From contig CAWEHK010000050.1 in the NCBI GenBank assembly GCA_963808625.1, forward strand, positions 96,001 through 160,000: a stretch of 64,000 nt of DNA, written 5' to 3'. The DNA is from an uncultured delta proteobacterium. Lineage in GTDB: Bacteria > Desulfobacterota > Syntrophobacteria > Syntrophobacterales > Syntrophobacteraceae. The position numbers were made by a program, and so were the translations under genes. The notes under the pieces were generated by a model. That model did not search any database, was not told where the DNA came from, and saw nothing but the letters and a program-made list of their open reading frames with translations. Positions 1 to 64,000 of the stretch are shown here, one piece after another (within the stretch, counting starts at the first letter, position 1; the number at the start of each line of letters is the position of its first letter).

Positions 1-138
1 GATTTGAGGTCACCGGCGATCCATCGTCCGCTTCGGTGGGTTCTGCGTTCGGCTCGAATTGGCCTCGTCTGACATACTCGAGAAGGCGCCTAAATCAGCT
101 ATCAAGCTTTGTTCAGAGATATTTCCCGATATCTCGTT

Positions 139-272
139 CCGAAATTCCAAATCAGAAATCTGAAATCAAGAATCAGAAATCCAAAATCCGATATCCGAAA
201 TCAACGGTCCGGAACCCGGAACGTCAAATCCGAAATCCGATATCCGATATCCGAAATCGAGAATCCGAAATC
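139..272. repeat. Degenerate heptamer tandem array, unit about AAATCCG/ATATCCG/AAATCAG
   Basis: Read directly, e.g. aaatccgaaatccgatatccgatatccgaaatc; ends about 15 nt before the livM ATG at 287. Confidence 0.85.
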
Positions 273-286
273 AAACGGCGGTGCGG

Positions 287-1288
287 ATGACACGAGAAAA
301 GCTTCAGTCCCTTTCGTTGCTTCTGGTAGGAGTGGTGATCTTCGGCTTGCCCCTGGTGCTCCGAAGCCCCACTTACCTCCATATCCTGGTGCTCCTCTTT
401 CTGTACGCCTACCTGACCACCAGTTGGAACCTGGTCGGTGGTTTTGCCGGCGTGCTCCCCCTCGGGCATTCAGCTTTTGTGGGGATCGGGGCCTATACCT
501 CTACCATTCTTTCCCTCCAGTACGGCATCAGTCCCTGGATTGGGATGCTGATCGGCGGGTGTCTGGCGGTCATTGTGGGGGTGCTCATCGGCCTGCCGAC
601 CTTCAAGATGCGCGGCGCCTACTTCGCCCTGGCCACCATCGCCTTTGGCGAGGGCATCCGCGTCATGGTGGAAAACATCGAATACCTTGGGCCGTTCAAG
701 CTCAACGGTCCGCGGGGTCTCCAGATACCGCCGTTGAACACCGGCTTTACCAACTTCATGTTTAACACTAAAGAGCCTTACTACTACATCATTGTGGTCA
801 TGCTCATCGCCGTGCTGGCCCTGACCTATTTTATCTCGCGTTCGAAGCTGGGCTATTACCTCAGCGCCGGCGGGGAAGAACCCGAAGCGGCCATGGCCCT
901 GGGAGTCAATGTGGCGCGATGCAAGCTGATCGCCATGGCTATGAGCTCCTTTCTGACCGCTCTGGCCGGAACCTTTTGGGCACAGTTCACCCTCTTTATC
1001 CACCCGAAAAGCGTCATGTCCCTGGATATTTCCTTTGAAATCGCCTTCATCGCTCTCATCGGAGGCCGCGGCTCCATTGCCGGACCGGTCCTGGGGGCTA
1101 TCATTTTGCGTCCGGTCAGCGATTTTTGCCGCATCTACTTTGGTGACAAGCTGCCTGGCTTGCACTTGATCATCTTCGGGGTCATCCTGATTCTGGTGAT
1201 GATTTACCAGCCACGCGGCCTCCAGGAACCGCTCACCAAGCTGTACAACCGGTTCCTGGACCGCTTTGCATCCGCGCCCGCGTCGTAA
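287..1288 (+). CDS. livM: Branched-chain amino acid ABC transporter permease (LivM-like)
   Basis: Hydrophobic protein with SWNLVGGFAG..LGHSAFVGIGAY, RGAYFALATIAF, A.ALGVN and IGGRGSIAGP motifs; ATG at 287 (GTG alternative at 281). Confidence 0.9.
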   Translation: MTREKLQSLSLLLVGVVIFGLPLVLRSPTYLHILVLLFLYAYLTTSWNLVGGFAGVLPLGHSAFVGIGAYTSTILSLQYGISPWIGMLIGGCLAVIVGVLIGLPTFKMRGAYFALATIAFGEGIRVMVENIEYLGPFKLNGPRGLQIPPLNTGFTNFMFNTKEPYYYIIVVMLIAVLALTYFISRSKLGYYLSAGGEEPEAAMALGVNVARCKLIAMAMSSFLTALAGTFWAQFTLFIHPKSVMSLDISFEIAFIALIGGRGSIAGPVLGAIILRPVSDFCRIYFGDKLPGLHLIIFGVILILVMIYQPRGLQEPLTKLYNRFLDRFASAPAS

Positions 1289-1291
1289 AAA

Positions 1292-1399
1292 GGTAGGCAG
1301 TAGGGAGTAGGCAGTAGGGAGTAAGGAGTAAGCAGTAGGCAGTAGGGAGTAGGCAGTTAGAAAGTAGGGAGTAAGGAGTAGGGGAGTGAGGAGTAAGGC
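1292..1399. repeat. Heptamer tandem array, unit AGTAGGC/AGTAGGG/AGTAAGG
   Basis: Fills the livM-livG spacer; its end contains GAGGAG (1388-1393), the likely livG Shine-Dalgarno. Confidence 0.9.
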
Positions 1400-2125
1400 A
1401 TGACGATTCTCGACGTGAAAGACCTGGTAAAAGACTTCGGCGGGTTGCGGGCGGTAGATACCTTAAATCTCAGCATCAACGAGGGGCAGATCCTGGGACT
1501 CATCGGCCCCAATGGCGCCGGCAAGTCCACGGTCTTTAACTGCATCGCCGGAGTCTACCCCGCTACGGAGGGTGAGATCTATTTCGATGGCAAAAAGGTC
1601 AACAATGTCAAGCCCTGGAACCTCTGCAAACAGGGGCTTGCGCGGACCTTTCAGATCGTCAAGCCCTTTGTCTCCAAGACGGTGCTCTACAACGTGATGG
1701 TCGGCAGCTACGCCACGACCGACCAGCGCTCGCTTGCCGAAAAGAAGGCCATCGAGGTGCTCACGTCGCTCAACCTCGACGACAAGAAGCACGTCAAAGC
1801 GGGCAACCTGACCATCGCCGACCGCAAGCGCCTCGAAATTGCGCGGGCCCTGGCCACGGAACCGAAGCTCCTGCTGCTCGACGAGGTCATGGCGGGCCTC
1901 AGACCCACGGAAGTCGATGAAATGGTAAAGATCATCAAAGGCCTGCGGGACAGCGGCATGACGATCTTCATCATCGAACACATTATGCGCGCCATCATGG
2001 CCTTGTCCGACTGGATTGTGGTCATCCACTTCGGCCGAAAGATCTCGGAAGGGACGCCGAAGGAGGTTGCTTCGGACGAGAAAGTGATCAAAGCTTACCT
2101 GGGAGATGACTATGGCGTTTCTTGA
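1400..2125 (+). CDS. livG: Branched-chain amino acid ABC transporter ATP-binding protein (LivG-like)
   Basis: FGGLRAVD, Walker A GPNGAGKS, LARTFQ, LLLLDE, IEH, C-terminal V.KAYLG. Confidence 0.92.
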   Translation: MTILDVKDLVKDFGGLRAVDTLNLSINEGQILGLIGPNGAGKSTVFNCIAGVYPATEGEIYFDGKKVNNVKPWNLCKQGLARTFQIVKPFVSKTVLYNVMVGSYATTDQRSLAEKKAIEVLTSLNLDDKKHVKAGNLTIADRKRLEIARALATEPKLLLLDEVMAGLRPTEVDEMVKIIKGLRDSGMTIFIIEHIMRAIMALSDWIVVIHFGRKISEGTPKEVASDEKVIKAYLGDDYGVS

Positions 2126-2822
2126 GGTTAAAAATATCGATGTCTTCTACGGCGATGTTCAGGTCATCTTCGATCTCTCGCTGCACGTCAATGAAGGCGA
2201 GGTGGTAAGCATCATCGGGGGCAATGGGGCGGGCAAATCGACGCTGCTGAGAAGCATTTCCGGCTTGGTGCCACCGGCGAGAGGAGAGATCCGGTTTGAG
2301 GGGGTTCCCATTCACAAGGCCCCACCGGAAGCCATTGTCGAACGGGGCGTGGTGCACGTACCCGAAGGGCGGCGGCTGTTTACGCTCATGAGCGTCAAGG
2401 ACAACCTCATCGTTGGAGCTTACAACAAGCGCGCCGATAAGGACAAGGAAGCTACCATCGAGGAGGTCTTCGAGCTGTTCCCGCGCCTTCGCGAACGGGA
2501 ATCCCAGCTGGCCATGACGTTATCCGGCGGGGAACAACAGATGGTGGCCATCGGCCGGGGGATGATGGCCAAACCCAAGCTGCTCATGCTCGATGAGCCT
2601 TCTCTTGGCCTGGCGCCCTTGCTGATCAAGAACATCTTTGAAACGGTGCGCAAGATTGCCGATCAGGGCACCACGGTGGTGCTGGTGGAGCAGGATGTGA
2701 AGCACTCGCTGAGCATGAGCGATCGCGGTTACGTTATGGAACACGGCCGTACCGTGATGGAAGGCCCGGCCAGCGAGCTCATGGACGACCCGCACATCAA
2801 GACCGCGTATCTGGGAATGTGA
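2112..2822 (+). CDS. livF: Branched-chain amino acid ABC transporter ATP-binding protein (LivF-like)
   Basis: GGNGAGKST, VPEGRRLF, LSGGEQQM, LDEPSLGLAP, VEQ, AYLG; alternative start at 2106. Confidence 0.92.
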   Translation: MAFLEVKNIDVFYGDVQVIFDLSLHVNEGEVVSIIGGNGAGKSTLLRSISGLVPPARGEIRFEGVPIHKAPPEAIVERGVVHVPEGRRLFTLMSVKDNLIVGAYNKRADKDKEATIEEVFELFPRLRERESQLAMTLSGGEQQMVAIGRGMMAKPKLLMLDEPSLGLAPLLIKNIFETVRKIADQGTTVVLVEQDVKHSLSMSDRGYVMEHGRTVMEGPASELMDDPHIKTAYLGM

Positions 2823-2829
2823 AATGACG

Positions 2830-2937
2830 GTTGGCTCTTGGCTCTTGGCTCTTGGCTCTTAGCTCTTGGCGGTTGGCTCTTGGCATTTAGCTCTTGGCGC
2901 TTGGCTCTTGGTATTTAGCTTTCTTGGTTCTTAGCTT
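2830..2937. repeat. Heptamer tandem array, unit TTGGCTC/TTAGCTC
   Basis: ttggctcttggctcttggctcttggctcttagctc begins about 8 nt after the livF stop. Confidence 0.9.
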
Positions 2938-2995
2938 GATGACATAGTGAACATGAAAACTTCAGATGATGAACGTTCATTCACAACCATTCTCC

Positions 2996-3115
2996 AGCCA
3001 CTAGTCACCAGCCACTGTTCACTGATCACTGACCACTGTTCACTAGCCACTGACCACTGACCACTAGCCACTAGCCACTCATCACTCGTCACTCGTCACT
3101 CATCACTAACCACTG
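2996..3115. repeat. Heptamer tandem array, unit CCACTAG/CCACTGA/TCACTGA/TCACTCG
   Basis: ccactgaccactgaccactagccactagccactc...; ends just before the AGGAG RBS of aor. Confidence 0.9.
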
Positions 3116-3131
3116 CTTTTAGGAGTACGCC

Positions 3132-4901
3132 ATGCATGGCTTCTACGGACGTATCCTTCTGGTAAACCTGACTGACCGGACCTTTCAGATTGAGCCGGTT
3201 GCCGATGAGGTGCTGGCTGCCGGTCTTGGCGGCAAAGGGCTGGCGACGCGCTTGCTGCTGGAAAAGAATCCCACGGGCGTGGACCCCTTTGCGCCGGAGA
3301 ACCATCTGATCTTTGCCACCGGTCCCCTCTGCCAGAGCCGCATCTGGGGAGGCAGCCGCTACGGAGTTTACACCAAATCCCCGCAGACGCGTCTCTACTC
3401 GGAATCCTACTCCGGCGGCAAAGTCCCCGAAGCGGTCGATGCCGCAGGTTTCGATGCCGTGCTCTTTTACGGAAAGGCCGCGCGACCCACGGTGGTTTCC
3501 GTCTATCCCGACGGCGCGCAGTTCTTTGACGCCGGAGATCTCTGGGGCGCCGATACCTTCGTGACGGAAGCCGAGGTCAAGAAGCGCTTCGCCATTCAAA
3601 AGGAAGGCTATCGCAAGCCGGGAGCGGTGGTCATTGGCCCGGCGGGCGAAAAGTTGCTGCGATTTGCCGTCATTGAAAACGACAAATGGCGTTCCGCCGG
3701 TCGCACGGGCGTCGGCGCGGTGATGGGTTCGAAGCTGCTCAAGGCGGTGGTGTTCCAGGGAGACGCCCGGCGCAGCTTCTATGACCCCGATGGCGTAGCC
3801 GAATATGCCAAAGCCTTCTCCAAGGCCAACGCCGAACACCCCGGAGTCAAGGCCTACAAGGCTCTCGGCACCACCATGATGGTCGCCATCATGAACAAGG
3901 CCCAGGCTTTCCCGACACGCTACTGGGCGGAGGGGACCTTCGAGCATTGGGAAAAGATCAGCGGTCAGACCATGCACCAGGAACACGACGTCAAGCCCAA
4001 TGCCTGCGCCAAGTGCCTCATGGCCTGCGGCCGCCTGACGACGATCAAGAAAGGCCGCCACACCGGACTGGTCATCGAAGGACCCGAGTACGAAACCATC
4101 TATGCCTTCGGCGGCCTCTGCATGATCGAGGAAATCGAGGAAATCGCCTACCTGAACGACATCTGCGACCGCGTCGGCATGGACACGATCACTGCGGGTA
4201 ATCTTTGTGCGTTCACCATCGAGGCCGCACGGCGCGGCAAGGTGGACTACGATATCGACTACAACCAGCCCGAAAAGGTCGCCAGGCTGGTGCAGGAAAT
4301 CGGCAATCGGGAAGGGATCGGCGATGTGCTCGCGGAAGGCATCATCCACGCCGCCAAAACCTGGGGTCTCGAAGACCTCGCCATCCACGTCAAGGGCATG
4401 GAACCGGCCGGCTACGACCCGCGCACTCTCAAGGGCATGGGCTTATCCTACGCCACCTCAGACCGCGGCGCCTGCCACCTCCGCACCACCTTCTACAAGC
4501 CGGAGCTGTCCGGCATGATCGCCCCCGCGACCATCGAAGGCAAGGCCGAGATGCTGACCGATTTCGAAGACCGCCTGACGATCTTCGACACCCTGATCCT
4601 GTGCCGCTTCTACCGCGACCTCTACACCTGGGAGGAACTGGAAAAGGTCATCAACATGGTCACCGGCCTCCCCGCCTCAAAAGAAGAGCTCCGCAAGAAA
4701 GCCGCCGCCATCTCCACCATGACCCGCCAGTTCAACCTGCGCGAAGGCCTCAAGCCCGACCAGGACCGCCTGCCCAAACGACTCCACCGCGAAGCCCTCC
4801 CCACCGGCCAGTCCTTGAGCGAAGAAGAAATGGAACAAATGCTCAAGGAATATTTTCACCTGCGCGGCTGGGACGAGCAGGGCATTCCGCCCGGAACCTG
4901 A
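3132..4901 (+). CDS. aor: Aldehyde:ferredoxin oxidoreductase family protein (tungstopterin, 4Fe-4S)
   Basis: GRTGVGAVMGSKLLKAV, CAKCLMACG (CxxCxxxC), GPEYET, GMDTI, GYDPR, DRGACHL, C-terminal RGWDEQGIP; AGGAG RBS. Confidence 0.92.
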   Translation: MHGFYGRILLVNLTDRTFQIEPVADEVLAAGLGGKGLATRLLLEKNPTGVDPFAPENHLIFATGPLCQSRIWGGSRYGVYTKSPQTRLYSESYSGGKVPEAVDAAGFDAVLFYGKAARPTVVSVYPDGAQFFDAGDLWGADTFVTEAEVKKRFAIQKEGYRKPGAVVIGPAGEKLLRFAVIENDKWRSAGRTGVGAVMGSKLLKAVVFQGDARRSFYDPDGVAEYAKAFSKANAEHPGVKAYKALGTTMMVAIMNKAQAFPTRYWAEGTFEHWEKISGQTMHQEHDVKPNACAKCLMACGRLTTIKKGRHTGLVIEGPEYETIYAFGGLCMIEEIEEIAYLNDICDRVGMDTITAGNLCAFTIEAARRGKVDYDIDYNQPEKVARLVQEIGNREGIGDVLAEGIIHAAKTWGLEDLAIHVKGMEPAGYDPRTLKGMGLSYATSDRGACHLRTTFYKPELSGMIAPATIEGKAEMLTDFEDRLTIFDTLILCRFYRDLYTWEELEKVINMVTGLPASKEELRKKAAAISTMTRQFNLREGLKPDQDRLPKRLHREALPTGQSLSEEEMEQMLKEYFHLRGWDEQGIPPGT

Positions 4902-5200
4902 CGCGATAACCGGCAACTCAGGGGTCGCCTCCACCGCAGCCCGGGCGGTGAACGGAGCGAAGAACCTCTTCCAAAACGACGCAGCAGGGCAAGTTGTCCT
5001 TATCTTGATCCCAGCCAATAGAGCGACATCTTTGCCAGTTTTCATGAAAATTTGTCTCCTTTATGTTATGGAGGGCTTGCAACCGTGGGCCAACTTCTAT
5101 AGTAATGGGCGGTTCACGAACGCCTCGAGGTTGTCAGGCGTTCCGGTACCATTTCGCTCCGGCTTCAACATTGGTTCAAGGTTCAGCAAGGAGGCATTAG

Positions 5201-6494
5201 ATGGGTGGTTCGTTCATGCCGGTCCGGGCATCCCGAGAGGACCTGGATGCCATTCAGCTCGAGGGGCTGAAATGGACCGTTGCGCATGCCTACAATAACT
5301 CACCATTTTACCGGGAAAGGCTCAAGCAGGCCGGGGTCACGCCCGAGCAGGTCCGCACCCTGGATGATCTGCGCCGGCTTCCCTGTTTGACCGCCCAGGA
5401 CCTGCAGGACGAGTATCCGTTTCCCCTGCGGTCCGTGCCTTTTGAGAAAATTCGCCGCATTCATGCCTCCTCGGGGACTACGGGAAGACGGAAAGTCCTT
5501 TGCTACAGCCGGAAAGATCTCGACGACTGGGCGGACATGTTTGCCCGGTGCTATGAAATGGCCGGGCTTTCCGTGGAAGACCGGGTGCAGATTGCCGTCG
5601 GCTACGGGCTCTGGACCGCGGGAGTCGGTTTTCAACTGGGCTGCGAGCGGTTCGGCGCCATGTCCATCCCGGTTGGGCCCGCCAACACCGAAATCCACTG
5701 CCAGATGCTCGTGGATATGCAGAGCACGGTGTTCTGCTCGACGGCATCCATGGCGCTGCTCATCGCCGAAGAGATCGAGCGGCGGGGCATTCGAAAGCAG
5801 GTGGCCTTGAAAAAGATCATCTTCGGTGCGGAACGCCACAGCCGGAGGATGCGGCAGCGAGTCCAGGAGATCACGGGAGCCGAGGAACTTTTTGATATCC
5901 CCGGCCTTACCGAGCTCTACGGGCCGGGTGTGGGTCTTGAATGCAGCGCCCATCAGGGAATTCACTACTGGGCTGATTACTATATTCTGGAAATCCTCGA
6001 TCCCGAGACGCTCGAGCCGATGCCTCCCGGCGAGACGGGAGAGATGGTGGTGACCACCTTGCGCAAGGAGGCGGCGCCGCTCATTCGCTACCGCACGCGG
6101 GACCTCACCCGCCTCATCCCCGAGCCCTGTCCCTGCGGCAACCCGCTTCCCCGGCACGACCATTTGCTGGGCCGCTCGGACGACATGTTCATCTTCCGCG
6201 CGGTCAATATCTACCCCGGCCAGATCGACCATGTCCTCTCTCAAATCCCGTATGTCGGAAGTGAGTACCAGGTGCATCTGTATCATCGGGAAGACGGGCG
6301 TGACGTGATGCTGATTAAGGTCGAACGGATCGATGGCGGGTCCCCCGACCTCCGATCGCAAGCTTGCCGAACTCATCATCAGCGAGCTCCGCAGCCAGAT
6401 TCTCGTTCGCCCCGAGATTGAACTGGTCGACTATGGCACCCTCCCCCGCACCGAGCGCAAGAGCAAGCGGGTGTTCGACCAGCGGGGAGATTAG
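5201..6494 (+). CDS. paaK: Phenylacetate-CoA ligase family protein, one frameshift near 6352
   Basis: HASSGTTG, GLTELYGPG, PLIRYRTRD, GRSDDM; the expected C-terminus (..ELVDYGTLPRTERKSKRVFDQRGD*) is in another frame ending at TAG 6492-6494; GGAGG RBS. Confidence 0.88.
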
Positions 6495-6524
6495 TGGCGA
6501 GTGATTAGTGGCTAGTGGCTAGTG
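6491..6524. repeat. Short heptamer array, unit TAGTGGC
   Basis: ttagtggcgagtgattagtggctagtggctagtg; overlaps the paaK stop; reverse complement of the 2996-3115 family. Confidence 0.75.
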
Positions 6525-6752
6525 CACGCGGTGCATAATGTCGTGAAGCCGGTGGCCAAAAATACTTCCTACCCTAAGAGCAGGGAACAATGCACGGGTG
6601 TTGCTACAGCTTCACCGTGCCCGCCTGAACTGGCTAGCCGATTTCGGCCCAGGTGAATAGTGATCAGGTGGTATGTACTGGTAGGTTGTCAGAGTTATGA
6701 GGAGTGGGCTTGATGGTGCGAGACTGCCGTTAACCAGAAAGGAGGGTCAGCT

Positions 6753-7943
6753 ATGAGATCAAGAAATTGAGGGGGTCTGCGTTTCTTGCCTGGTTGTTGC
6801 GCTTGCGGCGGTTTTGCATCATGGGTAGCTGGCGCGGCGCGGGCCGAAGAACCCATCAAGATTGGGGCTTTTTTTGCGCTCTCCGGGCCGGCGGCTTCGA
6901 TCGGCACGCCGACGAAGCTGGTGGCGCAGATGGTGGTGGATAAGATCAACAAGGAAGGGGGCATCAACAAACGCCCCCTGGAAATGGCCATGGGAGACAC
7001 GGAAAGTGACCCCACCAAGGCGCTTATGGAAGCCAAACGGCTGGTGGAAAGGGATAAGGCCGTCGCCCTCATCGGCCCCACCCGCACCGATGAAGGGCTG
7101 GCGGCAAAGCCTTACATCGAAGACACGGCGCATCTTCCCATCATCATGACGATCGGCGGCGATCCCGTGATTTCAGGCGGCAAATTCGGCCCCTTCAAGT
7201 GGACCTTCAAGACTCCCCAGCGCACCTCGGTCGCTGCGAAAAAATTATATGACTTTCTCCGGTCGCAGAAACAGACCAAAGTCGCCCTGCTTACCGCCAC
7301 CGACGGCTTCGGCAAGGATGGCCTGAACTGGCTGGAACAGCTGGCCGCGGAATTTGGCATGGAGATTGTCATCAAGGAAGCCTTCGCCGTTACGGACACC
7401 GACATGACGCCCCAGCTCCTCAAGATCCGGGAGAGCGGAGCGCAGGCGCTCATTTGCTGGACCATCGGCCCGGCCGGTGCCCGCGTAGCCAAGAACGTCA
7501 AGCAGTTGGGGCTGAAAATGCCGCTCTACCAATGCCATGGACAGCCCGATCCCAAGTACATCGAACTCGCCGGCGATGCTGCCGAGGGAAGCATCATGCC
7601 CTCCACGAAGCTGATGGTGGTGGATCAGCTCCCTGACAGCGACCCGCAGAAGGCAGTAATCAAAGACTTTCTGACGCTCTACAAAGACGTCTATCACTAT
7701 GATCAGCAATATCCGATCAATACCCACTCCGGGTACGCCTGGGATGCGATCTACCTCCTGGCAAATGCCATGCGCCAGGTCGGCACGGAACCGGAAGCCC
7801 TCCGCAGTGCGATCGAACAGACCAAGGGCTACGTCGGCATCAGCGGCGTCTACAACTTGACCCCGGAAGATCACAATGGACTGGGGACAGATTCCCTGGT
7901 CATGGTGAAAGTCGAAAATGGAAAGTGGGTTTTACTTGAGTAG
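6753..7943 (+). CDS. ABC transporter substrate-binding protein (LivJ/LivK family); signal-peptide region frameshifted
   Basis: ARA-EEPIKIGAFFALSGPAASIG, INKEGGINKRPLE, GISGVYNLTPEDHNG; AAGGAGG RBS then ATG 6753, out of frame with the ORF body at 6786. Confidence 0.85.
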
Positions 7944-8017
7944 ATTTCGGATGTCGGATTGCGGATTTCGGATTGCGGATTTCGGATTGCGGATTTCGGA
8001 TTGCGGATGGCGGATTT
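7943..8017. repeat. Heptamer/14-mer tandem array (TTTCGGA TTGCGGA)n
   Basis: ttcggattgcggat repeated three times immediately after the binding-protein stop; reverse complement of the 139-272 family. Confidence 0.9.
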
Positions 8018-8020
8018 GAA

Positions 8021-9076
8021 GTGCAGGACAGTACCTCGATTTCGGATGGCGGATTGATAAGGCAGAACATCAGGAAAATATTCATTCGCTCGACGAATTG
8101 GATTGGTGATGCGGTCATGACCACCCCGGCCATGAGTAGAGTGAGAGCGGCATTTCCCCATGCGGAAATTGTTGTCGCCGCCAACCCGACGGTGGCGGAA
8201 CTGCTGGGTCATCACCCCGACTGTGATCGCCTTCTGATCTACGATAAAAAGGGGAAGCACCATGGACTGGGAGGACTCCTCCGCTTCTGCGGTGAAGTTC
8301 GAAAAGAACGCTTCGACCTGGCCATTCTTTTTCAGAACGCCATCGAAGCGGCCATCATGACCACGCTTGCCGGGATTCCCCGCCGCGCCGGGTACACCAC
8401 CGACTGCCGGGGCCTTCTGCTGACCCACAGGGTGCGAGGCTGGCGACGGGCGCGCCGGTTCCATCACACCGAGTACTATCTCAACATGCTGGCCGGGTTG
8501 GGAATTGAGGGCGGCAATGGCCGACTCCACCTGCGCTGTACCGAAGAAGAACTGGCGTGGGCCAGGGAGCGGCTTCCCGGCGACAGGTGGGTGGCGATCA
8601 ATCCCGGAGCGACCTATGGATCTGCCAAGCGCTGGTTCCCCGAGCGTTTTGCGGCGGTGGCGGATACCATTGCCGAGGAGTTTTCCACGCACATCCTTAT
8701 CATCGGGGGACCGAACGAAGGATTGATTGCCGAGGAAGTTGCTGCGAACATGCGCACGCAGCCTCTTAACCTTGCGGGAAAGACTTCGGTGCGGGAGCTG
8801 ATGGCCCTGCTTTCTCAATGCCGCCTGCTGGTGACCAATGACTCGGGACCGATGCACGTCGCGGCAGCCTTCGGCGTGCCGATTGTCGCCATCTTCGGGT
8901 CCACGGACCACACCACCACCTCTCCTTTGAGCTCATCCTGCCGGATTGTCCGGAAGCCAACCGCTTGCGCTCCCTGTTTGAAAACCACGTGCCCTACGGA
9001 CCATCGCTGCATGACCGCGATTTCCGCAGAAGATGTTGTGGAGGCCGCCCGCCTGCTACTAGGAGGTCAATCATGA
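8021..9076 (+). CDS. waaF: Lipopolysaccharide heptosyltransferase II (GT9); start uncertain
   Basis: NWIGDAVMTTPA, INPGATYGSAKRW, NLAGKTS, TNDSGPMHVAAA, C.PC....CP.DHRCM. Confidence 0.9.
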   Translation: MQDSTSISDGGLIRQNIRKIFIRSTNWIGDAVMTTPAMSRVRAAFPHAEIVVAANPTVAELLGHHPDCDRLLIYDKKGKHHGLGGLLRFCGEVRKERFDLAILFQNAIEAAIMTTLAGIPRRAGYTTDCRGLLLTHRVRGWRRARRFHHTEYYLNMLAGLGIEGGNGRLHLRCTEEELAWARERLPGDRWVAINPGATYGSAKRWFPERFAAVADTIAEEFSTHILIIGGPNEGLIAEEVAANMRTQPLNLAGKTSVRELMALLSQCRLLVTNDSGPMHVAAAFGVPIVAIFGSTDHTTTSPLSSSCRIVRKPTACAPCLKTTCPTDHRCMTAISAEDVVEAARLLLGGQS

Positions 9077-9715
9077 ATTCCGACTCACCACCGTCCGTTT
9101 TGGCCCGACTGATAGAGAGCGTCTCGCGCTCCCGAACGGCAGACACGCGCAAATTTGCATACCTGCTTGCCGGCCTCCTGTTGATCATGGACAGCCGCTG
9201 GCCCAAGGATGGCTTTCTCAACGTTTTCCTGGAAACGCTCGGGTTGGTGCTGGTGGGGATAGGAGCTCTGGGCAGATTGTGGGCCTCGATGTATATCTCC
9301 GGATACAAGGACAAAGACCTGATCACCGAAGGGGCCTACTCGGTGGTGCGCAATCCCCTTTACGTTTTCAGCTTTTTGGGAGCAGTGGGGGTGGCCTGTG
9401 CCACCGGCAGTCTGTTGCTGATCGGTCTGCTCATTGTTGGATTTCTCATCTACTACCCCCTTACCATGGCCGATGAGGAGAAGAAACTTGCTGCCAAATA
9501 TGGCCAGGAGTACACCGAATATGCTGCGCCGGACGCCAAGGTTTCTCCCGAAGTTTTCGCTCTTTCACGAGGATGAAACGTACGTCGTCAATACCAGGAC
9601 CTATCGCCGTGCGTTCTTTGACGCCGTGTGGTTCATTTGGATCTACGCGCTCCTCCAACTAATCGGTGCGCTGCATGCCAGCGGGGTCTTGCCTACCCTG
9701 TTCCGCATTCCATGA
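9073..9715 (+). CDS. Isoprenylcysteine carboxyl methyltransferase (ICMT/PEMT) family membrane protein, frameshift near 9528
   Basis: RLWASMYISG, LITEGAYSVVRNPLY, EE..L...YG.EY..Y, then TPRFLP in the next frame; AGGAGG RBS and ATGA overlap with waaF. Confidence 0.82.
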
Positions 9716-9739
9716 GAGCTGAACAACTGTGTTCTTAGC

Positions 9740-9815
9740 GCCACCCCCGCATGTTTCTGCGGGGGTCGAATCCCCAAGGACACCGGGATTCCCGCCAAAA
9801 GCAAACCGGAATGAC
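9740..9815. repeat. Degenerate REP-like palindromic doublet
   Basis: acccccgc..gcgggggt hairpin followed by gggattcccgcc...ggaatgac, resembling GTCATTCCCGC-type intergenic repeats. Confidence 0.4.
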
Positions 9816-9928
9816 GTAGCGGGGTCTTGCGAGGTGAAGCAGCGAACGAGTATTTACAAGGCTCTGAAGGCGTATAGCACCAAGATCCAACAGTCAATAT
9901 CCAAGATGCTATCAGCCGGCAGCCGGGA

Positions 9929-9950
9929 CTAAGAGCTAAGAGCTAGGAGT
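9929..9950. repeat. Short heptamer array, unit TAAGAGC
   Basis: ctaagagctaagagctaggagt just before msbA; reverse complement of the 2830-2937 family. Confidence 0.6.
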
Positions 9951-9967
9951 CAGAGGTGAATCAGCAA

Positions 9968-11698
9968 ATGAATATCTACCGGAGCATGTACCAATTGATC
10001 AGGCTCCACCGGGGGCGGATGGCGGTGGCCATGGTGTGTATGCTGGGAGTCGCCGCCTGCACGGCTGCTTCCGCTTATCTGATCAAGCCGGTGCTGGACG
10101 ACATATTCATCAACAAGAACGTCGACATGTTGAAGATGCTGCCCCTCCTGGTGCTCCTCGTTTTCCTCGTGAAGGGCCTGTGCTCCTGGTGCCAGGGTTA
10201 CCTCATGAGCCACGTGGGCAACAAGATCGTCATAGACCTGCGGCAGCAACTCTATGACCATCTGCACGCGCTTTCCCTGTCCTTTTTCGACCGCACCCCG
10301 ACGGGGATCCTGATGTCCCGCATCACCAATGATGTCGCTCAAATTCAGACTGCCGTCCGGGACTGCATCACCGGTATGCTGCGGGACGCCATCAGCGTGG
10401 TGGGGCTGGTCGGGGTAGTATTCTACCGCGACTGGCAATTGGCTATCATTGCCGTAATGATTTTGCCCTTCGCCTTTCTGCCCATCGTCAAATTCGGGCG
10501 CAAGCTTCGCACCATCAGCACCAAGAGCCTGGAGGCGATGGGTGATATTTCGGTAATCCTCCATGAAACCATCGGCGGCAACCGCATTGTGAAAGCCTTC
10601 TGCATGGAAGAGTACGAGAAGCGCCGCTTTGCCGCAGAGAACATGCGCTCCTTTGATTACGCCATGGGGACGGCCTTCGTGAACACCCTCTCGTCGCCTC
10701 TCATGGAGTTCTTTGGAGGGCTCGGGATCGTTGCCATCATCTGGTATGGGGGCTACAGCGTCATTCAGGGGATTTCGACTCCCGGCAATTTCTTCTCCTT
10801 CCTTGCCGCGCTGATCCTTCTCTACGAACCGGTGAAACGCCTGAGCGGCATGAACAATACGCTGCAGCAGGGTATTGCCGCAGCCTATCGGGTCTACGAG
10901 ATCCTCAACACCCCCTCGGAAATCATTGACAAGCCCGGCGCGGTCCGGCTCCCGCCCATTTCCCGTGACCTCGAGTTCCGGCACGTCGACTTTCATTACG
11001 GGGATGAGCCGGTGTTGAAAGACATTCACTTCCGGGTTGGCGCCGGTGAGGCCATCGCCATCGTGGGCGTGTCCGGTGCTGGTAAGACCACCCTGGTTAA
11101 CCTTATCCCGCGTTTTTACGACGTCACCGGAGGGGCGATTCTGATCGACGGGGTGGATATCCGGGAGGTAACCATCGCCTCCCTGCGGGCCCAAATCGGC
11201 ATCGTCACCCAACAGACGATTCTCTTCGATGACACCGTGCGCAATAATATTGCCTACGGGGACATTCACAAAAGCGAGCACGACATCATCGAGGCCGCCC
11301 GAGCGGCCAACGCCTTCGATTTCATCTCCCGGCTTCCCCAGGGCTTCGATACGAGGATCGGCGAGCAGGGGGGCCTCCTTTCCGGTGGCGAACGCCAGCG
11401 CCTCTGCATCGCCCGGGCGCTGCTCAAGAATGCGCCGATCCTGATCCTGGATGAAGCCACCTCGTCCCTGGACAGTGAGTCGGAGCTGGAGGTCCAGAAG
11501 GCCCTCGAAAATCTCATGACCGGACGCACCACCCTCGTCATTGCGCACCGTCTCTCCACCATCAAGAACGCCGATCGTATTGTCGCCCTCGCTCACGGGC
11601 ACATTGTCGAGGAAGGCCGGCACGATGAACTGCTGCAAACCAACAGCGAATACCGCCGCCTTTATGAATTGCAGTTTTCACAGTTCGAGGTGAGTTAA
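9968..11698 (+). CDS. msbA: Lipid A export ABC transporter permease/ATPase
   Basis: TMD+NBD half transporter; MSRITNDV, GVSGAGKT, LSGGERQR, ILDEATSSLD, IAHRLST; LPS context; alternative GTG start at 9956. Confidence 0.88.
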   Translation: MNIYRSMYQLIRLHRGRMAVAMVCMLGVAACTAASAYLIKPVLDDIFINKNVDMLKMLPLLVLLVFLVKGLCSWCQGYLMSHVGNKIVIDLRQQLYDHLHALSLSFFDRTPTGILMSRITNDVAQIQTAVRDCITGMLRDAISVVGLVGVVFYRDWQLAIIAVMILPFAFLPIVKFGRKLRTISTKSLEAMGDISVILHETIGGNRIVKAFCMEEYEKRRFAAENMRSFDYAMGTAFVNTLSSPLMEFFGGLGIVAIIWYGGYSVIQGISTPGNFFSFLAALILLYEPVKRLSGMNNTLQQGIAAAYRVYEILNTPSEIIDKPGAVRLPPISRDLEFRHVDFHYGDEPVLKDIHFRVGAGEAIAIVGVSGAGKTTLVNLIPRFYDVTGGAILIDGVDIREVTIASLRAQIGIVTQQTILFDDTVRNNIAYGDIHKSEHDIIEAARAANAFDFISRLPQGFDTRIGEQGGLLSGGERQRLCIARALLKNAPILILDEATSSLDSESELEVQKALENLMTGRTTLVIAHRLSTIKNADRIVALAHGHIVEEGRHDELLQTNSEYRRLYELQFSQFEVS

Positions 11699-11700
11699 GT

Positions 11701-11731
11701 GTCGGTGGCTAGTGGCTAGTGGTTAGTGGTC
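11701..11731. repeat. Short heptamer array, unit AGTGGCT
   Basis: gtcggtggctagtggctagtggttagtggtc directly after the msbA stop. Confidence 0.75.
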
Positions 11732-11754
11732 GGATTATAGCATTGGGTTGCTTT

Positions 11755-12603
11755 ATGATTTCTCATAGGATCATCTGGAAGCTGGCCAATGGTCTGGGAC
11801 GCTTCTGGCACCGCCTGGACCGCCGGCATCGCCGGATTGCAGAACGAAATCTCGATCTTGCTTTCGGTGATGAATTGAGTCGCGAGGCCAAAGAGGCTAT
11901 TTGCCTCAACACCTTCATTCATCTCGCCTGTGTCTGCCTTGAGTTGCCGCTGCTGTTCAGACTCAACAACGACAACCTCGACCGGTACATTACTTTTTCG
12001 GGAACGGAACATCTCTTTCCGATCCTGGAGAAGGGCAAAGGGATCCTGGTCATGGCCTCCCACTTTGGGAACTGGGAGCTTATGGCACTTGCCATTTCCA
12101 TGCGCTATCGGCCGTATTATGTGGTCATGAGACCGCTTGACAATCGCCGCCTGGACGATTGGGTGGTGCGGATGCGCACGCGCGGCGGCAATCAACCCCT
12201 TACCAAGGCGGATTCCGCTCGGCTCATCATCCGGCTGCTGAGGCGGGGGGAAGCGGTGGCCCTTCTGATCGATCAGAACGTGGATTGGTACGAAGGGGTA
12301 TTTGTCCCCTTTTTCAAAGAAATCGCCTGTACGACCAAAGCCCTTGCCACCCTGGCCCTGCGAACCGACTCCCTGGTCCTGTCGGCCTACAATTATCGGG
12401 AACCCGATGGCCGCTACCACACGGTTTTCCAGCCGGAAGTCGAACTTATCCGCTCGGGGGACAGGGCCGCCGATATCGAACGGAACACCGCCCATTTTAA
12501 CAAGATCATCGAAGGCTATGTCCGCGAACATCCCGAACAATGGTTCTGGTTGCATCAGCGCTGGAAAACCCGCCCTTCACGCGCATTGTTGGGGAGGTTA
12601 TAG
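11755..12603 (+). CDS. lpxL: Lipid A late acyltransferase (LpxL/HtrB family); start uncertain
   Basis: HFGNWE, LLIDQ, VPFF, PEQWFWLHQRWK. Confidence 0.85.
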   Translation: MISHRIIWKLANGLGRFWHRLDRRHRRIAERNLDLAFGDELSREAKEAICLNTFIHLACVCLELPLLFRLNNDNLDRYITFSGTEHLFPILEKGKGILVMASHFGNWELMALAISMRYRPYYVVMRPLDNRRLDDWVVRMRTRGGNQPLTKADSARLIIRLLRRGEAVALLIDQNVDWYEGVFVPFFKEIACTTKALATLALRTDSLVLSAYNYREPDGRYHTVFQPEVELIRSGDRAADIERNTAHFNKIIEGYVREHPEQWFWLHQRWKTRPSRALLGRL

Positions 12604-12608
12604 GAACC

Positions 12609-13808
12609 GTGCTGCAACGGATCATCAGCACCGATCCCGGCATCCCTTTTCGGATCGGGTATCTCGAGTGGGCTCAATCCTGCTGCCGATCCTCGGCTTT
12701 CTGGCACCGCTTTCGGGTCCTGCGGGAACGGCCGTTGCCGTGGTCATGGTCCTGCTATTTTTTCTCCGTGGCAACCTCGGCACCTATTTGCGGCAGATTC
12801 TGTGCCAACAAAATCGTGCTTGCGGTTCTCGTCTTTTTTGTTCTGCACCTGATCGGTCTGTTCTGGACCGAGGACATCCGGTCCGGCCTGCGTGCTGTGA
12901 ACAAGCAATGGCGACTGCTCCTGATCCCGATGCTCATGGTCTTTGTCCGGAAGGACCACACGCAGCTCTATATCGACTCATTTATCGGCGGCATGACCAT
13001 CGTCCACCTGGTTTCCTATCTCCATCGTTTCCAGGTGATAAGCTTTGAGATCATGGACCGGATCTCCTACAATCCCCTGCTCGCCTGGTGCCTTTACCTT
13101 CTTGGCTACACTCTCCTCTTCACTGAAACCCCGAGATGGAAGCGGCTTCTTTACCGTATTCTGCTCCTGTCAATGACCGTAAGCATGTTCATTACCCAGG
13201 GCCGAACCGGTCAGGTGGCTTTTGTTGCCATGCTGCTCCTGATCACCTTTCAATCCTTTGGCCGAAAACGATTAAAGGCCCTCGCCACTTCGCAGATTAT
13301 CCTCGTGGCTGTTTTTATGCTCTCCTACACCTATAGCAGTGTCTTTAAACAGCGCATCAATGGAGCGATCAATGAGGTGCGATCCTTCGAAATGAATCGA
13401 GTATCACCGGAAGGGAACGACCGGATCACGTTCTGGTTGAACACCCTGGAGATTATCAAGGAACATCCCCTCTTCGGAGTGGGAACAGGTGACTTTACCA
13501 TCGAATACGGGAGGGTCAATCTGGCTCGATCCCCTGACGTTTACTATACGGATGATCCCCATAACGGGTACCTGCTGGTGATGACCCAGTTCGGCATTTT
13601 CGGACTGGCCGCGCTCCTGGCACTTTTCGCCTTCCAAATCAAATGTGCCATGGGTACACACAGTGGCCTCAAACACCTGAGGTTGGCCCTCCCCATCTTT
13701 TTCATGGTCATTTCGCTTTTTGGGACCTACCTGTTAGGTCATTTTACATCGATAACATTTGCTTATTTCAGCAGTGTTTTGTACAGGGATTGTGATGGCG
13801 TTTCGTAA
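12609..13808 (+). CDS. O-antigen ligase (WaaL) family membrane protein, two compensating frameshifts in the 5' part
   Basis: Multi-TM; TQGRTG, RITFW...LEII.EHPLFGVGTGDF, PHNGYL; the hydrophobic segment ILLPILGFLAPLS lies in an alternate frame at about 12660-12800. Confidence 0.8.
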   Translation: MLQRIISTDPGIPFRIGYLEWAQSCCRSSAFWHRFRVLRERPLPWSWSCYFFSVATSAPICGRFCANKIVLAVLVFFVLHLIGLFWTEDIRSGLRAVNKQWRLLLIPMLMVFVRKDHTQLYIDSFIGGMTIVHLVSYLHRFQVISFEIMDRISYNPLLAWCLYLLGYTLLFTETPRWKRLLYRILLLSMTVSMFITQGRTGQVAFVAMLLLITFQSFGRKRLKALATSQIILVAVFMLSYTYSSVFKQRINGAINEVRSFEMNRVSPEGNDRITFWLNTLEIIKEHPLFGVGTGDFTIEYGRVNLARSPDVYYTDDPHNGYLLVMTQFGIFGLAALLALFAFQIKCAMGTHSGLKHLRLALPIFFMVISLFGTYLLGHFTSITFAYFSSVLYRDCDGVS

Positions 13809-14883
13809 GATATTAGTTATTATCATGCGATCAAATGGAGATGTCTATTTATCCTTACCCCTTCTCAACACCTTAAGAGAACGCTATCCCAAGGCCCAGA
13901 TAGACTTGCTGGTTTTTGACACAACCAAAGAAACCGCAGCGGCACTCAATTGTGCCGACAACATCTATACCTATAGCTATACCTGGAAGTCCGGCGGCAA
14001 ACTCAAATATCTACAGAAACAGTTTCAGTTTATACAAAATATCTTCAAACGATATGATTTGAGCATATCGCTTACTGCCAGCGACAGGAGCAACCTATAT
14101 TCCATAGTATCGGGAAAGGTATCCATAGGATGCTACGATAATCCCCTTTCCAGTTCCTGGTGGAAAAGGCTCTTTTTGGACCACGGTTACTTGTTTGACC
14201 AGAACGATCACATTGTTCAAAATAATCTTCAACCCCTGAAGGTTTTGGGCATCCCACTGAGTCATATCCAGGTAAAAGGGAAGGTTCCCGATTCAGCAAA
14301 AACAAGAGTTGCGACGCTCTTGTCTTCTCATGGCATAAAGGACTTTCTCATCTTTCACCCCTCCACCCAGTATGAATATAAGATCTATCCCGAGGACCTC
14401 AGGAACGAGCTCCTCCTCAAACTTGATGCTCTCGGGATTGCGATAGTCGTTACCGGAGGGACGACCCCCCTCGACGAAAAGATCGCCCGCCACCTGCCGC
14501 CACTCCAACATGTCCATAACTTCATTGGCAAAACCAGTCTCGAGGAGTACATGGCCCTTGCTTTCCATGCCCGTGCTTACATCGGCATGGATACGTTGAA
14601 CATGCACATTGCTGCCTCTTTCAACAAGAAGACCTTTGCCATTTTCGGACCGACCTTGATTCACCGATGGTCACCCTGGTCGAACGAAACCGGAGGTGCC
14701 ACCAGGGTAAGCAAAGGGGTGCAGCACTACGGGAATGTGACCGTTTTTCAGGCGGATTTGCCCTGCGTTCCCTGCGGCCTGCAAGGATGCCGCGATGATT
14801 TTGGCGTCAGTGAGTGCCTGCAGCGCATTGATCCGTCGGTCATTTTTGAGGAGGTCAAGAAATGGCTCTCGACATCAGCGTGA
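13795..14883 (+). CDS. Glycosyltransferase family 9 (heptosyltransferase III/WaaQ-like)
   Basis: KILVI..RSNGDV, GKTSLEE, GMDTLNMHIAA, FGPT, CVPCGLQGC. Confidence 0.85.
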   Translation: MAFRKILVIIMRSNGDVYLSLPLLNTLRERYPKAQIDLLVFDTTKETAAALNCADNIYTYSYTWKSGGKLKYLQKQFQFIQNIFKRYDLSISLTASDRSNLYSIVSGKVSIGCYDNPLSSSWWKRLFLDHGYLFDQNDHIVQNNLQPLKVLGIPLSHIQVKGKVPDSAKTRVATLLSSHGIKDFLIFHPSTQYEYKIYPEDLRNELLLKLDALGIAIVVTGGTTPLDEKIARHLPPLQHVHNFIGKTSLEEYMALAFHARAYIGMDTLNMHIAASFNKKTFAIFGPTLIHRWSPWSNETGGATRVSKGVQHYGNVTVFQADLPCVPCGLQGCRDDFGVSECLQRIDPSVIFEEVKKWLSTSA

Positions 14884-15611
14884 CGGTCCTCACCAAAAAC
14901 AGCGAACGATACCTTTACGACTGCCTGCATGGCCTGAGAGAATTCGATGATATCGTCATCCTGGACAATGGTTCCACCGATAGATCGCTCGAAATCGCCG
15001 CACAATTTGCCAACGTCACCGTCTTTCGGTCTGATTTCATTGGTTTCGGACCACTCAAAAATCGAGCGGCAGGTCATGCTCGCCATGACTGGGTCCTGAA
15101 TATCGATAGCGACGAGATCGTCTCGGGGGAGTTGCTTGAGGAAATCAGGAGCTTAGCACGGGAGGCCAACACACTTTATGCCATCCCCAGGCAGAACTTT
15201 TACCGTGATAAGCTGATCAAATGCTGCGGGTGGCACCCGGACCGGGTCCTTCGTCTCTACCACAAGCAGACGACCCAGTTCAGTGAAACGCTCGTCCATG
15301 AAAGTCTCGCTCAGGCCGGGGAAAAAAGGGTTGTCCGTTTAAAGCATCCGCTTAAGCACCACCCTTTTGACAACGCCTCTGAACTCCTCCAAAAGATGCA
15401 ACGATACTCCGAACTGTATGCCAAGGAAAACCGGGGAAGGAAGAAGAGCGGCCCGTTTCGGGCACTTTTCCACGCGCTTTTCAGTTTCTTTCAAAACTAC
15501 ATCCTGCAACGCGGCTTTTTGTATGGATATGAAGGTTTCATCATCTCGGTTTCGAACGCCAACGGCGTCTTCTATAAATATATCATGCTTTACGAAGAGT
15601 CGAAAAAGTGA
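14862..15611 (+). CDS. GT2 LPS-core glycosyltransferase (WaaE/KdtX-like)
   Basis: DNGSTD, GFGPLKN, IDSDE, WHPD.V.RLY, VHES, RGFL.G..GF. Confidence 0.85.
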   Translation: MALDISVTVLTKNSERYLYDCLHGLREFDDIVILDNGSTDRSLEIAAQFANVTVFRSDFIGFGPLKNRAAGHARHDWVLNIDSDEIVSGELLEEIRSLAREANTLYAIPRQNFYRDKLIKCCGWHPDRVLRLYHKQTTQFSETLVHESLAQAGEKRVVRLKHPLKHHPFDNASELLQKMQRYSELYAKENRGRKKSGPFRALFHALFSFFQNYILQRGFLYGYEGFIISVSNANGVFYKYIMLYEESKK

Positions 15612-16432
15612 CCGTGTCGCTTATCATCAGCACTTATAATTGGAAGGAGGCGCTTGAGCTGTCAATCTTGAGCGCTTTACGGCAAACCTGCATGCCGGAT
15701 GAGATGATCATCGCTGACGACGGCTCCCGAGAAGATACCAGGCGCCTGATCGACCGTATGGCAAGCGGCTCACCCGTTCCCCTTCTTCATGTCTGGCAGG
15801 AGGATAAAGGGTTTCGCGCGGCACGGATCAGGAACGAGGCGATCAGCAAGGCAACCGGCGAATGCATCATTCTGGTCGACGGGGATATCATCCTCCACCC
15901 CAGATTCATCGCCGATCACAAAGATGCTGCACGGTTTCACTTCTTCTCACAAGGGTCCAGAGTGCTCTTAACCCAGACGAAGACGACCCGCGTCCTGCAG
16001 GAGAAGCAACTGGATTTTGCCGTTTTTGAGTCCGGCCTTGAAAACCGCAAGAACACGATCCACTCGGCCATGCTCTCGCGACTGGTCTCCCATCGGAGCG
16101 TGACACTGAAGGGCATCAGGACCTGTAATTTTGCTTTCTGGCGGAGCGACGGCATCGCCGTAAACGGTTTCAATGAAGACTTTGAAGGATGGGGACGGGA
16201 GGACAGTGAATTTGCCGTGCGCCTGATGAACCGTGGCGTGAGGAGGCAGAATATCAGGTTCAGAGCTCTGGCCTATCACCTCTTCCACCGGGAGCACCCG
16301 AGGGGTTCCCTGGAGCGGAACGACGGGCTCCTCGCAGAGGCCGTGAAAAACCGGGCAACCTGGTGTCTGAGAGGGTTGGATGGGCATCTCAAATGTCGCT
16401 TCCGCGGCAACCACACAGTAACTACTCAATAA
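15608..16432 (+). CDS. GT2 glycosyltransferase
   Basis: IADDGS, WQEDKGFRAARIRN, VDGD, VNGFNEDFEGWGREDSE. Confidence 0.85.
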   Translation: MTVSLIISTYNWKEALELSILSALRQTCMPDEMIIADDGSREDTRRLIDRMASGSPVPLLHVWQEDKGFRAARIRNEAISKATGECIILVDGDIILHPRFIADHKDAARFHFFSQGSRVLLTQTKTTRVLQEKQLDFAVFESGLENRKNTIHSAMLSRLVSHRSVTLKGIRTCNFAFWRSDGIAVNGFNEDFEGWGREDSEFAVRLMNRGVRRQNIRFRALAYHLFHREHPRGSLERNDGLLAEAVKNRATWCLRGLDGHLKCRFRGNHTVTTQ

Positions 16433-16736
16433 CCACTGGGTCCAAACCAACCTTCACCTTGAGTAAGGACCACCACATGACGAGATTGCCAGCCGCACAT
16501 GTCGAATTCGCCTGACATATAGTTCCAGCTCCGACCACAATAGGTGTGTGGAACTTTCGCGCGTTTTGAAGATCTTATTATGGACAGTTCAGACTGCGGT
16601 ATTGTATTATTATGCTTTCGAGAAATCCAAAAACTGAGGTTTACGCAACCTCTCCCTTTATGGTTTTTCTTCAGCTGTTGTCACAGGTGGGAACAAAGTC
16701 GAAAGGTTTATCGACAGATTGTGAGCATTGAGATTG

Positions 16737-17483
16737 ATGGTAAGAACTGATCAAGAGGGGCAGCCTTTTCTCTCCGTCACCGCGCCCGTGTTCAACGAGC
16801 AGGACAATATCGAGAAGGTCCTGATATACTGGAACGAGGTGCTCGACGACCTCGAGCTTTCCACCGAGATCGTCCTGACCAATGACGGCTCCACCGATGA
16901 CACCCCGCAAATCCTGGCGCGCTTAAAGGCTGCCATGCCGCGCCTGGTCGTGGTAACGCACGAACGCAACCACGGTTACGGCAAGGCCCTGACCGACGCC
17001 ATTCAGCACTCGCGGGGTAAGTGGGTGGTCACCATCGACTCGGACGGGCAATTCGATCTCAAGGATTGCATCCCTTTGCTCCGCACGGCCCTCTCCGACA
17101 ATCTCGACGGGGTCACCGGCTACCGCACCAAGAAGAAGGACACCTTGTTTCGGGTTTTCGCGGACAGGGTCCTCAATTGGATTGTGCGCCTTGTTTTTGG
17201 CGTCAGCTACCGAGATACCAACTGCGCTCTAAAAGTGATCAAGGGTGATTTTCTGCGGCAGATCAACATCGAAGCCAGAGGGTATCCAGCGCCGACCGAG
17301 GTCTGCATAAAGCTGACGAGACTGGGTGCAGCGCTCGGTGAAGCCGGGGTTTCCCACGCCGAAAGGGCCGGCGGCCTGTCCAAGCTCCGCCCGTTCCAGA
17401 CGGGCGTTAATTTCTTAAAGTTCCTGACTTATCTCAAGTTCAAAATCTATCTCTACAACCAGAAGGTCATCCACAGTCTTTAG
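16737..17483 (+). CDS. GT2 polyprenol-phosphate glycosyltransferase (DPM1/GtrB/ArnC-like)
   Basis: PVFNE, NDGSTDDT, N.GYG.AL, IDSDGQF, DTNCALK, R..G.SK. Confidence 0.8.
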   Translation: MVRTDQEGQPFLSVTAPVFNEQDNIEKVLIYWNEVLDDLELSTEIVLTNDGSTDDTPQILARLKAAMPRLVVVTHERNHGYGKALTDAIQHSRGKWVVTIDSDGQFDLKDCIPLLRTALSDNLDGVTGYRTKKKDTLFRVFADRVLNWIVRLVFGVSYRDTNCALKVIKGDFLRQINIEARGYPAPTEVCIKLTRLGAALGEAGVSHAERAGGLSKLRPFQTGVNFLKFLTYLKFKIYLYNQKVIHSL

Positions 17484-17491
17484 GAGTAACC

Positions 17492-18425
17492 ATGCAGCTG
17501 AAGGGCGTCATTCTCGCCGCCGGCAAAGGCACCCGCATCTACCCGTTCAGCGAAGAGCACCCCAAGCCCATTCTACCCATCGCGAATAAGCCGCTCATGC
17601 AATACCAGATCGAGCTGATGGCATCGCTTGGGATCAAGGACGTAATCGTCGTCATCGGTCATCTGGGCTTTGAGATCGTGAGGAGAATCGGGCAGGGGAA
17701 GGAATATGGACTTCGGATCCACTATGTGGAGCAGAAGACCACCCTTGGCATTGCTCACGCGGTAGGCACCCTGGAGAGTCTCGTCGACGGTCCGTTCATG
17801 TTGTTCCTGGGTGATATCTATTTTATCACCAATTCCCTCGGTGACATGGTCGAAATCATGGCCCGCGAGCGTTTGCAGGGGGTACTGGCGACCAGGATCG
17901 AGGAGGATACGGACAAGATCAAGCGGAATTTTGCCGTGATTCTTGACGGCGACGGCCTGGTGAAGCGCGTCATTGAAAAGCCGCAGTATCCTCAAAACAA
18001 CCTCAAAGGCTGCGGCATTTACCTTTTCAGCCCGCAGATCTTCGACGCTATCCGACGCACGCCGAGGACCGCCATGAGGGATGAGTACGAGATCACCGAC
18101 GCCATCCAGATCCTGATCGACGACGGGGGACGAGTGAGGAGCATGAACGTCATCGAAAGGGACATGAACCTCACCTACCCGCAGGACCTCCTGGAACTGA
18201 ACCTCTACGAAATAGCAAGGCAAAATGCAGTGAACATTCTGGGGACGAACACGAAGATTGCTCCAACAGCGGCGATCCGCAACTGCGTCATCGGCAACGA
18301 AGTCCAGATTGGTGAGAGTGTGCACCTGGAAAGCTGTGTCGTCTTTGACGGGGTAGCCGTGGAAGCAGGCGAAGAGTTATGTCAATGCCATCCTGACCCA
18401 GGAGCGGGTTATTTTCGGACATTGA
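17492..18425 (+). CDS. Sugar-1-phosphate nucleotidyltransferase (long glucose-1-P thymidylyltransferase type), frameshift near 18380
   Basis: GVILAAGKGTRIYP, KPILPIANKP, LGDI, EKP, EYEITD, C-terminal hexapeptide-like region; likely tail VNAILTQERVIFGH* ends at 18425. Confidence 0.82.
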
Positions 18426-18457
18426 GGTGCGAAAAAGACTACATACTGGGGCCGCAA

Positions 18458-18520
18458 GGTATGGGGCACGTTTTTGAGCTTGCTCTGATTGGTTTGGCAG
18501 GCTGGAAAGCCTGCTCCACA
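18458..18520. repeat. Decayed REP doublet related to 59039-59106
   Basis: ggcaggctggaaagcctgctccaca (18496-18520) matches the 59082-59106 arm at 24/25; left arm degenerate. Confidence 0.65.
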
Positions 18521-18581
18521 CGAAGGCGGGGAACCGACAGGGATGAGCCTTTTTTCGGGTAGATGCTGAGGACTGGTAAGC

Positions 18582-19511
18582 ATGAGCAAGAAATATAGGA
18601 AAGCACTCGTAACGGGTGGCGCCGGTTTTATCGGCTCACACCTTTGCGCCGGACTTTTGGACGAAGGTCTGGCGGTGGTCGCCTTGGACAATTTGTCGAT
18701 GGGCAAAGCAGAGAATGTCCCCAATGGTGCAAGCTTGATCGTGGGAGACGTTCGCGATCGGACCCTTGTCGAGAACCTCGTTTCCGACGGCGTCGATGTT
18801 GTGTTTCATGAAGCGGCCATTGTGTCCATAAGGGAATCAATCGCGAATTTTTTCGCCGATGCGGAAACAAACATCATGGGGACCCTCAATGTGCTGCGGG
18901 CATCTATTCATTGCGGCGTGAAAAAGTTCGTCTTCGCCTCTTCGATGGCCGTGTACGCCGACAGTCCAAAAAGGACTGCCGCCTCGGAGTCCTTTGAGAT
19001 GGCGCCCACCTCCCCTTACGGCGTTGCTAAGCTCGCTTCGGAACGCTACCTGGCTTTGCTGGGCGAGGCCAACGGCATGGAAGCCATCGCGCTCAGGTAT
19101 TTCAACACCTACGGTGAAAACCAGACCTTCAGCCCCTACGTCGGGGTCATCACCATTTTCGTGAACAGGCTGCTCAAAGGCCAACCGCCCATCGTTTTCG
19201 GCGATGGCGAACAGATGAGAGATTTCATTTATGTAAAAGACATCGTCAAGGCAAACCTGCTGGCCATGCGCACCGACGTGGGTGGCGGCGTCTTCAATGT
19301 CGGCAGCGGTGTCGGGACTTCGGTGAACAGAATCAGCGAGTTGCTTTGCCGGAAGATCGATCCCGGGATCAAGCCGGTCTATGGGCCGGAAAGGCCCGAA
19401 GAGCTCCGCTATTCGGTGGCGGACATCGCGAGAATAAGCAGCCAGCTCGGGTTTGTACCAGGCTTCAGGATTGAACAGGCCATTGACACCGTCATTAACC
19501 AATACCTTTAG
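18582..19511 (+). CDS. NAD-dependent nucleotide-sugar epimerase/dehydratase (GalE-like)
   Basis: TGGAGFIGSH, ASSMAVY, YGVAK (YxxxK), RYFNTYG, GDGEQ.RDFIYV. Confidence 0.88.
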   Translation: MSKKYRKALVTGGAGFIGSHLCAGLLDEGLAVVALDNLSMGKAENVPNGASLIVGDVRDRTLVENLVSDGVDVVFHEAAIVSIRESIANFFADAETNIMGTLNVLRASIHCGVKKFVFASSMAVYADSPKRTAASESFEMAPTSPYGVAKLASERYLALLGEANGMEAIALRYFNTYGENQTFSPYVGVITIFVNRLLKGQPPIVFGDGEQMRDFIYVKDIVKANLLAMRTDVGGGVFNVGSGVGTSVNRISELLCRKIDPGIKPVYGPERPEELRYSVADIARISSQLGFVPGFRIEQAIDTVINQYL

Positions 19512-19527
19512 CAGGTGAGGTCATCCC

Positions 19528-19899
19528 TTGAGTTCATATATCCCCTTGATTCTATCCGGTGTTTCCCTTAATGCGGTCGCCCAGCTCTTCCTGAAGACGG
19601 GCATGAATGCGGTCGGCTATTTTCAGTTTTCTTCCGGAAATATTTTGAGCGTATTGCCAAGAATCGTCTTAAATCCTTTTATTGTCCTGGGCATGGTTTG
19701 CTATCTCCTTAGCATCGCGATCTGGCTGGCAGTCCTGTCCCGGGTCGAGGTCAGTTTCGCGTACCCGTTCCTGAGTGTCGGATACGTCCTGGTGGCGTGC
19801 CTGGGTTATTTCTTTTTTGGGGAAAACCTCTCCTTCAACAAGATACTGGGCATCGCGATTATCTGCGTTGGACTGTTCTTCTTGTCCAGAAGCGGGTGA
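19528..19899 (+). CDS. Small 4-TM EamA/SMR protein, ArnE/ArnF-like polyprenyl-sugar flippase subunit
   Basis: 123 aa; AQLFLK.G, WL.VLSRVEVSFAYPFLS.GY, FGE. Confidence 0.8.
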   Translation: MSSYIPLILSGVSLNAVAQLFLKTGMNAVGYFQFSSGNILSVLPRIVLNPFIVLGMVCYLLSIAIWLAVLSRVEVSFAYPFLSVGYVLVACLGYFFFGENLSFNKILGIAIICVGLFFLSRSG

Positions 19900-19928
19900 T
19901 GTGCAGAATTATCTTTGCTAAGACCTTA

Positions 19929-21486
19929 TCATCGGTTAGGACGTTCCAAAACAACAAAACGACCGATCCTCTTAACCTGTTGATAGCCCATCCTCTTAGC
20001 AAACGTTTTGAATGCTATCGTTTCAGGAGCTTGTTTTTTATTTGCACCAAATCTAGATAGGTATATCATATAGTCCGGATCGAATTGATCCAGTTTATTA
20101 AGGTCATCTTTCCACCAGTGAAAAATGATGAACCCTTTGTCAGGTGACATAACCACAGACTGGCTAATGGCTACCTTTGACCCATTAGAAATCATTTTAC
20201 TAATGTATTCATACATCATATACGTATCACTATTTTTATAATCCAACCTTTTCAAGCTAGCCTTCACATCTGCCCATCCATACACTATGAATGTATAGCT
20301 AAAAGCTATTGCACAAATTACTGTTGTTGCTGTTTTGATATGCAACTTCTTATCACGAAGCTCAATTATTGAAGATATTGCGCTGATAATATAATAAGGA
20401 TAAATTGGCATAAGATAATGCCATGCACCAGCAAATAAACGAGACCCAGAAAATACAATCATGGTAAGCAATATGGAAGAAATCGAGCTAACAATATATA
20501 TGTGCTCTTTTCTTTTGCTTGTTATGTTTAATAGTATATTAGTAAAACTCAGGAAAATCATTAACATCAAAAATACATTTTGAGATAACGACTTTAACCA
20601 AGCGCTCCAAGCAGCACCCAAACCGAGAGCCATATTGCCGGTTCCATGATCTCTAAGTATGCTCATTTGTGCCGTGACGGTTGTCTCATAATCAAAAAAA
20701 GCAAAGGGATGCATAATAAAGAGAGTCGATGCACCTAAGAAGATAACCGACAACAGCGTGCCAACAAAGCGCATAGAAAAGAAATAGCGAATCCAACTCT
20801 TCTTCTGAACTCTGGCCATTTCCAAATTAAGCAGTGTGAATGAAGGAAGCGCGGTAAAGAAAAAAATCTGCTTTGATAAAGCGGAAAAAATAATGCACAT
20901 AATACCAAGGTAGAAATATTTCCATGCAGTTTCTTCTTCATCGAGTTCTTCCATGCGTGTATAAATCAACAAAGATAAAATCAAAAAAAGAATTCCAGTT
21001 GTTTCAGGATGAACAGTCAAAAACATATCTCTCCAAAACATCGGAACACAATAAAACAGACTACCCATGAAAAGAATAAAGCTTGTTCTTAAAAATTCTG
21101 TCAAGCAATATATACAAAATAAAAACGGATGTTAATCCTACTAAAAATATAAATAATCGAACCGACATGAAAAGCCATACAGGATTACCAGCCGTACTAA
21201 AACCCCCAAACAATATTAGTGGCTTTAATATAAGGTATATCATAAAATGATAAGTCCATCCATATATTTTTGTCCCATAATAATTGTTCATGTTATATGT
21301 ATTCAATATATTAATTACAGACTCCATAGCAGTTCCGGAATCCACTTCATAAGCAGCAATAAGGCTTATGTTATCATTTAAGATAAAAACATGAGGTAAC
21401 CACAGTACACAAAAAATAACCAGAAGAATCCAAAATGGATAATAAGATAACGCCTTTCTCCTAATACCATCAGGCTTTATTATCAT
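19929..21486 (-). CDS. Multi-pass membrane protein, probable GT-C fold (ArnT/PMT-like) glycosyltransferase, frameshift near 21068
   Basis: ORFs 21061-21507 and 19929-21104 join; N-terminal TM followed by an acidic loop (YEVDS), HPE, LSK, many TMs and a soluble C-terminal tail; visibly AT-rich. Confidence 0.6.
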
Positions 21487-21815
21487 TTGTCTCATCCTAA
21501 TACTCAAAATCGAAATAATTCTAAATGATGCTCTCTAAGATTCGCTGCCAGACACATTTTGACCTCCACTCGCCGGCTATGCAGAAGAGACAGTGAAGAT
21601 CATCGCTACGGACAGTTCCTCGTTGAGTAAATGATCGAGAAGAGGCATTTGAGTTTCTTGATATCATTTCGAAGGGAGGGGCGGCGCAATTCAATGCGCT
21701 GAACCTGCCCCGATCAGATTTTAAAACGACATTTCAGAAAATTCATTAACGGGATCCAGGAATCCGGAATGAGTTGATCTGCCTCCCCTGATTGCTAAAT
21801 GTGAACTTACACTGC

Positions 21816-23213
21816 TCAGGTCCCACCGAAGGAAACGACCTTCCACACCGTGCGAAAGAGGATCTTGAGGTCCAGCAGCGGTGAACGATTCCTGATGTAG
21901 TAGAGATCATACTGCAATTTCACCAGGGCATCCTCGACACTGCTTCCGTAGCGGTACTTGATCTGGGCCCAGCCCGTGAGCCCGGGTTTGACCGCCAGCC
22001 TCACGCGGTAAAAGGGAATTTCCCGCTCCAGCTCGGCAATGAATTCAGGCCGTTCCGGGCGCGGTCCAATGAGATGAAGGTCCCCGCGCAGGACATTCAG
22101 CAACTGGGGCAGCTCATCCAGGCGGACCCGCCGGAGGAACTTGCCCACCCTGGTGATGCGCGGGTCGTCATCGGTTGCCCATTGTGCCCCGCTCCGCTTT
22201 TCCGCATCCGCCACCATGGACCTGAATTTGATCACCTTGAACGGTTTCCCTCCCTGCCCCAAACGGGTCTGCCGGTAGAAAACAGGGCCCTGGGAGTCGA
22301 GTTTGATCGCAACGGCGAGAAACGGACCAATGATAAGGAAAAGGACGCCGCCCAGGAGGCAAGACAAGTGATCGATCATCCACACGAAGATGCGATAGGA
22401 AAGGGAAATCTGGCCCCCGGCAAGGTCTGCCGGCAGCAGCCAGTCCTTGGCCACGTGCTGCACGGGCACGCGTTCCGTCAGGGCCTCATACAGGGTCGGC
22501 ATGCGGATGATGGGGATGTTGGCGGCCTGGCAATCCAGGAGGACCTTGAAAATTTCTGCACGAAGCTGGTGGGTGATTGAATAGACGACGGTGTTCACGC
22601 GATACTGTTTCGTCAGCGCCAGCGTATCCCGGATCGAGCCAAGCACGGGCACACCCTCTACGTCAGTATTCCGTCTCGTGAGATCGTCGTCGACAAAGCC
22701 GACCACCTCGAAGCTGCTCACTTCCTGCTCACGGATAGCCTGGGCCAGGGTTCGTCCAGCCCACCCCGCACCGATAATCAGGAGCCTCTGTTGCAGGGCG
22801 CTGCTGGCCAGGGATGCCGCATAATTGAGGCGCCAGATGATGCCGGCAATTGAGGCGAGGGCGACAAAATAGAGCACGGGCAAACGCGGCAGGATATTTC
22901 TCGGGGCAATGAAGAACAGTGAGAGATAGACCAGGAGACTGACCGCACCGGCACCAAGGGTCCGCTGTACGATTTCGGACCCTTTGGCAGTCACGACCAG
23001 GTTGTACAAATCAAAAGCCCACAGGAGGAAAAGCCAGAGGACGGACGCAACCGGGATCCAGCGCCCGAAGGTTTTGAAATCGAAGAGCAGCGGTTCAATC
23101 CTCGTGAGGCTCCAAAGCCACAGGGCAGCACCTCCGGCGAGGAGGGCAAACAGGAAGTCCCCAACGCCGAGAATGACTTTGTGCTCGGTCAGTGATAGAT
23201 TGAGATTCCGCAC
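21816..23213 (-). CDS. Polyprenyl-phosphate hexose-1-phosphate transferase (WcaJ/WbaP family)
   Basis: N-terminal TMs, IIGAGWAG, KFRSM, DDPRITRVGKFLR..RLDELPQ, GPRPE, KPGLTGWAQ; GTG start overlaps the upstream TAG. Confidence 0.9.
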   Translation of the reverse strand: MRNLNLSLTEHKVILGVGDFLFALLAGGAALWLWSLTRIEPLLFDFKTFGRWIPVASVLWLFLLWAFDLYNLVVTAKGSEIVQRTLGAGAVSLLVYLSLFFIAPRNILPRLPVLYFVALASIAGIIWRLNYAASLASSALQQRLLIIGAGWAGRTLAQAIREQEVSSFEVVGFVDDDLTRRNTDVEGVPVLGSIRDTLALTKQYRVNTVVYSITHQLRAEIFKVLLDCQAANIPIIRMPTLYEALTERVPVQHVAKDWLLPADLAGGQISLSYRIFVWMIDHLSCLLGGVLFLIIGPFLAVAIKLDSQGPVFYRQTRLGQGGKPFKVIKFRSMVADAEKRSGAQWATDDDPRITRVGKFLRRVRLDELPQLLNVLRGDLHLIGPRPERPEFIAELEREIPFYRVRLAVKPGLTGWAQIKYRYGSSVEDALVKLQYDLYYIRNRSPLLDLKILFRTVWKVVSFGGT

Positions 23214-24910
23214 TACGGTTTTCGCTTTACTTCGTCCTTGATGCGCTTGACATGCCCCCGCCCAAGGCCTTTCACTTCGCATCCGAGCTCAAAATAGCGG
23301 CGGATGGCCTCGTCGTCCAGCATGCCGAAGCAGTCGACGACGGCCAGTGGCTTGCCGGCCATGGCCACCAGGTCATCAGGAGCCAGCGAACGGTAGGCCT
23401 GGTGGCGAACCGCCAGGACGACGGCATCCGCGCCTTGAAGGACCTCGCCCAAATCCTGCGCAACGCGCAACTCTGTGAGCCGCTCCTGGTTGCGAAAAAA
23501 TCCGGCCCGCGAATGTCCCGTTGCGGGGTAGCTGTCCTGTTTTTCGAGCTCCCACCAATGAGTGACGTACGGATCATGCACCACGACGTCACTGCCCATT
23601 TCCGCCAGCTTCCGCACGATCAATTCCGATCCGCTGTAGCGCGTATCTCCAACATCTTCGCGATAGGATACGCCCAGCAGGGCGATTTTTGACGCCGCCA
23701 CAATTCTTCCCATATTGCGCAGGGCGTCGCGAACCAACCGCGCAGCGTGGAGCGCGCGGGTGTCGTTGATATCGATGGCCAACGGCGTGAGGCGAAAGAT
23801 GTCGTCTTCAAAACCCATCAGCGTCTTGTAGGCCCAAATCCCCAGCCCTCCGTCCTTGGGAAGACAATAGCCGCCGATGCCGGGCCCGGGAAAGATGATG
23901 TTGGAGTGGGTCGGTCTGACCTTGATGGCCTCAATCACTTTGATGAGATCAACCCCATTGCGTTCTGAAAACACGCTCCACTCATGCAGAAAAGCCAGAA
24001 TGGTCGCTCTGTAGGAATTCTCCACGATCTTGCAGGTTTCGCTCTCAATGGGCCGATCCAGCACGGTAAGAGGGTACCGCTCGGTATTCAACACCTCGGA
24101 GAGAAAGCGCACCACCCGCTCCCTGGCCGCCGCGTTGATCCCGCTGCACACCCGCCAGAAATCCCGGACCGAAGCCACATAATCCCGCCCCGGCATGACC
24201 CGCTCGAAGGAATGGGCCAGCAACGGCTCGGCGTCGCCATAACCCCGCCGGGCAAAGGCCTTCTTGATGATTGGATAAGCTACGTACTCGGTGGTTCCAG
24301 GAGGGACCGTGGTTTCGATGAGCACCAGGCACTCCGGTTGGATTCTTTCTCCCAGGACCCTGAGACTTTCCTCCAGGGCAGCAATATCGGCACGCCCTTG
24401 TGCCACGTCACCCAGCGTGTCCTTGTGATAGTCGCACTGGACATCGACCACCACGACATCGGCCAGTGATAAAACGTCATAGGTATAGGTCGCGATGAGC
24501 GTCTGCTTGTCACGGACACACCTGCCGAGGAGCAGGCCGACCTCGGGGTCTTCAGCCTCCACCGGGGAAATCCCCCGATTAACATAGGGAATCTTCCAGT
24601 ATGACCGGGTTGAAGGGCGCTGCATGCCAATGACGAACTTTGCCGGATTGCCCGTTTCCTTGCTGCTGGTATCAGCCACCACCGCAGCCATGACCAGCCC
24701 AACAAACCCGAGCCCCATGACCACAACGATTTCTCGTCCCATCAGGCGCTGGTCGGCGACGATTTTCTGGAGCTTCTTGAATTCCTTTGCATAATCGTCT
24801 TCAGTCGGGAGGGGAAACACCTCTCCCGCGGGGCAAACCGAGACCAGGGGTTCAGAAAGAGCCTTGGCAGGAGGTGTCAACGGCTGATATTCTTCACTTG
24901 AGAGGGGCAT
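23213..24910 (-). CDS. Nucleotide-sugar 6-dehydrogenase (UDP-Glc/GDP-Man/UDP-HexNAc dehydrogenase family), long form
   Basis: GLGFVG, ETTVPPGTT, ERVMPG, K.VENSYR, GPGIGGYCLPKD, GVSYRE..GDTRYS; AAGGA before ATG 24910. Confidence 0.88.
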   Translation of the reverse strand: MPLSSEEYQPLTPPAKALSEPLVSVCPAGEVFPLPTEDDYAKEFKKLQKIVADQRLMGREIVVVMGLGFVGLVMAAVVADTSSKETGNPAKFVIGMQRPSTRSYWKIPYVNRGISPVEAEDPEVGLLLGRCVRDKQTLIATYTYDVLSLADVVVVDVQCDYHKDTLGDVAQGRADIAALEESLRVLGERIQPECLVLIETTVPPGTTEYVAYPIIKKAFARRGYGDAEPLLAHSFERVMPGRDYVASVRDFWRVCSGINAAARERVVRFLSEVLNTERYPLTVLDRPIESETCKIVENSYRATILAFLHEWSVFSERNGVDLIKVIEAIKVRPTHSNIIFPGPGIGGYCLPKDGGLGIWAYKTLMGFEDDIFRLTPLAIDINDTRALHAARLVRDALRNMGRIVAASKIALLGVSYREDVGDTRYSGSELIVRKLAEMGSDVVVHDPYVTHWWELEKQDSYPATGHSRAGFFRNQERLTELRVAQDLGEVLQGADAVVLAVRHQAYRSLAPDDLVAMAGKPLAVVDCFGMLDDEAIRRYFELGCEVKGLGRGHVKRIKDEVKRKP

Positions 24911-24930
24911 CGAATAATCCTTAATAGAGT

Positions 24931-26089
24931 TCAATGATTTAGGTGTTGTTTGATAGACTGCACGAATTCGTGGGCAATTGCCTGCCAGTTGTAGCGATGC
25001 TTGACCAGCTCGAGACCTTGCTGGATTTTAGATTTCGCCGAATCCGGGATTATTTATCAAGCATGAAATTACCGTCTTTCATCTCCTCCTGGTCTCGAGC
25101 AAAGAAAGCAAACTCACCGGCGATCCTCTGCACTTCACGCAAGGGGGTGGACACAATCGGCTTTCTTAGGGCTGCATACTCAAATAGTTTCAGCGGGCAA
25201 GCCGCATGGGAAACCGCATTCAGCCGGAAAGGCAGAAGACAAATGTCTGTTGCCGCCATCATGGCAAGCCCCGTCTTATGGTCCACGGGCCCCGGCAGAT
25301 ATACATTTTTCCTGCTGCTCTCTCTCGACGCGACTCTTTAACCTCGCGAAATCCCTCCCTCCTCCAACCAGCCAGAAAACCACATCCGGCAGGCCGGCAG
25401 CCGCATCCAGGACCATGTCCATATCCACGAAGTACTCAAAAGCTCCCAGGTAGCCGACTACGGCTTTCCTTCGGTCAACCGGGAGTCTCATCAGCTCAAG
25501 GTGCTCGATCTCATCGAGATCGGCTGCGTTGGGGAGCAGCGTCATCGGCTCCGCTATTTGCAGTTGCAGTTCGTGGGAGGCAACGAAATTGAGATCGCTT
25601 CGTCGCAACATATAGTGAAACATCCTCTCGCCCCAGATTCACGAGTCCGAAGGATGATGCTTTGCCGAGCTCATGGGTGAACATCGCCATCAAATCATCA
25701 GCCACATCAAACACGCTGAAGCAGGGGGCGTTGAACAACATCATACATTGGGGGAGATTATAGAGTATCAACACATCGATCTCGTGGGTGTGGATCAATT
25801 CCTTCAAGTAGCGCTGCGCCATCAAGCTGTACGAACCCTTTTTGACCAGCTTCTCCAAAGGGGAGTGAACTTTGCCACAGCCAGTCGGGCACGGGGATCT
25901 CGATCACCCTGATGCCGGTGGGGACCTCGTTGTTCAACCTCAAAGAAATTCGTCTCTGCCGAATCCAGTCTGGGCGGTTGCAGGACGATGGCATTGTGGC
26001 CTGACTTGCCCCAGGCCTTTCAATAGTCCATGATACCGGGTGTAGTTGGCCGTTTGCCATCGTGCCATGTATGGAAACAGGAAGTTCAT
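24931..26089 (-). CDS. GT-B (GT4/TuaH-like) glycosyltransferase, several frameshifts
   Basis: Stitched: MNFLFPYMARWQTANYTRYH ... FDVADDL ... LPNAAD ... GYLGAFE ... PLKLFEYAA..KPIVST ... YNWQAIAHEF. Confidence 0.7.
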
Positions 26090-27289
26090 GCGCTTAGTTC
26101 CTTGGGTCCCTCACGCTGAGCCAGGCACTGTCGCGAAACAAGTGACCAGATCTGGCTCCAAATCCACATGAAGAGATAGGCGGGAGCAAAAAGAAGGGCA
26201 AGTGCATAAACACGACGTTCTTTCACAAAACCCAGGCCGATAAGATAGTAGAGCCCGTCAACAATGATGGCAAGCCACACCATAACCGCCAGAGCAGACC
26301 AAACCAGACCGTAGGACCAGACCGTTATCCCTAAAACAACGGCCGCCAATACCTTGAAGCATGAGCACCAGCGCCCGTGGCCTCAAGACCAGGGATAACG
26401 ATAACGCCATCGCTCCGGGATGACCGCTGAAAAACAATCCCAAGCAAGTCCTTCCAGTAATCTCTCAATATCTGGCGCCGGCCCTGTTCCCATCTTGCCC
26501 GTTGTGCCGCCACGCCATGCATGCCGGCCGGTTTGGGGTCTCCGACCACGGCAGAGAGTAGAAACCGCGGGTGAATTCCGCGGCGCACCAATTGAATGGT
26601 CATTTCGACATCTTCAACCTTCGTATGAAGGTCAGACAAAAGCGCGGGCAACAGCGATGCGTCAAAAACCATCCCCGTTCCCCGCAACGGCACCGGCCAG
26701 CCAAGGCGCTCCCTGGCCATGTCATCGATGCGCTGCGAGAGAATTTCGGAATATGCCGCCAGGCGAGCGATCGATGATCCACTGGCTGACAATAGGCTGC
26801 ACAAAGCCCTGCACCACCGGTGCTTGGTCGTAAGGAGAGCTCGCCAGTTGGTCGGCAAAAATCGGAGGCAACCTGACTGTCGGCATCAAAGATGGCAAAA
26901 CGGGAATAAGGTGCGAGTTCGTCTGCCGCAACCCGAAAAAACCAGCGCAACGCCCCGGCCTTCCCCCCGCCCGCTTCCTCTCGCCGCTCCCAAACTCGGG
27001 CGCCGGCTCGGCGCGCCGCTTCTGCCGTCTTATCCCGGCAATTGTCGGCAATAACATAGGCCGGAACCGCCAATCCGGCAACACTCTTTGGCAATGACTG
27101 ATTCCTCATCGTGAGCAGGGAAAATATAGGCGATGCATTCTTTCTCCTGTCCGGGTACATTCCAGGGCGGATCGTCAACGGTCGCCAGGCAAAACAGAGA
27201 AAAACCGCCCGGAAGAGAGAATCCAACAGGAACATCGCCAAGAAGATTAAAAGAGGGAAAGAAACGATCAGAGCAAAAATAAAATCCAT
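26086..27289 (-). CDS. Membrane-anchored GT2 (CesA/PgaC-like), several frameshifts
   Basis: N-terminal TM, IADNC.D.TA, GKAGAL, IFDADS, GTGM.F, VED, QRARW (QxxRW), C-terminal TMs. Confidence 0.72.
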
Positions 27290-27415
27290 TAAGTATCTAC
27301 CTCTGTCGAGACCCGCGCCCGGTTGTACCCATCTTTCGACAATCTCGGCGATTCTTACCGGACAGCTCACTTTCCCCCTCCTGGCCCTAAACAAGAAAAC
27401 AGAGAACAGCGGTGA

Positions 27416-28643
27416 TCATGTCTTCTCTTTCAAGCTGGCGTCGAGGGCCTGCAAGATGGTTGCAGCACGAGCGTCTCCAGGTATTTTCCCGCGCCACCCG
27501 GTCAATCACGGCCAGGTATCGGGGTCAGCCGCGAGCTCAAGCGCCTCGTCCAATTTGGATGAAAACTCGTCGGCGTCTCTTCGCCACCAGCACCCCTTCA
27601 TAGCGCATGCGTCTCATGCATGGCAGTGGCTACGACCGGCTTGCCCCCGGCCATGTATTCGAAGAGCTTCAGCGGCGAGGTCGGAGTGGGTAATATCGTT
27701 CACCAGGAAGGGAATGGTGGCACACGTCGAAGTATCTCAAGAGGTCGGGCAAATCAGAGTAGGGCTGAACCCCGAGCCAGGTAACGTTTGGCAGTTGAGA
27801 CAGACCGCTCCTCGGGAAAGGAATTGTCATAGTTGGGACCGATCAGCACGAAAGAAAGGTCCTCGACGCTGCGCCGCAACGGCCTTTACCAAATCATAAT
27901 CAAACCAGCGGGCCAAAGCCCCGTAGTAACCAATGATCGGCCTCCCGGCAGCAATCACGGGAAGCAAAGGGGCCGGCGGCGCTTCAGCCTGTCTTTTGCG
28001 GGTTGGGGCAAAATGGTCATAATCAACCCCATTCGGGCAAAAGACGCAGTCAGGACGAACGCTTACCGCATCGCGATAGAGATGATCGGCGGTGGCCATC
28101 GCCAGCGAGGCGCTTGCAAAGGAACTCTTGGTGATTCAGTGCGATTTCCTTTTGATCTCCCTCAAACACCGCCAGCTCATCGACATAATCGTAAATGAGC
28201 TCGCGGTGCATTAAAGCCCTCAGGTATTCTCTATTCCAGCAAAGTATATAGACCAACGGAGCATTCACTCGCGCAAAAGCCTCTGAGGGCACCTCGCACC
28301 GATAGAGGCGATCACCCATGGGGATAATCTTATAATGCCGGGCAGCATTGGGTTCCATGTAGAAGACCAGAACACCCTGGCGCGCCAATGCGATAGCCAG
28401 TTGCTGCGGCCGTTGAAAGAGCTCGAAATCCCATTTCAGGCTCGGAGCAAACACGAGGACGTGGCGGGCGTCACGATGACGATCAAGAACCCTTAATACC
28501 TCCTCCTGGCAGTTGGAGAGGGCTCTGCGATCGACAATCCGACCTAATGTTGCGTCAATCCATCTTCTTGCCTTTCCAGCCGATGGCGGTAAACACTGCC
28601 GGACCAAATTTCGAAGCTGCACTGCCATAAGGTTCTCAGCCAT
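27416..28643 (-). CDS. TuaH-like GT-B glycosyltransferase (paralogue A), several frameshifts
   Basis: FQRPQQLA.ALA, IYDYVDEL, PNGVDYDHF, IGYYGALARWFD, PLKLFEYMA, ENTW. Confidence 0.75.
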
Positions 28644-28878
28644 TACGTGGTCAAGCCTCTGATAGCATGCATGGGCAACCAAGCAAAACACCCTAAAGTT
28701 CCCAACCCGTCATCACTTCCATAATCTCTTTGGCAGATGGGCCAACTGGGGTTCGATAGACAGTCAACGCCAGCAAAATCACCCCTCCAGGCAGTACCAA
28801 ATTTGGTTCCTTGAAGCTATACTTGTAGCATAAGATCAAAGCCGAGAAGCCAGAACTACTTCAACTCCTGACATATTC

Positions 28879-28907
28879 TTGACAGCCCCCGGAGGATTTG
28901 CTATTGG
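28879..28907 (+). promoter_or_regulatory. Possible sigma-70 promoter of the rightward GT block
   Basis: TTGACA (28879-28884), 17 nt, then TATTGG preceded by TGC; -10 box weak. Confidence 0.35.
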
Positions 28908-29140
28908 AAAGCTTCAAAAAAGCAATTTCTTATCATCTATCACCCATATCACCTAGCTGGCGATGGCTATGCCAGCCGCCTGGCAATATGGTATGAAAGA
29001 AAACGAGGGAGGATCCCACGATGAAGCCTGCCTGGCCAAAATCAAATCCAGCCGGGCTTGCCAAGCTGTCCAATTTGTCTGGAAAATTACCGCCCGTCTG
29101 CGTTCTCTGCTCCCAGGTCGCCCGCGCCGTGCAACAACCC

Positions 29141-30387
29141 ATGTCTTCTGTTGGGACGGACCAGCCCATGGCTGAAGCGCAGCTGCCTGTGGCGGATGCT
29201 CCCTCGAATCCATCCTCTTTGATTCCTCCCCCACTGCCCGGCAGGATCGACGTGCTGCTGTGGCCGGTGATGGATTGGGATACGCGTACCCAGCGTCCCC
29301 AGCACCTTGCCCGCCACTTTGCCCGCAACGGACAGCGGGTCTTTTATTTCCGCACTTCTTTCGCTTCATCTGAAACGCCTCAATTGATCCACTTTAAACT
29401 GGTCGCCGAGCGCATCATTGAAGTTGAATTGACTGCTCCACACCCCATCAATGTCTACCAGGATCGCCTGTCGGCAAAGGCCCTGGAACATTTTTGCGCC
29501 GCCTGCCGCTTCTTGCGGGAGAGCGGTCAGATCGAGAGGGCGATTTCACTGGTGGACCTGCCTTTCTGGACCCCGCTGGTTTTCCGTCTGCGGCAGGACT
29601 ATGGCTGGCCGGTGGTATACGATTGCATGGATTATCACGCCGGCTTCAGCAGCAACACGCAAGCCATGATCGACTCAGAAGAGGATTTGTTGCAAAACAG
29701 CGACCGGGTCCTTGTGGCCGGCAATGCTTATTATGGCCGGTTGAAACAGCGCTATGGCCCACAGCGGCTGGCCCTGGTGCCCAATGGAGCCGAATTTGAG
29801 CACTTCAATCGCCACCCGGCTGAATGCCCGGCCGAACTGGCGGGGCTTTCAGGCCCTTTGATCGGCTTTTACGGGGCGTTTGCCGACTGGATCGATACGC
29901 CCTTGCTGGGCTGATGGCCATCGCTCGCCCTGCCTGGCAGTTGATCCTGATTGGCAGCACCCTGTATGCTGACTTGGCGCCGCTGCAAGGTTTGCCAAAT
30001 GTCCATTTGCTGGGCGAAAAGCCCTATGCCGACCTGCCGGCCTACTTGCACCGATTTGATGTTGCCATTATCCCTTTCCGCAGGCTGCCCGTTACCCAGG
30101 CGATGAACCCTGTGAAACTTTTTGAATATCTCAGCGCCGGGAAACCCGTTGTAGCCACCGACCTTGATGAAATGCGCTTCTACGCCGACTATGCCACGCT
30201 GGCCTCCGGTCTGCCAGCTTGGCTCGAAGCCATTGAACAGTCATTAACCGACCATTCCCCCCAGGCACAGGCTCGGCGAACTGCCTATGCTCGCCAGAAT
30301 ACTTGGGAAGCACGTTTTGCCGCCCTGCAAGCTGCTTTATGCTCAATCGGCACACAAACGCTTATCCAGAAAGACGCCCATGGTTGA
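29141..30387 (+). CDS. TuaH-like GT-B glycosyltransferase, frameshift near 29910; start uncertain
   Basis: QRPQHLA, VVYDCMDYH, VPNG, GFYGAFADWID, then LGEKPY.DLP, PVKLFEYLSAGKPVV, NTWEAR. Confidence 0.8.
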
Positions 30388-33300
30388 ATTTCCTTCAATC
30401 ATCGTTTTGACCTATAACAACCTGGACTACACGCGCCGCTGCCTGGAGAGTCTGTATGCCAAACCGGCCGGTTTGGATTTTGAGCTGATTGTGGTGGACA
30501 ACGCCTCCCAGGATGGCACCCCAGCCTATTTACGGGAATTTGCAGCTCATCCGCAGCACCCCAACTGCCGCACAATTTTAAACTCCAGCAACCTGGGTTT
30601 CTCCGGCGGGAACAACGTCGGTGCGGCGGCAGTCAGTCCCCACAGTGATGGGATTGTGTTTTTGAACAATGATACGGTTGTCACCGCGGGTTGGCTGGCT
30701 GCGCTTTGCCGTCCCCTGGCAGATCCGCAGGTGGGAATGACCGGCGCGGTGACGAATGTTTCCGGCAATTTCAGTCGCATTTCCGTGACCTATAACACCA
30801 CTGACTTATCCGGACTGGACGATTTTGCAGCAGAGTACACTCGCCAACATGCCGGCCAGGTTTTTGAAGTCTCCATGATGCCCTTCCAATGCGTGGCCCT
30901 GCGCCGCCAGGTTTTTGAAGAAATCGGCCCATTGGACGAGCGCTTTGGCCTTGGTATGTTTGAAGATGATGACTATGCCATGCGCCTGCATCAGGCAGGC
31001 TATCGCATTTTGGGCGTAGAAGACGCTTATATTCACCACTATGGCAGCGCCAGCTTTTCGCGTCTGGACAAACATCATTACATGAGTCTGTTTCAGCGCA
31101 ATTTGAGCCTGTTTGAAGAGAAGTGGAATGTAAGATGGATGCCCGGCGTCCTGCGCCCTGAATTTGTCCCTGAACAGATGCGCCAGTTGATGGACGGGAT
31201 GTTCTTTTGGCACCAGGCCGCCCAAAACTGGGAGCGGACTGCCAAAGAAAACCCAAAGTATGCCCGGCAGTTACAAATTCAGTTGCAGGAAATGGACGAC
31301 CAGCGCAGCAAAACATTCATTGAATTGAACAGTATCTATGCCAGCAATGGCTGGCTGCTTTTGCAACAGCTTTTGCGCCTGCGCCGCTTTGTCGCTCCTG
31401 AAGGGAGCCGCCGCGAGCAGTTGTTTCGCCTTAGCATTCAAACCTTGCGCAGCCTCAAAACCAAACTGACTTCCTGGGGTGCAGTGCGCCCCACCGCTAG
31501 TCTGGCATTCTCAAAAGCAAAGCGACTGCTCCGCTACAGGCGTTCTGCAAAGGCTTCCGGGGTAGCCCCTCTTTTCAAACCGGGCATGCACTCGCCGGGT
31601 GCACAACCGGGGGAAGCTGCACCGCGTTATCAACTACCCCTGCCAGCTCCCAACCCTTTGCCTGGCCGTTGGTCTCGGTGCTTTTGCCAGTATATAATCA
31701 TGCCGATATGCTGCCCGGCGCAGCTCAAAGCGTTTTGAACAGCACCTATCCAAATCTTGAACTGGTCATTCTGGATGATGGTTCAACCGATGGGATTGAT
31801 CCGGTTCTGCGCAGACTGTCACTCCATCCTCAGGTGCGCATCTACCGCCAGCCCAATCAAAAACTGCCGCGCGCCTTGACCCATGCGCACCAGTTTGCTC
31901 GCGGCCAGTTCATCACATGGATTTCTGCCGATAACCTGTACGCACCCCAAGCGATTGCGTGTATGGTAGAGAACCTGCTGGCGCATCCCGAAGCCGTGAT
32001 GGTTTATGCCGATGTGGCGGTGATGGGTGACGCCGGCCAACCACTCCGCGATGATTCGTATCGCCATCAGAACCAGGATCGGCAGCGCAAAGAACTCATC
32101 CGCCTGTACCGCAGCGCCGAGCCTTTGGGCTACGAGGCCGACAATTACATCAACGCCTGCTTCCTCTATCGCCAACAGGCAGCTCAGGCCTTAGAAGGAG
32201 TCTATGCTGACGATCTGCGTGGCTTAGAAGATTACGATTTCTGGCTGCGTCTGCAAAAAATCGGTCAGGTGCGGCACGCAGGAAACAGGGAGCCTCTATA
32301 TTATTACCGTGTTCACAAGCGTACGATGAGCCACGAGCTGCTCTCCGTGCAACGGCGGGCGCATTTCCAACGCATTGAGCGTTTCATCCCCTATGAAAAG
32401 GCCCGCCGTATTCAACTCTACGGGCGCTGGCAGGTCGCGCTGGATCCGGCCCTGGGAACCAACCGACTGGCCGAAATTCGCCGGATGCTGGCTCAACTCC
32501 CGGTAGACGTACTCGAATCCGATCCGTGCTTGCCAGCAACTGAAAGCGCCGGGGTAACCCGGCGGATCCTGGTTTCGCCGGCACAGGACGCAGCACCGTT
32601 GTCCGACGCTCCGATTCAGCTGCAGGAGGATGCCGCCGAACACGTTTGGAAGCTGTGCTGGCACTCACCGTGGGATGGGCAGCCTCACAGCCTTGAAATT
32701 GCCCAAGGCCTCCAGTTTTCCCCTCTTTCTCTAAAGGCCCGCGATCATTTCAAAAACAATTGGGAGTTCCCCCAAGCCGGCGACAGCCTCATCGTAGGCT
32801 GTCATTTAGGTCTGGGCCAGGCCAACCTGGACATCGACGCTGCTCTGACGATCATGCGCAAGAATCCAGACATTTTCTTCGTTTACATCGACGTTCCAGG
32901 ACAAGATTCGCCTGCCGCTGGCGCTCGCCTTGCTGCCTTCCAGGCCATTCCGAACGCTTCACAAATGGAAGGGACAGGAGCGCAAAACGCGGTTTATCTG
33001 GGCGCGCGGCCATTGGACGGCAGCCAGTACCCGTTGTATGCCAACCTGGACGCTTTCTGGCTGCCGCCCATCCAGGCCGGCTTCACAGCGTCAGTACATT
33101 ATCAGGCCCACCTGGCCTTGTCCGCGGCTACGGCTCGCCCATTGGTGTTGTGCCAGCCTTACGCCGGCGAGATTGAGCCGCTGCCTTACCAATTCCTGTG
33201 TTCATTGCAGGATCCCTCGCTAAAGTTCCTGGCTCATTTCGACCGGCGGGCATTCGATCGAGAGGTGCTGGATCGCTGGCTGGCTGCCTGGTCTCCGGCT

Positions 33301-34617
33301 GGGCGCTTTGGGTTCGCCCTGCGCTGCGCTGACGGTTTCTTTCAGGAGTTCATTCCTCGACCTGATTTCGCCTTCATTCCCCCGGCGAAGCATCTGCCCA
33401 AAATCTATGAACATACCGGCGTCCAGCTATCGGGCGAGCCCCTGCGCTGTGCCCTGGTGGTAGGGACGCTGGATAAAGGGGGCCTGGAGGAAGTGGTTGC
33501 CCTGCTGGCGCACAAACTACCCGAGCAGGCTGCTCAGGATGGTCAACCGCTCCAAGTGAGCGTGTACTGTTTGCGGGGCGGCGGAGCAGTGGCCGAACGC
33601 TTAAAAGCGACGGGTGTAACTGTGCTTGAAGCCAATGGTGACCTGCGCCTGGTGCGGCAGTGGTTAAACCAGCCGACTGCCCGGCCTCACTTGCTCAACA
33701 CTCACTTCACCGGCCTGGATTTCCTGCAGATTGCCGCCGAAGCAGGCCTCCCCGTTGTCGATACCATTCATAATACTTACATCTGGTATGACCCAAACGC
33801 CTGGGAGCGCGAACGCAACCGTCCCGCCTATGTTACGCGCTGGATTGCTGTAAGTGACCTGGTCAAACGCTATTACCTCCGATGGAATCCTTACTGCCGC
33901 TCTGAATGGATTGATGTCGTCCCGAATGGGGTTGATGCGGCGCGTTTCAACCCACAGGATCAAGTTCAGGCTCGGCGGCAGTTGGGTTGGGGCCAGGATG
34001 AGATCATTTTTGTCTCGTTGGCCAGTTATGATGGGCGTAAGAATCAGTTAGGTTTGCTGACTGCCTTTGACCAGGCGGCGGGACGTTTTGCCCAGGCTCG
34101 CCTTGTTTGTGCGGGAGGAGTGGTGGATGTCGCTTACTATGAGGCGGTGTTGGCCCATGCCGGTTCGTTACGCTCAAAAAACCGAATTACGCTCTGGAAA
34201 CATCGATCCGATGCCCCTACCATCCTTTCAGGATCCGACTTTTTCGTCCTTAATTCCTTTTTTGAAGGCTGGAGCGTGGCAGCGACTGAAGCGTTGCTGA
34301 TGGGCCTGCCGCTCATTCATAGCGATTGCGGCAGTGCCGCCGAACTGGTGGGGCAGGGGCAGAATCGGCGCGGCGTTGTCATTCCGAACCCGGGTGCTGA
34401 CCCGCTGGACCTGGATTGGCCGCTGGTAGCCCGGGAAATGGCTCAGCAGAAGCATGTGAATACCACCACCCTGGCGGAGGCCATCCAGGCTATGCTGGCT
34501 GATGCCCCCGCTTGGCGCAGCCACCGCTCTGCCATCCGCCAGAATGCAATTGAGGCTTTTGGCCTGCCTCCCATGCTTCGGGGTTATCTATCTGTTTATC
34601 GCAAAGCGCTGGCATAA
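30380..34617 (+). CDS. Large multidomain glycosyltransferase (GT2-coiled coil-GT2-GT4), probably one gene with a frameshift near 31668
   Basis: GT2 (SIIVLTYN, VDNASQDGT, LNNDT, FEDDD), linker, GT2 (VSVLLPVYN, DDGSTD), GT4 (GGLEEVV, VPNGVD, EGW....TEAL); the two ORFs abut at PNPLPG/LVSVLLP with no RBS. Confidence 0.72.
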
Positions 34618-34786
34618 TCAAAAAAATGCCTTTTTCCCAGCCCTCTCTCTTGTTATGTTCATCTTGGGGTGTGTTCTCAATGTGCGATGTTTCGTAACGT
34701 CCTTGGAGAACCGCCTGGCAGGTGTTAATGCTTAGGACAGCCTGCGAGCGCAGTCTAAAAGCAGGCGAAGAGTTTGACTGCCGACC

Positions 34787-37088
34787 GTGCAGGACGATTT
34801 TCATGAGAACATCTTTAACCGGGACTCGTCCAAGGATGCAGCTGAAAGTCGAGCAGCACTGGAGAGACATATCAATTCTCGGGAACGGCAAAATCAGATG
34901 AAGCGGGACAAGGCCCTGAGTGGCGGCACAAGATGTGACAATTTAGGAGGAGATTTTGCGGACCGAAAGCAGCTAATCGCAGGTACAACCCGCGCATGTG
35001 CTGATCTACGCCGAGAACTGGAGCAGACCAATGCGCGTTTGAAAGAACTGGCCGCAGAGGCGGCAATGGCCCGTGTGCTCAAGGAGAGGCTCGAACTGAT
35101 CGAGAATTCGACGTCCTGGCGGGTAACGGCGCCTTTCCGTGCACTCAAGGATTCCCTGCTGAGGAGGAAATCACGGGTAGCCCCGAAGGTTCATGCCTGT
35201 GGCACTGCTCAGGCGCTAACGGGTGAAAGTGCCGGCGATCTGGCCCCAGCCCCGGCTGACGTCCCAAGGGGTTCGCCGCAAGGAGAGAACGACAATGGCT
35301 CCTTAATCCCTGTCCGCACGGTCCTGGTCTTTGATCGCCTGGTACCAATTCCGGACAGCGACAGCCGCTCAGCGAGGCTGTTGGAGATCATCAGGACGGT
35401 CGGCACCCTTGGAAAGTCAGTTACTTTCTGCTCCCATGCGGCACCTGCGGACTACGGATTATGCTGGCCAACGTGGAGGAAGAGCTTCCCCGCCATGTGC
35501 GGACACTGAAGGAACTCGGAGTCACGGCTATTTTCGGCTACTCCGCCATTGTCGAACACATGGAGCGATACGGGCATAATTATCAACAGGTTTTCCTGTC
35601 CTCCACTGATATCATGTATGAATACCTCCCTGTGGTCCGCACCTATTCTCCCTGGGCCCACGTCTTTTAATCACCGAGAACCATCACGGGATCAGCCTGG
35701 AACAAGAGGCGGCAATCAGCAGTGAAAAGGACATACAGGAACCGGCTCATCAGTGCGAGAAGATGGAGAGTGTGAATCTTCGCTCAGCCGACACCGTGAT
35801 CGCCCTCACCGAAAATGAGCGGGAGAGGATCATGAAGCTGGTTCCCGGCGCGAATGTTGTGGTGGTGCCCGACATCCAACACAATTATTCTCCGCAGGCA
35901 GCCCAAAAGCAGATCTCGGCTTTGCTGACTCTTGCCGGCAACCACGATGCAGATCTGCATGAACCTCGGACGGAGGTGAGGAGTGGGGGCAAACAAAGCA
36001 CCGCGAATTTCCGCAATTCTCCCCACGTGGAATCGCGCGGTGTACCTGAAGAAGGCCCTGAAGGCCCTGGTTGGGCAAACCCTGGAGCGAGACGAGTTCG
36101 AGGTGATCGTCGTCGATGATGGGTCTACCGATAAGACCCACCAAGTCGTGGATCTTTTCAGGAAGACCTCCAATTGACCTATCTTCACCAGAAGAATGCC
36201 GGCATTGCGGTTGCCAAAAATCGTGGCATCGAAAAGGCCCGCGCACCCATCTTGCTGTTCATGGACGATGATGACGTTGCCAGCCCAACCCTTCTGGAGG
36301 AACATCTCCGGAGCCATGCTCGCTACCCGGACCCAACCATCGCGGTTTTGGGTCGGACCGAGTTGTCTTCGCCGATCGCATCGAAGCCCGTGATGCATTT
36401 TGTTACGGAGGTGGGCTTCTACCTCTTCTGTTACCCAATTATTCCGCCGGACCAATGGCTTGATTACGCCCACTTTTGGGGAGGGCGATCATCCTGCAAG
36501 ACAGCGTTTCTTCAAGACCATGGGTTTTTCAACGAGGTGTTTCGCTTTGGCTGTGAAGACATCGAACTGGGCTACCGTCTGTCGAAATTCGGACTCCGGG
36601 TGGTTTACAACCCACGGGCAGTCAGCACCATGATACGCGCACTGAGCTTTGATGAATTCTGCAGGCGGGTGGAGAAACAGGGCGAATCAAACTGGGAGTT
36701 CAGTATGATCCACCCGGTGGAAGAGGTGCACATCTGGGGTGACATACCGAGGGCACAGGAACACTGGCCCGAGTTGAAGAACGATTTTGAGACGATCCTC
36801 ACCAAGGCGCGCCATCTCGACAAGATCGCGAACCTGAGGGCTGACGAAGGCTTGGTGCTTGGCAGTTTCCTGACAACTGAATTACACAAAGCTTACACCC
36901 AAAGCTTTGATGGGTGCCGGTGGCGTGGGATAGCCACAGCGGCGAGAGAAACTGAATACACAGCATCGGAGAAAGCAAGTGGCACAGATGCTGAAAGCCA
37001 TCGTCCAAACCAACTGCAATCGCGGAATGTCTCTTGCCTACACAATCCAATACAATATGGAATAAATATATCCGAAGTCAAGAATTAA
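34787..37088 (+). CDS. Multidomain glycosyltransferase (coiled coil, degenerate GT-B-like segment, GT2), about four frameshifts
   Basis: Fragments 34787-35509, 35461-35670, about 35670-35985, 35983-36177 (ISAILPTWNR, VVDDGSTD) and 36174-37088 (NRGI, FMDDD, GCEDIELG) are collinear. Confidence 0.62.
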
Positions 37089-37854
37089 TCGAAATAGATA
37101 TCACCTAGACTTGTAATTTGAAATGCTTTAACTGCAATCGCTCTTGTACACAAGCACCAACTAAACAAGAGATGAGTTGGAACAAATACACAAATTTATT
37201 AATGAATCAATAAAAAATAATATAAAGTGGAAGACCATCAGGATCCTTGGCGGAGAACCGACATTACACCCGCAACTTTTCCTAATATTGGATTTGCTGA
37301 TTCAATATCGTGATGATTTCTCTCATCAAACCATGATTAAGTTGTGACTAACGGTTTCGGCAAAAATGTCAACAACAGGCTTTCTGCGATCAGCCGCGGA
37401 ATTAGCATTGAGAACTCTCACAAGATTTCAAGAATTCAGACAGACATTCTCGCCCTTCAATGTCGCGCCCGTCGATCTAACTCCATTCAAAGATTATGAT
37501 TTTTCCGGGGGATGCTGGGTAACTTCCCAATGCGGCATGGGACTAACACCATTTGGGTATTATCCTTGCGCTATAGCCGGAGGAATAGATCGGATATTCG
37601 GTCTTGACAAGGGGAGAAAGAATTTGCCCGATCCGGATGACGGCATGTTGGATTTGTTCTCCATGTTCTGCAGATTCTGTGGTCATTTCCTGGAGAATCA
37701 AAGACCGTTGTCTCATGAAAAACGAATTCATGCGGAAGAACGTTCTAAAGAAAATGAGGGTATACCCCGAACCAAGTGCGAGATAATGTCTCCGACCTGG
37801 ATCAAAGCGTATGACCAATACAGGAAAAAACCTCCTGAATTGACCACCTATTGA
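37067..37854 (+). pseudogene. Radical SAM domain with Cys-rich C-terminus, interrupted by an in-frame TAG and frameshifts (may be sequencing error)
   Basis: Hand translation: LIEIDIT*TCNLKCFNCNRSC (CxxxCxxC 37112-37135), RILGGEPTLHP (GGEP 37249-37260), TNG near 37350, then CW...CG, PC, CRFC in ORF 37366-37854. Confidence 0.8.
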
Positions 37855-37877
37855 ATTTCCTCTAAAGAGAGGTGCAG

Positions 37878-38880
37878 ATGACTGCGTACAGCCTCTTTGA
37901 GGCTATTCGTCGCCGCGTAAGCGCTGCCGCCAACGCTGCGGTTGGCCTGCGCCTGCTGGCCGCCGGTGCTCACGGACGGCTCTTCCTGAGCGCCTTTCAT
38001 CTCGCGGATCCCCACCCGGTGTGGGTCTGGCGGAGGGTCATGCGCCACCTGCGCCCCGGGGACCTGCTGTGCTGGCTGACCTTTTGGCACTCGGACACCG
38101 GCTACTTTGCGGCGGCCGCTGCGCAGCACCGCCGCGCGGGGGTCTCTCCGGGCCGGGTCTGGGTGCTTGCCAACACGCCCGACGAGGTTGCGGCAGCAAA
38201 GAGGGCCGGATTCCGCGCCGCCTGGGTCCACCACAACTGCTGGCTTGACGAGCGGCTGTTTCAGCCTCTCGGGCTGCCCAAAAAGTACCGTGCGGTGATG
38301 GTGACCCAACCTGCGGTCTACAAGCGCCCGTGGCTGGCCTCCGCAGGTCCCTGGCCTTGCGATTGTGGCCGGTCGACCGTTTGCCGCGAGTGGCGTCGAT
38401 CTGGCAGCGATCCCGCACGCAGCCTATGTCACCGACGTAGCCTCGGCAGAGGTGTGCCGCATAATCAACCAGTCGGAGGTCGGCCTGATCCTGTCGGAGG
38501 AGGAGGGCGGGTGCTTCGCTTCCTCCGAGTACCTGATGTGCGGGATTCCGGTCGTCTCGACCCCGTCGCGCGGCGGCCGGGACGTCTTCTACGGTGCCGA
38601 CAACACACTCATTGTCGAGCCGTCTGCGGCGGACGTCGCTCGTGGCGTGGTCGAGCTTGCCGGACGCCACCTCGACGCCGTACAGATCAGCCGACGTCAC
38701 CTCGAGCAGGCCAGGGCGTTTCGCGCGACATTCGTCCGCGAGGTCCTCACCGTGGCGCTTGCTGAGATCGGCAGCAGCCGCGAACCCGGAGAGGTGCTGG
38801 CTTCGTGCTTCCAGCACAAGATGGTCGAGTGGCTGCGTCCGAGCGAAGCCGTCCGTTTACTGCGCGCAACCGGGGGCTAG
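37878..38880 (+). CDS. Putative GT-B glycosyltransferase, frameshift near 38345
   Basis: LDE..F.P, YKR.WLA, LILSEEEGGCFASSEYLMCGIPVVST (Ex7E-like); visibly very GC-rich. Confidence 0.65.
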
Positions 38881-39790
38881 TTCAGTTTGGCGAGAGTCTT
38901 TATCCGGTTTCTTCCCTTCGCCATGAATTTCCAGAGAAGTCTCAAGGGCCTGGTCACTCTCCAGCTCAGAGAACGATACACTGCTTCCAGTTCACGTCTG
39001 CTCGAGGAGTTCGGCATCACGAAACGCCACCAGAGCGTGAGCTCTCTCGGCATCTTGCGTGATTCGCTGAGCATATTTTTCAAGCAGAGCGCGTGCGGGG
39101 CCTTCACCGCCATGCCCAAGGATGAAGGAGACCGCCTCCACACTGGAAAGGTACTCATATTCCGTGTTTTTGCCTTCATGTGGCGAAGGCTATGAGAGAG
39201 CATCGTACCGGTCGTCACAAAGTTAAAGCGCCGGGCGATCTTAATCCAGAGATCGACATCCATGGCATATTCAGCTTTTCATCCAGGGGGCCACACGCTT
39301 CCCACACGTCCTTCCTGAAAAAGCATGAGGGCTGCAAAAAGAATTCATCAAACCAATTATAGATCGACTCCAGACTGATACTGGCTCTTGTTGCTTCGAA
39401 AAGGACTTTCCCCTCCACATCGACCATGTCCCCTGCCCCAACAATTGCTCCGGCAGCAGGATTGGCGCGATACATTTCAGCAACCACATGCAATGCTCCC
39501 GGAGCATAGCAATCATCCGAATTCAACCAAGCCAGGAGATCTCCTGTCACATGATCGAACCCCTTGTTGATGGCATGGCTTTGACCACGATCCGGCTCGC
39601 TTATCCAGTACTTCAGATACTTTTCGTATCTTCTTATGATCTCGACGCTGTTGTCCGAACTTCCGCCATCGATGATCACATACTCGAGGTCGGGATAGCC
39701 TTGATCGAGCACTGACAGAATGGTCTTCTCCAGGAATTGCCCCTGATTGTATGAAGGAGTCACGATTGATATCCTGGGCAAATGGCTCAT
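38877..39790 (-). CDS. GT2 glycosyltransferase with C-terminal coiled-coil/amphipathic tail, about two frameshifts
   Basis: ISIVTPSYNQG, IDGGSSD, GQSHAINKG, WLNSDD, QPS, MD.DLW; tail VYRSLSWRVTRPLR. Confidence 0.8.
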
Positions 39791-39817
39791 TGTTTGTTCT
39801 CTCCTCTCGCATCCTTT

Positions 39818-41019
39818 TCAGCCGGCGTCAAGAGCCTCCAGAATAGTAAGGGCACGAGCGTCCCAGGTATTTTCCCGCGCCACCTGGTCGATGGCGGCAA
39901 GGTAAGCCGGTCTTTGGCAAGAGCAAGCGCCTCATCCAGTCGAGCCGAGAACTCGGCGACATTCCTCCCCACCAGCACTGCTCGATAACGATGCTTTCTT
40001 GCATAGGGGTGATCACAACGGGCTTCCCCCTCGCCATGTATTCAAAGAGTTTCAGGGGAGAAGTCGCGTGCGTGATCGGGTTCAGGCGGAAGGGGATCAT
40101 GGCTGCATCAAAATATCGCAGGAATTGAGGCAAATCAGAGTATGGGCGGGGGCCAAGCCAGGTGACGTTTGGCAGTCGATACAAACCGCTTCCCACCAGG
40201 GTATGGTCATAGTCCGGTCCGATGAGCACAAAAGCTAAATCCTGCCGCTGAGCGGCGACAGCTCCCACGAGATCATAATCAAACCACCGGGCGAGGGCTC
40301 CGCAGTAGCCGATGATCGGCTTCCCCACGGCAAGGACAGGAGCCATTGCCTGTGGTGGCAGGCCGGCTTTGCGATCTCTGGCCCGTGCAAAGTGCTCGTA
40401 ATCCACCCCATTGGGACACCATTTACAGTCCGGACGCGCCGTGAGGGCATCCCGGTACAAGCGGTCCGCAGTGGCCATGGGAAGAAAGGCTGTGGCCAGG
40501 AGTTCCCGATGGTCCCTGCGCGATCATCTTCGGATCTCCCGGAAAACGGTCAGATCATCGATGTAATCGTAGATGAGCCGAGGCCGATTGAAGCCGTCGA
40601 GGTGTCTTCGGTTCCAGCAAAGTATGTAGACAAGGGGGGCGACAACCATCTTGAAGGCATCCGGGGGCAAAGCGCAAAGATAAAGTCGGTCCCTCAGTCG
40701 GAGAACGCTATAAGACCGGTAAAATTCCGGTTCCAGATAAAATACCAGCACCCCTCTGCAGGCCAGGGCGAGAGCCAGTTGCTGCGGTCGCTGGAAGAGT
40801 TCGAAATTCCATTTCAAGCTTGGAGCGAACACCAAAACATGCTTCAGATCATGGTGCCGGTGAAGGATCTTTCGTATTTCCTCCCTGCGCGCGGCAAGCT
40901 CATGGCGCTGCAGGACGCGTTTCACTCCTGCGGCAACGCGCTTGTGAATTGCCGGACCGTCCATGGGAAAACACTTTGCAGCAGATGCTCAAGCGAGCTT
41001 TCTGGATGGGACTAAACAT
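39818..41019 (-). CDS. TuaH-like GT-B glycosyltransferase (paralogue B), several frameshifts
   Basis: VFAPSLKWNFELFQRPQQLA, IYDYIDDL, PNGVDYEHF, GALARWFDYDL, SPLKLFEYMA. Confidence 0.75.
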
Positions 41020-41118
41020 CTTGTTTCTGCTCAACCCGACTTACGCGGATCTGGCAAAGAAGATCGGGACATCATCAAAGGAGGTCGGGACGATCTCGCG
41101 AGCGAGGAGCACCTGAGC

Positions 41119-42235
41119 CTACCGCGCCGTCTCAAAGATCGCCTCCACAATCCGCTCGGCAGCGTGTCCATCCCCATAAGGGTTGGCCGCCTGAGCCATC
41201 AGCCGGTAAGCCTCCGGATCATCCAGGAGGCGGCGGGTTGCCTCCACAATGGTTGCCGTCCTGGTTCCAACCAGGCTGCGAGGTGCCGGCGGCAACCGCT
41301 TCGGGTCGTTCGGTCTTTTCCCGCATGACCAGGACCGGGACGCCAAAACCGGGGGCCTCTTCCTGAATCCCTCCCGAGTCCGTCAGGATCAATGCCGAGG
41401 CCTTCATGAGATGGACAAAAGGCAGGTAATCCATGGGCGGAAGGAGACTGACGTTGGGCAGACCCCCCAAAATCTCGCGCACCGGTTGCTGAACATTAGG
41501 ATTGAGATGCACGGGATAGACGATGTGCACGCTTTCCCGATAGGCTGACGCGATCTCTCGCAACGCCAGGCAAAGCTGCTGGAACGGCAGGCCAAAGCTT
41601 TCGCGACGATGGGCGGTGACCAGGATCAGCCGCCGGTTTCGGGGGACGGTGGCGAGGGGACCGGATGACCACTCGTAGGGCCGCCTGGCAATATCCAGTA
41701 AAGCGTCAATGACGGTATTGCCGGTTACGCGAATGAATTTATCCGAGACCCCTTCCGCCAGCAAATTTGCCCGGTTGGTTTCAGTCGGGGCGAAGTAGAG
41801 GTCTGCCATGACATCGGTTACCCTGCGATTGACCTCTTCCGGAAACGGCTGATATTTGTGCCCGGTGCGCAGCCCCGCTTCGACGTGGCCGATCTTGATC
41901 TGCCGATAATACGCGGCAAGACTGGCAGCCATGACGGTGGTGGTGTCACCCTGCACCAGGACCCAGTCGGGCTGCTCGCGCTGCAGCACCGGTCCGAGGG
42001 CCAGCAGGAGCCGCGCGGTCAGTTCCGTCAGCCCCTGGTTGGCATGCATGATGCCAAGGTCGTAATCCGGCGCAATGTCAAAGAGCTGCAGCACCTGGTC
42101 CAACATCTCCCGGTGCTGGGCGGTGACGCACACCCGGGGTGCGATCCGGTCCGGGTGCCTGCGCAGCTCTTTGATCACCGGGGCCATCTTAATGGCCTCG
42201 GGACGCGTCCCAAAAACACTCAATATTTTCAACAT
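41119..42235 (-). CDS. wecB: UDP-N-acetylglucosamine 2-epimerase (non-hydrolysing), frameshift near 41280
   Basis: [64 protein letters not shown]. Confidence 0.93.
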
Positions 42236-42468
42236 AAACCGCTCATCTTCTCTGGAACTGCTCATCGCCAACAGACAAAACCTCATCGGCGCAGGAGGAT
42301 CTATGCTTGCTTTCAGCTCCTTTACAGTGGCCCGAGCTTCTTGGCAATACCTTTCTGGGTTTACCTGGGTTTTCATCGAGCGCTGCCGTCTCATCGCTTA
42401 TCCATGACAGAGCATGGCGAGTTCTCTTCTTACCTGCTGAAGAGGGCGAGCGTAAATGTTCTGCGAGC

Positions 42469-44369
42469 CTGGAACTCCGATATAAGGATACAAATAAATA
42501 ACGTAGGATAACAACTATATAGAATTAAACACTGTGAATCATTAATAAAAACAGCTCTGGATATTTCTCTTGCATTCGCTTCACAATAGGGTGGATTGGC
42601 CTATAGCCTGCTTGACCTGTTTCCTTTCGGCTTGGTGTTTGGGCATGACCACTCGAGAGCAAATGCAGCAGACGGTATTGAAGCGGCTCTTCTGGCACAC
42701 CGCAGAGCGAGATGATGCCAAGGTCGCGAACCACCTTTTCTGTCAAAGGGAGATGGACTCGGTCTTCACCCTTGATGAAGCCACACTCTTCGATTTCTTC
42801 TTTCAGTATTTGAGAGAGATTAAGGTCTTCCCCCTTCTTGAGACTATTACCCCCAAAGACCAAGAACGACAGCATGTTCCTTTCATTCAATTCATCATAG
42901 TCTTTCTCATGAAAGTCATTGGCTCCATTCCCAAGATGGAGCCCGTACACGATCTGCTCCTTACCGATGGACTCCTCATGGGCCTTTGTGGCTTTAACGC
43001 TTATCAAGTCAGAAATGGTAGTTGCGCAAGGGGCGTTAAACTTCGGACCACGCCGGTGCCTGAAGTGAGGGGAGCCATTTGTATCGACACCTTGGCCAGA
43101 CAGATGGTTAAAATCACTCCGAGGACCATAGAGAACCTCTTCAATCGCTGCATTCAACAGTTGGCTGGGTTGAACCTCTTTCCCAAGTACATCCATGCAG
43201 CTTGCGATGCCACCGACTTTGAGACCACCAAGCAGTTCAAGGGTTGCGGCGCGGTAACGCGCAAACGCAAAGTGGAGGCGCGCGGCTACCGGAAAAATGG
43301 TGAGCTCAAAACCGTGAAGGTAACCATTTATGGTTGGAAGGTCTGGGCCATTTACGAACTCAATACCGGCATTCCCTTGGCAATTAAAATTGACACCATT
43401 GAAAAGCCCGACAATCTGCATGTTCTTGCCGTTTTGAAACAGGCCACGGAAAATGTCGGACCCCGGAGCACAATCCGTTCCTTCGTTGTCGATCTGGGGT
43501 TCCTTGATGGCAAAGTGCTCTTTGCCATCGATCAACAGGGTATCGAATTCGTCATCCCACTCAAAAAGAACATGGATGCCGCTATTGATGCCCGCCAACT
43601 TGCCCTGGAAGCGGTTGACTCCCACCATGCTGCCAGAGAAATGGAAATCACTCACGGTTATGGCAAAGCAAAATACACCGAAAAAATTCGCACGGAGCTC
43701 ATTGGCGTACCTGCTCTCTTAACCTGTGACTGGTTTAAATCCGAGGGGTCCAAAACCAACACCACCAAAAAAGACTACCAACCCATCCCGCTCAACGCCG
43801 TGGTCGTCAAGACCTGGGATAATAAAACCCCGCCGTTGGATAAGCAGATCGTATTGGTAACCAACGGTCAGGTCAAGGATCCTTTTGTTGCCTTTGATCG
43901 CTACGATGATCGCAGCCTCATCGAAAACAATCTGTTTCGAGACACCAAACAAAACTGGTGCCTCGAACATCCTCCCAGAAAGACCAGGGAAGGCGTATGG
44001 GTGCAGGTCTATGTAGTCATGGCCATGAAAGCGCTGACTACCGCCTTTCTCATGTGGCAGCAAGAACAAGCGCGCCTTCACGAGGCCGGCGAGCAGACGA
44101 CTTGGAATATGTATCGTCGAAAGCTCAAAACCCTTAACCGTAACAAACTCATCGTTTTTGTTGATTCCTGTTTCGGTATCTTTTTCTCCCATGAAGTCTT
44201 CATGCTCGCAGGGATCCCTGTTCACGACACCGAAAAAGAACTCAAGCTCACCCGCGCTATAGTCTACACCCACTACACGGGCGTGGCCCCACCAGACTCC
44301 TCCTGACGAGCTTTCCTCCTCGCCACTCTCCGGGGATACTCTGCACAATTCCTTATATCGGAGTTTCAG
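42469..44369 (+). mobile_element. Complete 1901-bp insertion sequence (DDE, IS4-superfamily-like), 20-bp TIRs, 7-bp target duplication
   Basis: Left TIR CTGGAACTCCGATATAAGGA (42469-42488); right TIR TCCTTATATCGGAGTTTCAG (44350-44369), 19/20 match; TGCGAGC at 42462-42468 and 44370-44376. Confidence 0.93.
42645..44306 (+). CDS. DDE transposase, 553 aa
   Basis: CDATD, YGWK, VVDLGF, FVIPLKKNM, YDDRSLIEN..FRDTK (YREK-like); lies within the TIRs. Confidence 0.9.
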   Translation: MTTREQMQQTVLKRLFWHTAERDDAKVANHLFCQREMDSVFTLDEATLFDFFFQYLREIKVFPLLETITPKDQERQHVPFIQFIIVFLMKVIGSIPKMEPVHDLLLTDGLLMGLCGFNAYQVRNGSCARGVKLRTTPVPEVRGAICIDTLARQMVKITPRTIENLFNRCIQQLAGLNLFPKYIHAACDATDFETTKQFKGCGAVTRKRKVEARGYRKNGELKTVKVTIYGWKVWAIYELNTGIPLAIKIDTIEKPDNLHVLAVLKQATENVGPRSTIRSFVVDLGFLDGKVLFAIDQQGIEFVIPLKKNMDAAIDARQLALEAVDSHHAAREMEITHGYGKAKYTEKIRTELIGVPALLTCDWFKSEGSKTNTTKKDYQPIPLNAVVVKTWDNKTPPLDKQIVLVTNGQVKDPFVAFDRYDDRSLIENNLFRDTKQNWCLEHPPRKTREGVWVQVYVVMAMKALTTAFLMWQQEQARLHEAGEQTTWNMYRRKLKTLNRNKLIVFVDSCFGIFFSHEVFMLAGIPVHDTEKELKLTRAIVYTHYTGVAPPDSS

Positions 44370-44384
44370 TGCGAGCAAATATTC

Positions 44385-44413
44385 TTGACAACGTAAACGA
44401 CGGCCAGTATTCT
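44385..44413 (+). promoter_or_regulatory. Sigma-70-type promoter of the rightward wzm/wzt operon
   Basis: TTGACA (44385-44390), 17 nt, TATTCT (44408-44413). Confidence 0.65.
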
Positions 44414-44534
44414 AAATGGCTTGAAAAGCGGTTTCTTATCGTCTTTTCTGTGGCGGCGGGGCGGGCGTTGCGCTCCCCTGGCCGAGGAGAAGAAGGTTTC
44501 CTTACTTTTGGACTTTTGACGCAGAGGCTTTCTC

Positions 44535-45215
44535 GTGAAGCTTATTACGGGCGCTTCGCGCGGGATCGGGAAGTATCTCTTCGAGCATTATTCGAGTTTG
44601 GGTGAGGATGTTTCCGGTACATGGAATACTTCGCCCGTTCTTGATGAACGGATCGCCAAGGTCGACGTTACCGATTATGCTCAAGTCGATCGCTGGGTGA
44701 ACTCATTGCCGGCATCGCATATGCATGATCTGACACTCATCGCTTGCGCAGGGATTTCTTTTGCGGCAATGACTCATAAGTCCGACCCTCGCGAATGGGC
44801 GAAAGTGATCGAGACGAACCTTATTGGTGCGTTCCACGCAATCCGTTGTGTGCTCCCGATAATGCGGGAGCAGTCTTTCGGCAGGATCATCTGTTTTTCT
44901 TCCGTCGTCGCGGAACTTCCTGTCCCAGGGACGAGCGCATACGCTGCCTCAAAAGCGGCCCTGTGGGGATTGGTCAGGACAGTTGCCGCGGAGAATGCCT
45001 CAAGAAACGTTACCGCCAACTGCATAAACCTTGGCTATTCGTCAATCGGGATGGGCGAGGCGGTGCTAACCGATAAGATGCGGGAAGAGATGCTCTCTCG
45101 AATTCCTAGCGGTAGGTTCTGCGACCCGGACGAAATCCTCCGATCCGTTGAATTCCTCACGAACACTCCTTATGTAACCGGCTCTTGCCTTCAGCTCAAT
45201 GGCGGCCTCATTTAA
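44535..45215 (+). CDS. Short-chain dehydrogenase/reductase (FabG/PhaB-like)
   Basis: TGASRGIG, SSV, YAASK, NCINLG, IP.GR, VTG..L..NGG. Confidence 0.85.
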   Translation: MKLITGASRGIGKYLFEHYSSLGEDVSGTWNTSPVLDERIAKVDVTDYAQVDRWVNSLPASHMHDLTLIACAGISFAAMTHKSDPREWAKVIETNLIGAFHAIRCVLPIMREQSFGRIICFSSVVAELPVPGTSAYAASKAALWGLVRTVAAENASRNVTANCINLGYSSIGMGEAVLTDKMREEMLSRIPSGRFCDPDEILRSVEFLTNTPYVTGSCLQLNGGLI

Positions 45216-45247
45216 ACCTTTACCGTCAATCAATAGAGGGGGGCTTC

Positions 45248-45832
45248 ATGGATTCTTTTTACAGGCAAGAAGAACTGAACGATCTAGGTTTCAAGAGCAT
45301 TGGAAAAAATGTAAAGCTTTCCAAAAAAGCAGTGGTATACAACGCAGATAAAATCGAGATCGGCAACCATGTCCGAATTGATGATTTTTGTATCTTGTCG
45401 GGACGAATCATTTTCGGTGATTTTATCCATATAGGCGTATGTACTCGGCTCTCCGGCAGTATCGCCGGCCTGACTTTGAAAGATTTCTCCGGTGTTTCTT
45501 ATAATTCAACGATAATCGCGAGCGGGGACGACTACAGCGGAGAAGTACTGACAAATCCGACGATCCCCTGGAAGTTTAGAAAGATACTCCCTAATCCGGT
45601 TGTTCTCGAGAAGCACGCCCTCGTCGCTACGCATTGCGTCGTTCTCCCGGGGGTGACCATCGGCGAGGGGGCCGCTATCGGAGCAATGAGCCTCGTCATG
45701 CGGGACGTGGAGCCATGGTCCATTTATTTCGGTATCCCGGCCAAGAAGGTGAGAGAGAGAAAGCGACGCATTCTGGAGCTGGAGCAGCAGCTATATCGCG
45801 AATTGGCCGAGGGTACCGTCGAGATCCCTTGA
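45248..45832 (+). CDS. Hexapeptide-repeat acyltransferase (VioB-like)
   Basis: LGFKSIGKNV, VRIDDFCILSG, DDYSGE.LTNPTIP, VLPGVTIGEG, YFGIPAK. Confidence 0.82.
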   Translation: MDSFYRQEELNDLGFKSIGKNVKLSKKAVVYNADKIEIGNHVRIDDFCILSGRIIFGDFIHIGVCTRLSGSIAGLTLKDFSGVSYNSTIIASGDDYSGEVLTNPTIPWKFRKILPNPVVLEKHALVATHCVVLPGVTIGEGAAIGAMSLVMRDVEPWSIYFGIPAKKVRERKRRILELEQQLYRELAEGTVEIP

Positions 45833-45935
45833 TTTCTCGCCGGGGTGATCTGTCCGAACGTCATCGATCACATCCTGACAACCCAAACGTAGAAGCTCCT
45901 GGCCGGTTCTTAACCAACGAAGCAGTATTACCTGA

Positions 45936-46726
45936 ATGAATAATGCGTTGGGGCGCAACGCCCTGGAAGTAATTCAGTACCGTTCGGTACTTGGACAATT
46001 GGTGCATCAGTACCTCACCCTTCGCTACCGGCGAACAGCGTTGGGTTATTTATGGACGTTGATCAACCCACTGTTGATGATGTCCATAACGGCAGTGGTG
46101 TTTGCAACCCTGTTCAATCTGGATCTAGCCACTTATTCGGTCTTTTTGTTTGCCGGAATGGTGCCGTGGAACTGCTTCCAGCAGCTACCGTAACGCAGTC
46201 TTGCTCAGCCTTCCTCCTCAATGAGGGCTTGATCAAGAAGATTTACCTGCCCAAGCTTATTTTCCCGCTCAGCTTGTCATTAGGAATCTTGATCGACAGT
46301 GCCCTGGCTTTCGTCGCCTTGTTTTTGCTGATTCTCTTGTTCGGCGCGCCGATTTCCTGGGCATTGTTGTTTATCCCGGTCGCGTATAGCCTGCTCTTCC
46401 TTTTTTCTTTCGGGATTGGGCTGGTGGTCTCGGTGGCTACGGTATTCTTTCGCGACTTGCAATATGTTATCGGGGTATTGATGCAGGCATGGTTTTTCCT
46501 GACCCCCGTCATGTACCGACACGAAGCACTGACCGGCAAGGTGGCCTGGCTTGTCGCGCTGAACCCCATGGTCCCGTTTATTGAGTTGTTCCGGGCGCCG
46601 TTGAGCATGGGCCATTTGCCTTCGATGACGGCCATAACCTATGCTGCGGTTTTCGCCACGTGTTCGATGGTGGTAGGATTCTGCGTCTTCCTGGCTCAGG
46701 AAAATAAAGTCGTCTTCAGGTTGTGA
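45936..46726 (+). CDS. wzm: Polysaccharide ABC-2 exporter permease, frameshift near 46180
   Basis: LRYRRTALGYLWTLINPL, LIKKIYLP, FFRDLQY, FFLTPVMY, NPM. Confidence 0.88.
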
Positions 46727-46733
46727 GAGGCGA

Positions 46734-47483
46734 ATGTCAAGAATCTCTGTTGAAAACCTATCGATAAAGTTTCGCCTCTACCATGATCGTTCTCCGTCAC
46801 TGAAGGAGTACGTGTCCACTATTTTTCGTAAGCGTAAGCCATCCTCGTTTTCTGATTTCTATGCGGTCAAGGGGGTGTCTTTCACCGTTCAGGCTGGGGA
46901 GCGATTGGGTATCATCGGCCATAACGGTGCCGGCAAAAGCACGCTCTTGAAGGCCCTGTGCCGGATTTATGAGCCCAGCAGCGGCGCTATCCACGTGGAA
47001 GGGCGGGTTGCACCGCTGCTCGAGATCGGCGCCGGTTTTCACCCGGAATTTTCGGGTCGCGAGAACATCTATTTGAACGGCGCCATCCTGGGTTACAGCA
47101 AGGCTCAATTGGCCGCTATCGAGCACGAAGTGATTGCGTTTGCGGGCCTCGAAGAATTCATCGATACACCGGTCAAGTACTATTCTACAGGCATGTACCT
47201 GCGCCTCGCGTTTTCGTTGGCCACCTCCGTGGATCCTGACATTCTGGTTCTCGATGAACTGTTTGCCGGGGGAGACGTGAACTTTGTGCAGAAAGCCACC
47301 GCCCGGATGCACAAAATGATCGAGTCGGCAAGCATTCTCATCGTGGTCTCTCACGATACCAACCTGATCGGGTCCATGTGCACCCGTGTGGTCTGCATGG
47401 ACCACGGTCGGATCAAAGAGGATGGCCCCGCCGATGTGGTTCTGGCGAATTACCTGGCATCCGGTTCTACATCAGGAGAGTGA
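46734..47483 (+). CDS. wzt: Polysaccharide ABC exporter ATPase without C-terminal carbohydrate-binding module
   Basis: GHNGAGKST, GFHPEFSGREN, YSTGM..RLAF, VLDE, VSH; 249 aa. Confidence 0.9.
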   Translation: MSRISVENLSIKFRLYHDRSPSLKEYVSTIFRKRKPSSFSDFYAVKGVSFTVQAGERLGIIGHNGAGKSTLLKALCRIYEPSSGAIHVEGRVAPLLEIGAGFHPEFSGRENIYLNGAILGYSKAQLAAIEHEVIAFAGLEEFIDTPVKYYSTGMYLRLAFSLATSVDPDILVLDELFAGGDVNFVQKATARMHKMIESASILIVVSHDTNLIGSMCTRVVCMDHGRIKEDGPADVVLANYLASGSTSGE

Positions 47484-47488
47484 GACCC

Positions 47489-48850
47489 GTGTTCGAAGAA
47501 AGGTTCCCCAGACTGGCCGAGTTTTATCGTTCCCGATTGCGCAGATACCCGCTGATTCGCATCCCGAAAGAAGCCATCTGGTCGGCGGTGTGGTATACTC
47601 GGTGGAAAATCGTGCGGCCGGTGGTGCAGGCGATCATTCCAAGGACGGTTCAGCGATATCTCCACATAATTAGGAGTGGGGGCGTTCGCACCCTCTGGAG
47701 ACGCTGGCGCGAACCGAGCGTGCCGTTGCTTTCACTGACTGCGGCGGCGACTTCACAAGCGGGCAGGATCGAGGTGCTGAGTGCGCCCGAGCGGGTGCCT
47801 ACGCCCCCACCGGGCGTATATCCTGCAGCATCGGGACCGATTCTGCCGCCGGCAGCCGATGCCTACGAGTTCCCCTCGATCGTCGTTGCGGAATTGTTTG
47901 ATGCCGAAGTCTCCGGCATCAGCAACTTCGTGCGATCGAATGGCGTGACGGTTCACCACGACCTGTACCGGTTTTCGCACGATTTCACATCTGAAGAGCT
48001 GCACGGAAAGATTCGCATATATCCCCAGGAATACCTTGTTAAACATTACATTAAACCGGAGATACGGCACCATCTCCCGGTTGCTGCCGCCTTCACCGAT
48101 GCGTGTGCACCGAACTACGCCCATTGGCTGACCGAGGTGCTGCCCCGCATCAACCTGTTCTGTCGCACCAACCCCGACGTCACCATCCCTTTGATTGTGG
48201 ATGCGGGGTTGCATCCAAACCTGGAGGAATCACTTCGTGCCGTGGCGGGCGATGAGGCTGAAATTATCAGGTTGGGCCCGGACGATGCGGCCCTCGTGAA
48301 GCGCTTGATTGTCACTTCGCCGGCAGGCTATATTCCGTTCGATCGCCGCGGGTCTGCACAGTCCGGCCATTCACACGGCATTTTCAGTCCTTATGCCCTT
48401 GCCCTGATGGGCAAACATTTGGGCAGCGTTCTGGAACGGCCGGTGACAGCTCTACCCACCAGGTTTTTTTTGCAGCGCAATTCACCCATACGGACGATGA
48501 GAAATGAGCAGCAACTCGCGGAAAAGCTCGTGAGTCGAGGATTTTCGGTGATCCAGCCGGAGTGCCTGTCTTTTGCCGAGCAATACCACCTGTTCGCCAA
48601 TGCTGAAGTGATCGTGGGCGCAACCGGCGCAGGGCTGGCAAACCTCGTGTTCTGTCCGCAATCGGCCCGATTGATCATATGCTTCTCGATCCATCCTCGC
48701 CATAGCTATGGTTACTGGCAGAACATGGCCGCAGCTTTGGGCAACAAGGTGAACTATGTGTTTGGGACTACGGTTGGTCCCGGGGCGCATGGTCTTCACG
48801 CCGATTTTCGCGTCGATGTGGACGCTGTGGTGCGTGCTCTTGAACAGTAG
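47489..48850 (+). CDS. GT61/DUF563-family glycosyltransferase (copy 1)
   Basis: NYAHWLTEVLPRI, R.M.NE..L, PE.LSFAEQ..LF.NAEVIVGATGAGLANLVFC. Confidence 0.8.
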   Translation: MFEERFPRLAEFYRSRLRRYPLIRIPKEAIWSAVWYTRWKIVRPVVQAIIPRTVQRYLHIIRSGGVRTLWRRWREPSVPLLSLTAAATSQAGRIEVLSAPERVPTPPPGVYPAASGPILPPAADAYEFPSIVVAELFDAEVSGISNFVRSNGVTVHHDLYRFSHDFTSEELHGKIRIYPQEYLVKHYIKPEIRHHLPVAAAFTDACAPNYAHWLTEVLPRINLFCRTNPDVTIPLIVDAGLHPNLEESLRAVAGDEAEIIRLGPDDAALVKRLIVTSPAGYIPFDRRGSAQSGHSHGIFSPYALALMGKHLGSVLERPVTALPTRFFLQRNSPIRTMRNEQQLAEKLVSRGFSVIQPECLSFAEQYHLFANAEVIVGATGAGLANLVFCPQSARLIICFSIHPRHSYGYWQNMAAALGNKVNYVFGTTVGPGAHGLHADFRVDVDAVVRALEQ

Positions 48851-48961
48851 ATCCTCTATGCTGCACCGCTGCCTCTATCTGCCGAGCGCGGTGAGATAGC
48901 CAACCCGGCAATTCTCCGAAGGCGCTCGCCTGACATGGTATTTTTGAAGGACAAAGGTAAG

Positions 48962-49375
48962 ATGTCTGTCGCTGACTGTCATTTGATCGATCTGCCCAGA
49001 ATTCAGGACCCGCGCGGAAACCTGACGTTCATCGAGGGCTCTCGTCACGTCCCCTTTGATATCCGGCGGGTGTATTACCTGTACGATGTTCCCGGTGGTG
49101 CCGAGCGGGGAGGACACGGACACCGGGCCCTGCAGCAAGTGATCATCGCCATGTCCGGGGCGTTTGATGTCCATATTGATGACGGCTACGACAAAAAGGT
49201 CTTTCAATTGAACCGCAGCTATTTCGGGCTCTATATCTGTCCGATGATGTGGCGGAATATCACCAACTTCTCCTCGGGCGCCGTATGCCTGGTGCTTGCT
49301 TCCGATCTTTACGCGGAAAGCGACTACTTTCGCGATTACGAGGAATTTCTCTTGGCAGCAAAGAAAACAGGATGA
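48962..49375 (+). CDS. fdtA: dTDP-4-keto-6-deoxyhexose 3,4-ketoisomerase (FdtA/QdtA cupin)
   Basis: DPRGNLTFIE, PFDIRRVYYLYDVP, RGGHGH, CLVLAS..Y.E.DY.RDY. Confidence 0.85.
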   Translation: MSVADCHLIDLPRIQDPRGNLTFIEGSRHVPFDIRRVYYLYDVPGGAERGGHGHRALQQVIIAMSGAFDVHIDDGYDKKVFQLNRSYFGLYICPMMWRNITNFSSGAVCLVLASDLYAESDYFRDYEEFLLAAKKTG

Positions 49376-49383
49376 ATTGACTC

Positions 49384-50487
49384 ATGGACGTTCCCTTTCT
49401 GGATCTCAAAGCGGCCCATGCGGAACTCGAGACCTCACTGCGTGACGGGTTCGAAAGAGTGATCAACTCGGGATGGTTTATCCAGGGCAGCGAGCTCAGC
49501 ACCTTCGAGCAGGAGTTCGCCGCCTACTGCGGAACGGAGCACTGTGTCGGGGTTGGCAACGGCCTCGATGCCCTGCATCTCATCTTGCGCGCCTACGGTA
49601 TCGGAGCGGGCGACGAGGTGATTGTGCCGACCAATACGTTTATCGCCACATGGCTGGCCGTGAGTTACGCGGGTGCCACCGTCGTTCCCGTGGAACCTGA
49701 TGCGCAAACCCACAACCTCGACGCAAAATTACTTGAAGCCGCCGTGACCCCGAGAACGCGCTCCGTCATTGCCGTGCATCTTTATGGGCAGCCCGCCGAA
49801 ATGGATACCATCCAGGCCGTGGCCCGGAAGCACCAACTGACGCTCATTGAAGACGCTGCGCAGGCGCACGGTGCTAGGTTTGCCGGCAGGCGCGCCGGCG
49901 GTCTGGGCGATGCGGCTGGCTTCAGTTTTTACCCGGGCAAGAACCTGGGGGCCCTGGGAGATGCCGGTGCCGTAACCACCAACGACGCCGCCCTCGCCAG
50001 GGAGCTCCGGCTGCTCCGCAGTTATGGCTCCACCCAGCGCTACCAGCACGACCTGCAGGGGTACAATTCCCGCCTGGACGAGATGCAGGCGGCATTCCTG
50101 CGGGCAAAGCTGCCGCACCTCGATCAGTGGAATGAGCGGAGACGCGAAATTGCCGATCGCTACCTGGCCGGCCTGGAAGGATGCGGCTTGATTCTTCCTG
50201 TCGTCCTTGATGAATGCGTACCCGTTTGGCACCTCTTTGTGGTGCGCAGCAGGCAGCGGGATCCGTTGCAGAAGTTCCTGGCGTCTCATGGCGTCGAAAC
50301 CCTCATTCATTATCCGACTGCGCCACACCTGCAATTGGCCTACGCCAACCGAAGGTGGCCGCGCGGGACCTTTCCCGTGGCTGAACAGCTGCAGGACGAA
50401 ATCCTGAGTTTGCCGATTTACCCCCAACTTTCAGACGAACAGGTCGCGTGGGTCATCAAGATTTGTCGCGAGTTCGAGAGATTGTGA
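49384..50487 (+). CDS. fdtB: dTDP-3-amino-3,6-dideoxyhexose aminotransferase (FdtB-like, DegT/DnrJ family)
   Basis: [45 protein letters not shown]; follows fdtA. Confidence 0.82.
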
Positions 50488-50531
50488 TGTCTTTGGCAGA
50501 ACTACCCTGACCACCAATGACGGTAAGTGGC

Positions 50532-50661
50532 GTCCAAAAATAAAAGGCCTTCTTTTACCACGAAGAACACGAAGGACACGAAGTGATTTCTTCGTGTCCT
50601 TCGTGTTCTTCGTGGTTCAAAAAAGGGTTGAAATGGGTGCAAGTTGTTTTTGGACAGGTTC
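50532..50661. repeat. MITE-like element enclosing a perfect 27-bp inverted repeat built from 9-mers
   Basis: accacgaagaacacgaaggacacgaag (50557-50583), 6-nt loop, exact reverse complement (50590-50616); outer gtccaaaaa / tttttggac. Confidence 0.8.
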
Positions 50662-50832
50662 TAAGTTTATGAAGTTGAGGAGTGCCAAGGATAATGGTTC
50701 CTGTGACAGAGATACAAAACTCTGCACGCAAGCAGTCCGACTGAACTCAAGAATACCGTTGTGCCGTAAATTTTGGTACAAGACTTTACGACTCAATCAA
50801 CAGTCCGGCCTCACATGAATCGGGAAGCGTAG

Positions 50833-50942
50833 CTAGTGTCCATCCGGAAACCACATCTTGTAGGAGGGGCTTCCAGCCGAGATCGGGGCTAGAAGCCCCT
50901 CCTACAGAGCAAGGTGCCACTTTCCGGATGAGAACTGGCTAG
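50833..50942. repeat. MITE-like element enclosing a GTAG-type REP doublet
   Basis: catccggaaa (50841-50850) / tttccggatg (50921-50930); inner tgtaggaggggcttccagcc (50859-50878) / ggctagaagcccctcctaca (50887-50906), 19/20. Confidence 0.75.
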
Positions 50943-50980
50943 TTTGTAAATTGAGACCTATTTTTGACCACAATTAAGGA

Positions 50981-52282
50981 ATGCCCGTGAAAAAGAGATC
51001 ATTTATCAGGACCATCTCCGGCGACCCCTTTGATATCCCTGCAGATAGAGCTCTGTTCGAGAAGATAGTAGAGGATATGAGTAAGAATAGCGGCCACTTC
51101 AGGCCCGCGCCGGTTTGGGATATACAGCGTGACGGCCAGCAAGGTGATGAAGATTCTGTCTCACAATCACAACCTCAAGAGATGACGCCCTCCGGATGTC
51201 CGGAGGAGACTTTTCAAAGATACTACTCGAATATGAAACAAATGCTGGATCCGTGGATTGGATGCACCGGCCTGCAAAGCATTTCGCCCGAGTTCGTGTC
51301 GCTTTACCTCGATTTCCTTAAAGAAATTGATTTATTAAATATTGTTCCAACCTATTTCAATCCGGATGGTTCCTTAAAAGAAGAGGCCAGAAAACTTATT
51401 TTAACGGACCTCGGGAGCATGATTGACGTGAACCTTATCGACGCCTTCGCCTCACCAACGAAATCGATAAAAGTCATTGAAGTTGGTGGTGGCTATGGAC
51501 GTCTTGCTGAGGCTTTGATTAACATCTATGACTCCAATATCAAGTATTGTCTTGTCGATGCAGTTCCGGCCAGTATACTTTACTCTTATCAATACCTCAA
51601 AAAGACTTTCCCCAATCTTAGGATTGGATTCTATTATAATAATGATGAATTTGATTTAAAGCGATTTGACTGTTTCATTGTCCCTGCATGGCACTTTGAA
51701 AAAATGAATAATATCACCTATGACATAGCTGTAAATATTCAGAGCATGCAGGAAATGGAGCAGCATCATGTCGATTATTACCTCAATTTGTTCGATAAAA
51801 TCGTCAAAAAAAATGGCCTCATCTACTTGGCGAATGAGAAAAATTATATCTTTCAAGGGAAGTGGAATTTCCCGGACAATTGGGAAATACTCTTAAAACA
51901 TCGAAGTCCTCGTTGTTTCACCCGCAGCTCTCCTCTTGAAATGTTTCGCAAAACGAACAGTGACGCACGGGCCAAAAATACGGCTTACCTGTTAAGATAT
52001 TTTGAATCTCTAACTCTTGTGGATCACCAAAACAAAATCAATGAATTGTCTCAGCTCATTTCTAGAGTTGATGATTCACTTCACATGTTCGAAAATGGTC
52101 AGCGCAATAAGAATAATGAGTCAGAGGCTCGGGTGAATCAGTTGGAATCATTTGTCTCTCAGCAAATTATGAATGATATTAATCAGTTAAGAATGAGCCA
52201 ACAAAATTTGCCTGACATCGAAAAGCTGCTTGTTCCAATTATTTCATTTCTAAAGAAGATCCGAAGTTATTTTAGGAACTGA
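50981..52282 (+). CDS. Putative sugar O-methyltransferase (class I SAM) with C-terminal coiled coil
   Basis: VIEVGGGYGRLA, CLVD, DIAVNIQSMQEM...V..Y; heptad-like Q/N/E-rich region, then IISFLKKIRSYF; AT-rich. Confidence 0.72.
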   Translation: MPVKKRSFIRTISGDPFDIPADRALFEKIVEDMSKNSGHFRPAPVWDIQRDGQQGDEDSVSQSQPQEMTPSGCPEETFQRYYSNMKQMLDPWIGCTGLQSISPEFVSLYLDFLKEIDLLNIVPTYFNPDGSLKEEARKLILTDLGSMIDVNLIDAFASPTKSIKVIEVGGGYGRLAEALINIYDSNIKYCLVDAVPASILYSYQYLKKTFPNLRIGFYYNNDEFDLKRFDCFIVPAWHFEKMNNITYDIAVNIQSMQEMEQHHVDYYLNLFDKIVKKNGLIYLANEKNYIFQGKWNFPDNWEILLKHRSPRCFTRSSPLEMFRKTNSDARAKNTAYLLRYFESLTLVDHQNKINELSQLISRVDDSLHMFENGQRNKNNESEARVNQLESFVSQQIMNDINQLRMSQQNLPDIEKLLVPIISFLKKIRSYFRN

Positions 52283-52340
52283 AGTCATAACTGAGTTATT
52301 CGTTAACTTTATTGACTTAATTAACACTAATTGTTTCCAA

Positions 52341-52365
52341 GCCTCCGGCTTTGCCGGAGGCATTT
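52341..52365 (+). terminator. Hairpin GCCTCCGGC-TTT-GCCGGAGGC; possible terminator or IS200/IS605-type end remnant
   Basis: Perfect 9-bp stem about 60 nt after the methyltransferase stop; short T tract only. Confidence 0.4.
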
Positions 52366-52481
52366 GGCTCTCGCTTCACCAAGCGCCCTTATGGTGTTCT
52401 CCGCAGCTCATTGCCTCGTTGGAGACCCGGCTTGCCGCTGGGTGAAGAGTCCAGCGCTTAACAACTGGAAGGAATGATCGG

Positions 52482-53936
52482 GTGCTGGGATTTGCCTCAA
52501 AAAGTGATTTTCGGACCGTAATTGAGCAATCGTTGGCTTCAGGAGACCTGGAAACCGCTCTGCGAAATGTCGAGCAACTGGTTGAGCGGGTATTTTGCGA
52601 GCCGCTGAACACGGCCGTGATCTTTGGCGATCGCTTCCTCGATGAGGTGTGCCAGCGTATAGGCCGGATCCGTCGGGCGACCGTGTTGAGCGCCGGGAGT
52701 TTGCCGAAGTCCCCAGTCCCAACCCGGGAACGGCCCGGCCGGGTTGTATACATCGCGAGCATGTTACAGGCGTCGGGAGGCCACACGGCCGTTCTGGCAG
52801 ATCTTGCCAGACTCTCCGGCAGGGCGGGGACGGTTTTGGTGACGGGGATCGGCGGCCCCACCAACCGTCGCGCGATCCAGCATCGTTTCTCCGGCATTCC
52901 GGACTTGCAGTTTGAATTCGCTCCGAAAGGCGGCCGCCTGAAGAAGCTCGACTGGCTGCAGCGCCGGCTCATCGAACTCAACCCTTCGGTGGTGTGGCTC
53001 TTAAATCACCACCAGGACAGCGTAGCGGTGGCTGCGGTGCAACCTGATCAGGGGTACACACTGAACTTTCTCCATCATGGCGACCATAATTTGTGCCTGG
53101 GTGTATTCCTTGACTACGGCGAACATTTCGACCCCCATCCCATGGGGTTCCGCAACTGCCGTCATGTCCTCTCGATTCCAACGAACAACTACCTCCCGCT
53201 TGCTGTCAAGGATCTGGGATACTCCCCGAAACCGAACGCGGCCTGTCCAAACGGGCCGCTTGTGACCTGCACCGCGGCCCGGCGCAACAAGATTGAAAAG
53301 CCCTACTGGTTGAGCTACGCCGACGTCGTTCCGGAAATTTTGCGGCAGACCAAGGGCAGGCACATTCACATCGGAAAGTTGAGTCTCGGTTTCCGTTTGC
53401 GAATCTGGTGCAATTTGAAAAGAGCGGGTATCGATCCGGCCGCATTTGTCTACATTCCCTACGTCAACAGCGTTTGGCAGGCACTCCAATATCACGCGGT
53501 GGATATCTACATCGCGTCCTTTCCTTACGGTGGTGCCCGCACCCTGGTGGAAGTCCTGGGGGCAGGTGTGCCGATCGCCATCCACAGCCACAGCAGCAAA
53601 CCGTTTTTGAGTACCCTGGAGATGGCACCCGAGGGGGCCTTGATCTGGCGGGAACTCGGGGAACTGATTGAACTCCTGGGCCGGCAGTCACGCGAAGAGC
53701 TTGCCGTGCTGAGCGCCAAAGCACGCCGGCACTATGAACGATTTCACTCGGAATCGGCGTTGAAGAGCGCGCTGGAAGGGAGCTCGTCGGAACTGCCTGT
53801 TTCTCCGGGTGGAGCAGCATACCGGATTGATCGCTTGCGGCAAGCTCTTGACGTAGCCGACCAGGTTACGTTCTCCGGAGTTGTCACACGGCGAGCCCTG
53901 CGGTGGGCACGACGGCTCAAGACCATGCTGGGCTGA
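52482..53936 (+). CDS. Putative GT-B fold glycosyltransferase; start uncertain
   Basis: GGHT, HHGDH.LCLG, DIYIASFPYGGARTLVEVLGAGVPI; polysaccharide context. Confidence 0.6.
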   Translation: MLGFASKSDFRTVIEQSLASGDLETALRNVEQLVERVFCEPLNTAVIFGDRFLDEVCQRIGRIRRATVLSAGSLPKSPVPTRERPGRVVYIASMLQASGGHTAVLADLARLSGRAGTVLVTGIGGPTNRRAIQHRFSGIPDLQFEFAPKGGRLKKLDWLQRRLIELNPSVVWLLNHHQDSVAVAAVQPDQGYTLNFLHHGDHNLCLGVFLDYGEHFDPHPMGFRNCRHVLSIPTNNYLPLAVKDLGYSPKPNAACPNGPLVTCTAARRNKIEKPYWLSYADVVPEILRQTKGRHIHIGKLSLGFRLRIWCNLKRAGIDPAAFVYIPYVNSVWQALQYHAVDIYIASFPYGGARTLVEVLGAGVPIAIHSHSSKPFLSTLEMAPEGALIWRELGELIELLGRQSREELAVLSAKARRHYERFHSESALKSALEGSSSELPVSPGGAAYRIDRLRQALDVADQVTFSGVVTRRALRWARRLKTMLG

Positions 53937-54058
53937 CTCCCAGGTGTCGGCTAACCAGGCGACAGATATTTCACTTTTATCCTCTAAAGATACCGTATCA
54001 GGCGAGCACCTTCAGACGATTGCTGAGCCGGCCACCTCACAGCACACCGCATGCTCCA

Positions 54059-54772
54059 TCATAGTTGCCGTACAAATCGAGCTGGAACACCCGCAACAAG
54101 AGTCATTCGTTCAACATTTTTCGTGACGACGGACCCGGCCGCCACCGTTGCGCCCTGTCCGATAACCACACCGGGCAGGAGTGTAGCGCCTATGCCGATG
54201 ACCACGTCATCCTCGATGGTCGGGCCAACACAATGATCCGAAAATCCTTCTCTGACAAGGTTGTCGTTGGCCGTTCCAACTAAAACACTGATGAAGACGC
54301 GTCTGCCGATTTTGGCATTGCCCGTGATGTGGGTATTGTCCATAACCTTGGTCCCGTCACCAATCGTCGTGTTATAGTTGATTGTTACGTAACGGCTGAT
54401 GATGCACTTCGAGCCGACCTTGCATTTTTCCCGGATAGAGGCCCCGTCACCAAGCAGGGTATTGCTGCCTATTTCTACGTCATAGAAAACAACTGCGTGG
54501 GGGCCAATGGAACAGCCGTCTCCAATGTGGATATGTTTCTCGAAAACCGGCTGTCTTGCAAGAGCGCCCGCGCCTTTGGGCTCCTTCCCAATAAGCGCAC
54601 CGTGAAACACTTCGACGCCGACGCCGAGAGTGACGCCATCGGCAATAACAACGTGAGAATGAATCACCGTTTCGTCACCGATAGTCACACGGCCAATCAC
54701 GCAGAACGGCCCTATCGAGATATTAGCTCCGAGCTTCGCTTCAGCGGCAACAATGGCCGTAGGATGAATCAT
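54059..54772 (-). CDS. Hexapeptide-repeat N-acyltransferase (FdtC/QdtC/WbpD-like)
   Basis: MIHPTAIV, long hexapeptide repeats, IGATLLPGV.IG, AGSVVTK.V, GVPAR. Confidence 0.82.
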   Translation of the reverse strand: MIHPTAIVAAEAKLGANISIGPFCVIGRVTIGDETVIHSHVVIADGVTLGVGVEVFHGALIGKEPKGAGALARQPVFEKHIHIGDGCSIGPHAVVFYDVEIGSNTLLGDGASIREKCKVGSKCIISRYVTINYNTTIGDGTKVMDNTHITGNAKIGRRVFISVLVGTANDNLVREGFSDHCVGPTIEDDVVIGIGATLLPGVVIGQGATVAAGSVVTKNVERMTLVAGVPARFVRQL

Positions 54773-54837
54773 TCCAGAGAACCTCGCAAGGAGTTAATAA
54801 ATTAGCAAAACTAAGGGTAGAGATCCAGTATAAAACT

Positions 54838-56317
54838 CTACTGTTCAATAGCCCGAATCACATCGTCTGCGTCAACCCGAAACTCAGTATGGAGAGTAGG
54901 GGCAGCGGGATCAAGGTAAGGCCCGAAGACATAGTTCACCGTGTTGCCCAGCGCTGCCGCCATGTTCGGCCAGTACCAAAACTTGTGTGTCGGATGGGTG
55001 GAAAGGCAGATGACGACTCGAGCCGATTTCGAGCAAAACACGAGGTTTGCCAGCCCTGCACCGGTTGCACCCACGATCACCTCAGCGTTGGCGAACAGGT
55101 GGTATTGCTCGGCAAAAGAAAGGCTTTCGGGCTGGATGATCGAAAATCCACGACTCACAAGCTTAGCCTCGATTTGAGGCTCGTTTATCATGGTGCGTGT
55201 GAGGGAACCCCGCCGCAAGAAAACCCTGGTGGGCAAAGCGGGCAAGGGCTTTTCGAGAACGCTGCCCAGATGTTTGCCCATTAGGGTGAGGGCATAGGGA
55301 CTGAAAATACCGTGTGAATGGCCGGACTTAGCAGACCCGCGACAGTCGAATGGAATATAGCCCGTCGGCGAAGTGATGAGCAGGCGCTTCACGCGGGCAG
55401 CCTCCTCCGGGCCCAACCTGATGATGTCAGCCTTATCGCCCGCCACGGCCCGAAGTGATTCCTCCAGGTTGGCATGCAATCCGGCATCCACAATCAAGGG
55501 GATACGGCCTTCGGGGTGAAGTGCGACAGAACAGATTGATCCGGGGCAACACCTCGGTCAGCCAATGGGCATAATTTCGGGAACAGGAATCCGTGAAGCT
55601 GGCAGCAACTGCGAGATGGTGTCGGATCTCAGGCTTCAGATATTGTTTGACAACGTTTTTCCGGGGATCGATGTGGATCTTTTCGTGCAACTCCTCGGAC
55701 GTGAAATCGTGCGAGAATCGGTACAGGTCATGGTGAACCGTCCGGCCATTCGAGCGCACCAGGTTGCTGCAGCCGTACACTTCTGCATCAAACAGTTCCG
55801 CAACGACAATCGACGGGAACTCGTAGGATTCGTGGTTGGGCAGCAGGACGTACCTCGATTCGGCAGGGTAGACTCCCGGGGCGGGCGTCGCCACTCGCTC
55901 GGGCGCACTCAGGGTTTCGATCTTGCCGGATTTTGAAGCCGCCGCCGTCAATGAGAGCAACGGCACGCTCGGTTCGCGCCAGCGCCGCCATTTGACCTTA
56001 AGCGCTTGCACGGCTGGTCGCACGATCTTCCAGCGGGTAAACCAAACTGCCGTCCAGACGGCTACTGCGGCCGGTCGGAGGATCTTCCAGCGCATAAACC
56101 AAAATACCGTCCAGACGGCTACTGTGGCCGGTCGGAGGATCTTCCAGCGCATAAACCAAAATACCGTCCAGACGGCTACTGTGGCCGGTCGGAGGATCTT
56201 CCACCGGGTAAACCATAGTGCTTTCCAGATCGCGTCTTTCGGTATGCGAATCACCCGGTAGTGGCGCATTCGGGATCGATAAAACTCGGCCAGAGTGGGA
56301 AATCTTTGTTCGAACAT
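54838..56317 (-). CDS. GT61/DUF563-family glycosyltransferase (copy 2), frameshift near 55510
   Basis: Collinear with copy 1 from MFEQRFP.LAEFYRSR to FRVD.D.V.RA.EQ*. Confidence 0.8.
56021..56215. repeat. In-frame 57-bp tandem repeat, about 3.5 copies, in GT61 copy 2
   Basis: cgtccagacg recurs at 56051, 56108 and 56165; encodes WFMRWKILRPATVAVWTVF. Confidence 0.93.
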
Positions 56318-56492
56318 GGGCGTCAGCCTCCTACGGCCGAACCGGATGCCGGATAGTTCGCAAGATCAACATCGGTGGGGCCATTTTTTCACAAAACTTG
56401 ACGATTGGTAAAGGGGAACAGCAGGCGAGGTCAGCAATGGCTCTTTTCATGCCCACCGAATCGAGGCAAAACAACTGAAAAACCCCATGCGG

Positions 56493-57456
56493 TTACAATC
56501 TCTTGAGGAGCGCCGCCGCAAACAGTCCGATGTTCCCTAACGCGGTCTGACGGTAGATTTGTGAGCGTTTGATGCCGATAAGTCGAGGAAGCAGCGGCTG
56601 ATTCCTGGCGTTGGAGAACTCATCCAGGATGCGCTTATTTGCGGGCAGCAGGCGCCGGCGGATCCGCCGCAAAGCCTGGATATTATGATCATTCCATCCT
56701 CTGAATTGATTGTCGAGCAGCATGCCTGCGCGCATCAAGCGGCCCGACCAACCGAGATTCGATCCCAGCAGGTTGCGGCCATGTTGGCGATAGCGCATGG
56801 TGGGGAGGGGATCGTAGAACACCTTTCCACCGCAACCTGTTACAACGATATAGGTCCACCAATCATGGGTCACGACATCGACATCGGCACCGCTTTCGCC
56901 GCAGGAGATTGCGGGCCGCGTTGTTGAAGACCATCGTATTACCGCCGGCGATGTTCTGGACCAGGGCGTTGGCAAAACAGGGAGGCCGGGCATGAAGCTC
57001 TGACAAGCCCATTTCCTTTCCGGCCGCATCCACCAGCATAGTTCGCGAGCAATACAGGGCAGGTTCTGAAGGTGGCATGCGCTCCAGCCAACTGACCGCT
57101 CGCGACAACTTGTCCGGTTCCCAGATGTCGTCCTGGTCGGAGTACGCATAGTAATCAGCCTGGATGCCGGATTTGCAGGCCAGGGAAAGGAAATTTGTGG
57201 CGAGGCCCCTGGCCGGGCCGCGCAGGACCGTAAGACGCTCGCCCCCCCACTTCGCCCGATACGCTTCGAGAATGGCAAGGGTATTATCTTTCGAGCCGTC
57301 ATCCGAGGCCCACAGTTCCCAGTCCGGATGCGTCTGTGCGGCTAACGAGTCAAGCTGTTCGGCAAGAAAACGCTCACCATTAAAGGTGCCCATCAACACC
57401 GCGACTTTGGCCGTACCACAGCTCTGTGCCAAGCCCGCGCGTGCAGCGACTCGCAT
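56493..57456 (-). CDS. GT2 glycosyltransferase (rhamnosyltransferase-like), frameshift near 56900; start uncertain
   Basis: VLMGTFNGERFL.EQLDS, SDDGSKD, SDQDDIW, QN.AGGNTM, HDWW, YRQH..N..G. Confidence 0.82.
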
Positions 57457-57680
57457 CAAGGCATCGTCCGTACCCTGGCCCGCGTGCCGGGTAAACCCGT
57501 CAACCATCCCGTCCAACTCCCGAGACCCACTGCGAATGCTGCGGAAAAAATTGGTGACCATGCTGAAAACGACCTGCTACTCCCGAAGATTTCAAGTTAA
57601 CAGGGCCACTACACGAGGCCACTCAAAAAGTCAAGAGGAAGCGATGCCTATTTTACCGATTCGCTGGATTGTTGAGGCTT

Positions 57681-58872
57681 TTAGTACCATCCTCGAAGGG
57701 ATTGGTTAGACAGCTGCGCAATCAGGCGTAACTCATCCTTTTCTAAATAAGGATGCATAGGCAGGCTGAAGATCCTCTGAGCACAGTCTTCGCTGACCGG
57801 GAAATCCCCTGTCTGGTAGCCAAGGCTGCGAAAGGCCGTCTGCCGATGCAGGGGCTTTGGATAGTAGATGGCCGTCGGTATCCCGGCCGCCTTCAACCGG
57901 TTCTGGAGCATCGTGCGGTGCGCCTCGTCCCGGGCCAGCAGGGAATATTGGGCCCATGCCGACCGATATCCGTCCGGTACGTGGGGTAGGGTGAGAGACG
58001 AACCGAGGAGCAATTCCGTGTAGCACCGGGCAACCTGCTGCCGCAGTGTGATTTCTTCCGGAAAGACCTCGAACTTGGCAAGTAGAATCGCCGCCTGCAA
58101 GGTATCCAGGCGGCCATTGATGCCGATGCGCACATTCTCGTACTTGTCGTTTCCCTGCCCATGCTGAGCAAGGGACCGCATGAGGTTGGCGAGGGTGCCG
58201 TCATCGGTAAAGCACATCCCGCCATCACCATAACCGCCGAGCGGTTTTGCCGGGAAAAACGAGGTGCAGCCAATCTCGGCAAGTGCTCCGGCGCTTCCTC
58301 CTCCCCGCATTTCGCCGCCAAAGGATTGGGCTGCATCTTCAATGACAAAAAGCCCATGCTTTCGGGCTACGGGATTGATTTGTTCGTAGTTGGCAGGCAG
58401 GCCAAAAAGGTCTACGGCAATGACACCCTTTGCCTTCAGGCGGGGACTTCCTCTGCGACCGGGAATCTCCCCCCGGCAGAGGATGCAGCGTGGGATTATT
58501 GGCCTGAAGTGCGGTAATCGCCTGCTCCAGGGCCTCCGCGCTGAGGTTATAGGTCCGCGGGTCGATGTCCGCGAAGACCGGGGTGGCGCCAAGGAGACTG
58601 ATTACTTCCGCGGTGGCAACGAAGGTGAAAGGAGTGGTGAAAATGGCATCACCGGGACCCACTCCATACGCCATCAAAGCCAGGAGCAAAGCATCCGTCC
58701 CCGAACTGCAGGCGACGGCATGGGTCACCCCGACATAAGCAGCAAGGCGCTCCTCGAGCTCTCTTACCTCAGGTCCCAGGATGTATTGGCCGTGGGCGAG
58801 GACGGTCCTGATCCCTGCCTCAATCCGGTCGCGGATGCGTTGCTGTTGGCGGCCCAAGTCGATAAATTGCAT
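57681..58872 (-). CDS. DegT/DnrJ aminotransferase (WbpE-like), frameshift near a homopolymer at about 58470
   Basis: MQFIDL, YILGPEV, SSGTDAL, VDLFGLPA, EDAAQSFG, TSFFPAKPLGGYGDGG, NGRLDTLQAA. Confidence 0.85.
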
Positions 58873-58919
58873 CGGTTCAGCGCTTCTCCGGTTTTGAGAA
58901 TTCCTGCCAGATCGATTTG

Positions 58920-59003
58920 CTTCGTGTCCTTCGTGTCCTTCGTGTCCTTCGTGGTGTGAAATAAGTTCAACATGAAAGCAAGTTATTTTTGTACAGACCC
59001 TTA
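58920..59003. repeat. Partial copy of the 9-mer element at 50532-50661
   Basis: cttcgtgtc x3 plus cttcgtggt, then gcaagttatttttgtacagaccctta resembling gcaagttgtttttggacaggttcta. Confidence 0.75.
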
Positions 59004-59038
59004 GTACTACAACGAGGTTTCCGCAGGGGGCCTTAATC

Positions 59039-59106
59039 TGTGGGGCAGGCTTTCCAGCCTGCCTTTTGGCCGCTTCGGCATGGCAGGCTGGAAAGCCTGC
59101 CCCACA
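59039..59106. repeat. REP doublet, perfect 25-bp inverted repeat
   Basis: tgtggggcaggctttccagcctgcc (59039-59063) / ggcaggctggaaagcctgccccaca (59082-59106), just downstream of ettA. Confidence 0.88.
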
Positions 59107-59140
59107 CGGATTGGAGTTTCACCAAAGTACCGTTGTAGTA

Positions 59141-60827
<1,687 letters not shown>

Positions 60828-60853
60828 GAATTCTGAAACCCTCCCTCGACGGC

Positions 60854-60888
60854 TGGTCAGTGGTCAATGATCAGTGGTCAGTGATCAG
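60854..60888. repeat. Heptamer array, unit TGGTCAG/TGATCAG (CTGACCA on the ettA coding strand)
   Basis: Five units just upstream of the ettA RBS; same family as 2996-3115 when read on the minus strand. Confidence 0.8.
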
Positions 60889-61032
60889 ACCTTCGAAAGT
60901 AGTTCCTTATCACCTCACCTATCACCCTGTCAAAGAAGTTGGAAGTGGGGGGGTGAGGGTGTAATCAGAAGTGGGAGTTCGCCGTGGCCTCATGTGACCA
61001 TTACCTGATTGCGAATGAGCCTGCATGGTTTC

Positions 61033-61261
61033 GGTGGGTGCAAAAAGACGCGCCCACCCTACGGAGCCTGTCTGAAAATGACATGCAACTGGTCAGTCCA
61101 TCTGTAGGAGCGGCATCCTGCCGCGATTTAGTCCGGTCGCGGCTGGAAGCCGACTCCTACAAGGTTTGATCGCCACCGCCCCATAACCTTCGACCAATTT
61201 TCAGACAGCCTCCTACGCCGTGGCCCAATTGTAGGGTGGGCACAGCTTTACCGTGCCCACC
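61033..61261. mobile_element. Nested non-autonomous element: 151-bp MITE with internal REP doublet, inserted between two GTAG-type REPs
   Basis: TIRs ggagcctgtctgaaaat (61063-61079) / attttcagacagcctcc (61197-61213), 16/17; TAC on both sides; inner REP pair 61103-61161; outer REPs 61033-61062 and 61231-61261. Confidence 0.75.
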
Positions 61262-61395
61262 AGGACAGAAGACCCTGCCTTTCAGTAGTTTCCAACTCCC
61301 ACTTCTGTTCACACCCGGGGGGTGAGAGGAGATTGCCGAGAGGCGTTGCATTTTGTACAATATTCCTTGAACACCTGACGCAAAGGGGAATTGAA

Positions 61396-61911
61396 ATGAA
61401 GAAGACCATATGTATTGCCATGGCCATCATGGTGCTGCTCCTCGTGAGCCCCTTCGCCGGGGACGCGACCGGGCCATACCCCGGGCGAGGACCGGGAGGT
61501 GGCCCGGGATGGGGTCCGCGTGCGGGTCCCGGATGGGGCGGTCACGGGGGAGGACCACGTGTCGGGTCGGGATGGGGAGGCTATTGGGGAGGACCGCGCG
61601 TCGGACCGGGATGGGGCCCGAGGTGGGGAGGCTACTGGGGGGGGCCGCGCGTTTACTTTGGTGCTCCTTTTTGGAGCGGTCTTTACCTGGGCGCTCCCTT
61701 CTGGGGCGGCTTCTATCCGTACTATGCAACGCCGCCCGTGATCGTCCAGGAAGCGCCTCCCGTGTATGTGCAACCGGCGCCGCAACCCGAGCAGGCTTAT
61801 TACTGGTATTACTGCCAGAACCCTCCGGGTTATTACCCGTATGTCAAAGAGTGTCCGCAGGGCTGGACGAAGGTTGCTCCTTCTCCACCGCCCTCGGACC
61901 GACAGGAGTGA
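61396..61911 (+). CDS. Secreted Gly/Pro/Trp/Tyr-rich hypothetical protein
   Basis: Signal peptide MKKTICIA.., GGPRVG.GWG repeats, C-terminal WYYC..P.GYYPYV..CP.GW. Confidence 0.75.
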   Translation: MKKTICIAMAIMVLLLVSPFAGDATGPYPGRGPGGGPGWGPRAGPGWGGHGGGPRVGSGWGGYWGGPRVGPGWGPRWGGYWGGPRVYFGAPFWSGLYLGAPFWGGFYPYYATPPVIVQEAPPVYVQPAPQPEQAYYWYYCQNPPGYYPYVKECPQGWTKVAPSPPPSDRQE

Positions 61912-61918
61912 TGGTGCG

Positions 61919-62422
61919 ATGAATTACCGACAATGCTTTTTCGTCTCTCTGATGTTGCTGGTGTTGAGCGGGTGCGCGACGCTCCCCACCGGTCCAAGCG
62001 TGATGGTGCTGCCCGCTCCGGGGAAGCCCTTCGACGTGTTTCGGTCCGAGGATGCCACATGCAGGATGTATGCGAGCCAGCAGATAGGGATGTCACCACA
62101 GGAGACGGTCAACCGGAACACGGTCACCGATGCTGCTCTGGGGACGGTCCTCGGCGCAGGTCTTGGTGCAGCCATCGGGGCAATCTCGGGCAATGCCGGT
62201 ACGGGTGCGGCTGTCGGTGCGGGCAGCGGACTCCTTGCCGGCACCCTTGCCGGCTCCAGCAGTGGTCAGGTCTACGGATGGGAGGCGCAGCACCGCTACG
62301 ACATCTCCTATCAGCAGTGCATGTACGCCCAGGGAAACCAGATTCCGGGTATGGTCGAAAGGCGTTCGAGAACTTATGCGGCACCCCCTCCCCCGCCTCC
62401 ACCGCCGTCCTCGGCATGGTAA
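61919..62422 (+). CDS. Glycine-zipper lipoprotein
   Basis: Lipobox LSGC, GAGLGAAIGA..G.GAAVGAGSG, Y.QCMYA.GNQ.P, poly-Pro tail. Confidence 0.8.
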   Translation: MNYRQCFFVSLMLLVLSGCATLPTGPSVMVLPAPGKPFDVFRSEDATCRMYASQQIGMSPQETVNRNTVTDAALGTVLGAGLGAAIGAISGNAGTGAAVGAGSGLLAGTLAGSSSGQVYGWEAQHRYDISYQQCMYAQGNQIPGMVERRSRTYAAPPPPPPPPSSAW

Positions 62423-62568
62423 CCCGCCATGCGACCAGTTGCCGCAACGGAGGGCGGGTTTTCCAACCCGCCCTTGAAATTCGCGGCAGGCCAACCATGC
62501 CCGCGATGGGTTGTGTCTGCGGACCTTGGAACCTGACGAGGACTGTCCATATGGTCCTGACTGCATAG

Positions 62569-62753
62569 CGAATATCGAATATCGAACAAGGAACCGCAGA
62601 ACATCGAAGGATGGGGGAATCTTGTGCGTGGTGAGCGGCTGTTTAAATGAAAACTGGCAATGCTTACCCGTTTTTGGCAGGCATTAACGAAACCGAGCTA
62701 AATCAGGAGAGCACTTCATCATTCGACATTCCTTGTTCGTTATTCGATACTCG
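62569..62753. repeat. Paired inverted heptamer-based arms enclosing 135 nt
   Basis: cgaatatcgaatatcgaacaaggaa (62569-62593) vs ttccttgttcgttattcgatactcg (62729-62753), 23/25 complementary. Confidence 0.82.
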
Positions 62754-62785
62754 CTTTTTCGCTGATTTTGAGTGAACCAATCCAA

Positions 62786-64000
62786 ATGGGCATCGCATCC
62801 GATATCATCATCATCGTCGTCGCCGCGCTCATCGGGGGCATTCTGGCCCATGGACTGAGGCAGCCCCTGGTTCTCGGCTACATCCTTGCAGGGGTTCTTG
62901 TTGGTCCCTATACCGGCGGGGTCACGGTATCGGAAGTTCACGAATCGAACTGCTCGCTGAAATCGGCGTCGCCCTTCTGCTCTTCGCCCTCGGGCTCGAA
63001 TTTTCCCTCAAGAAACTAAAACCGGTCCGCACCATTGCCCTCGTCGGCACCCCCATCCAGATACTCCTCACCATGGCTTACGGCTACGTCATCGGCCAGG
63101 GGCTGGGCTGGGAATGGCTCCCTTCGGTGTGGCTGGGCGCCCTCGTCTCGCTCTCGAGCACCATGGTCATTTTGAAGACCCTCATGAATCAGGGCCTTCT
63201 CGGCACCCTCTCGAGCCGGGTGATGATCGGCATGCTCATTGTTCAGGACCTGGCCGTGGTCCCGCTCATGATCATTCTGCCCCAACTGAGCAACCCCACC
63301 GTCGGGCTTCCGATTTTGGGACTGGCGGCTTTGAAAGCGGTCCTCTTTCTTGCCCTGATGATCCTCCTCGGCACGCGCCTGCTGCCTTGGGTAATGACCC
63401 GCATCGCCCGCTGGAACTCGCGGGAGCTGTTTCTCCTGGCGATTACGGCCATCGGTCTCGGGATCGGCTATGCCACCCACCTCTCGGGGCTCTCCTTTGC
63501 ACTCGGGGCATTCGTCACCGGCATGGTCCTGAGTGAATCGGATTACAGCCACCAGGCCCTCAATGATATTATTCCGTTGCGGGACCTTTTCGGGCTGCTT
63601 TTCTTCACCTCGGTAGGAATGCTGCTGGACCCGTGGTTTTTGTTGTCCCACTGGCACACCATCCTGTTGCTGGTAATCCTGGTAGGGTTGGGCAAAGGGT
63701 TGCTCTTTGCCGCGCTGGCTCGCCTCTTCCGATACGGCAACGTCGTTCCCCTTGCCGTTGGCTTGGGGCTCTTTCAAGTCGGAGAGTTTTCGTTCGTGCT
63801 GGCGCGAACGGGGCTTTCGAGCGGGTCGATCTCAAAGGAAATCTACGCCCTGGTGCTCAGTACGGCCATCATCAGCATGATGCTGACGCCCTTTGTCTCC
63901 GGTCTCACCGGCCCCTCTATGCCCTGCGCAAGCGCTGGTTCCGGCACGAACCCCTGCAGACCATCAATCTCCCCGCAGCGGGACTGCGCGAGCACGTGGT
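62786..64000 (+). CDS. CPA2 cation:proton antiporter (KefB/YbaL-like), frameshifts near 62945, 63790 and 63915; runs off the window
   Basis: [78 protein letters not shown]. Confidence 0.85.

Follow-up and report, generated by a model that had tools for sequence, protein, structure and literature searches.

The heptameric repeat arrays found between the genes of this genome are probably gene-less and single-armed descendants of PF05635 cassettes, likely copied to new gene boundaries through recombination or repair by the host before losing the gene or one arm (rough probability 0.55). Within the window (the whole stretch of 64,000 nucleotides that was analysed, on contig C50), the first-pass annotation had claimed ten heptamer loci, all of which are present. 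It had also reported no array between 12 and 58 kb, and our scan likewise detected no period-7 array there; a period-9 inverted pair is located in this stretch at 50559-50614. The heptamer loci of the window do not themselves contain a PF05635/TIGR02436 gene, and there was no Rfam match anywhere in the window. The arms and arrays are as follows.

-28..5 (C50:95972-96005), plus strand: left arm of a gene-less hairpin, G-rich, unit GGATTTC, starting 6 nt behind the livH stop, with only its tail (1..5) inside the window
138..272, plus strand: right arm of the same livH-livM hairpin, C/A-rich, units AAATCCG/AAATCAG/ATATCCG, ending 14 nt upstream of the livM ATG at 287
1293..1395, plus strand: orphan array, G-rich, units GGGAGTA/GGCAGTA, which occupies the livM-livG gap, starting 4 nt past the livM stop
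2831..2937, plus strand: stop-side array behind livF, unit GGCTCTT
2996..3117, plus strand: start-side array before aor, units CACTAGC/CACTGAC/CACTCAT, non-complementary to its left neighbour 2831..2937, with an end common to congener G002
6489..6524, plus strand: short stop-side array, units GGCTAGT/GATTAGT, overlapping the paaK stop (the true stop is 6492-6494, behind a frameshift)
7943..8056, plus strand: stop-side array of the binding-protein gene, units GGATTTC/GGATTGC, beginning within the stop codon
9929..9953, plus strand: start-side array before msbA, three copies of CTAAGAG, weak (TRF score 35)
11701..11730, plus strand: stop-side array behind msbA, units GGCTAGT/GGTTAGT
60854..60888, minus strand: start-side array before ettA (gene name from NCBIfam), units CACTGAC/CACTGAT as read on that strand, 26 nt upstream of the start
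62567..62609, plus strand: left arm of a gene-less hairpin, AATATCG/ACCGCAG family
62717..62755, plus strand: right arm of the same hairpin, preceding a split cation/proton antiporter gene

The AATCCGA array before livM is real but does not stand alone: as right arm it belongs with the left arm at -28..5 to a complete hairpin without a gene, for which a stem is predicted (folding z -3.65); the same arms occur at this junction in genome G004, and 8/12 other genomes have none. The joint occurrence of both arms reported at 62569-62753 was also confirmed (predicted stem, folding z -6.26), but this pair is a member of a distinct A-rich-first family, most of which is paired and whose arms flank PF05635 genes in genomes G001 and G004. 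The units of three single arrays are the arm units of cassettes elsewhere in the genome: C29:189369 for the array at 1293..1395 (same family in G002), C39:83807 for that at 7943..8056 (counterpart absent in G002 and with another unit in G006), and C37:131109 for that at 11701..11730, which is also present in G002. No cassette with the GGCTCTT unit of 2831..2937 was found in the assembly.

The predominance of period 7 over periods 6 and 8 extends over the whole genome, as the scan gave 403 period-7 arrays, compared to 6, 16 and 127 for periods 6, 8 and 9, and smallest-period loci in TRF numbered 386 versus 5 and 69 for periods 6 and 8. A block-shuffled control of one genome contained a single period-7 array. 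Using genes called with an in-house caller, only 31/403 arrays were within genes. The orientation was assessed for 285 of the 341 merged loci, after removal of 24 in genes, two at the end of a contig and 30 whose G/C skew was weak. The G-rich strand was found on the sense strand after stops and on the antisense strand before starts in 170/183 loci lying no farther than 30 nt from a gene, and in 228/285 at any distance (p ~5e-36), and the stop-side/start-side orientation first noticed in the window thus holds genome-wide. Gaps with both polarities were without exception ordered G-rich then C-rich (29/29). Most stop-side arrays (133/176) begin no more than 15 nt from the stop, with 51/176 beginning inside the last codons, and arrays touch approximately 10% of sampled gene ends here versus 2% in congeners. 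Short same-strand gaps are filled by G-rich (9) as well as C-rich (7) arrays, one of these being a cargo gene. Directional decay along the arrays is present, but non-significant where the gene-side flank is non-coding.

By their period-7 excess and polarity, the arrays belong to the oriented intergenic heptamer type for which this polarity rule has already been published (Rehm 2015, PMC4692102; MacGregor 2015, PMC4679880). The rule amounts to the G-rich strand always running away from the adjoining host gene, and follows from a fixed G-first cassette geometry. Since a G-first hairpin reads identically on both strands, this geometry is strand-symmetric and no proof of sense-directed entry, which had been deduced from the polarity and is not supported by it. 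Only the co-orientation of the cargo with the upstream gene points that way, seen by eye in 6/6 cassettes of this genome, while a crude ORF test on 52 loci gave 34 in the same and 8 in the opposite orientation, with 10 unscorable. The proposal of five unrelated sequence families was not supported, as 46/49 units are joined in one single-substitution network, compared to 14 on average and at most 31 for shuffled units (300 trials). Higher periods of 14, 21 and 35 bases occur in the arrays, and array density has a ~30-fold spread among congeners.

All six PF05635 four-helix-bundle genes scoring over the cut-off are enclosed by inverted heptamer arms, the unit differing from cassette to cassette, and the recurrent cargo that the first-pass annotation named for such arms was found here. 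A complete cassette consists of a G-rich arm, a small gene and a C-rich arm. In this genome all six are located between protein genes and enclose TIGR02436/PF05635 genes (family match to PDB 2gsc, E 2.5e-15); across genomes, cassettes are found between genes, within a 23S rRNA gene and, with the reading frame kept, within a methyltransferase gene. The host reading frame stays open across the PglX cassette, which argues against splicing from mRNA. Two of the proteins weakly match the Avd model (Avd-type profiles NF033474 and PF22296); the true Avd gene of the diversity-generating retroelement of this genome lacks arms, and no arrays were found within 5 kb of the four reverse transcriptase genes.

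The units of the six resident cassettes were found in 159/278 other arrays (57%), compared to 8.7% (maximum 19.8%) when six cassettes were drawn from congeners and 0.7% (maximum 1.8%) when they were drawn from other genera (2000 draws); even all 30 foreign cassettes pooled covered only 22%, in a comparison that excludes foreign loci without period-7 arms. In whole-genome searches with ten arm units, the genome holding the cassette had the most matches for every one (10/10). Two units are restricted to their own cassette and two more to the cassette plus one locus, which fits the cassette coming first and spread later. One arm family is found at different sites around two sister genes, L034 and L063, which are 74% identical over 497 nt, and a protein unrelated to theirs (L057) goes with the same unit family. 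Two genomes without an over-cut-off PF05635 gene had no period-7/8 arrays in 400 kb, and those with such a gene had 1 to 22 per sample (six samples of 100–400 kb). This sampling of density covered two genomes free of cassettes and another two that carry them; the negative control consists of two genomes, and kin are non-independent. For the large families AGTGCTG, CTGGGTG, AGTGGTC and CTCTTGG there is no matching cassette in the 85%-complete assembly, and the same applies to one unit with 46 matches in genome G006 (99% complete) and to one with 28 matches in G007. Within 20 kb of cassettes we found 8 cognate arrays versus 1.3 expected, with other units also enriched (27 versus 12.6), an excess dominated by one dense region on contig C29, and neighbouring arrays share units at chance level (12/139 versus 11.5). 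Local spread from cassettes is therefore a weak candidate, and block transfer would give the same picture.

Comparison of orthologous junctions yielded filled, gene-less and empty states, often with different units. At C51:134022-134334 the arms are empty here and have a gene between them in G002, and the paralogous junctions C50:166250 and C13:10600 also differ as filled versus gene-less. Array sites are shared in 7/493 ortholog pairs, with a different unit in 5/7, and 40/47 array-bearing gene ends lack an array in the congener. As regards MITEs or insertion sequences, which have fixed terminal inverted repeats and a target-site duplication, the arms here vary in length and unit, and at a median protein identity of 79–85% the congeners are too distant for clean junction reading. 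The gene-less states at matching junctions and the unit match partly support an origin from cassettes. A conserved gene at C50:44409, presumably Mth938-like, has arms on both sides and no cargo; it was considered as a larger cargo and rejected as a conserved neighbour.

Most arrays (224/261, 86%) have no cognate partner within 800 nt, with the partner of the remaining 37 always inward and never outward. Similarly, 220/249 gaps hold one polarity only, 12/29 mixed gaps share a unit, and same-unit G-then-C pairs exceed background at 100–700 nt only. Protein and DNA HMM searches of 285 inward and 285 outward flanks of orphan arrays did not show any cargo-gene remnants, the one extra match (a C6 fragment) being in one of 2009 control gaps, and the inward flanks contain no repeat of the inner sequence of any cassette. 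The earlier view of the loci as arms or scars of a hairpin cassette hence stands for arms with recurrent cargo, but for scars at few sites only, and a dedicated spreading mechanism was not borne out; we found no mobilising enzyme, target-site duplication or mobile intermediate. As for a seed already present at the gene end, the mean match in 33 pairs was 5.5/9, versus 5.2 after unit permutation (p ~0.05) and 5.3 for random ends. Hitchhiking on REP-like palindromes (8/249 array gaps versus 53/2259) or on nonamer arms was rejected, since neither is enriched in array gaps.

Descent from cassettes could proceed as follows. A cassette would arrive with its own unit by horizontal transfer, and host recombination or repair would likely copy it to new gene boundaries, the copies landing in or near gene ends, where they may be tolerated since in many units the G-rich strand contains a stop codon. 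Given the instability of long palindromes, the loop with the gene, or one arm, would be deleted, after which slippage may regrow the remaining arm while the unit drifts by single changes. Our guess is that the non-catalytic pentameric protein binds its own arm, as RNA or single-stranded DNA, by analogy with its RNA-binding relative Avd, and that a host enzyme does the chemistry.

Alternatively, the arrays may be self-propagating dispersed repeats, either REP/REPIN-like or long simple repeats, with the bundle genes as passengers that settle in hairpins already there, and whose arms gene conversion then matches to the common units of the genome. We consider this unlikely, but it would account for arrays being mostly single and without gene remnants, for the several families here and the two congeners with arrays lacking a matching cassette, and for unrelated proteins sharing one unit family, and the genome does contain five Y1 transposase-like genes. 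Against it are the units confined to a cassette, or to a cassette and one locus, which cannot be borrowed from a common local family, the lack of arrays in both cassette-free samples, and REP-like palindromes being unenriched in array gaps. Selection of the arrays as regulatory sites, either for binding of the pentamer or as RNase III or stability signals at transcript ends, would make the polarity a matter of mRNA function; the closeness of stop-side arrays to the stop, the arrays that several congeners carry at some junctions (the seven shared sites) and the long stems predicted for paired arms are consistent with this, as is the first heptamer of the Coxiella element being an RNase III cut site, according to the sections of that report available to us (PMC4990558). 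However, most array-bearing ends are bare in the congener, shared sites mostly differ in unit, density varies ~30-fold among congeners, short same-strand gaps are filled in both polarities, and cargo genes show the reverse arrangement, which makes such a function improbable.

More doubtful still is that single arms are written in a telomerase-like manner, by a ribonucleoprotein in which an Avd-like pentamer, templated by its arm RNA and using a polymerase or reverse transcriptase borrowed from elsewhere, extends broken DNA ends at gene boundaries with G/T-rich repeats. On both sides of a host gene the G-rich strand points away from it in the 5′ to 3′ direction, which fits such writing, as do the 86% single arrays, the non-identical arms in 17/29 mixed gaps, the missing cargo remnants, the 51/176 stop-side arrays starting within the last codons, units that follow the resident cassettes and the weak Avd-model match of two proteins; conversely, arrays are absent from the 5 kb around each of the four reverse transcriptase genes, the sharper gene-side edge vanishes where the flank is non-coding, gene ends of congeners hardly exceed chance in their match to a pre-existing seed (5.5 versus 5.2–5.3) and complete cassettes require two matched arms. 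A particle that writes repeats, made up of the pentamer and the RNA of its own arm, and adding cognate G/T-rich heptamers to DNA ends at gene boundaries with a borrowed polymerase, is a speculative suggestion to which we give little credence; if true, each resident cassette would serve as master template for one repeat family throughout the genome, without a transposase. Plain replication slippage on local sequence combined with a selection filter is hardly credible as the whole explanation, even though units drift by single changes, arrays have higher periods of 14, 21 and 35 bases, and slippage has been suggested as origin of heptamers (Mrazek 2007, as cited in the part of PMC4679880 available to us). 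Units that recur at dozens of sites in one genome while congeners lack them, their all-or-none occurrence from genome to genome, the match of arrays to resident cassettes and the invariable G-then-C order (29/29) all contradict it, in agreement with the earlier argument that slippage is insufficient.

Descent from PF05635 cassettes would make the helix-bundle cassettes the source of a long-unexplained kind of bacterial repeat, and two puzzles may be one, namely the dominance of heptamers among the long simple repeats in many bacteria and the role of the widespread '23S rRNA intervening sequence protein'. In one lineage, many genes have their last codons and untranslated ends rewritten by arrays. 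What is new here is that orphan arrays match resident cassettes in their units; unit by unit, over hundreds of gene-less arrays, this names a protein and a cognate sequence. Beyond the Coxiella heptamers, a literature search (main texts, mostly in non-subscription journals) gave no link between PF05635 genes and inverted heptamer arrays, and the polarity reports of Rehm and MacGregor give no source for the repeats in the portions available to us. As far as those portions go, Rehm et al. (2015, PMC4692102) described intergenic G-rich heptamer runs in Xanthomonas (GGGAATC) and Nostoc, with the G-rich strand within 50 bp after stops (sense) or before starts (antisense), convergent inverted pairs, and long repeats that sister species carry next to different genes. 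The arrays described here share the intergenic heptamer runs, the G-rich polarity and the inverted pairs, but have dozens of related units instead of one unit per organism, and are tied to PF05635 cassettes, whereas the accessible part of that report links its repeats to no cargo or cassette. It reads them as G-quadruplexes, which require runs of at least three G, while most units here have no G-tracts (the commonest, ATGGTTG, ATGAGTG, CTGAGTG and TCAGTGG, lack a GGG run). Likewise, the TAACTGA repeats of Beggiatoaceae, cyanobacteria and Bacteroidetes face start codons, are reversed after stops and have related heptamers mixed in, and their patchy distribution suggests transfer (MacGregor 2015, PMC4679880, in the sections available); unlike the arrays here, they have one unit, and were proposed as protein-binding sites for translational control, in a text where the terms 'four helix' and 'intervening' are absent.

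REPINs, extragenic inverted doublets accompanied by singlets and associated with RAYT transposases (Bertels and Rainey 2011, PMC3116915, from the part available), resemble the arrays in that a repeat group matches the flanks of its cognate gene, here at 57% versus at most 20%. They differ in that RAYT is a Y1 tyrosine transposase and the gene enclosed here encodes a non-catalytic four-helix bundle (PF01797 genes sit elsewhere, and the enclosed genes are TIGR02436/PF05635), and in that the arms are periodic arrays of variable length, with singlets dominating and only 37/261 paired. With a reverse transcriptase as partner, Avd binds RNA (Handa et al., bioRxiv 10.1101/2023.10.23.563531, in the available sections) and has a related fold with the weak profile matches given above, but the cassettes have no linked reverse transcriptase, unlike a diversity-generating retroelement. 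The Coxiella S23p element is an ORF-bearing 23S rRNA intervening sequence (Warrier et al. 2016, PMC4990558, in the portion available) and shares the PF05635/TIGR02436 protein, a terminal stem and heptamers ahead of the ORF; in contrast, the elements of the window are located between protein genes and lack an ORF. A location within the 23S rRNA gene, as for the intervening sequence, was found for one cassette only (L071, in congener G002).

An autocorrelation scan of the genome (G000; a 4.8 Mb assembly, 85% complete) identified 403 arrays with a 7-base unit, compared to 6, 16 and 127 arrays with units of 6, 8 and 9 bases, respectively; a single block-shuffled genome gave one period-7 array. The window spans C50:96001-160000 of this assembly, and the ten heptamer loci listed in it by the first-pass annotation were all recovered at their positions. 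Only 31/403 arrays were inside genes, as called with our own hexamer model, and after merging into 341 loci and removal of those inside genes (24), at contig ends (2) or with a weak G/C skew (30), 285 arrays remained. The first-pass annotation had also proposed that one orientation follows stop codons and its reverse complement precedes start codons; this polarity was clearly non-random, being obeyed by 124/131 arrays ≤10 nt from a gene, 170/183 at ≤30 nt and 228/285 at any distance, and the arrays and their orientation are thus real and valid genome-wide. Several of the 13 exceptions at ≤30 nt fill very short gaps or lie next to a cargo gene. Stop-side arrays were tightly placed, with 133/176 starting ≤15 nt from the stop codon and 51 containing it, and start-side arrays were more distant (38/109 at ≤30 nt, with start calls being less reliable). 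The units are not the five unrelated families suggested earlier, as 46/49 were joined in one single-substitution network, versus a mean of 14 and a maximum of 31 for shuffled units.

Viewed on the plus strand, a G-rich array abuts the left gene and a C-rich array the right gene, in all four gene arrangements and most weakly between divergent genes. All 29 gaps containing both polarities have the order G then C, and a cognate partner array was found inward for 37/261 arrays and outward for none. The orientation rule describes a hairpin whose first arm is G-rich, a geometry identical when read from either strand. The array at window position 139 is such a partner arm, with its left arm just before the window start and a predicted folding z-score of -3.65 for the pair. 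The rule is already published and not new here: the relevant passages of Rehm et al. 2015 (PMC4692102) state it for the heptamers of Xanthomonas and Nostoc, where inverted pairs in convergent arrangement are also described, and those of MacGregor 2015 (PMC4679880) report the rule for TAACTGA repeats.

The genes enclosed by complete arm pairs included a recurrent cargo, as had been anticipated. The genome has eight matches to the four-helix-bundle family PF05635, and all six above cut-off lie between inverted heptamer arms, G-rich left and C-rich right (hereafter cassettes), each with a different unit and with unit variants mirrored between its arms. The two weak matches were an Avd gene without arms adjoining a reverse transcriptase, and a fragment with a short C-rich tail. 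Four cassette proteins tested passed TIGR02436, and one matched PDB 2gsc, described as a homopentamer in the part of PMC4990558 concerned. Two of the six cassettes are located in an array-dense region (C29:179000-215000), one with a frameshift near its end and a 35-base higher-order period in an arm. A reverse transcriptase, adjacent Avd-like gene and candidate template ORF at C43:93237-95574 (loci L037 and L040) are likely to represent a diversity-generating retroelement.

In relatives, nearly all PF05635 genes whose flanks were inspected (18 congener and 10 other loci, arm counts made for 24) are bordered by periodic arms with units of 7 or 8 bases. Two near-identical 23S rRNA gene copies of the congener G002 (L066, L071) each contain a PF05635 ORF between short arms of heptamers, which makes it a true intervening sequence within the same genus; the 23S location was checked with Rfam for L071. 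In relative G006, a complete cassette with heptamer arms is located within a PglX methyltransferase gene (L057:1471-1851, inside ORF 2-2998, minus strand), in a different frame from PglX, which stays open through the insert, suggesting that splicing does not remove the cassette from the mRNA. The PglX ortholog in G000 (C17:60115-61491) lacks the insert.

Unit for unit, the arrays are linked to the cassettes of the same genome. Units of the six resident cassettes were present in 159/278 other arrays (57%), compared to a mean of 8.7% (maximum 19.8%, 2000 draws) when six cassettes were sampled from the 15 congener loci, 0.7% for six from 15 loci of other genera, and 22% for all 30 foreign cassettes pooled, with loci lacking period-7 arms left out. 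In whole-genome pattern searches within the genus, 5/5 units peaked in the genome holding the matching cassette, and a five-by-five unit-by-genome test outside the genus gave one off-diagonal match. Two units occurred at their own cassette only and two at the cassette plus one further locus, indicating that cassettes do not just take over a unit already common nearby; sister cassette genes at different sites retain their arm family. No period-7/8 arrays were present in 400 kb of two genomes lacking a PF05635 gene above cut-off, and six with such a gene had 1 to 22 per sample. We found no link between heptamer arrays and PF05635 cassettes in the literature searched, beyond the heptamers of the Coxiella element.

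Comparison of orthologous junctions showed filled, gene-less and empty versions among relatives, as the first-pass annotation had expected. The livH-livM junction is a plain gap of 12–63 nt in 8/12 other genomes, has the arm pair of G000 in G004, a different unit in G037, and other inserts in G002 and G023; the same small extra gene is present there in G002 and G037 (L043, L049), behind a heptamer array in G037. At livF-aor, visual inspection showed arrays of 7- or 8-base units in 6/10 other genomes, five with units unlike those in G000; of the remaining four, three lack an insert and one contains a different hairpin. The arms at C51:134022-134334 are empty in G000 and enclose a PF05635 gene in G002, G001 and G004 have a PF05635 gene where G000 keeps one arm of another unit, and two paralogous junctions within G000 differ by gene presence. 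Among 493 ortholog pairs with aligned ends (1.6 Mb from four congeners; pairs not independent), arrays were present in G000 only for 40, the congener only for 3, both for 7 (2 with the same unit, 5 with different units) and neither for 443. Together with densities from 84 per Mb in G000 down to 2.5 in G003, this indicates that most G000 arrays are lineage-specific.

Given the observed architecture, polarity, unit match and site polymorphism, we infer copying and arm loss, possibly with a role for the protein. A cassette would arrive together with its unit, and host recombination or repair would place copies, with or without the gene, at gene boundaries, where insertion into last codons may be tolerated if the unit provides a stop; the palindrome would then lose its loop or one arm, and slippage would regrow and drift the remaining arm. 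We give this reading a probability of about 0.55. Several observations speak against it: 224/261 arrays unpaired, a unit common to both polarities in only 12/29 mixed gaps, an ordinary conserved gene with arms on either side, and neither remnants of the cassette gene nor cassette inner flank sequence found beside arrays lacking a cassette gene in G000. Several large unit families have no matching cassette in this 85%-complete assembly, and G006 and G007 carry many copies of units that likewise lack one. Independent repeats with the four-helix-bundle genes as passengers are a possible, less probable explanation.

That the arrays are selected regulatory sites is unlikely; their tight placement at stops favours it and their lineage specificity counts against it. 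One-ended templated synthesis is more doubtful still; the prevalence of unpaired arrays speaks for it. No enzyme was linked to the arrays in G000 when reverse transcriptases and REP-like repeats were checked, with no arrays near reverse transcriptase genes and no enrichment of REP-like repeats in array-bearing gaps. The arrays resemble REPIN systems in matching a repeat to a cognate gene, but differ by the transposase and doublet criteria. Slippage alone is very improbable; the single-substitution network fits it and the uniform G-then-C order speaks against it. In G000, the signal for seeding, for directional decay and for local spread was weak at most.

A parallel system of period-9 arms encloses GxxExxY genes (6 matches above cut-off, most with nonamer arms, purine-rich arm first), with the same geometry obeyed by 33/40. 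Period-9 arms and REP-like palindromes in the window are:

50559-50614, period-9 arms, gene-less inverted pair
58920-58953, period-9 arm, orphan
59040-59105, REP-like palindromes
60940-61310, REP-like palindromes
62460-62490, REP-like palindromes

One REP-like palindrome family has 92 motif hits in G000, and five PF01797 genes are also present. The heptamer pair at window 62567-62755 belongs to a mostly paired family, whose 47 motif hits include about a dozen pairs separated by a short gap; G001 and G004 have the form that encloses a gene, which was not found in the G000 assembly. The paaK, ettA and antiporter genes (5201-6494, 59141-60827 and 62786-64000) are each split by frameshifts, and as splits are seen in congeners too, these are likely assembly indel errors. 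The polysaccharide region contains a 57-base tandem repeat at 56012-56215 (3.6 copies, 92% matches).
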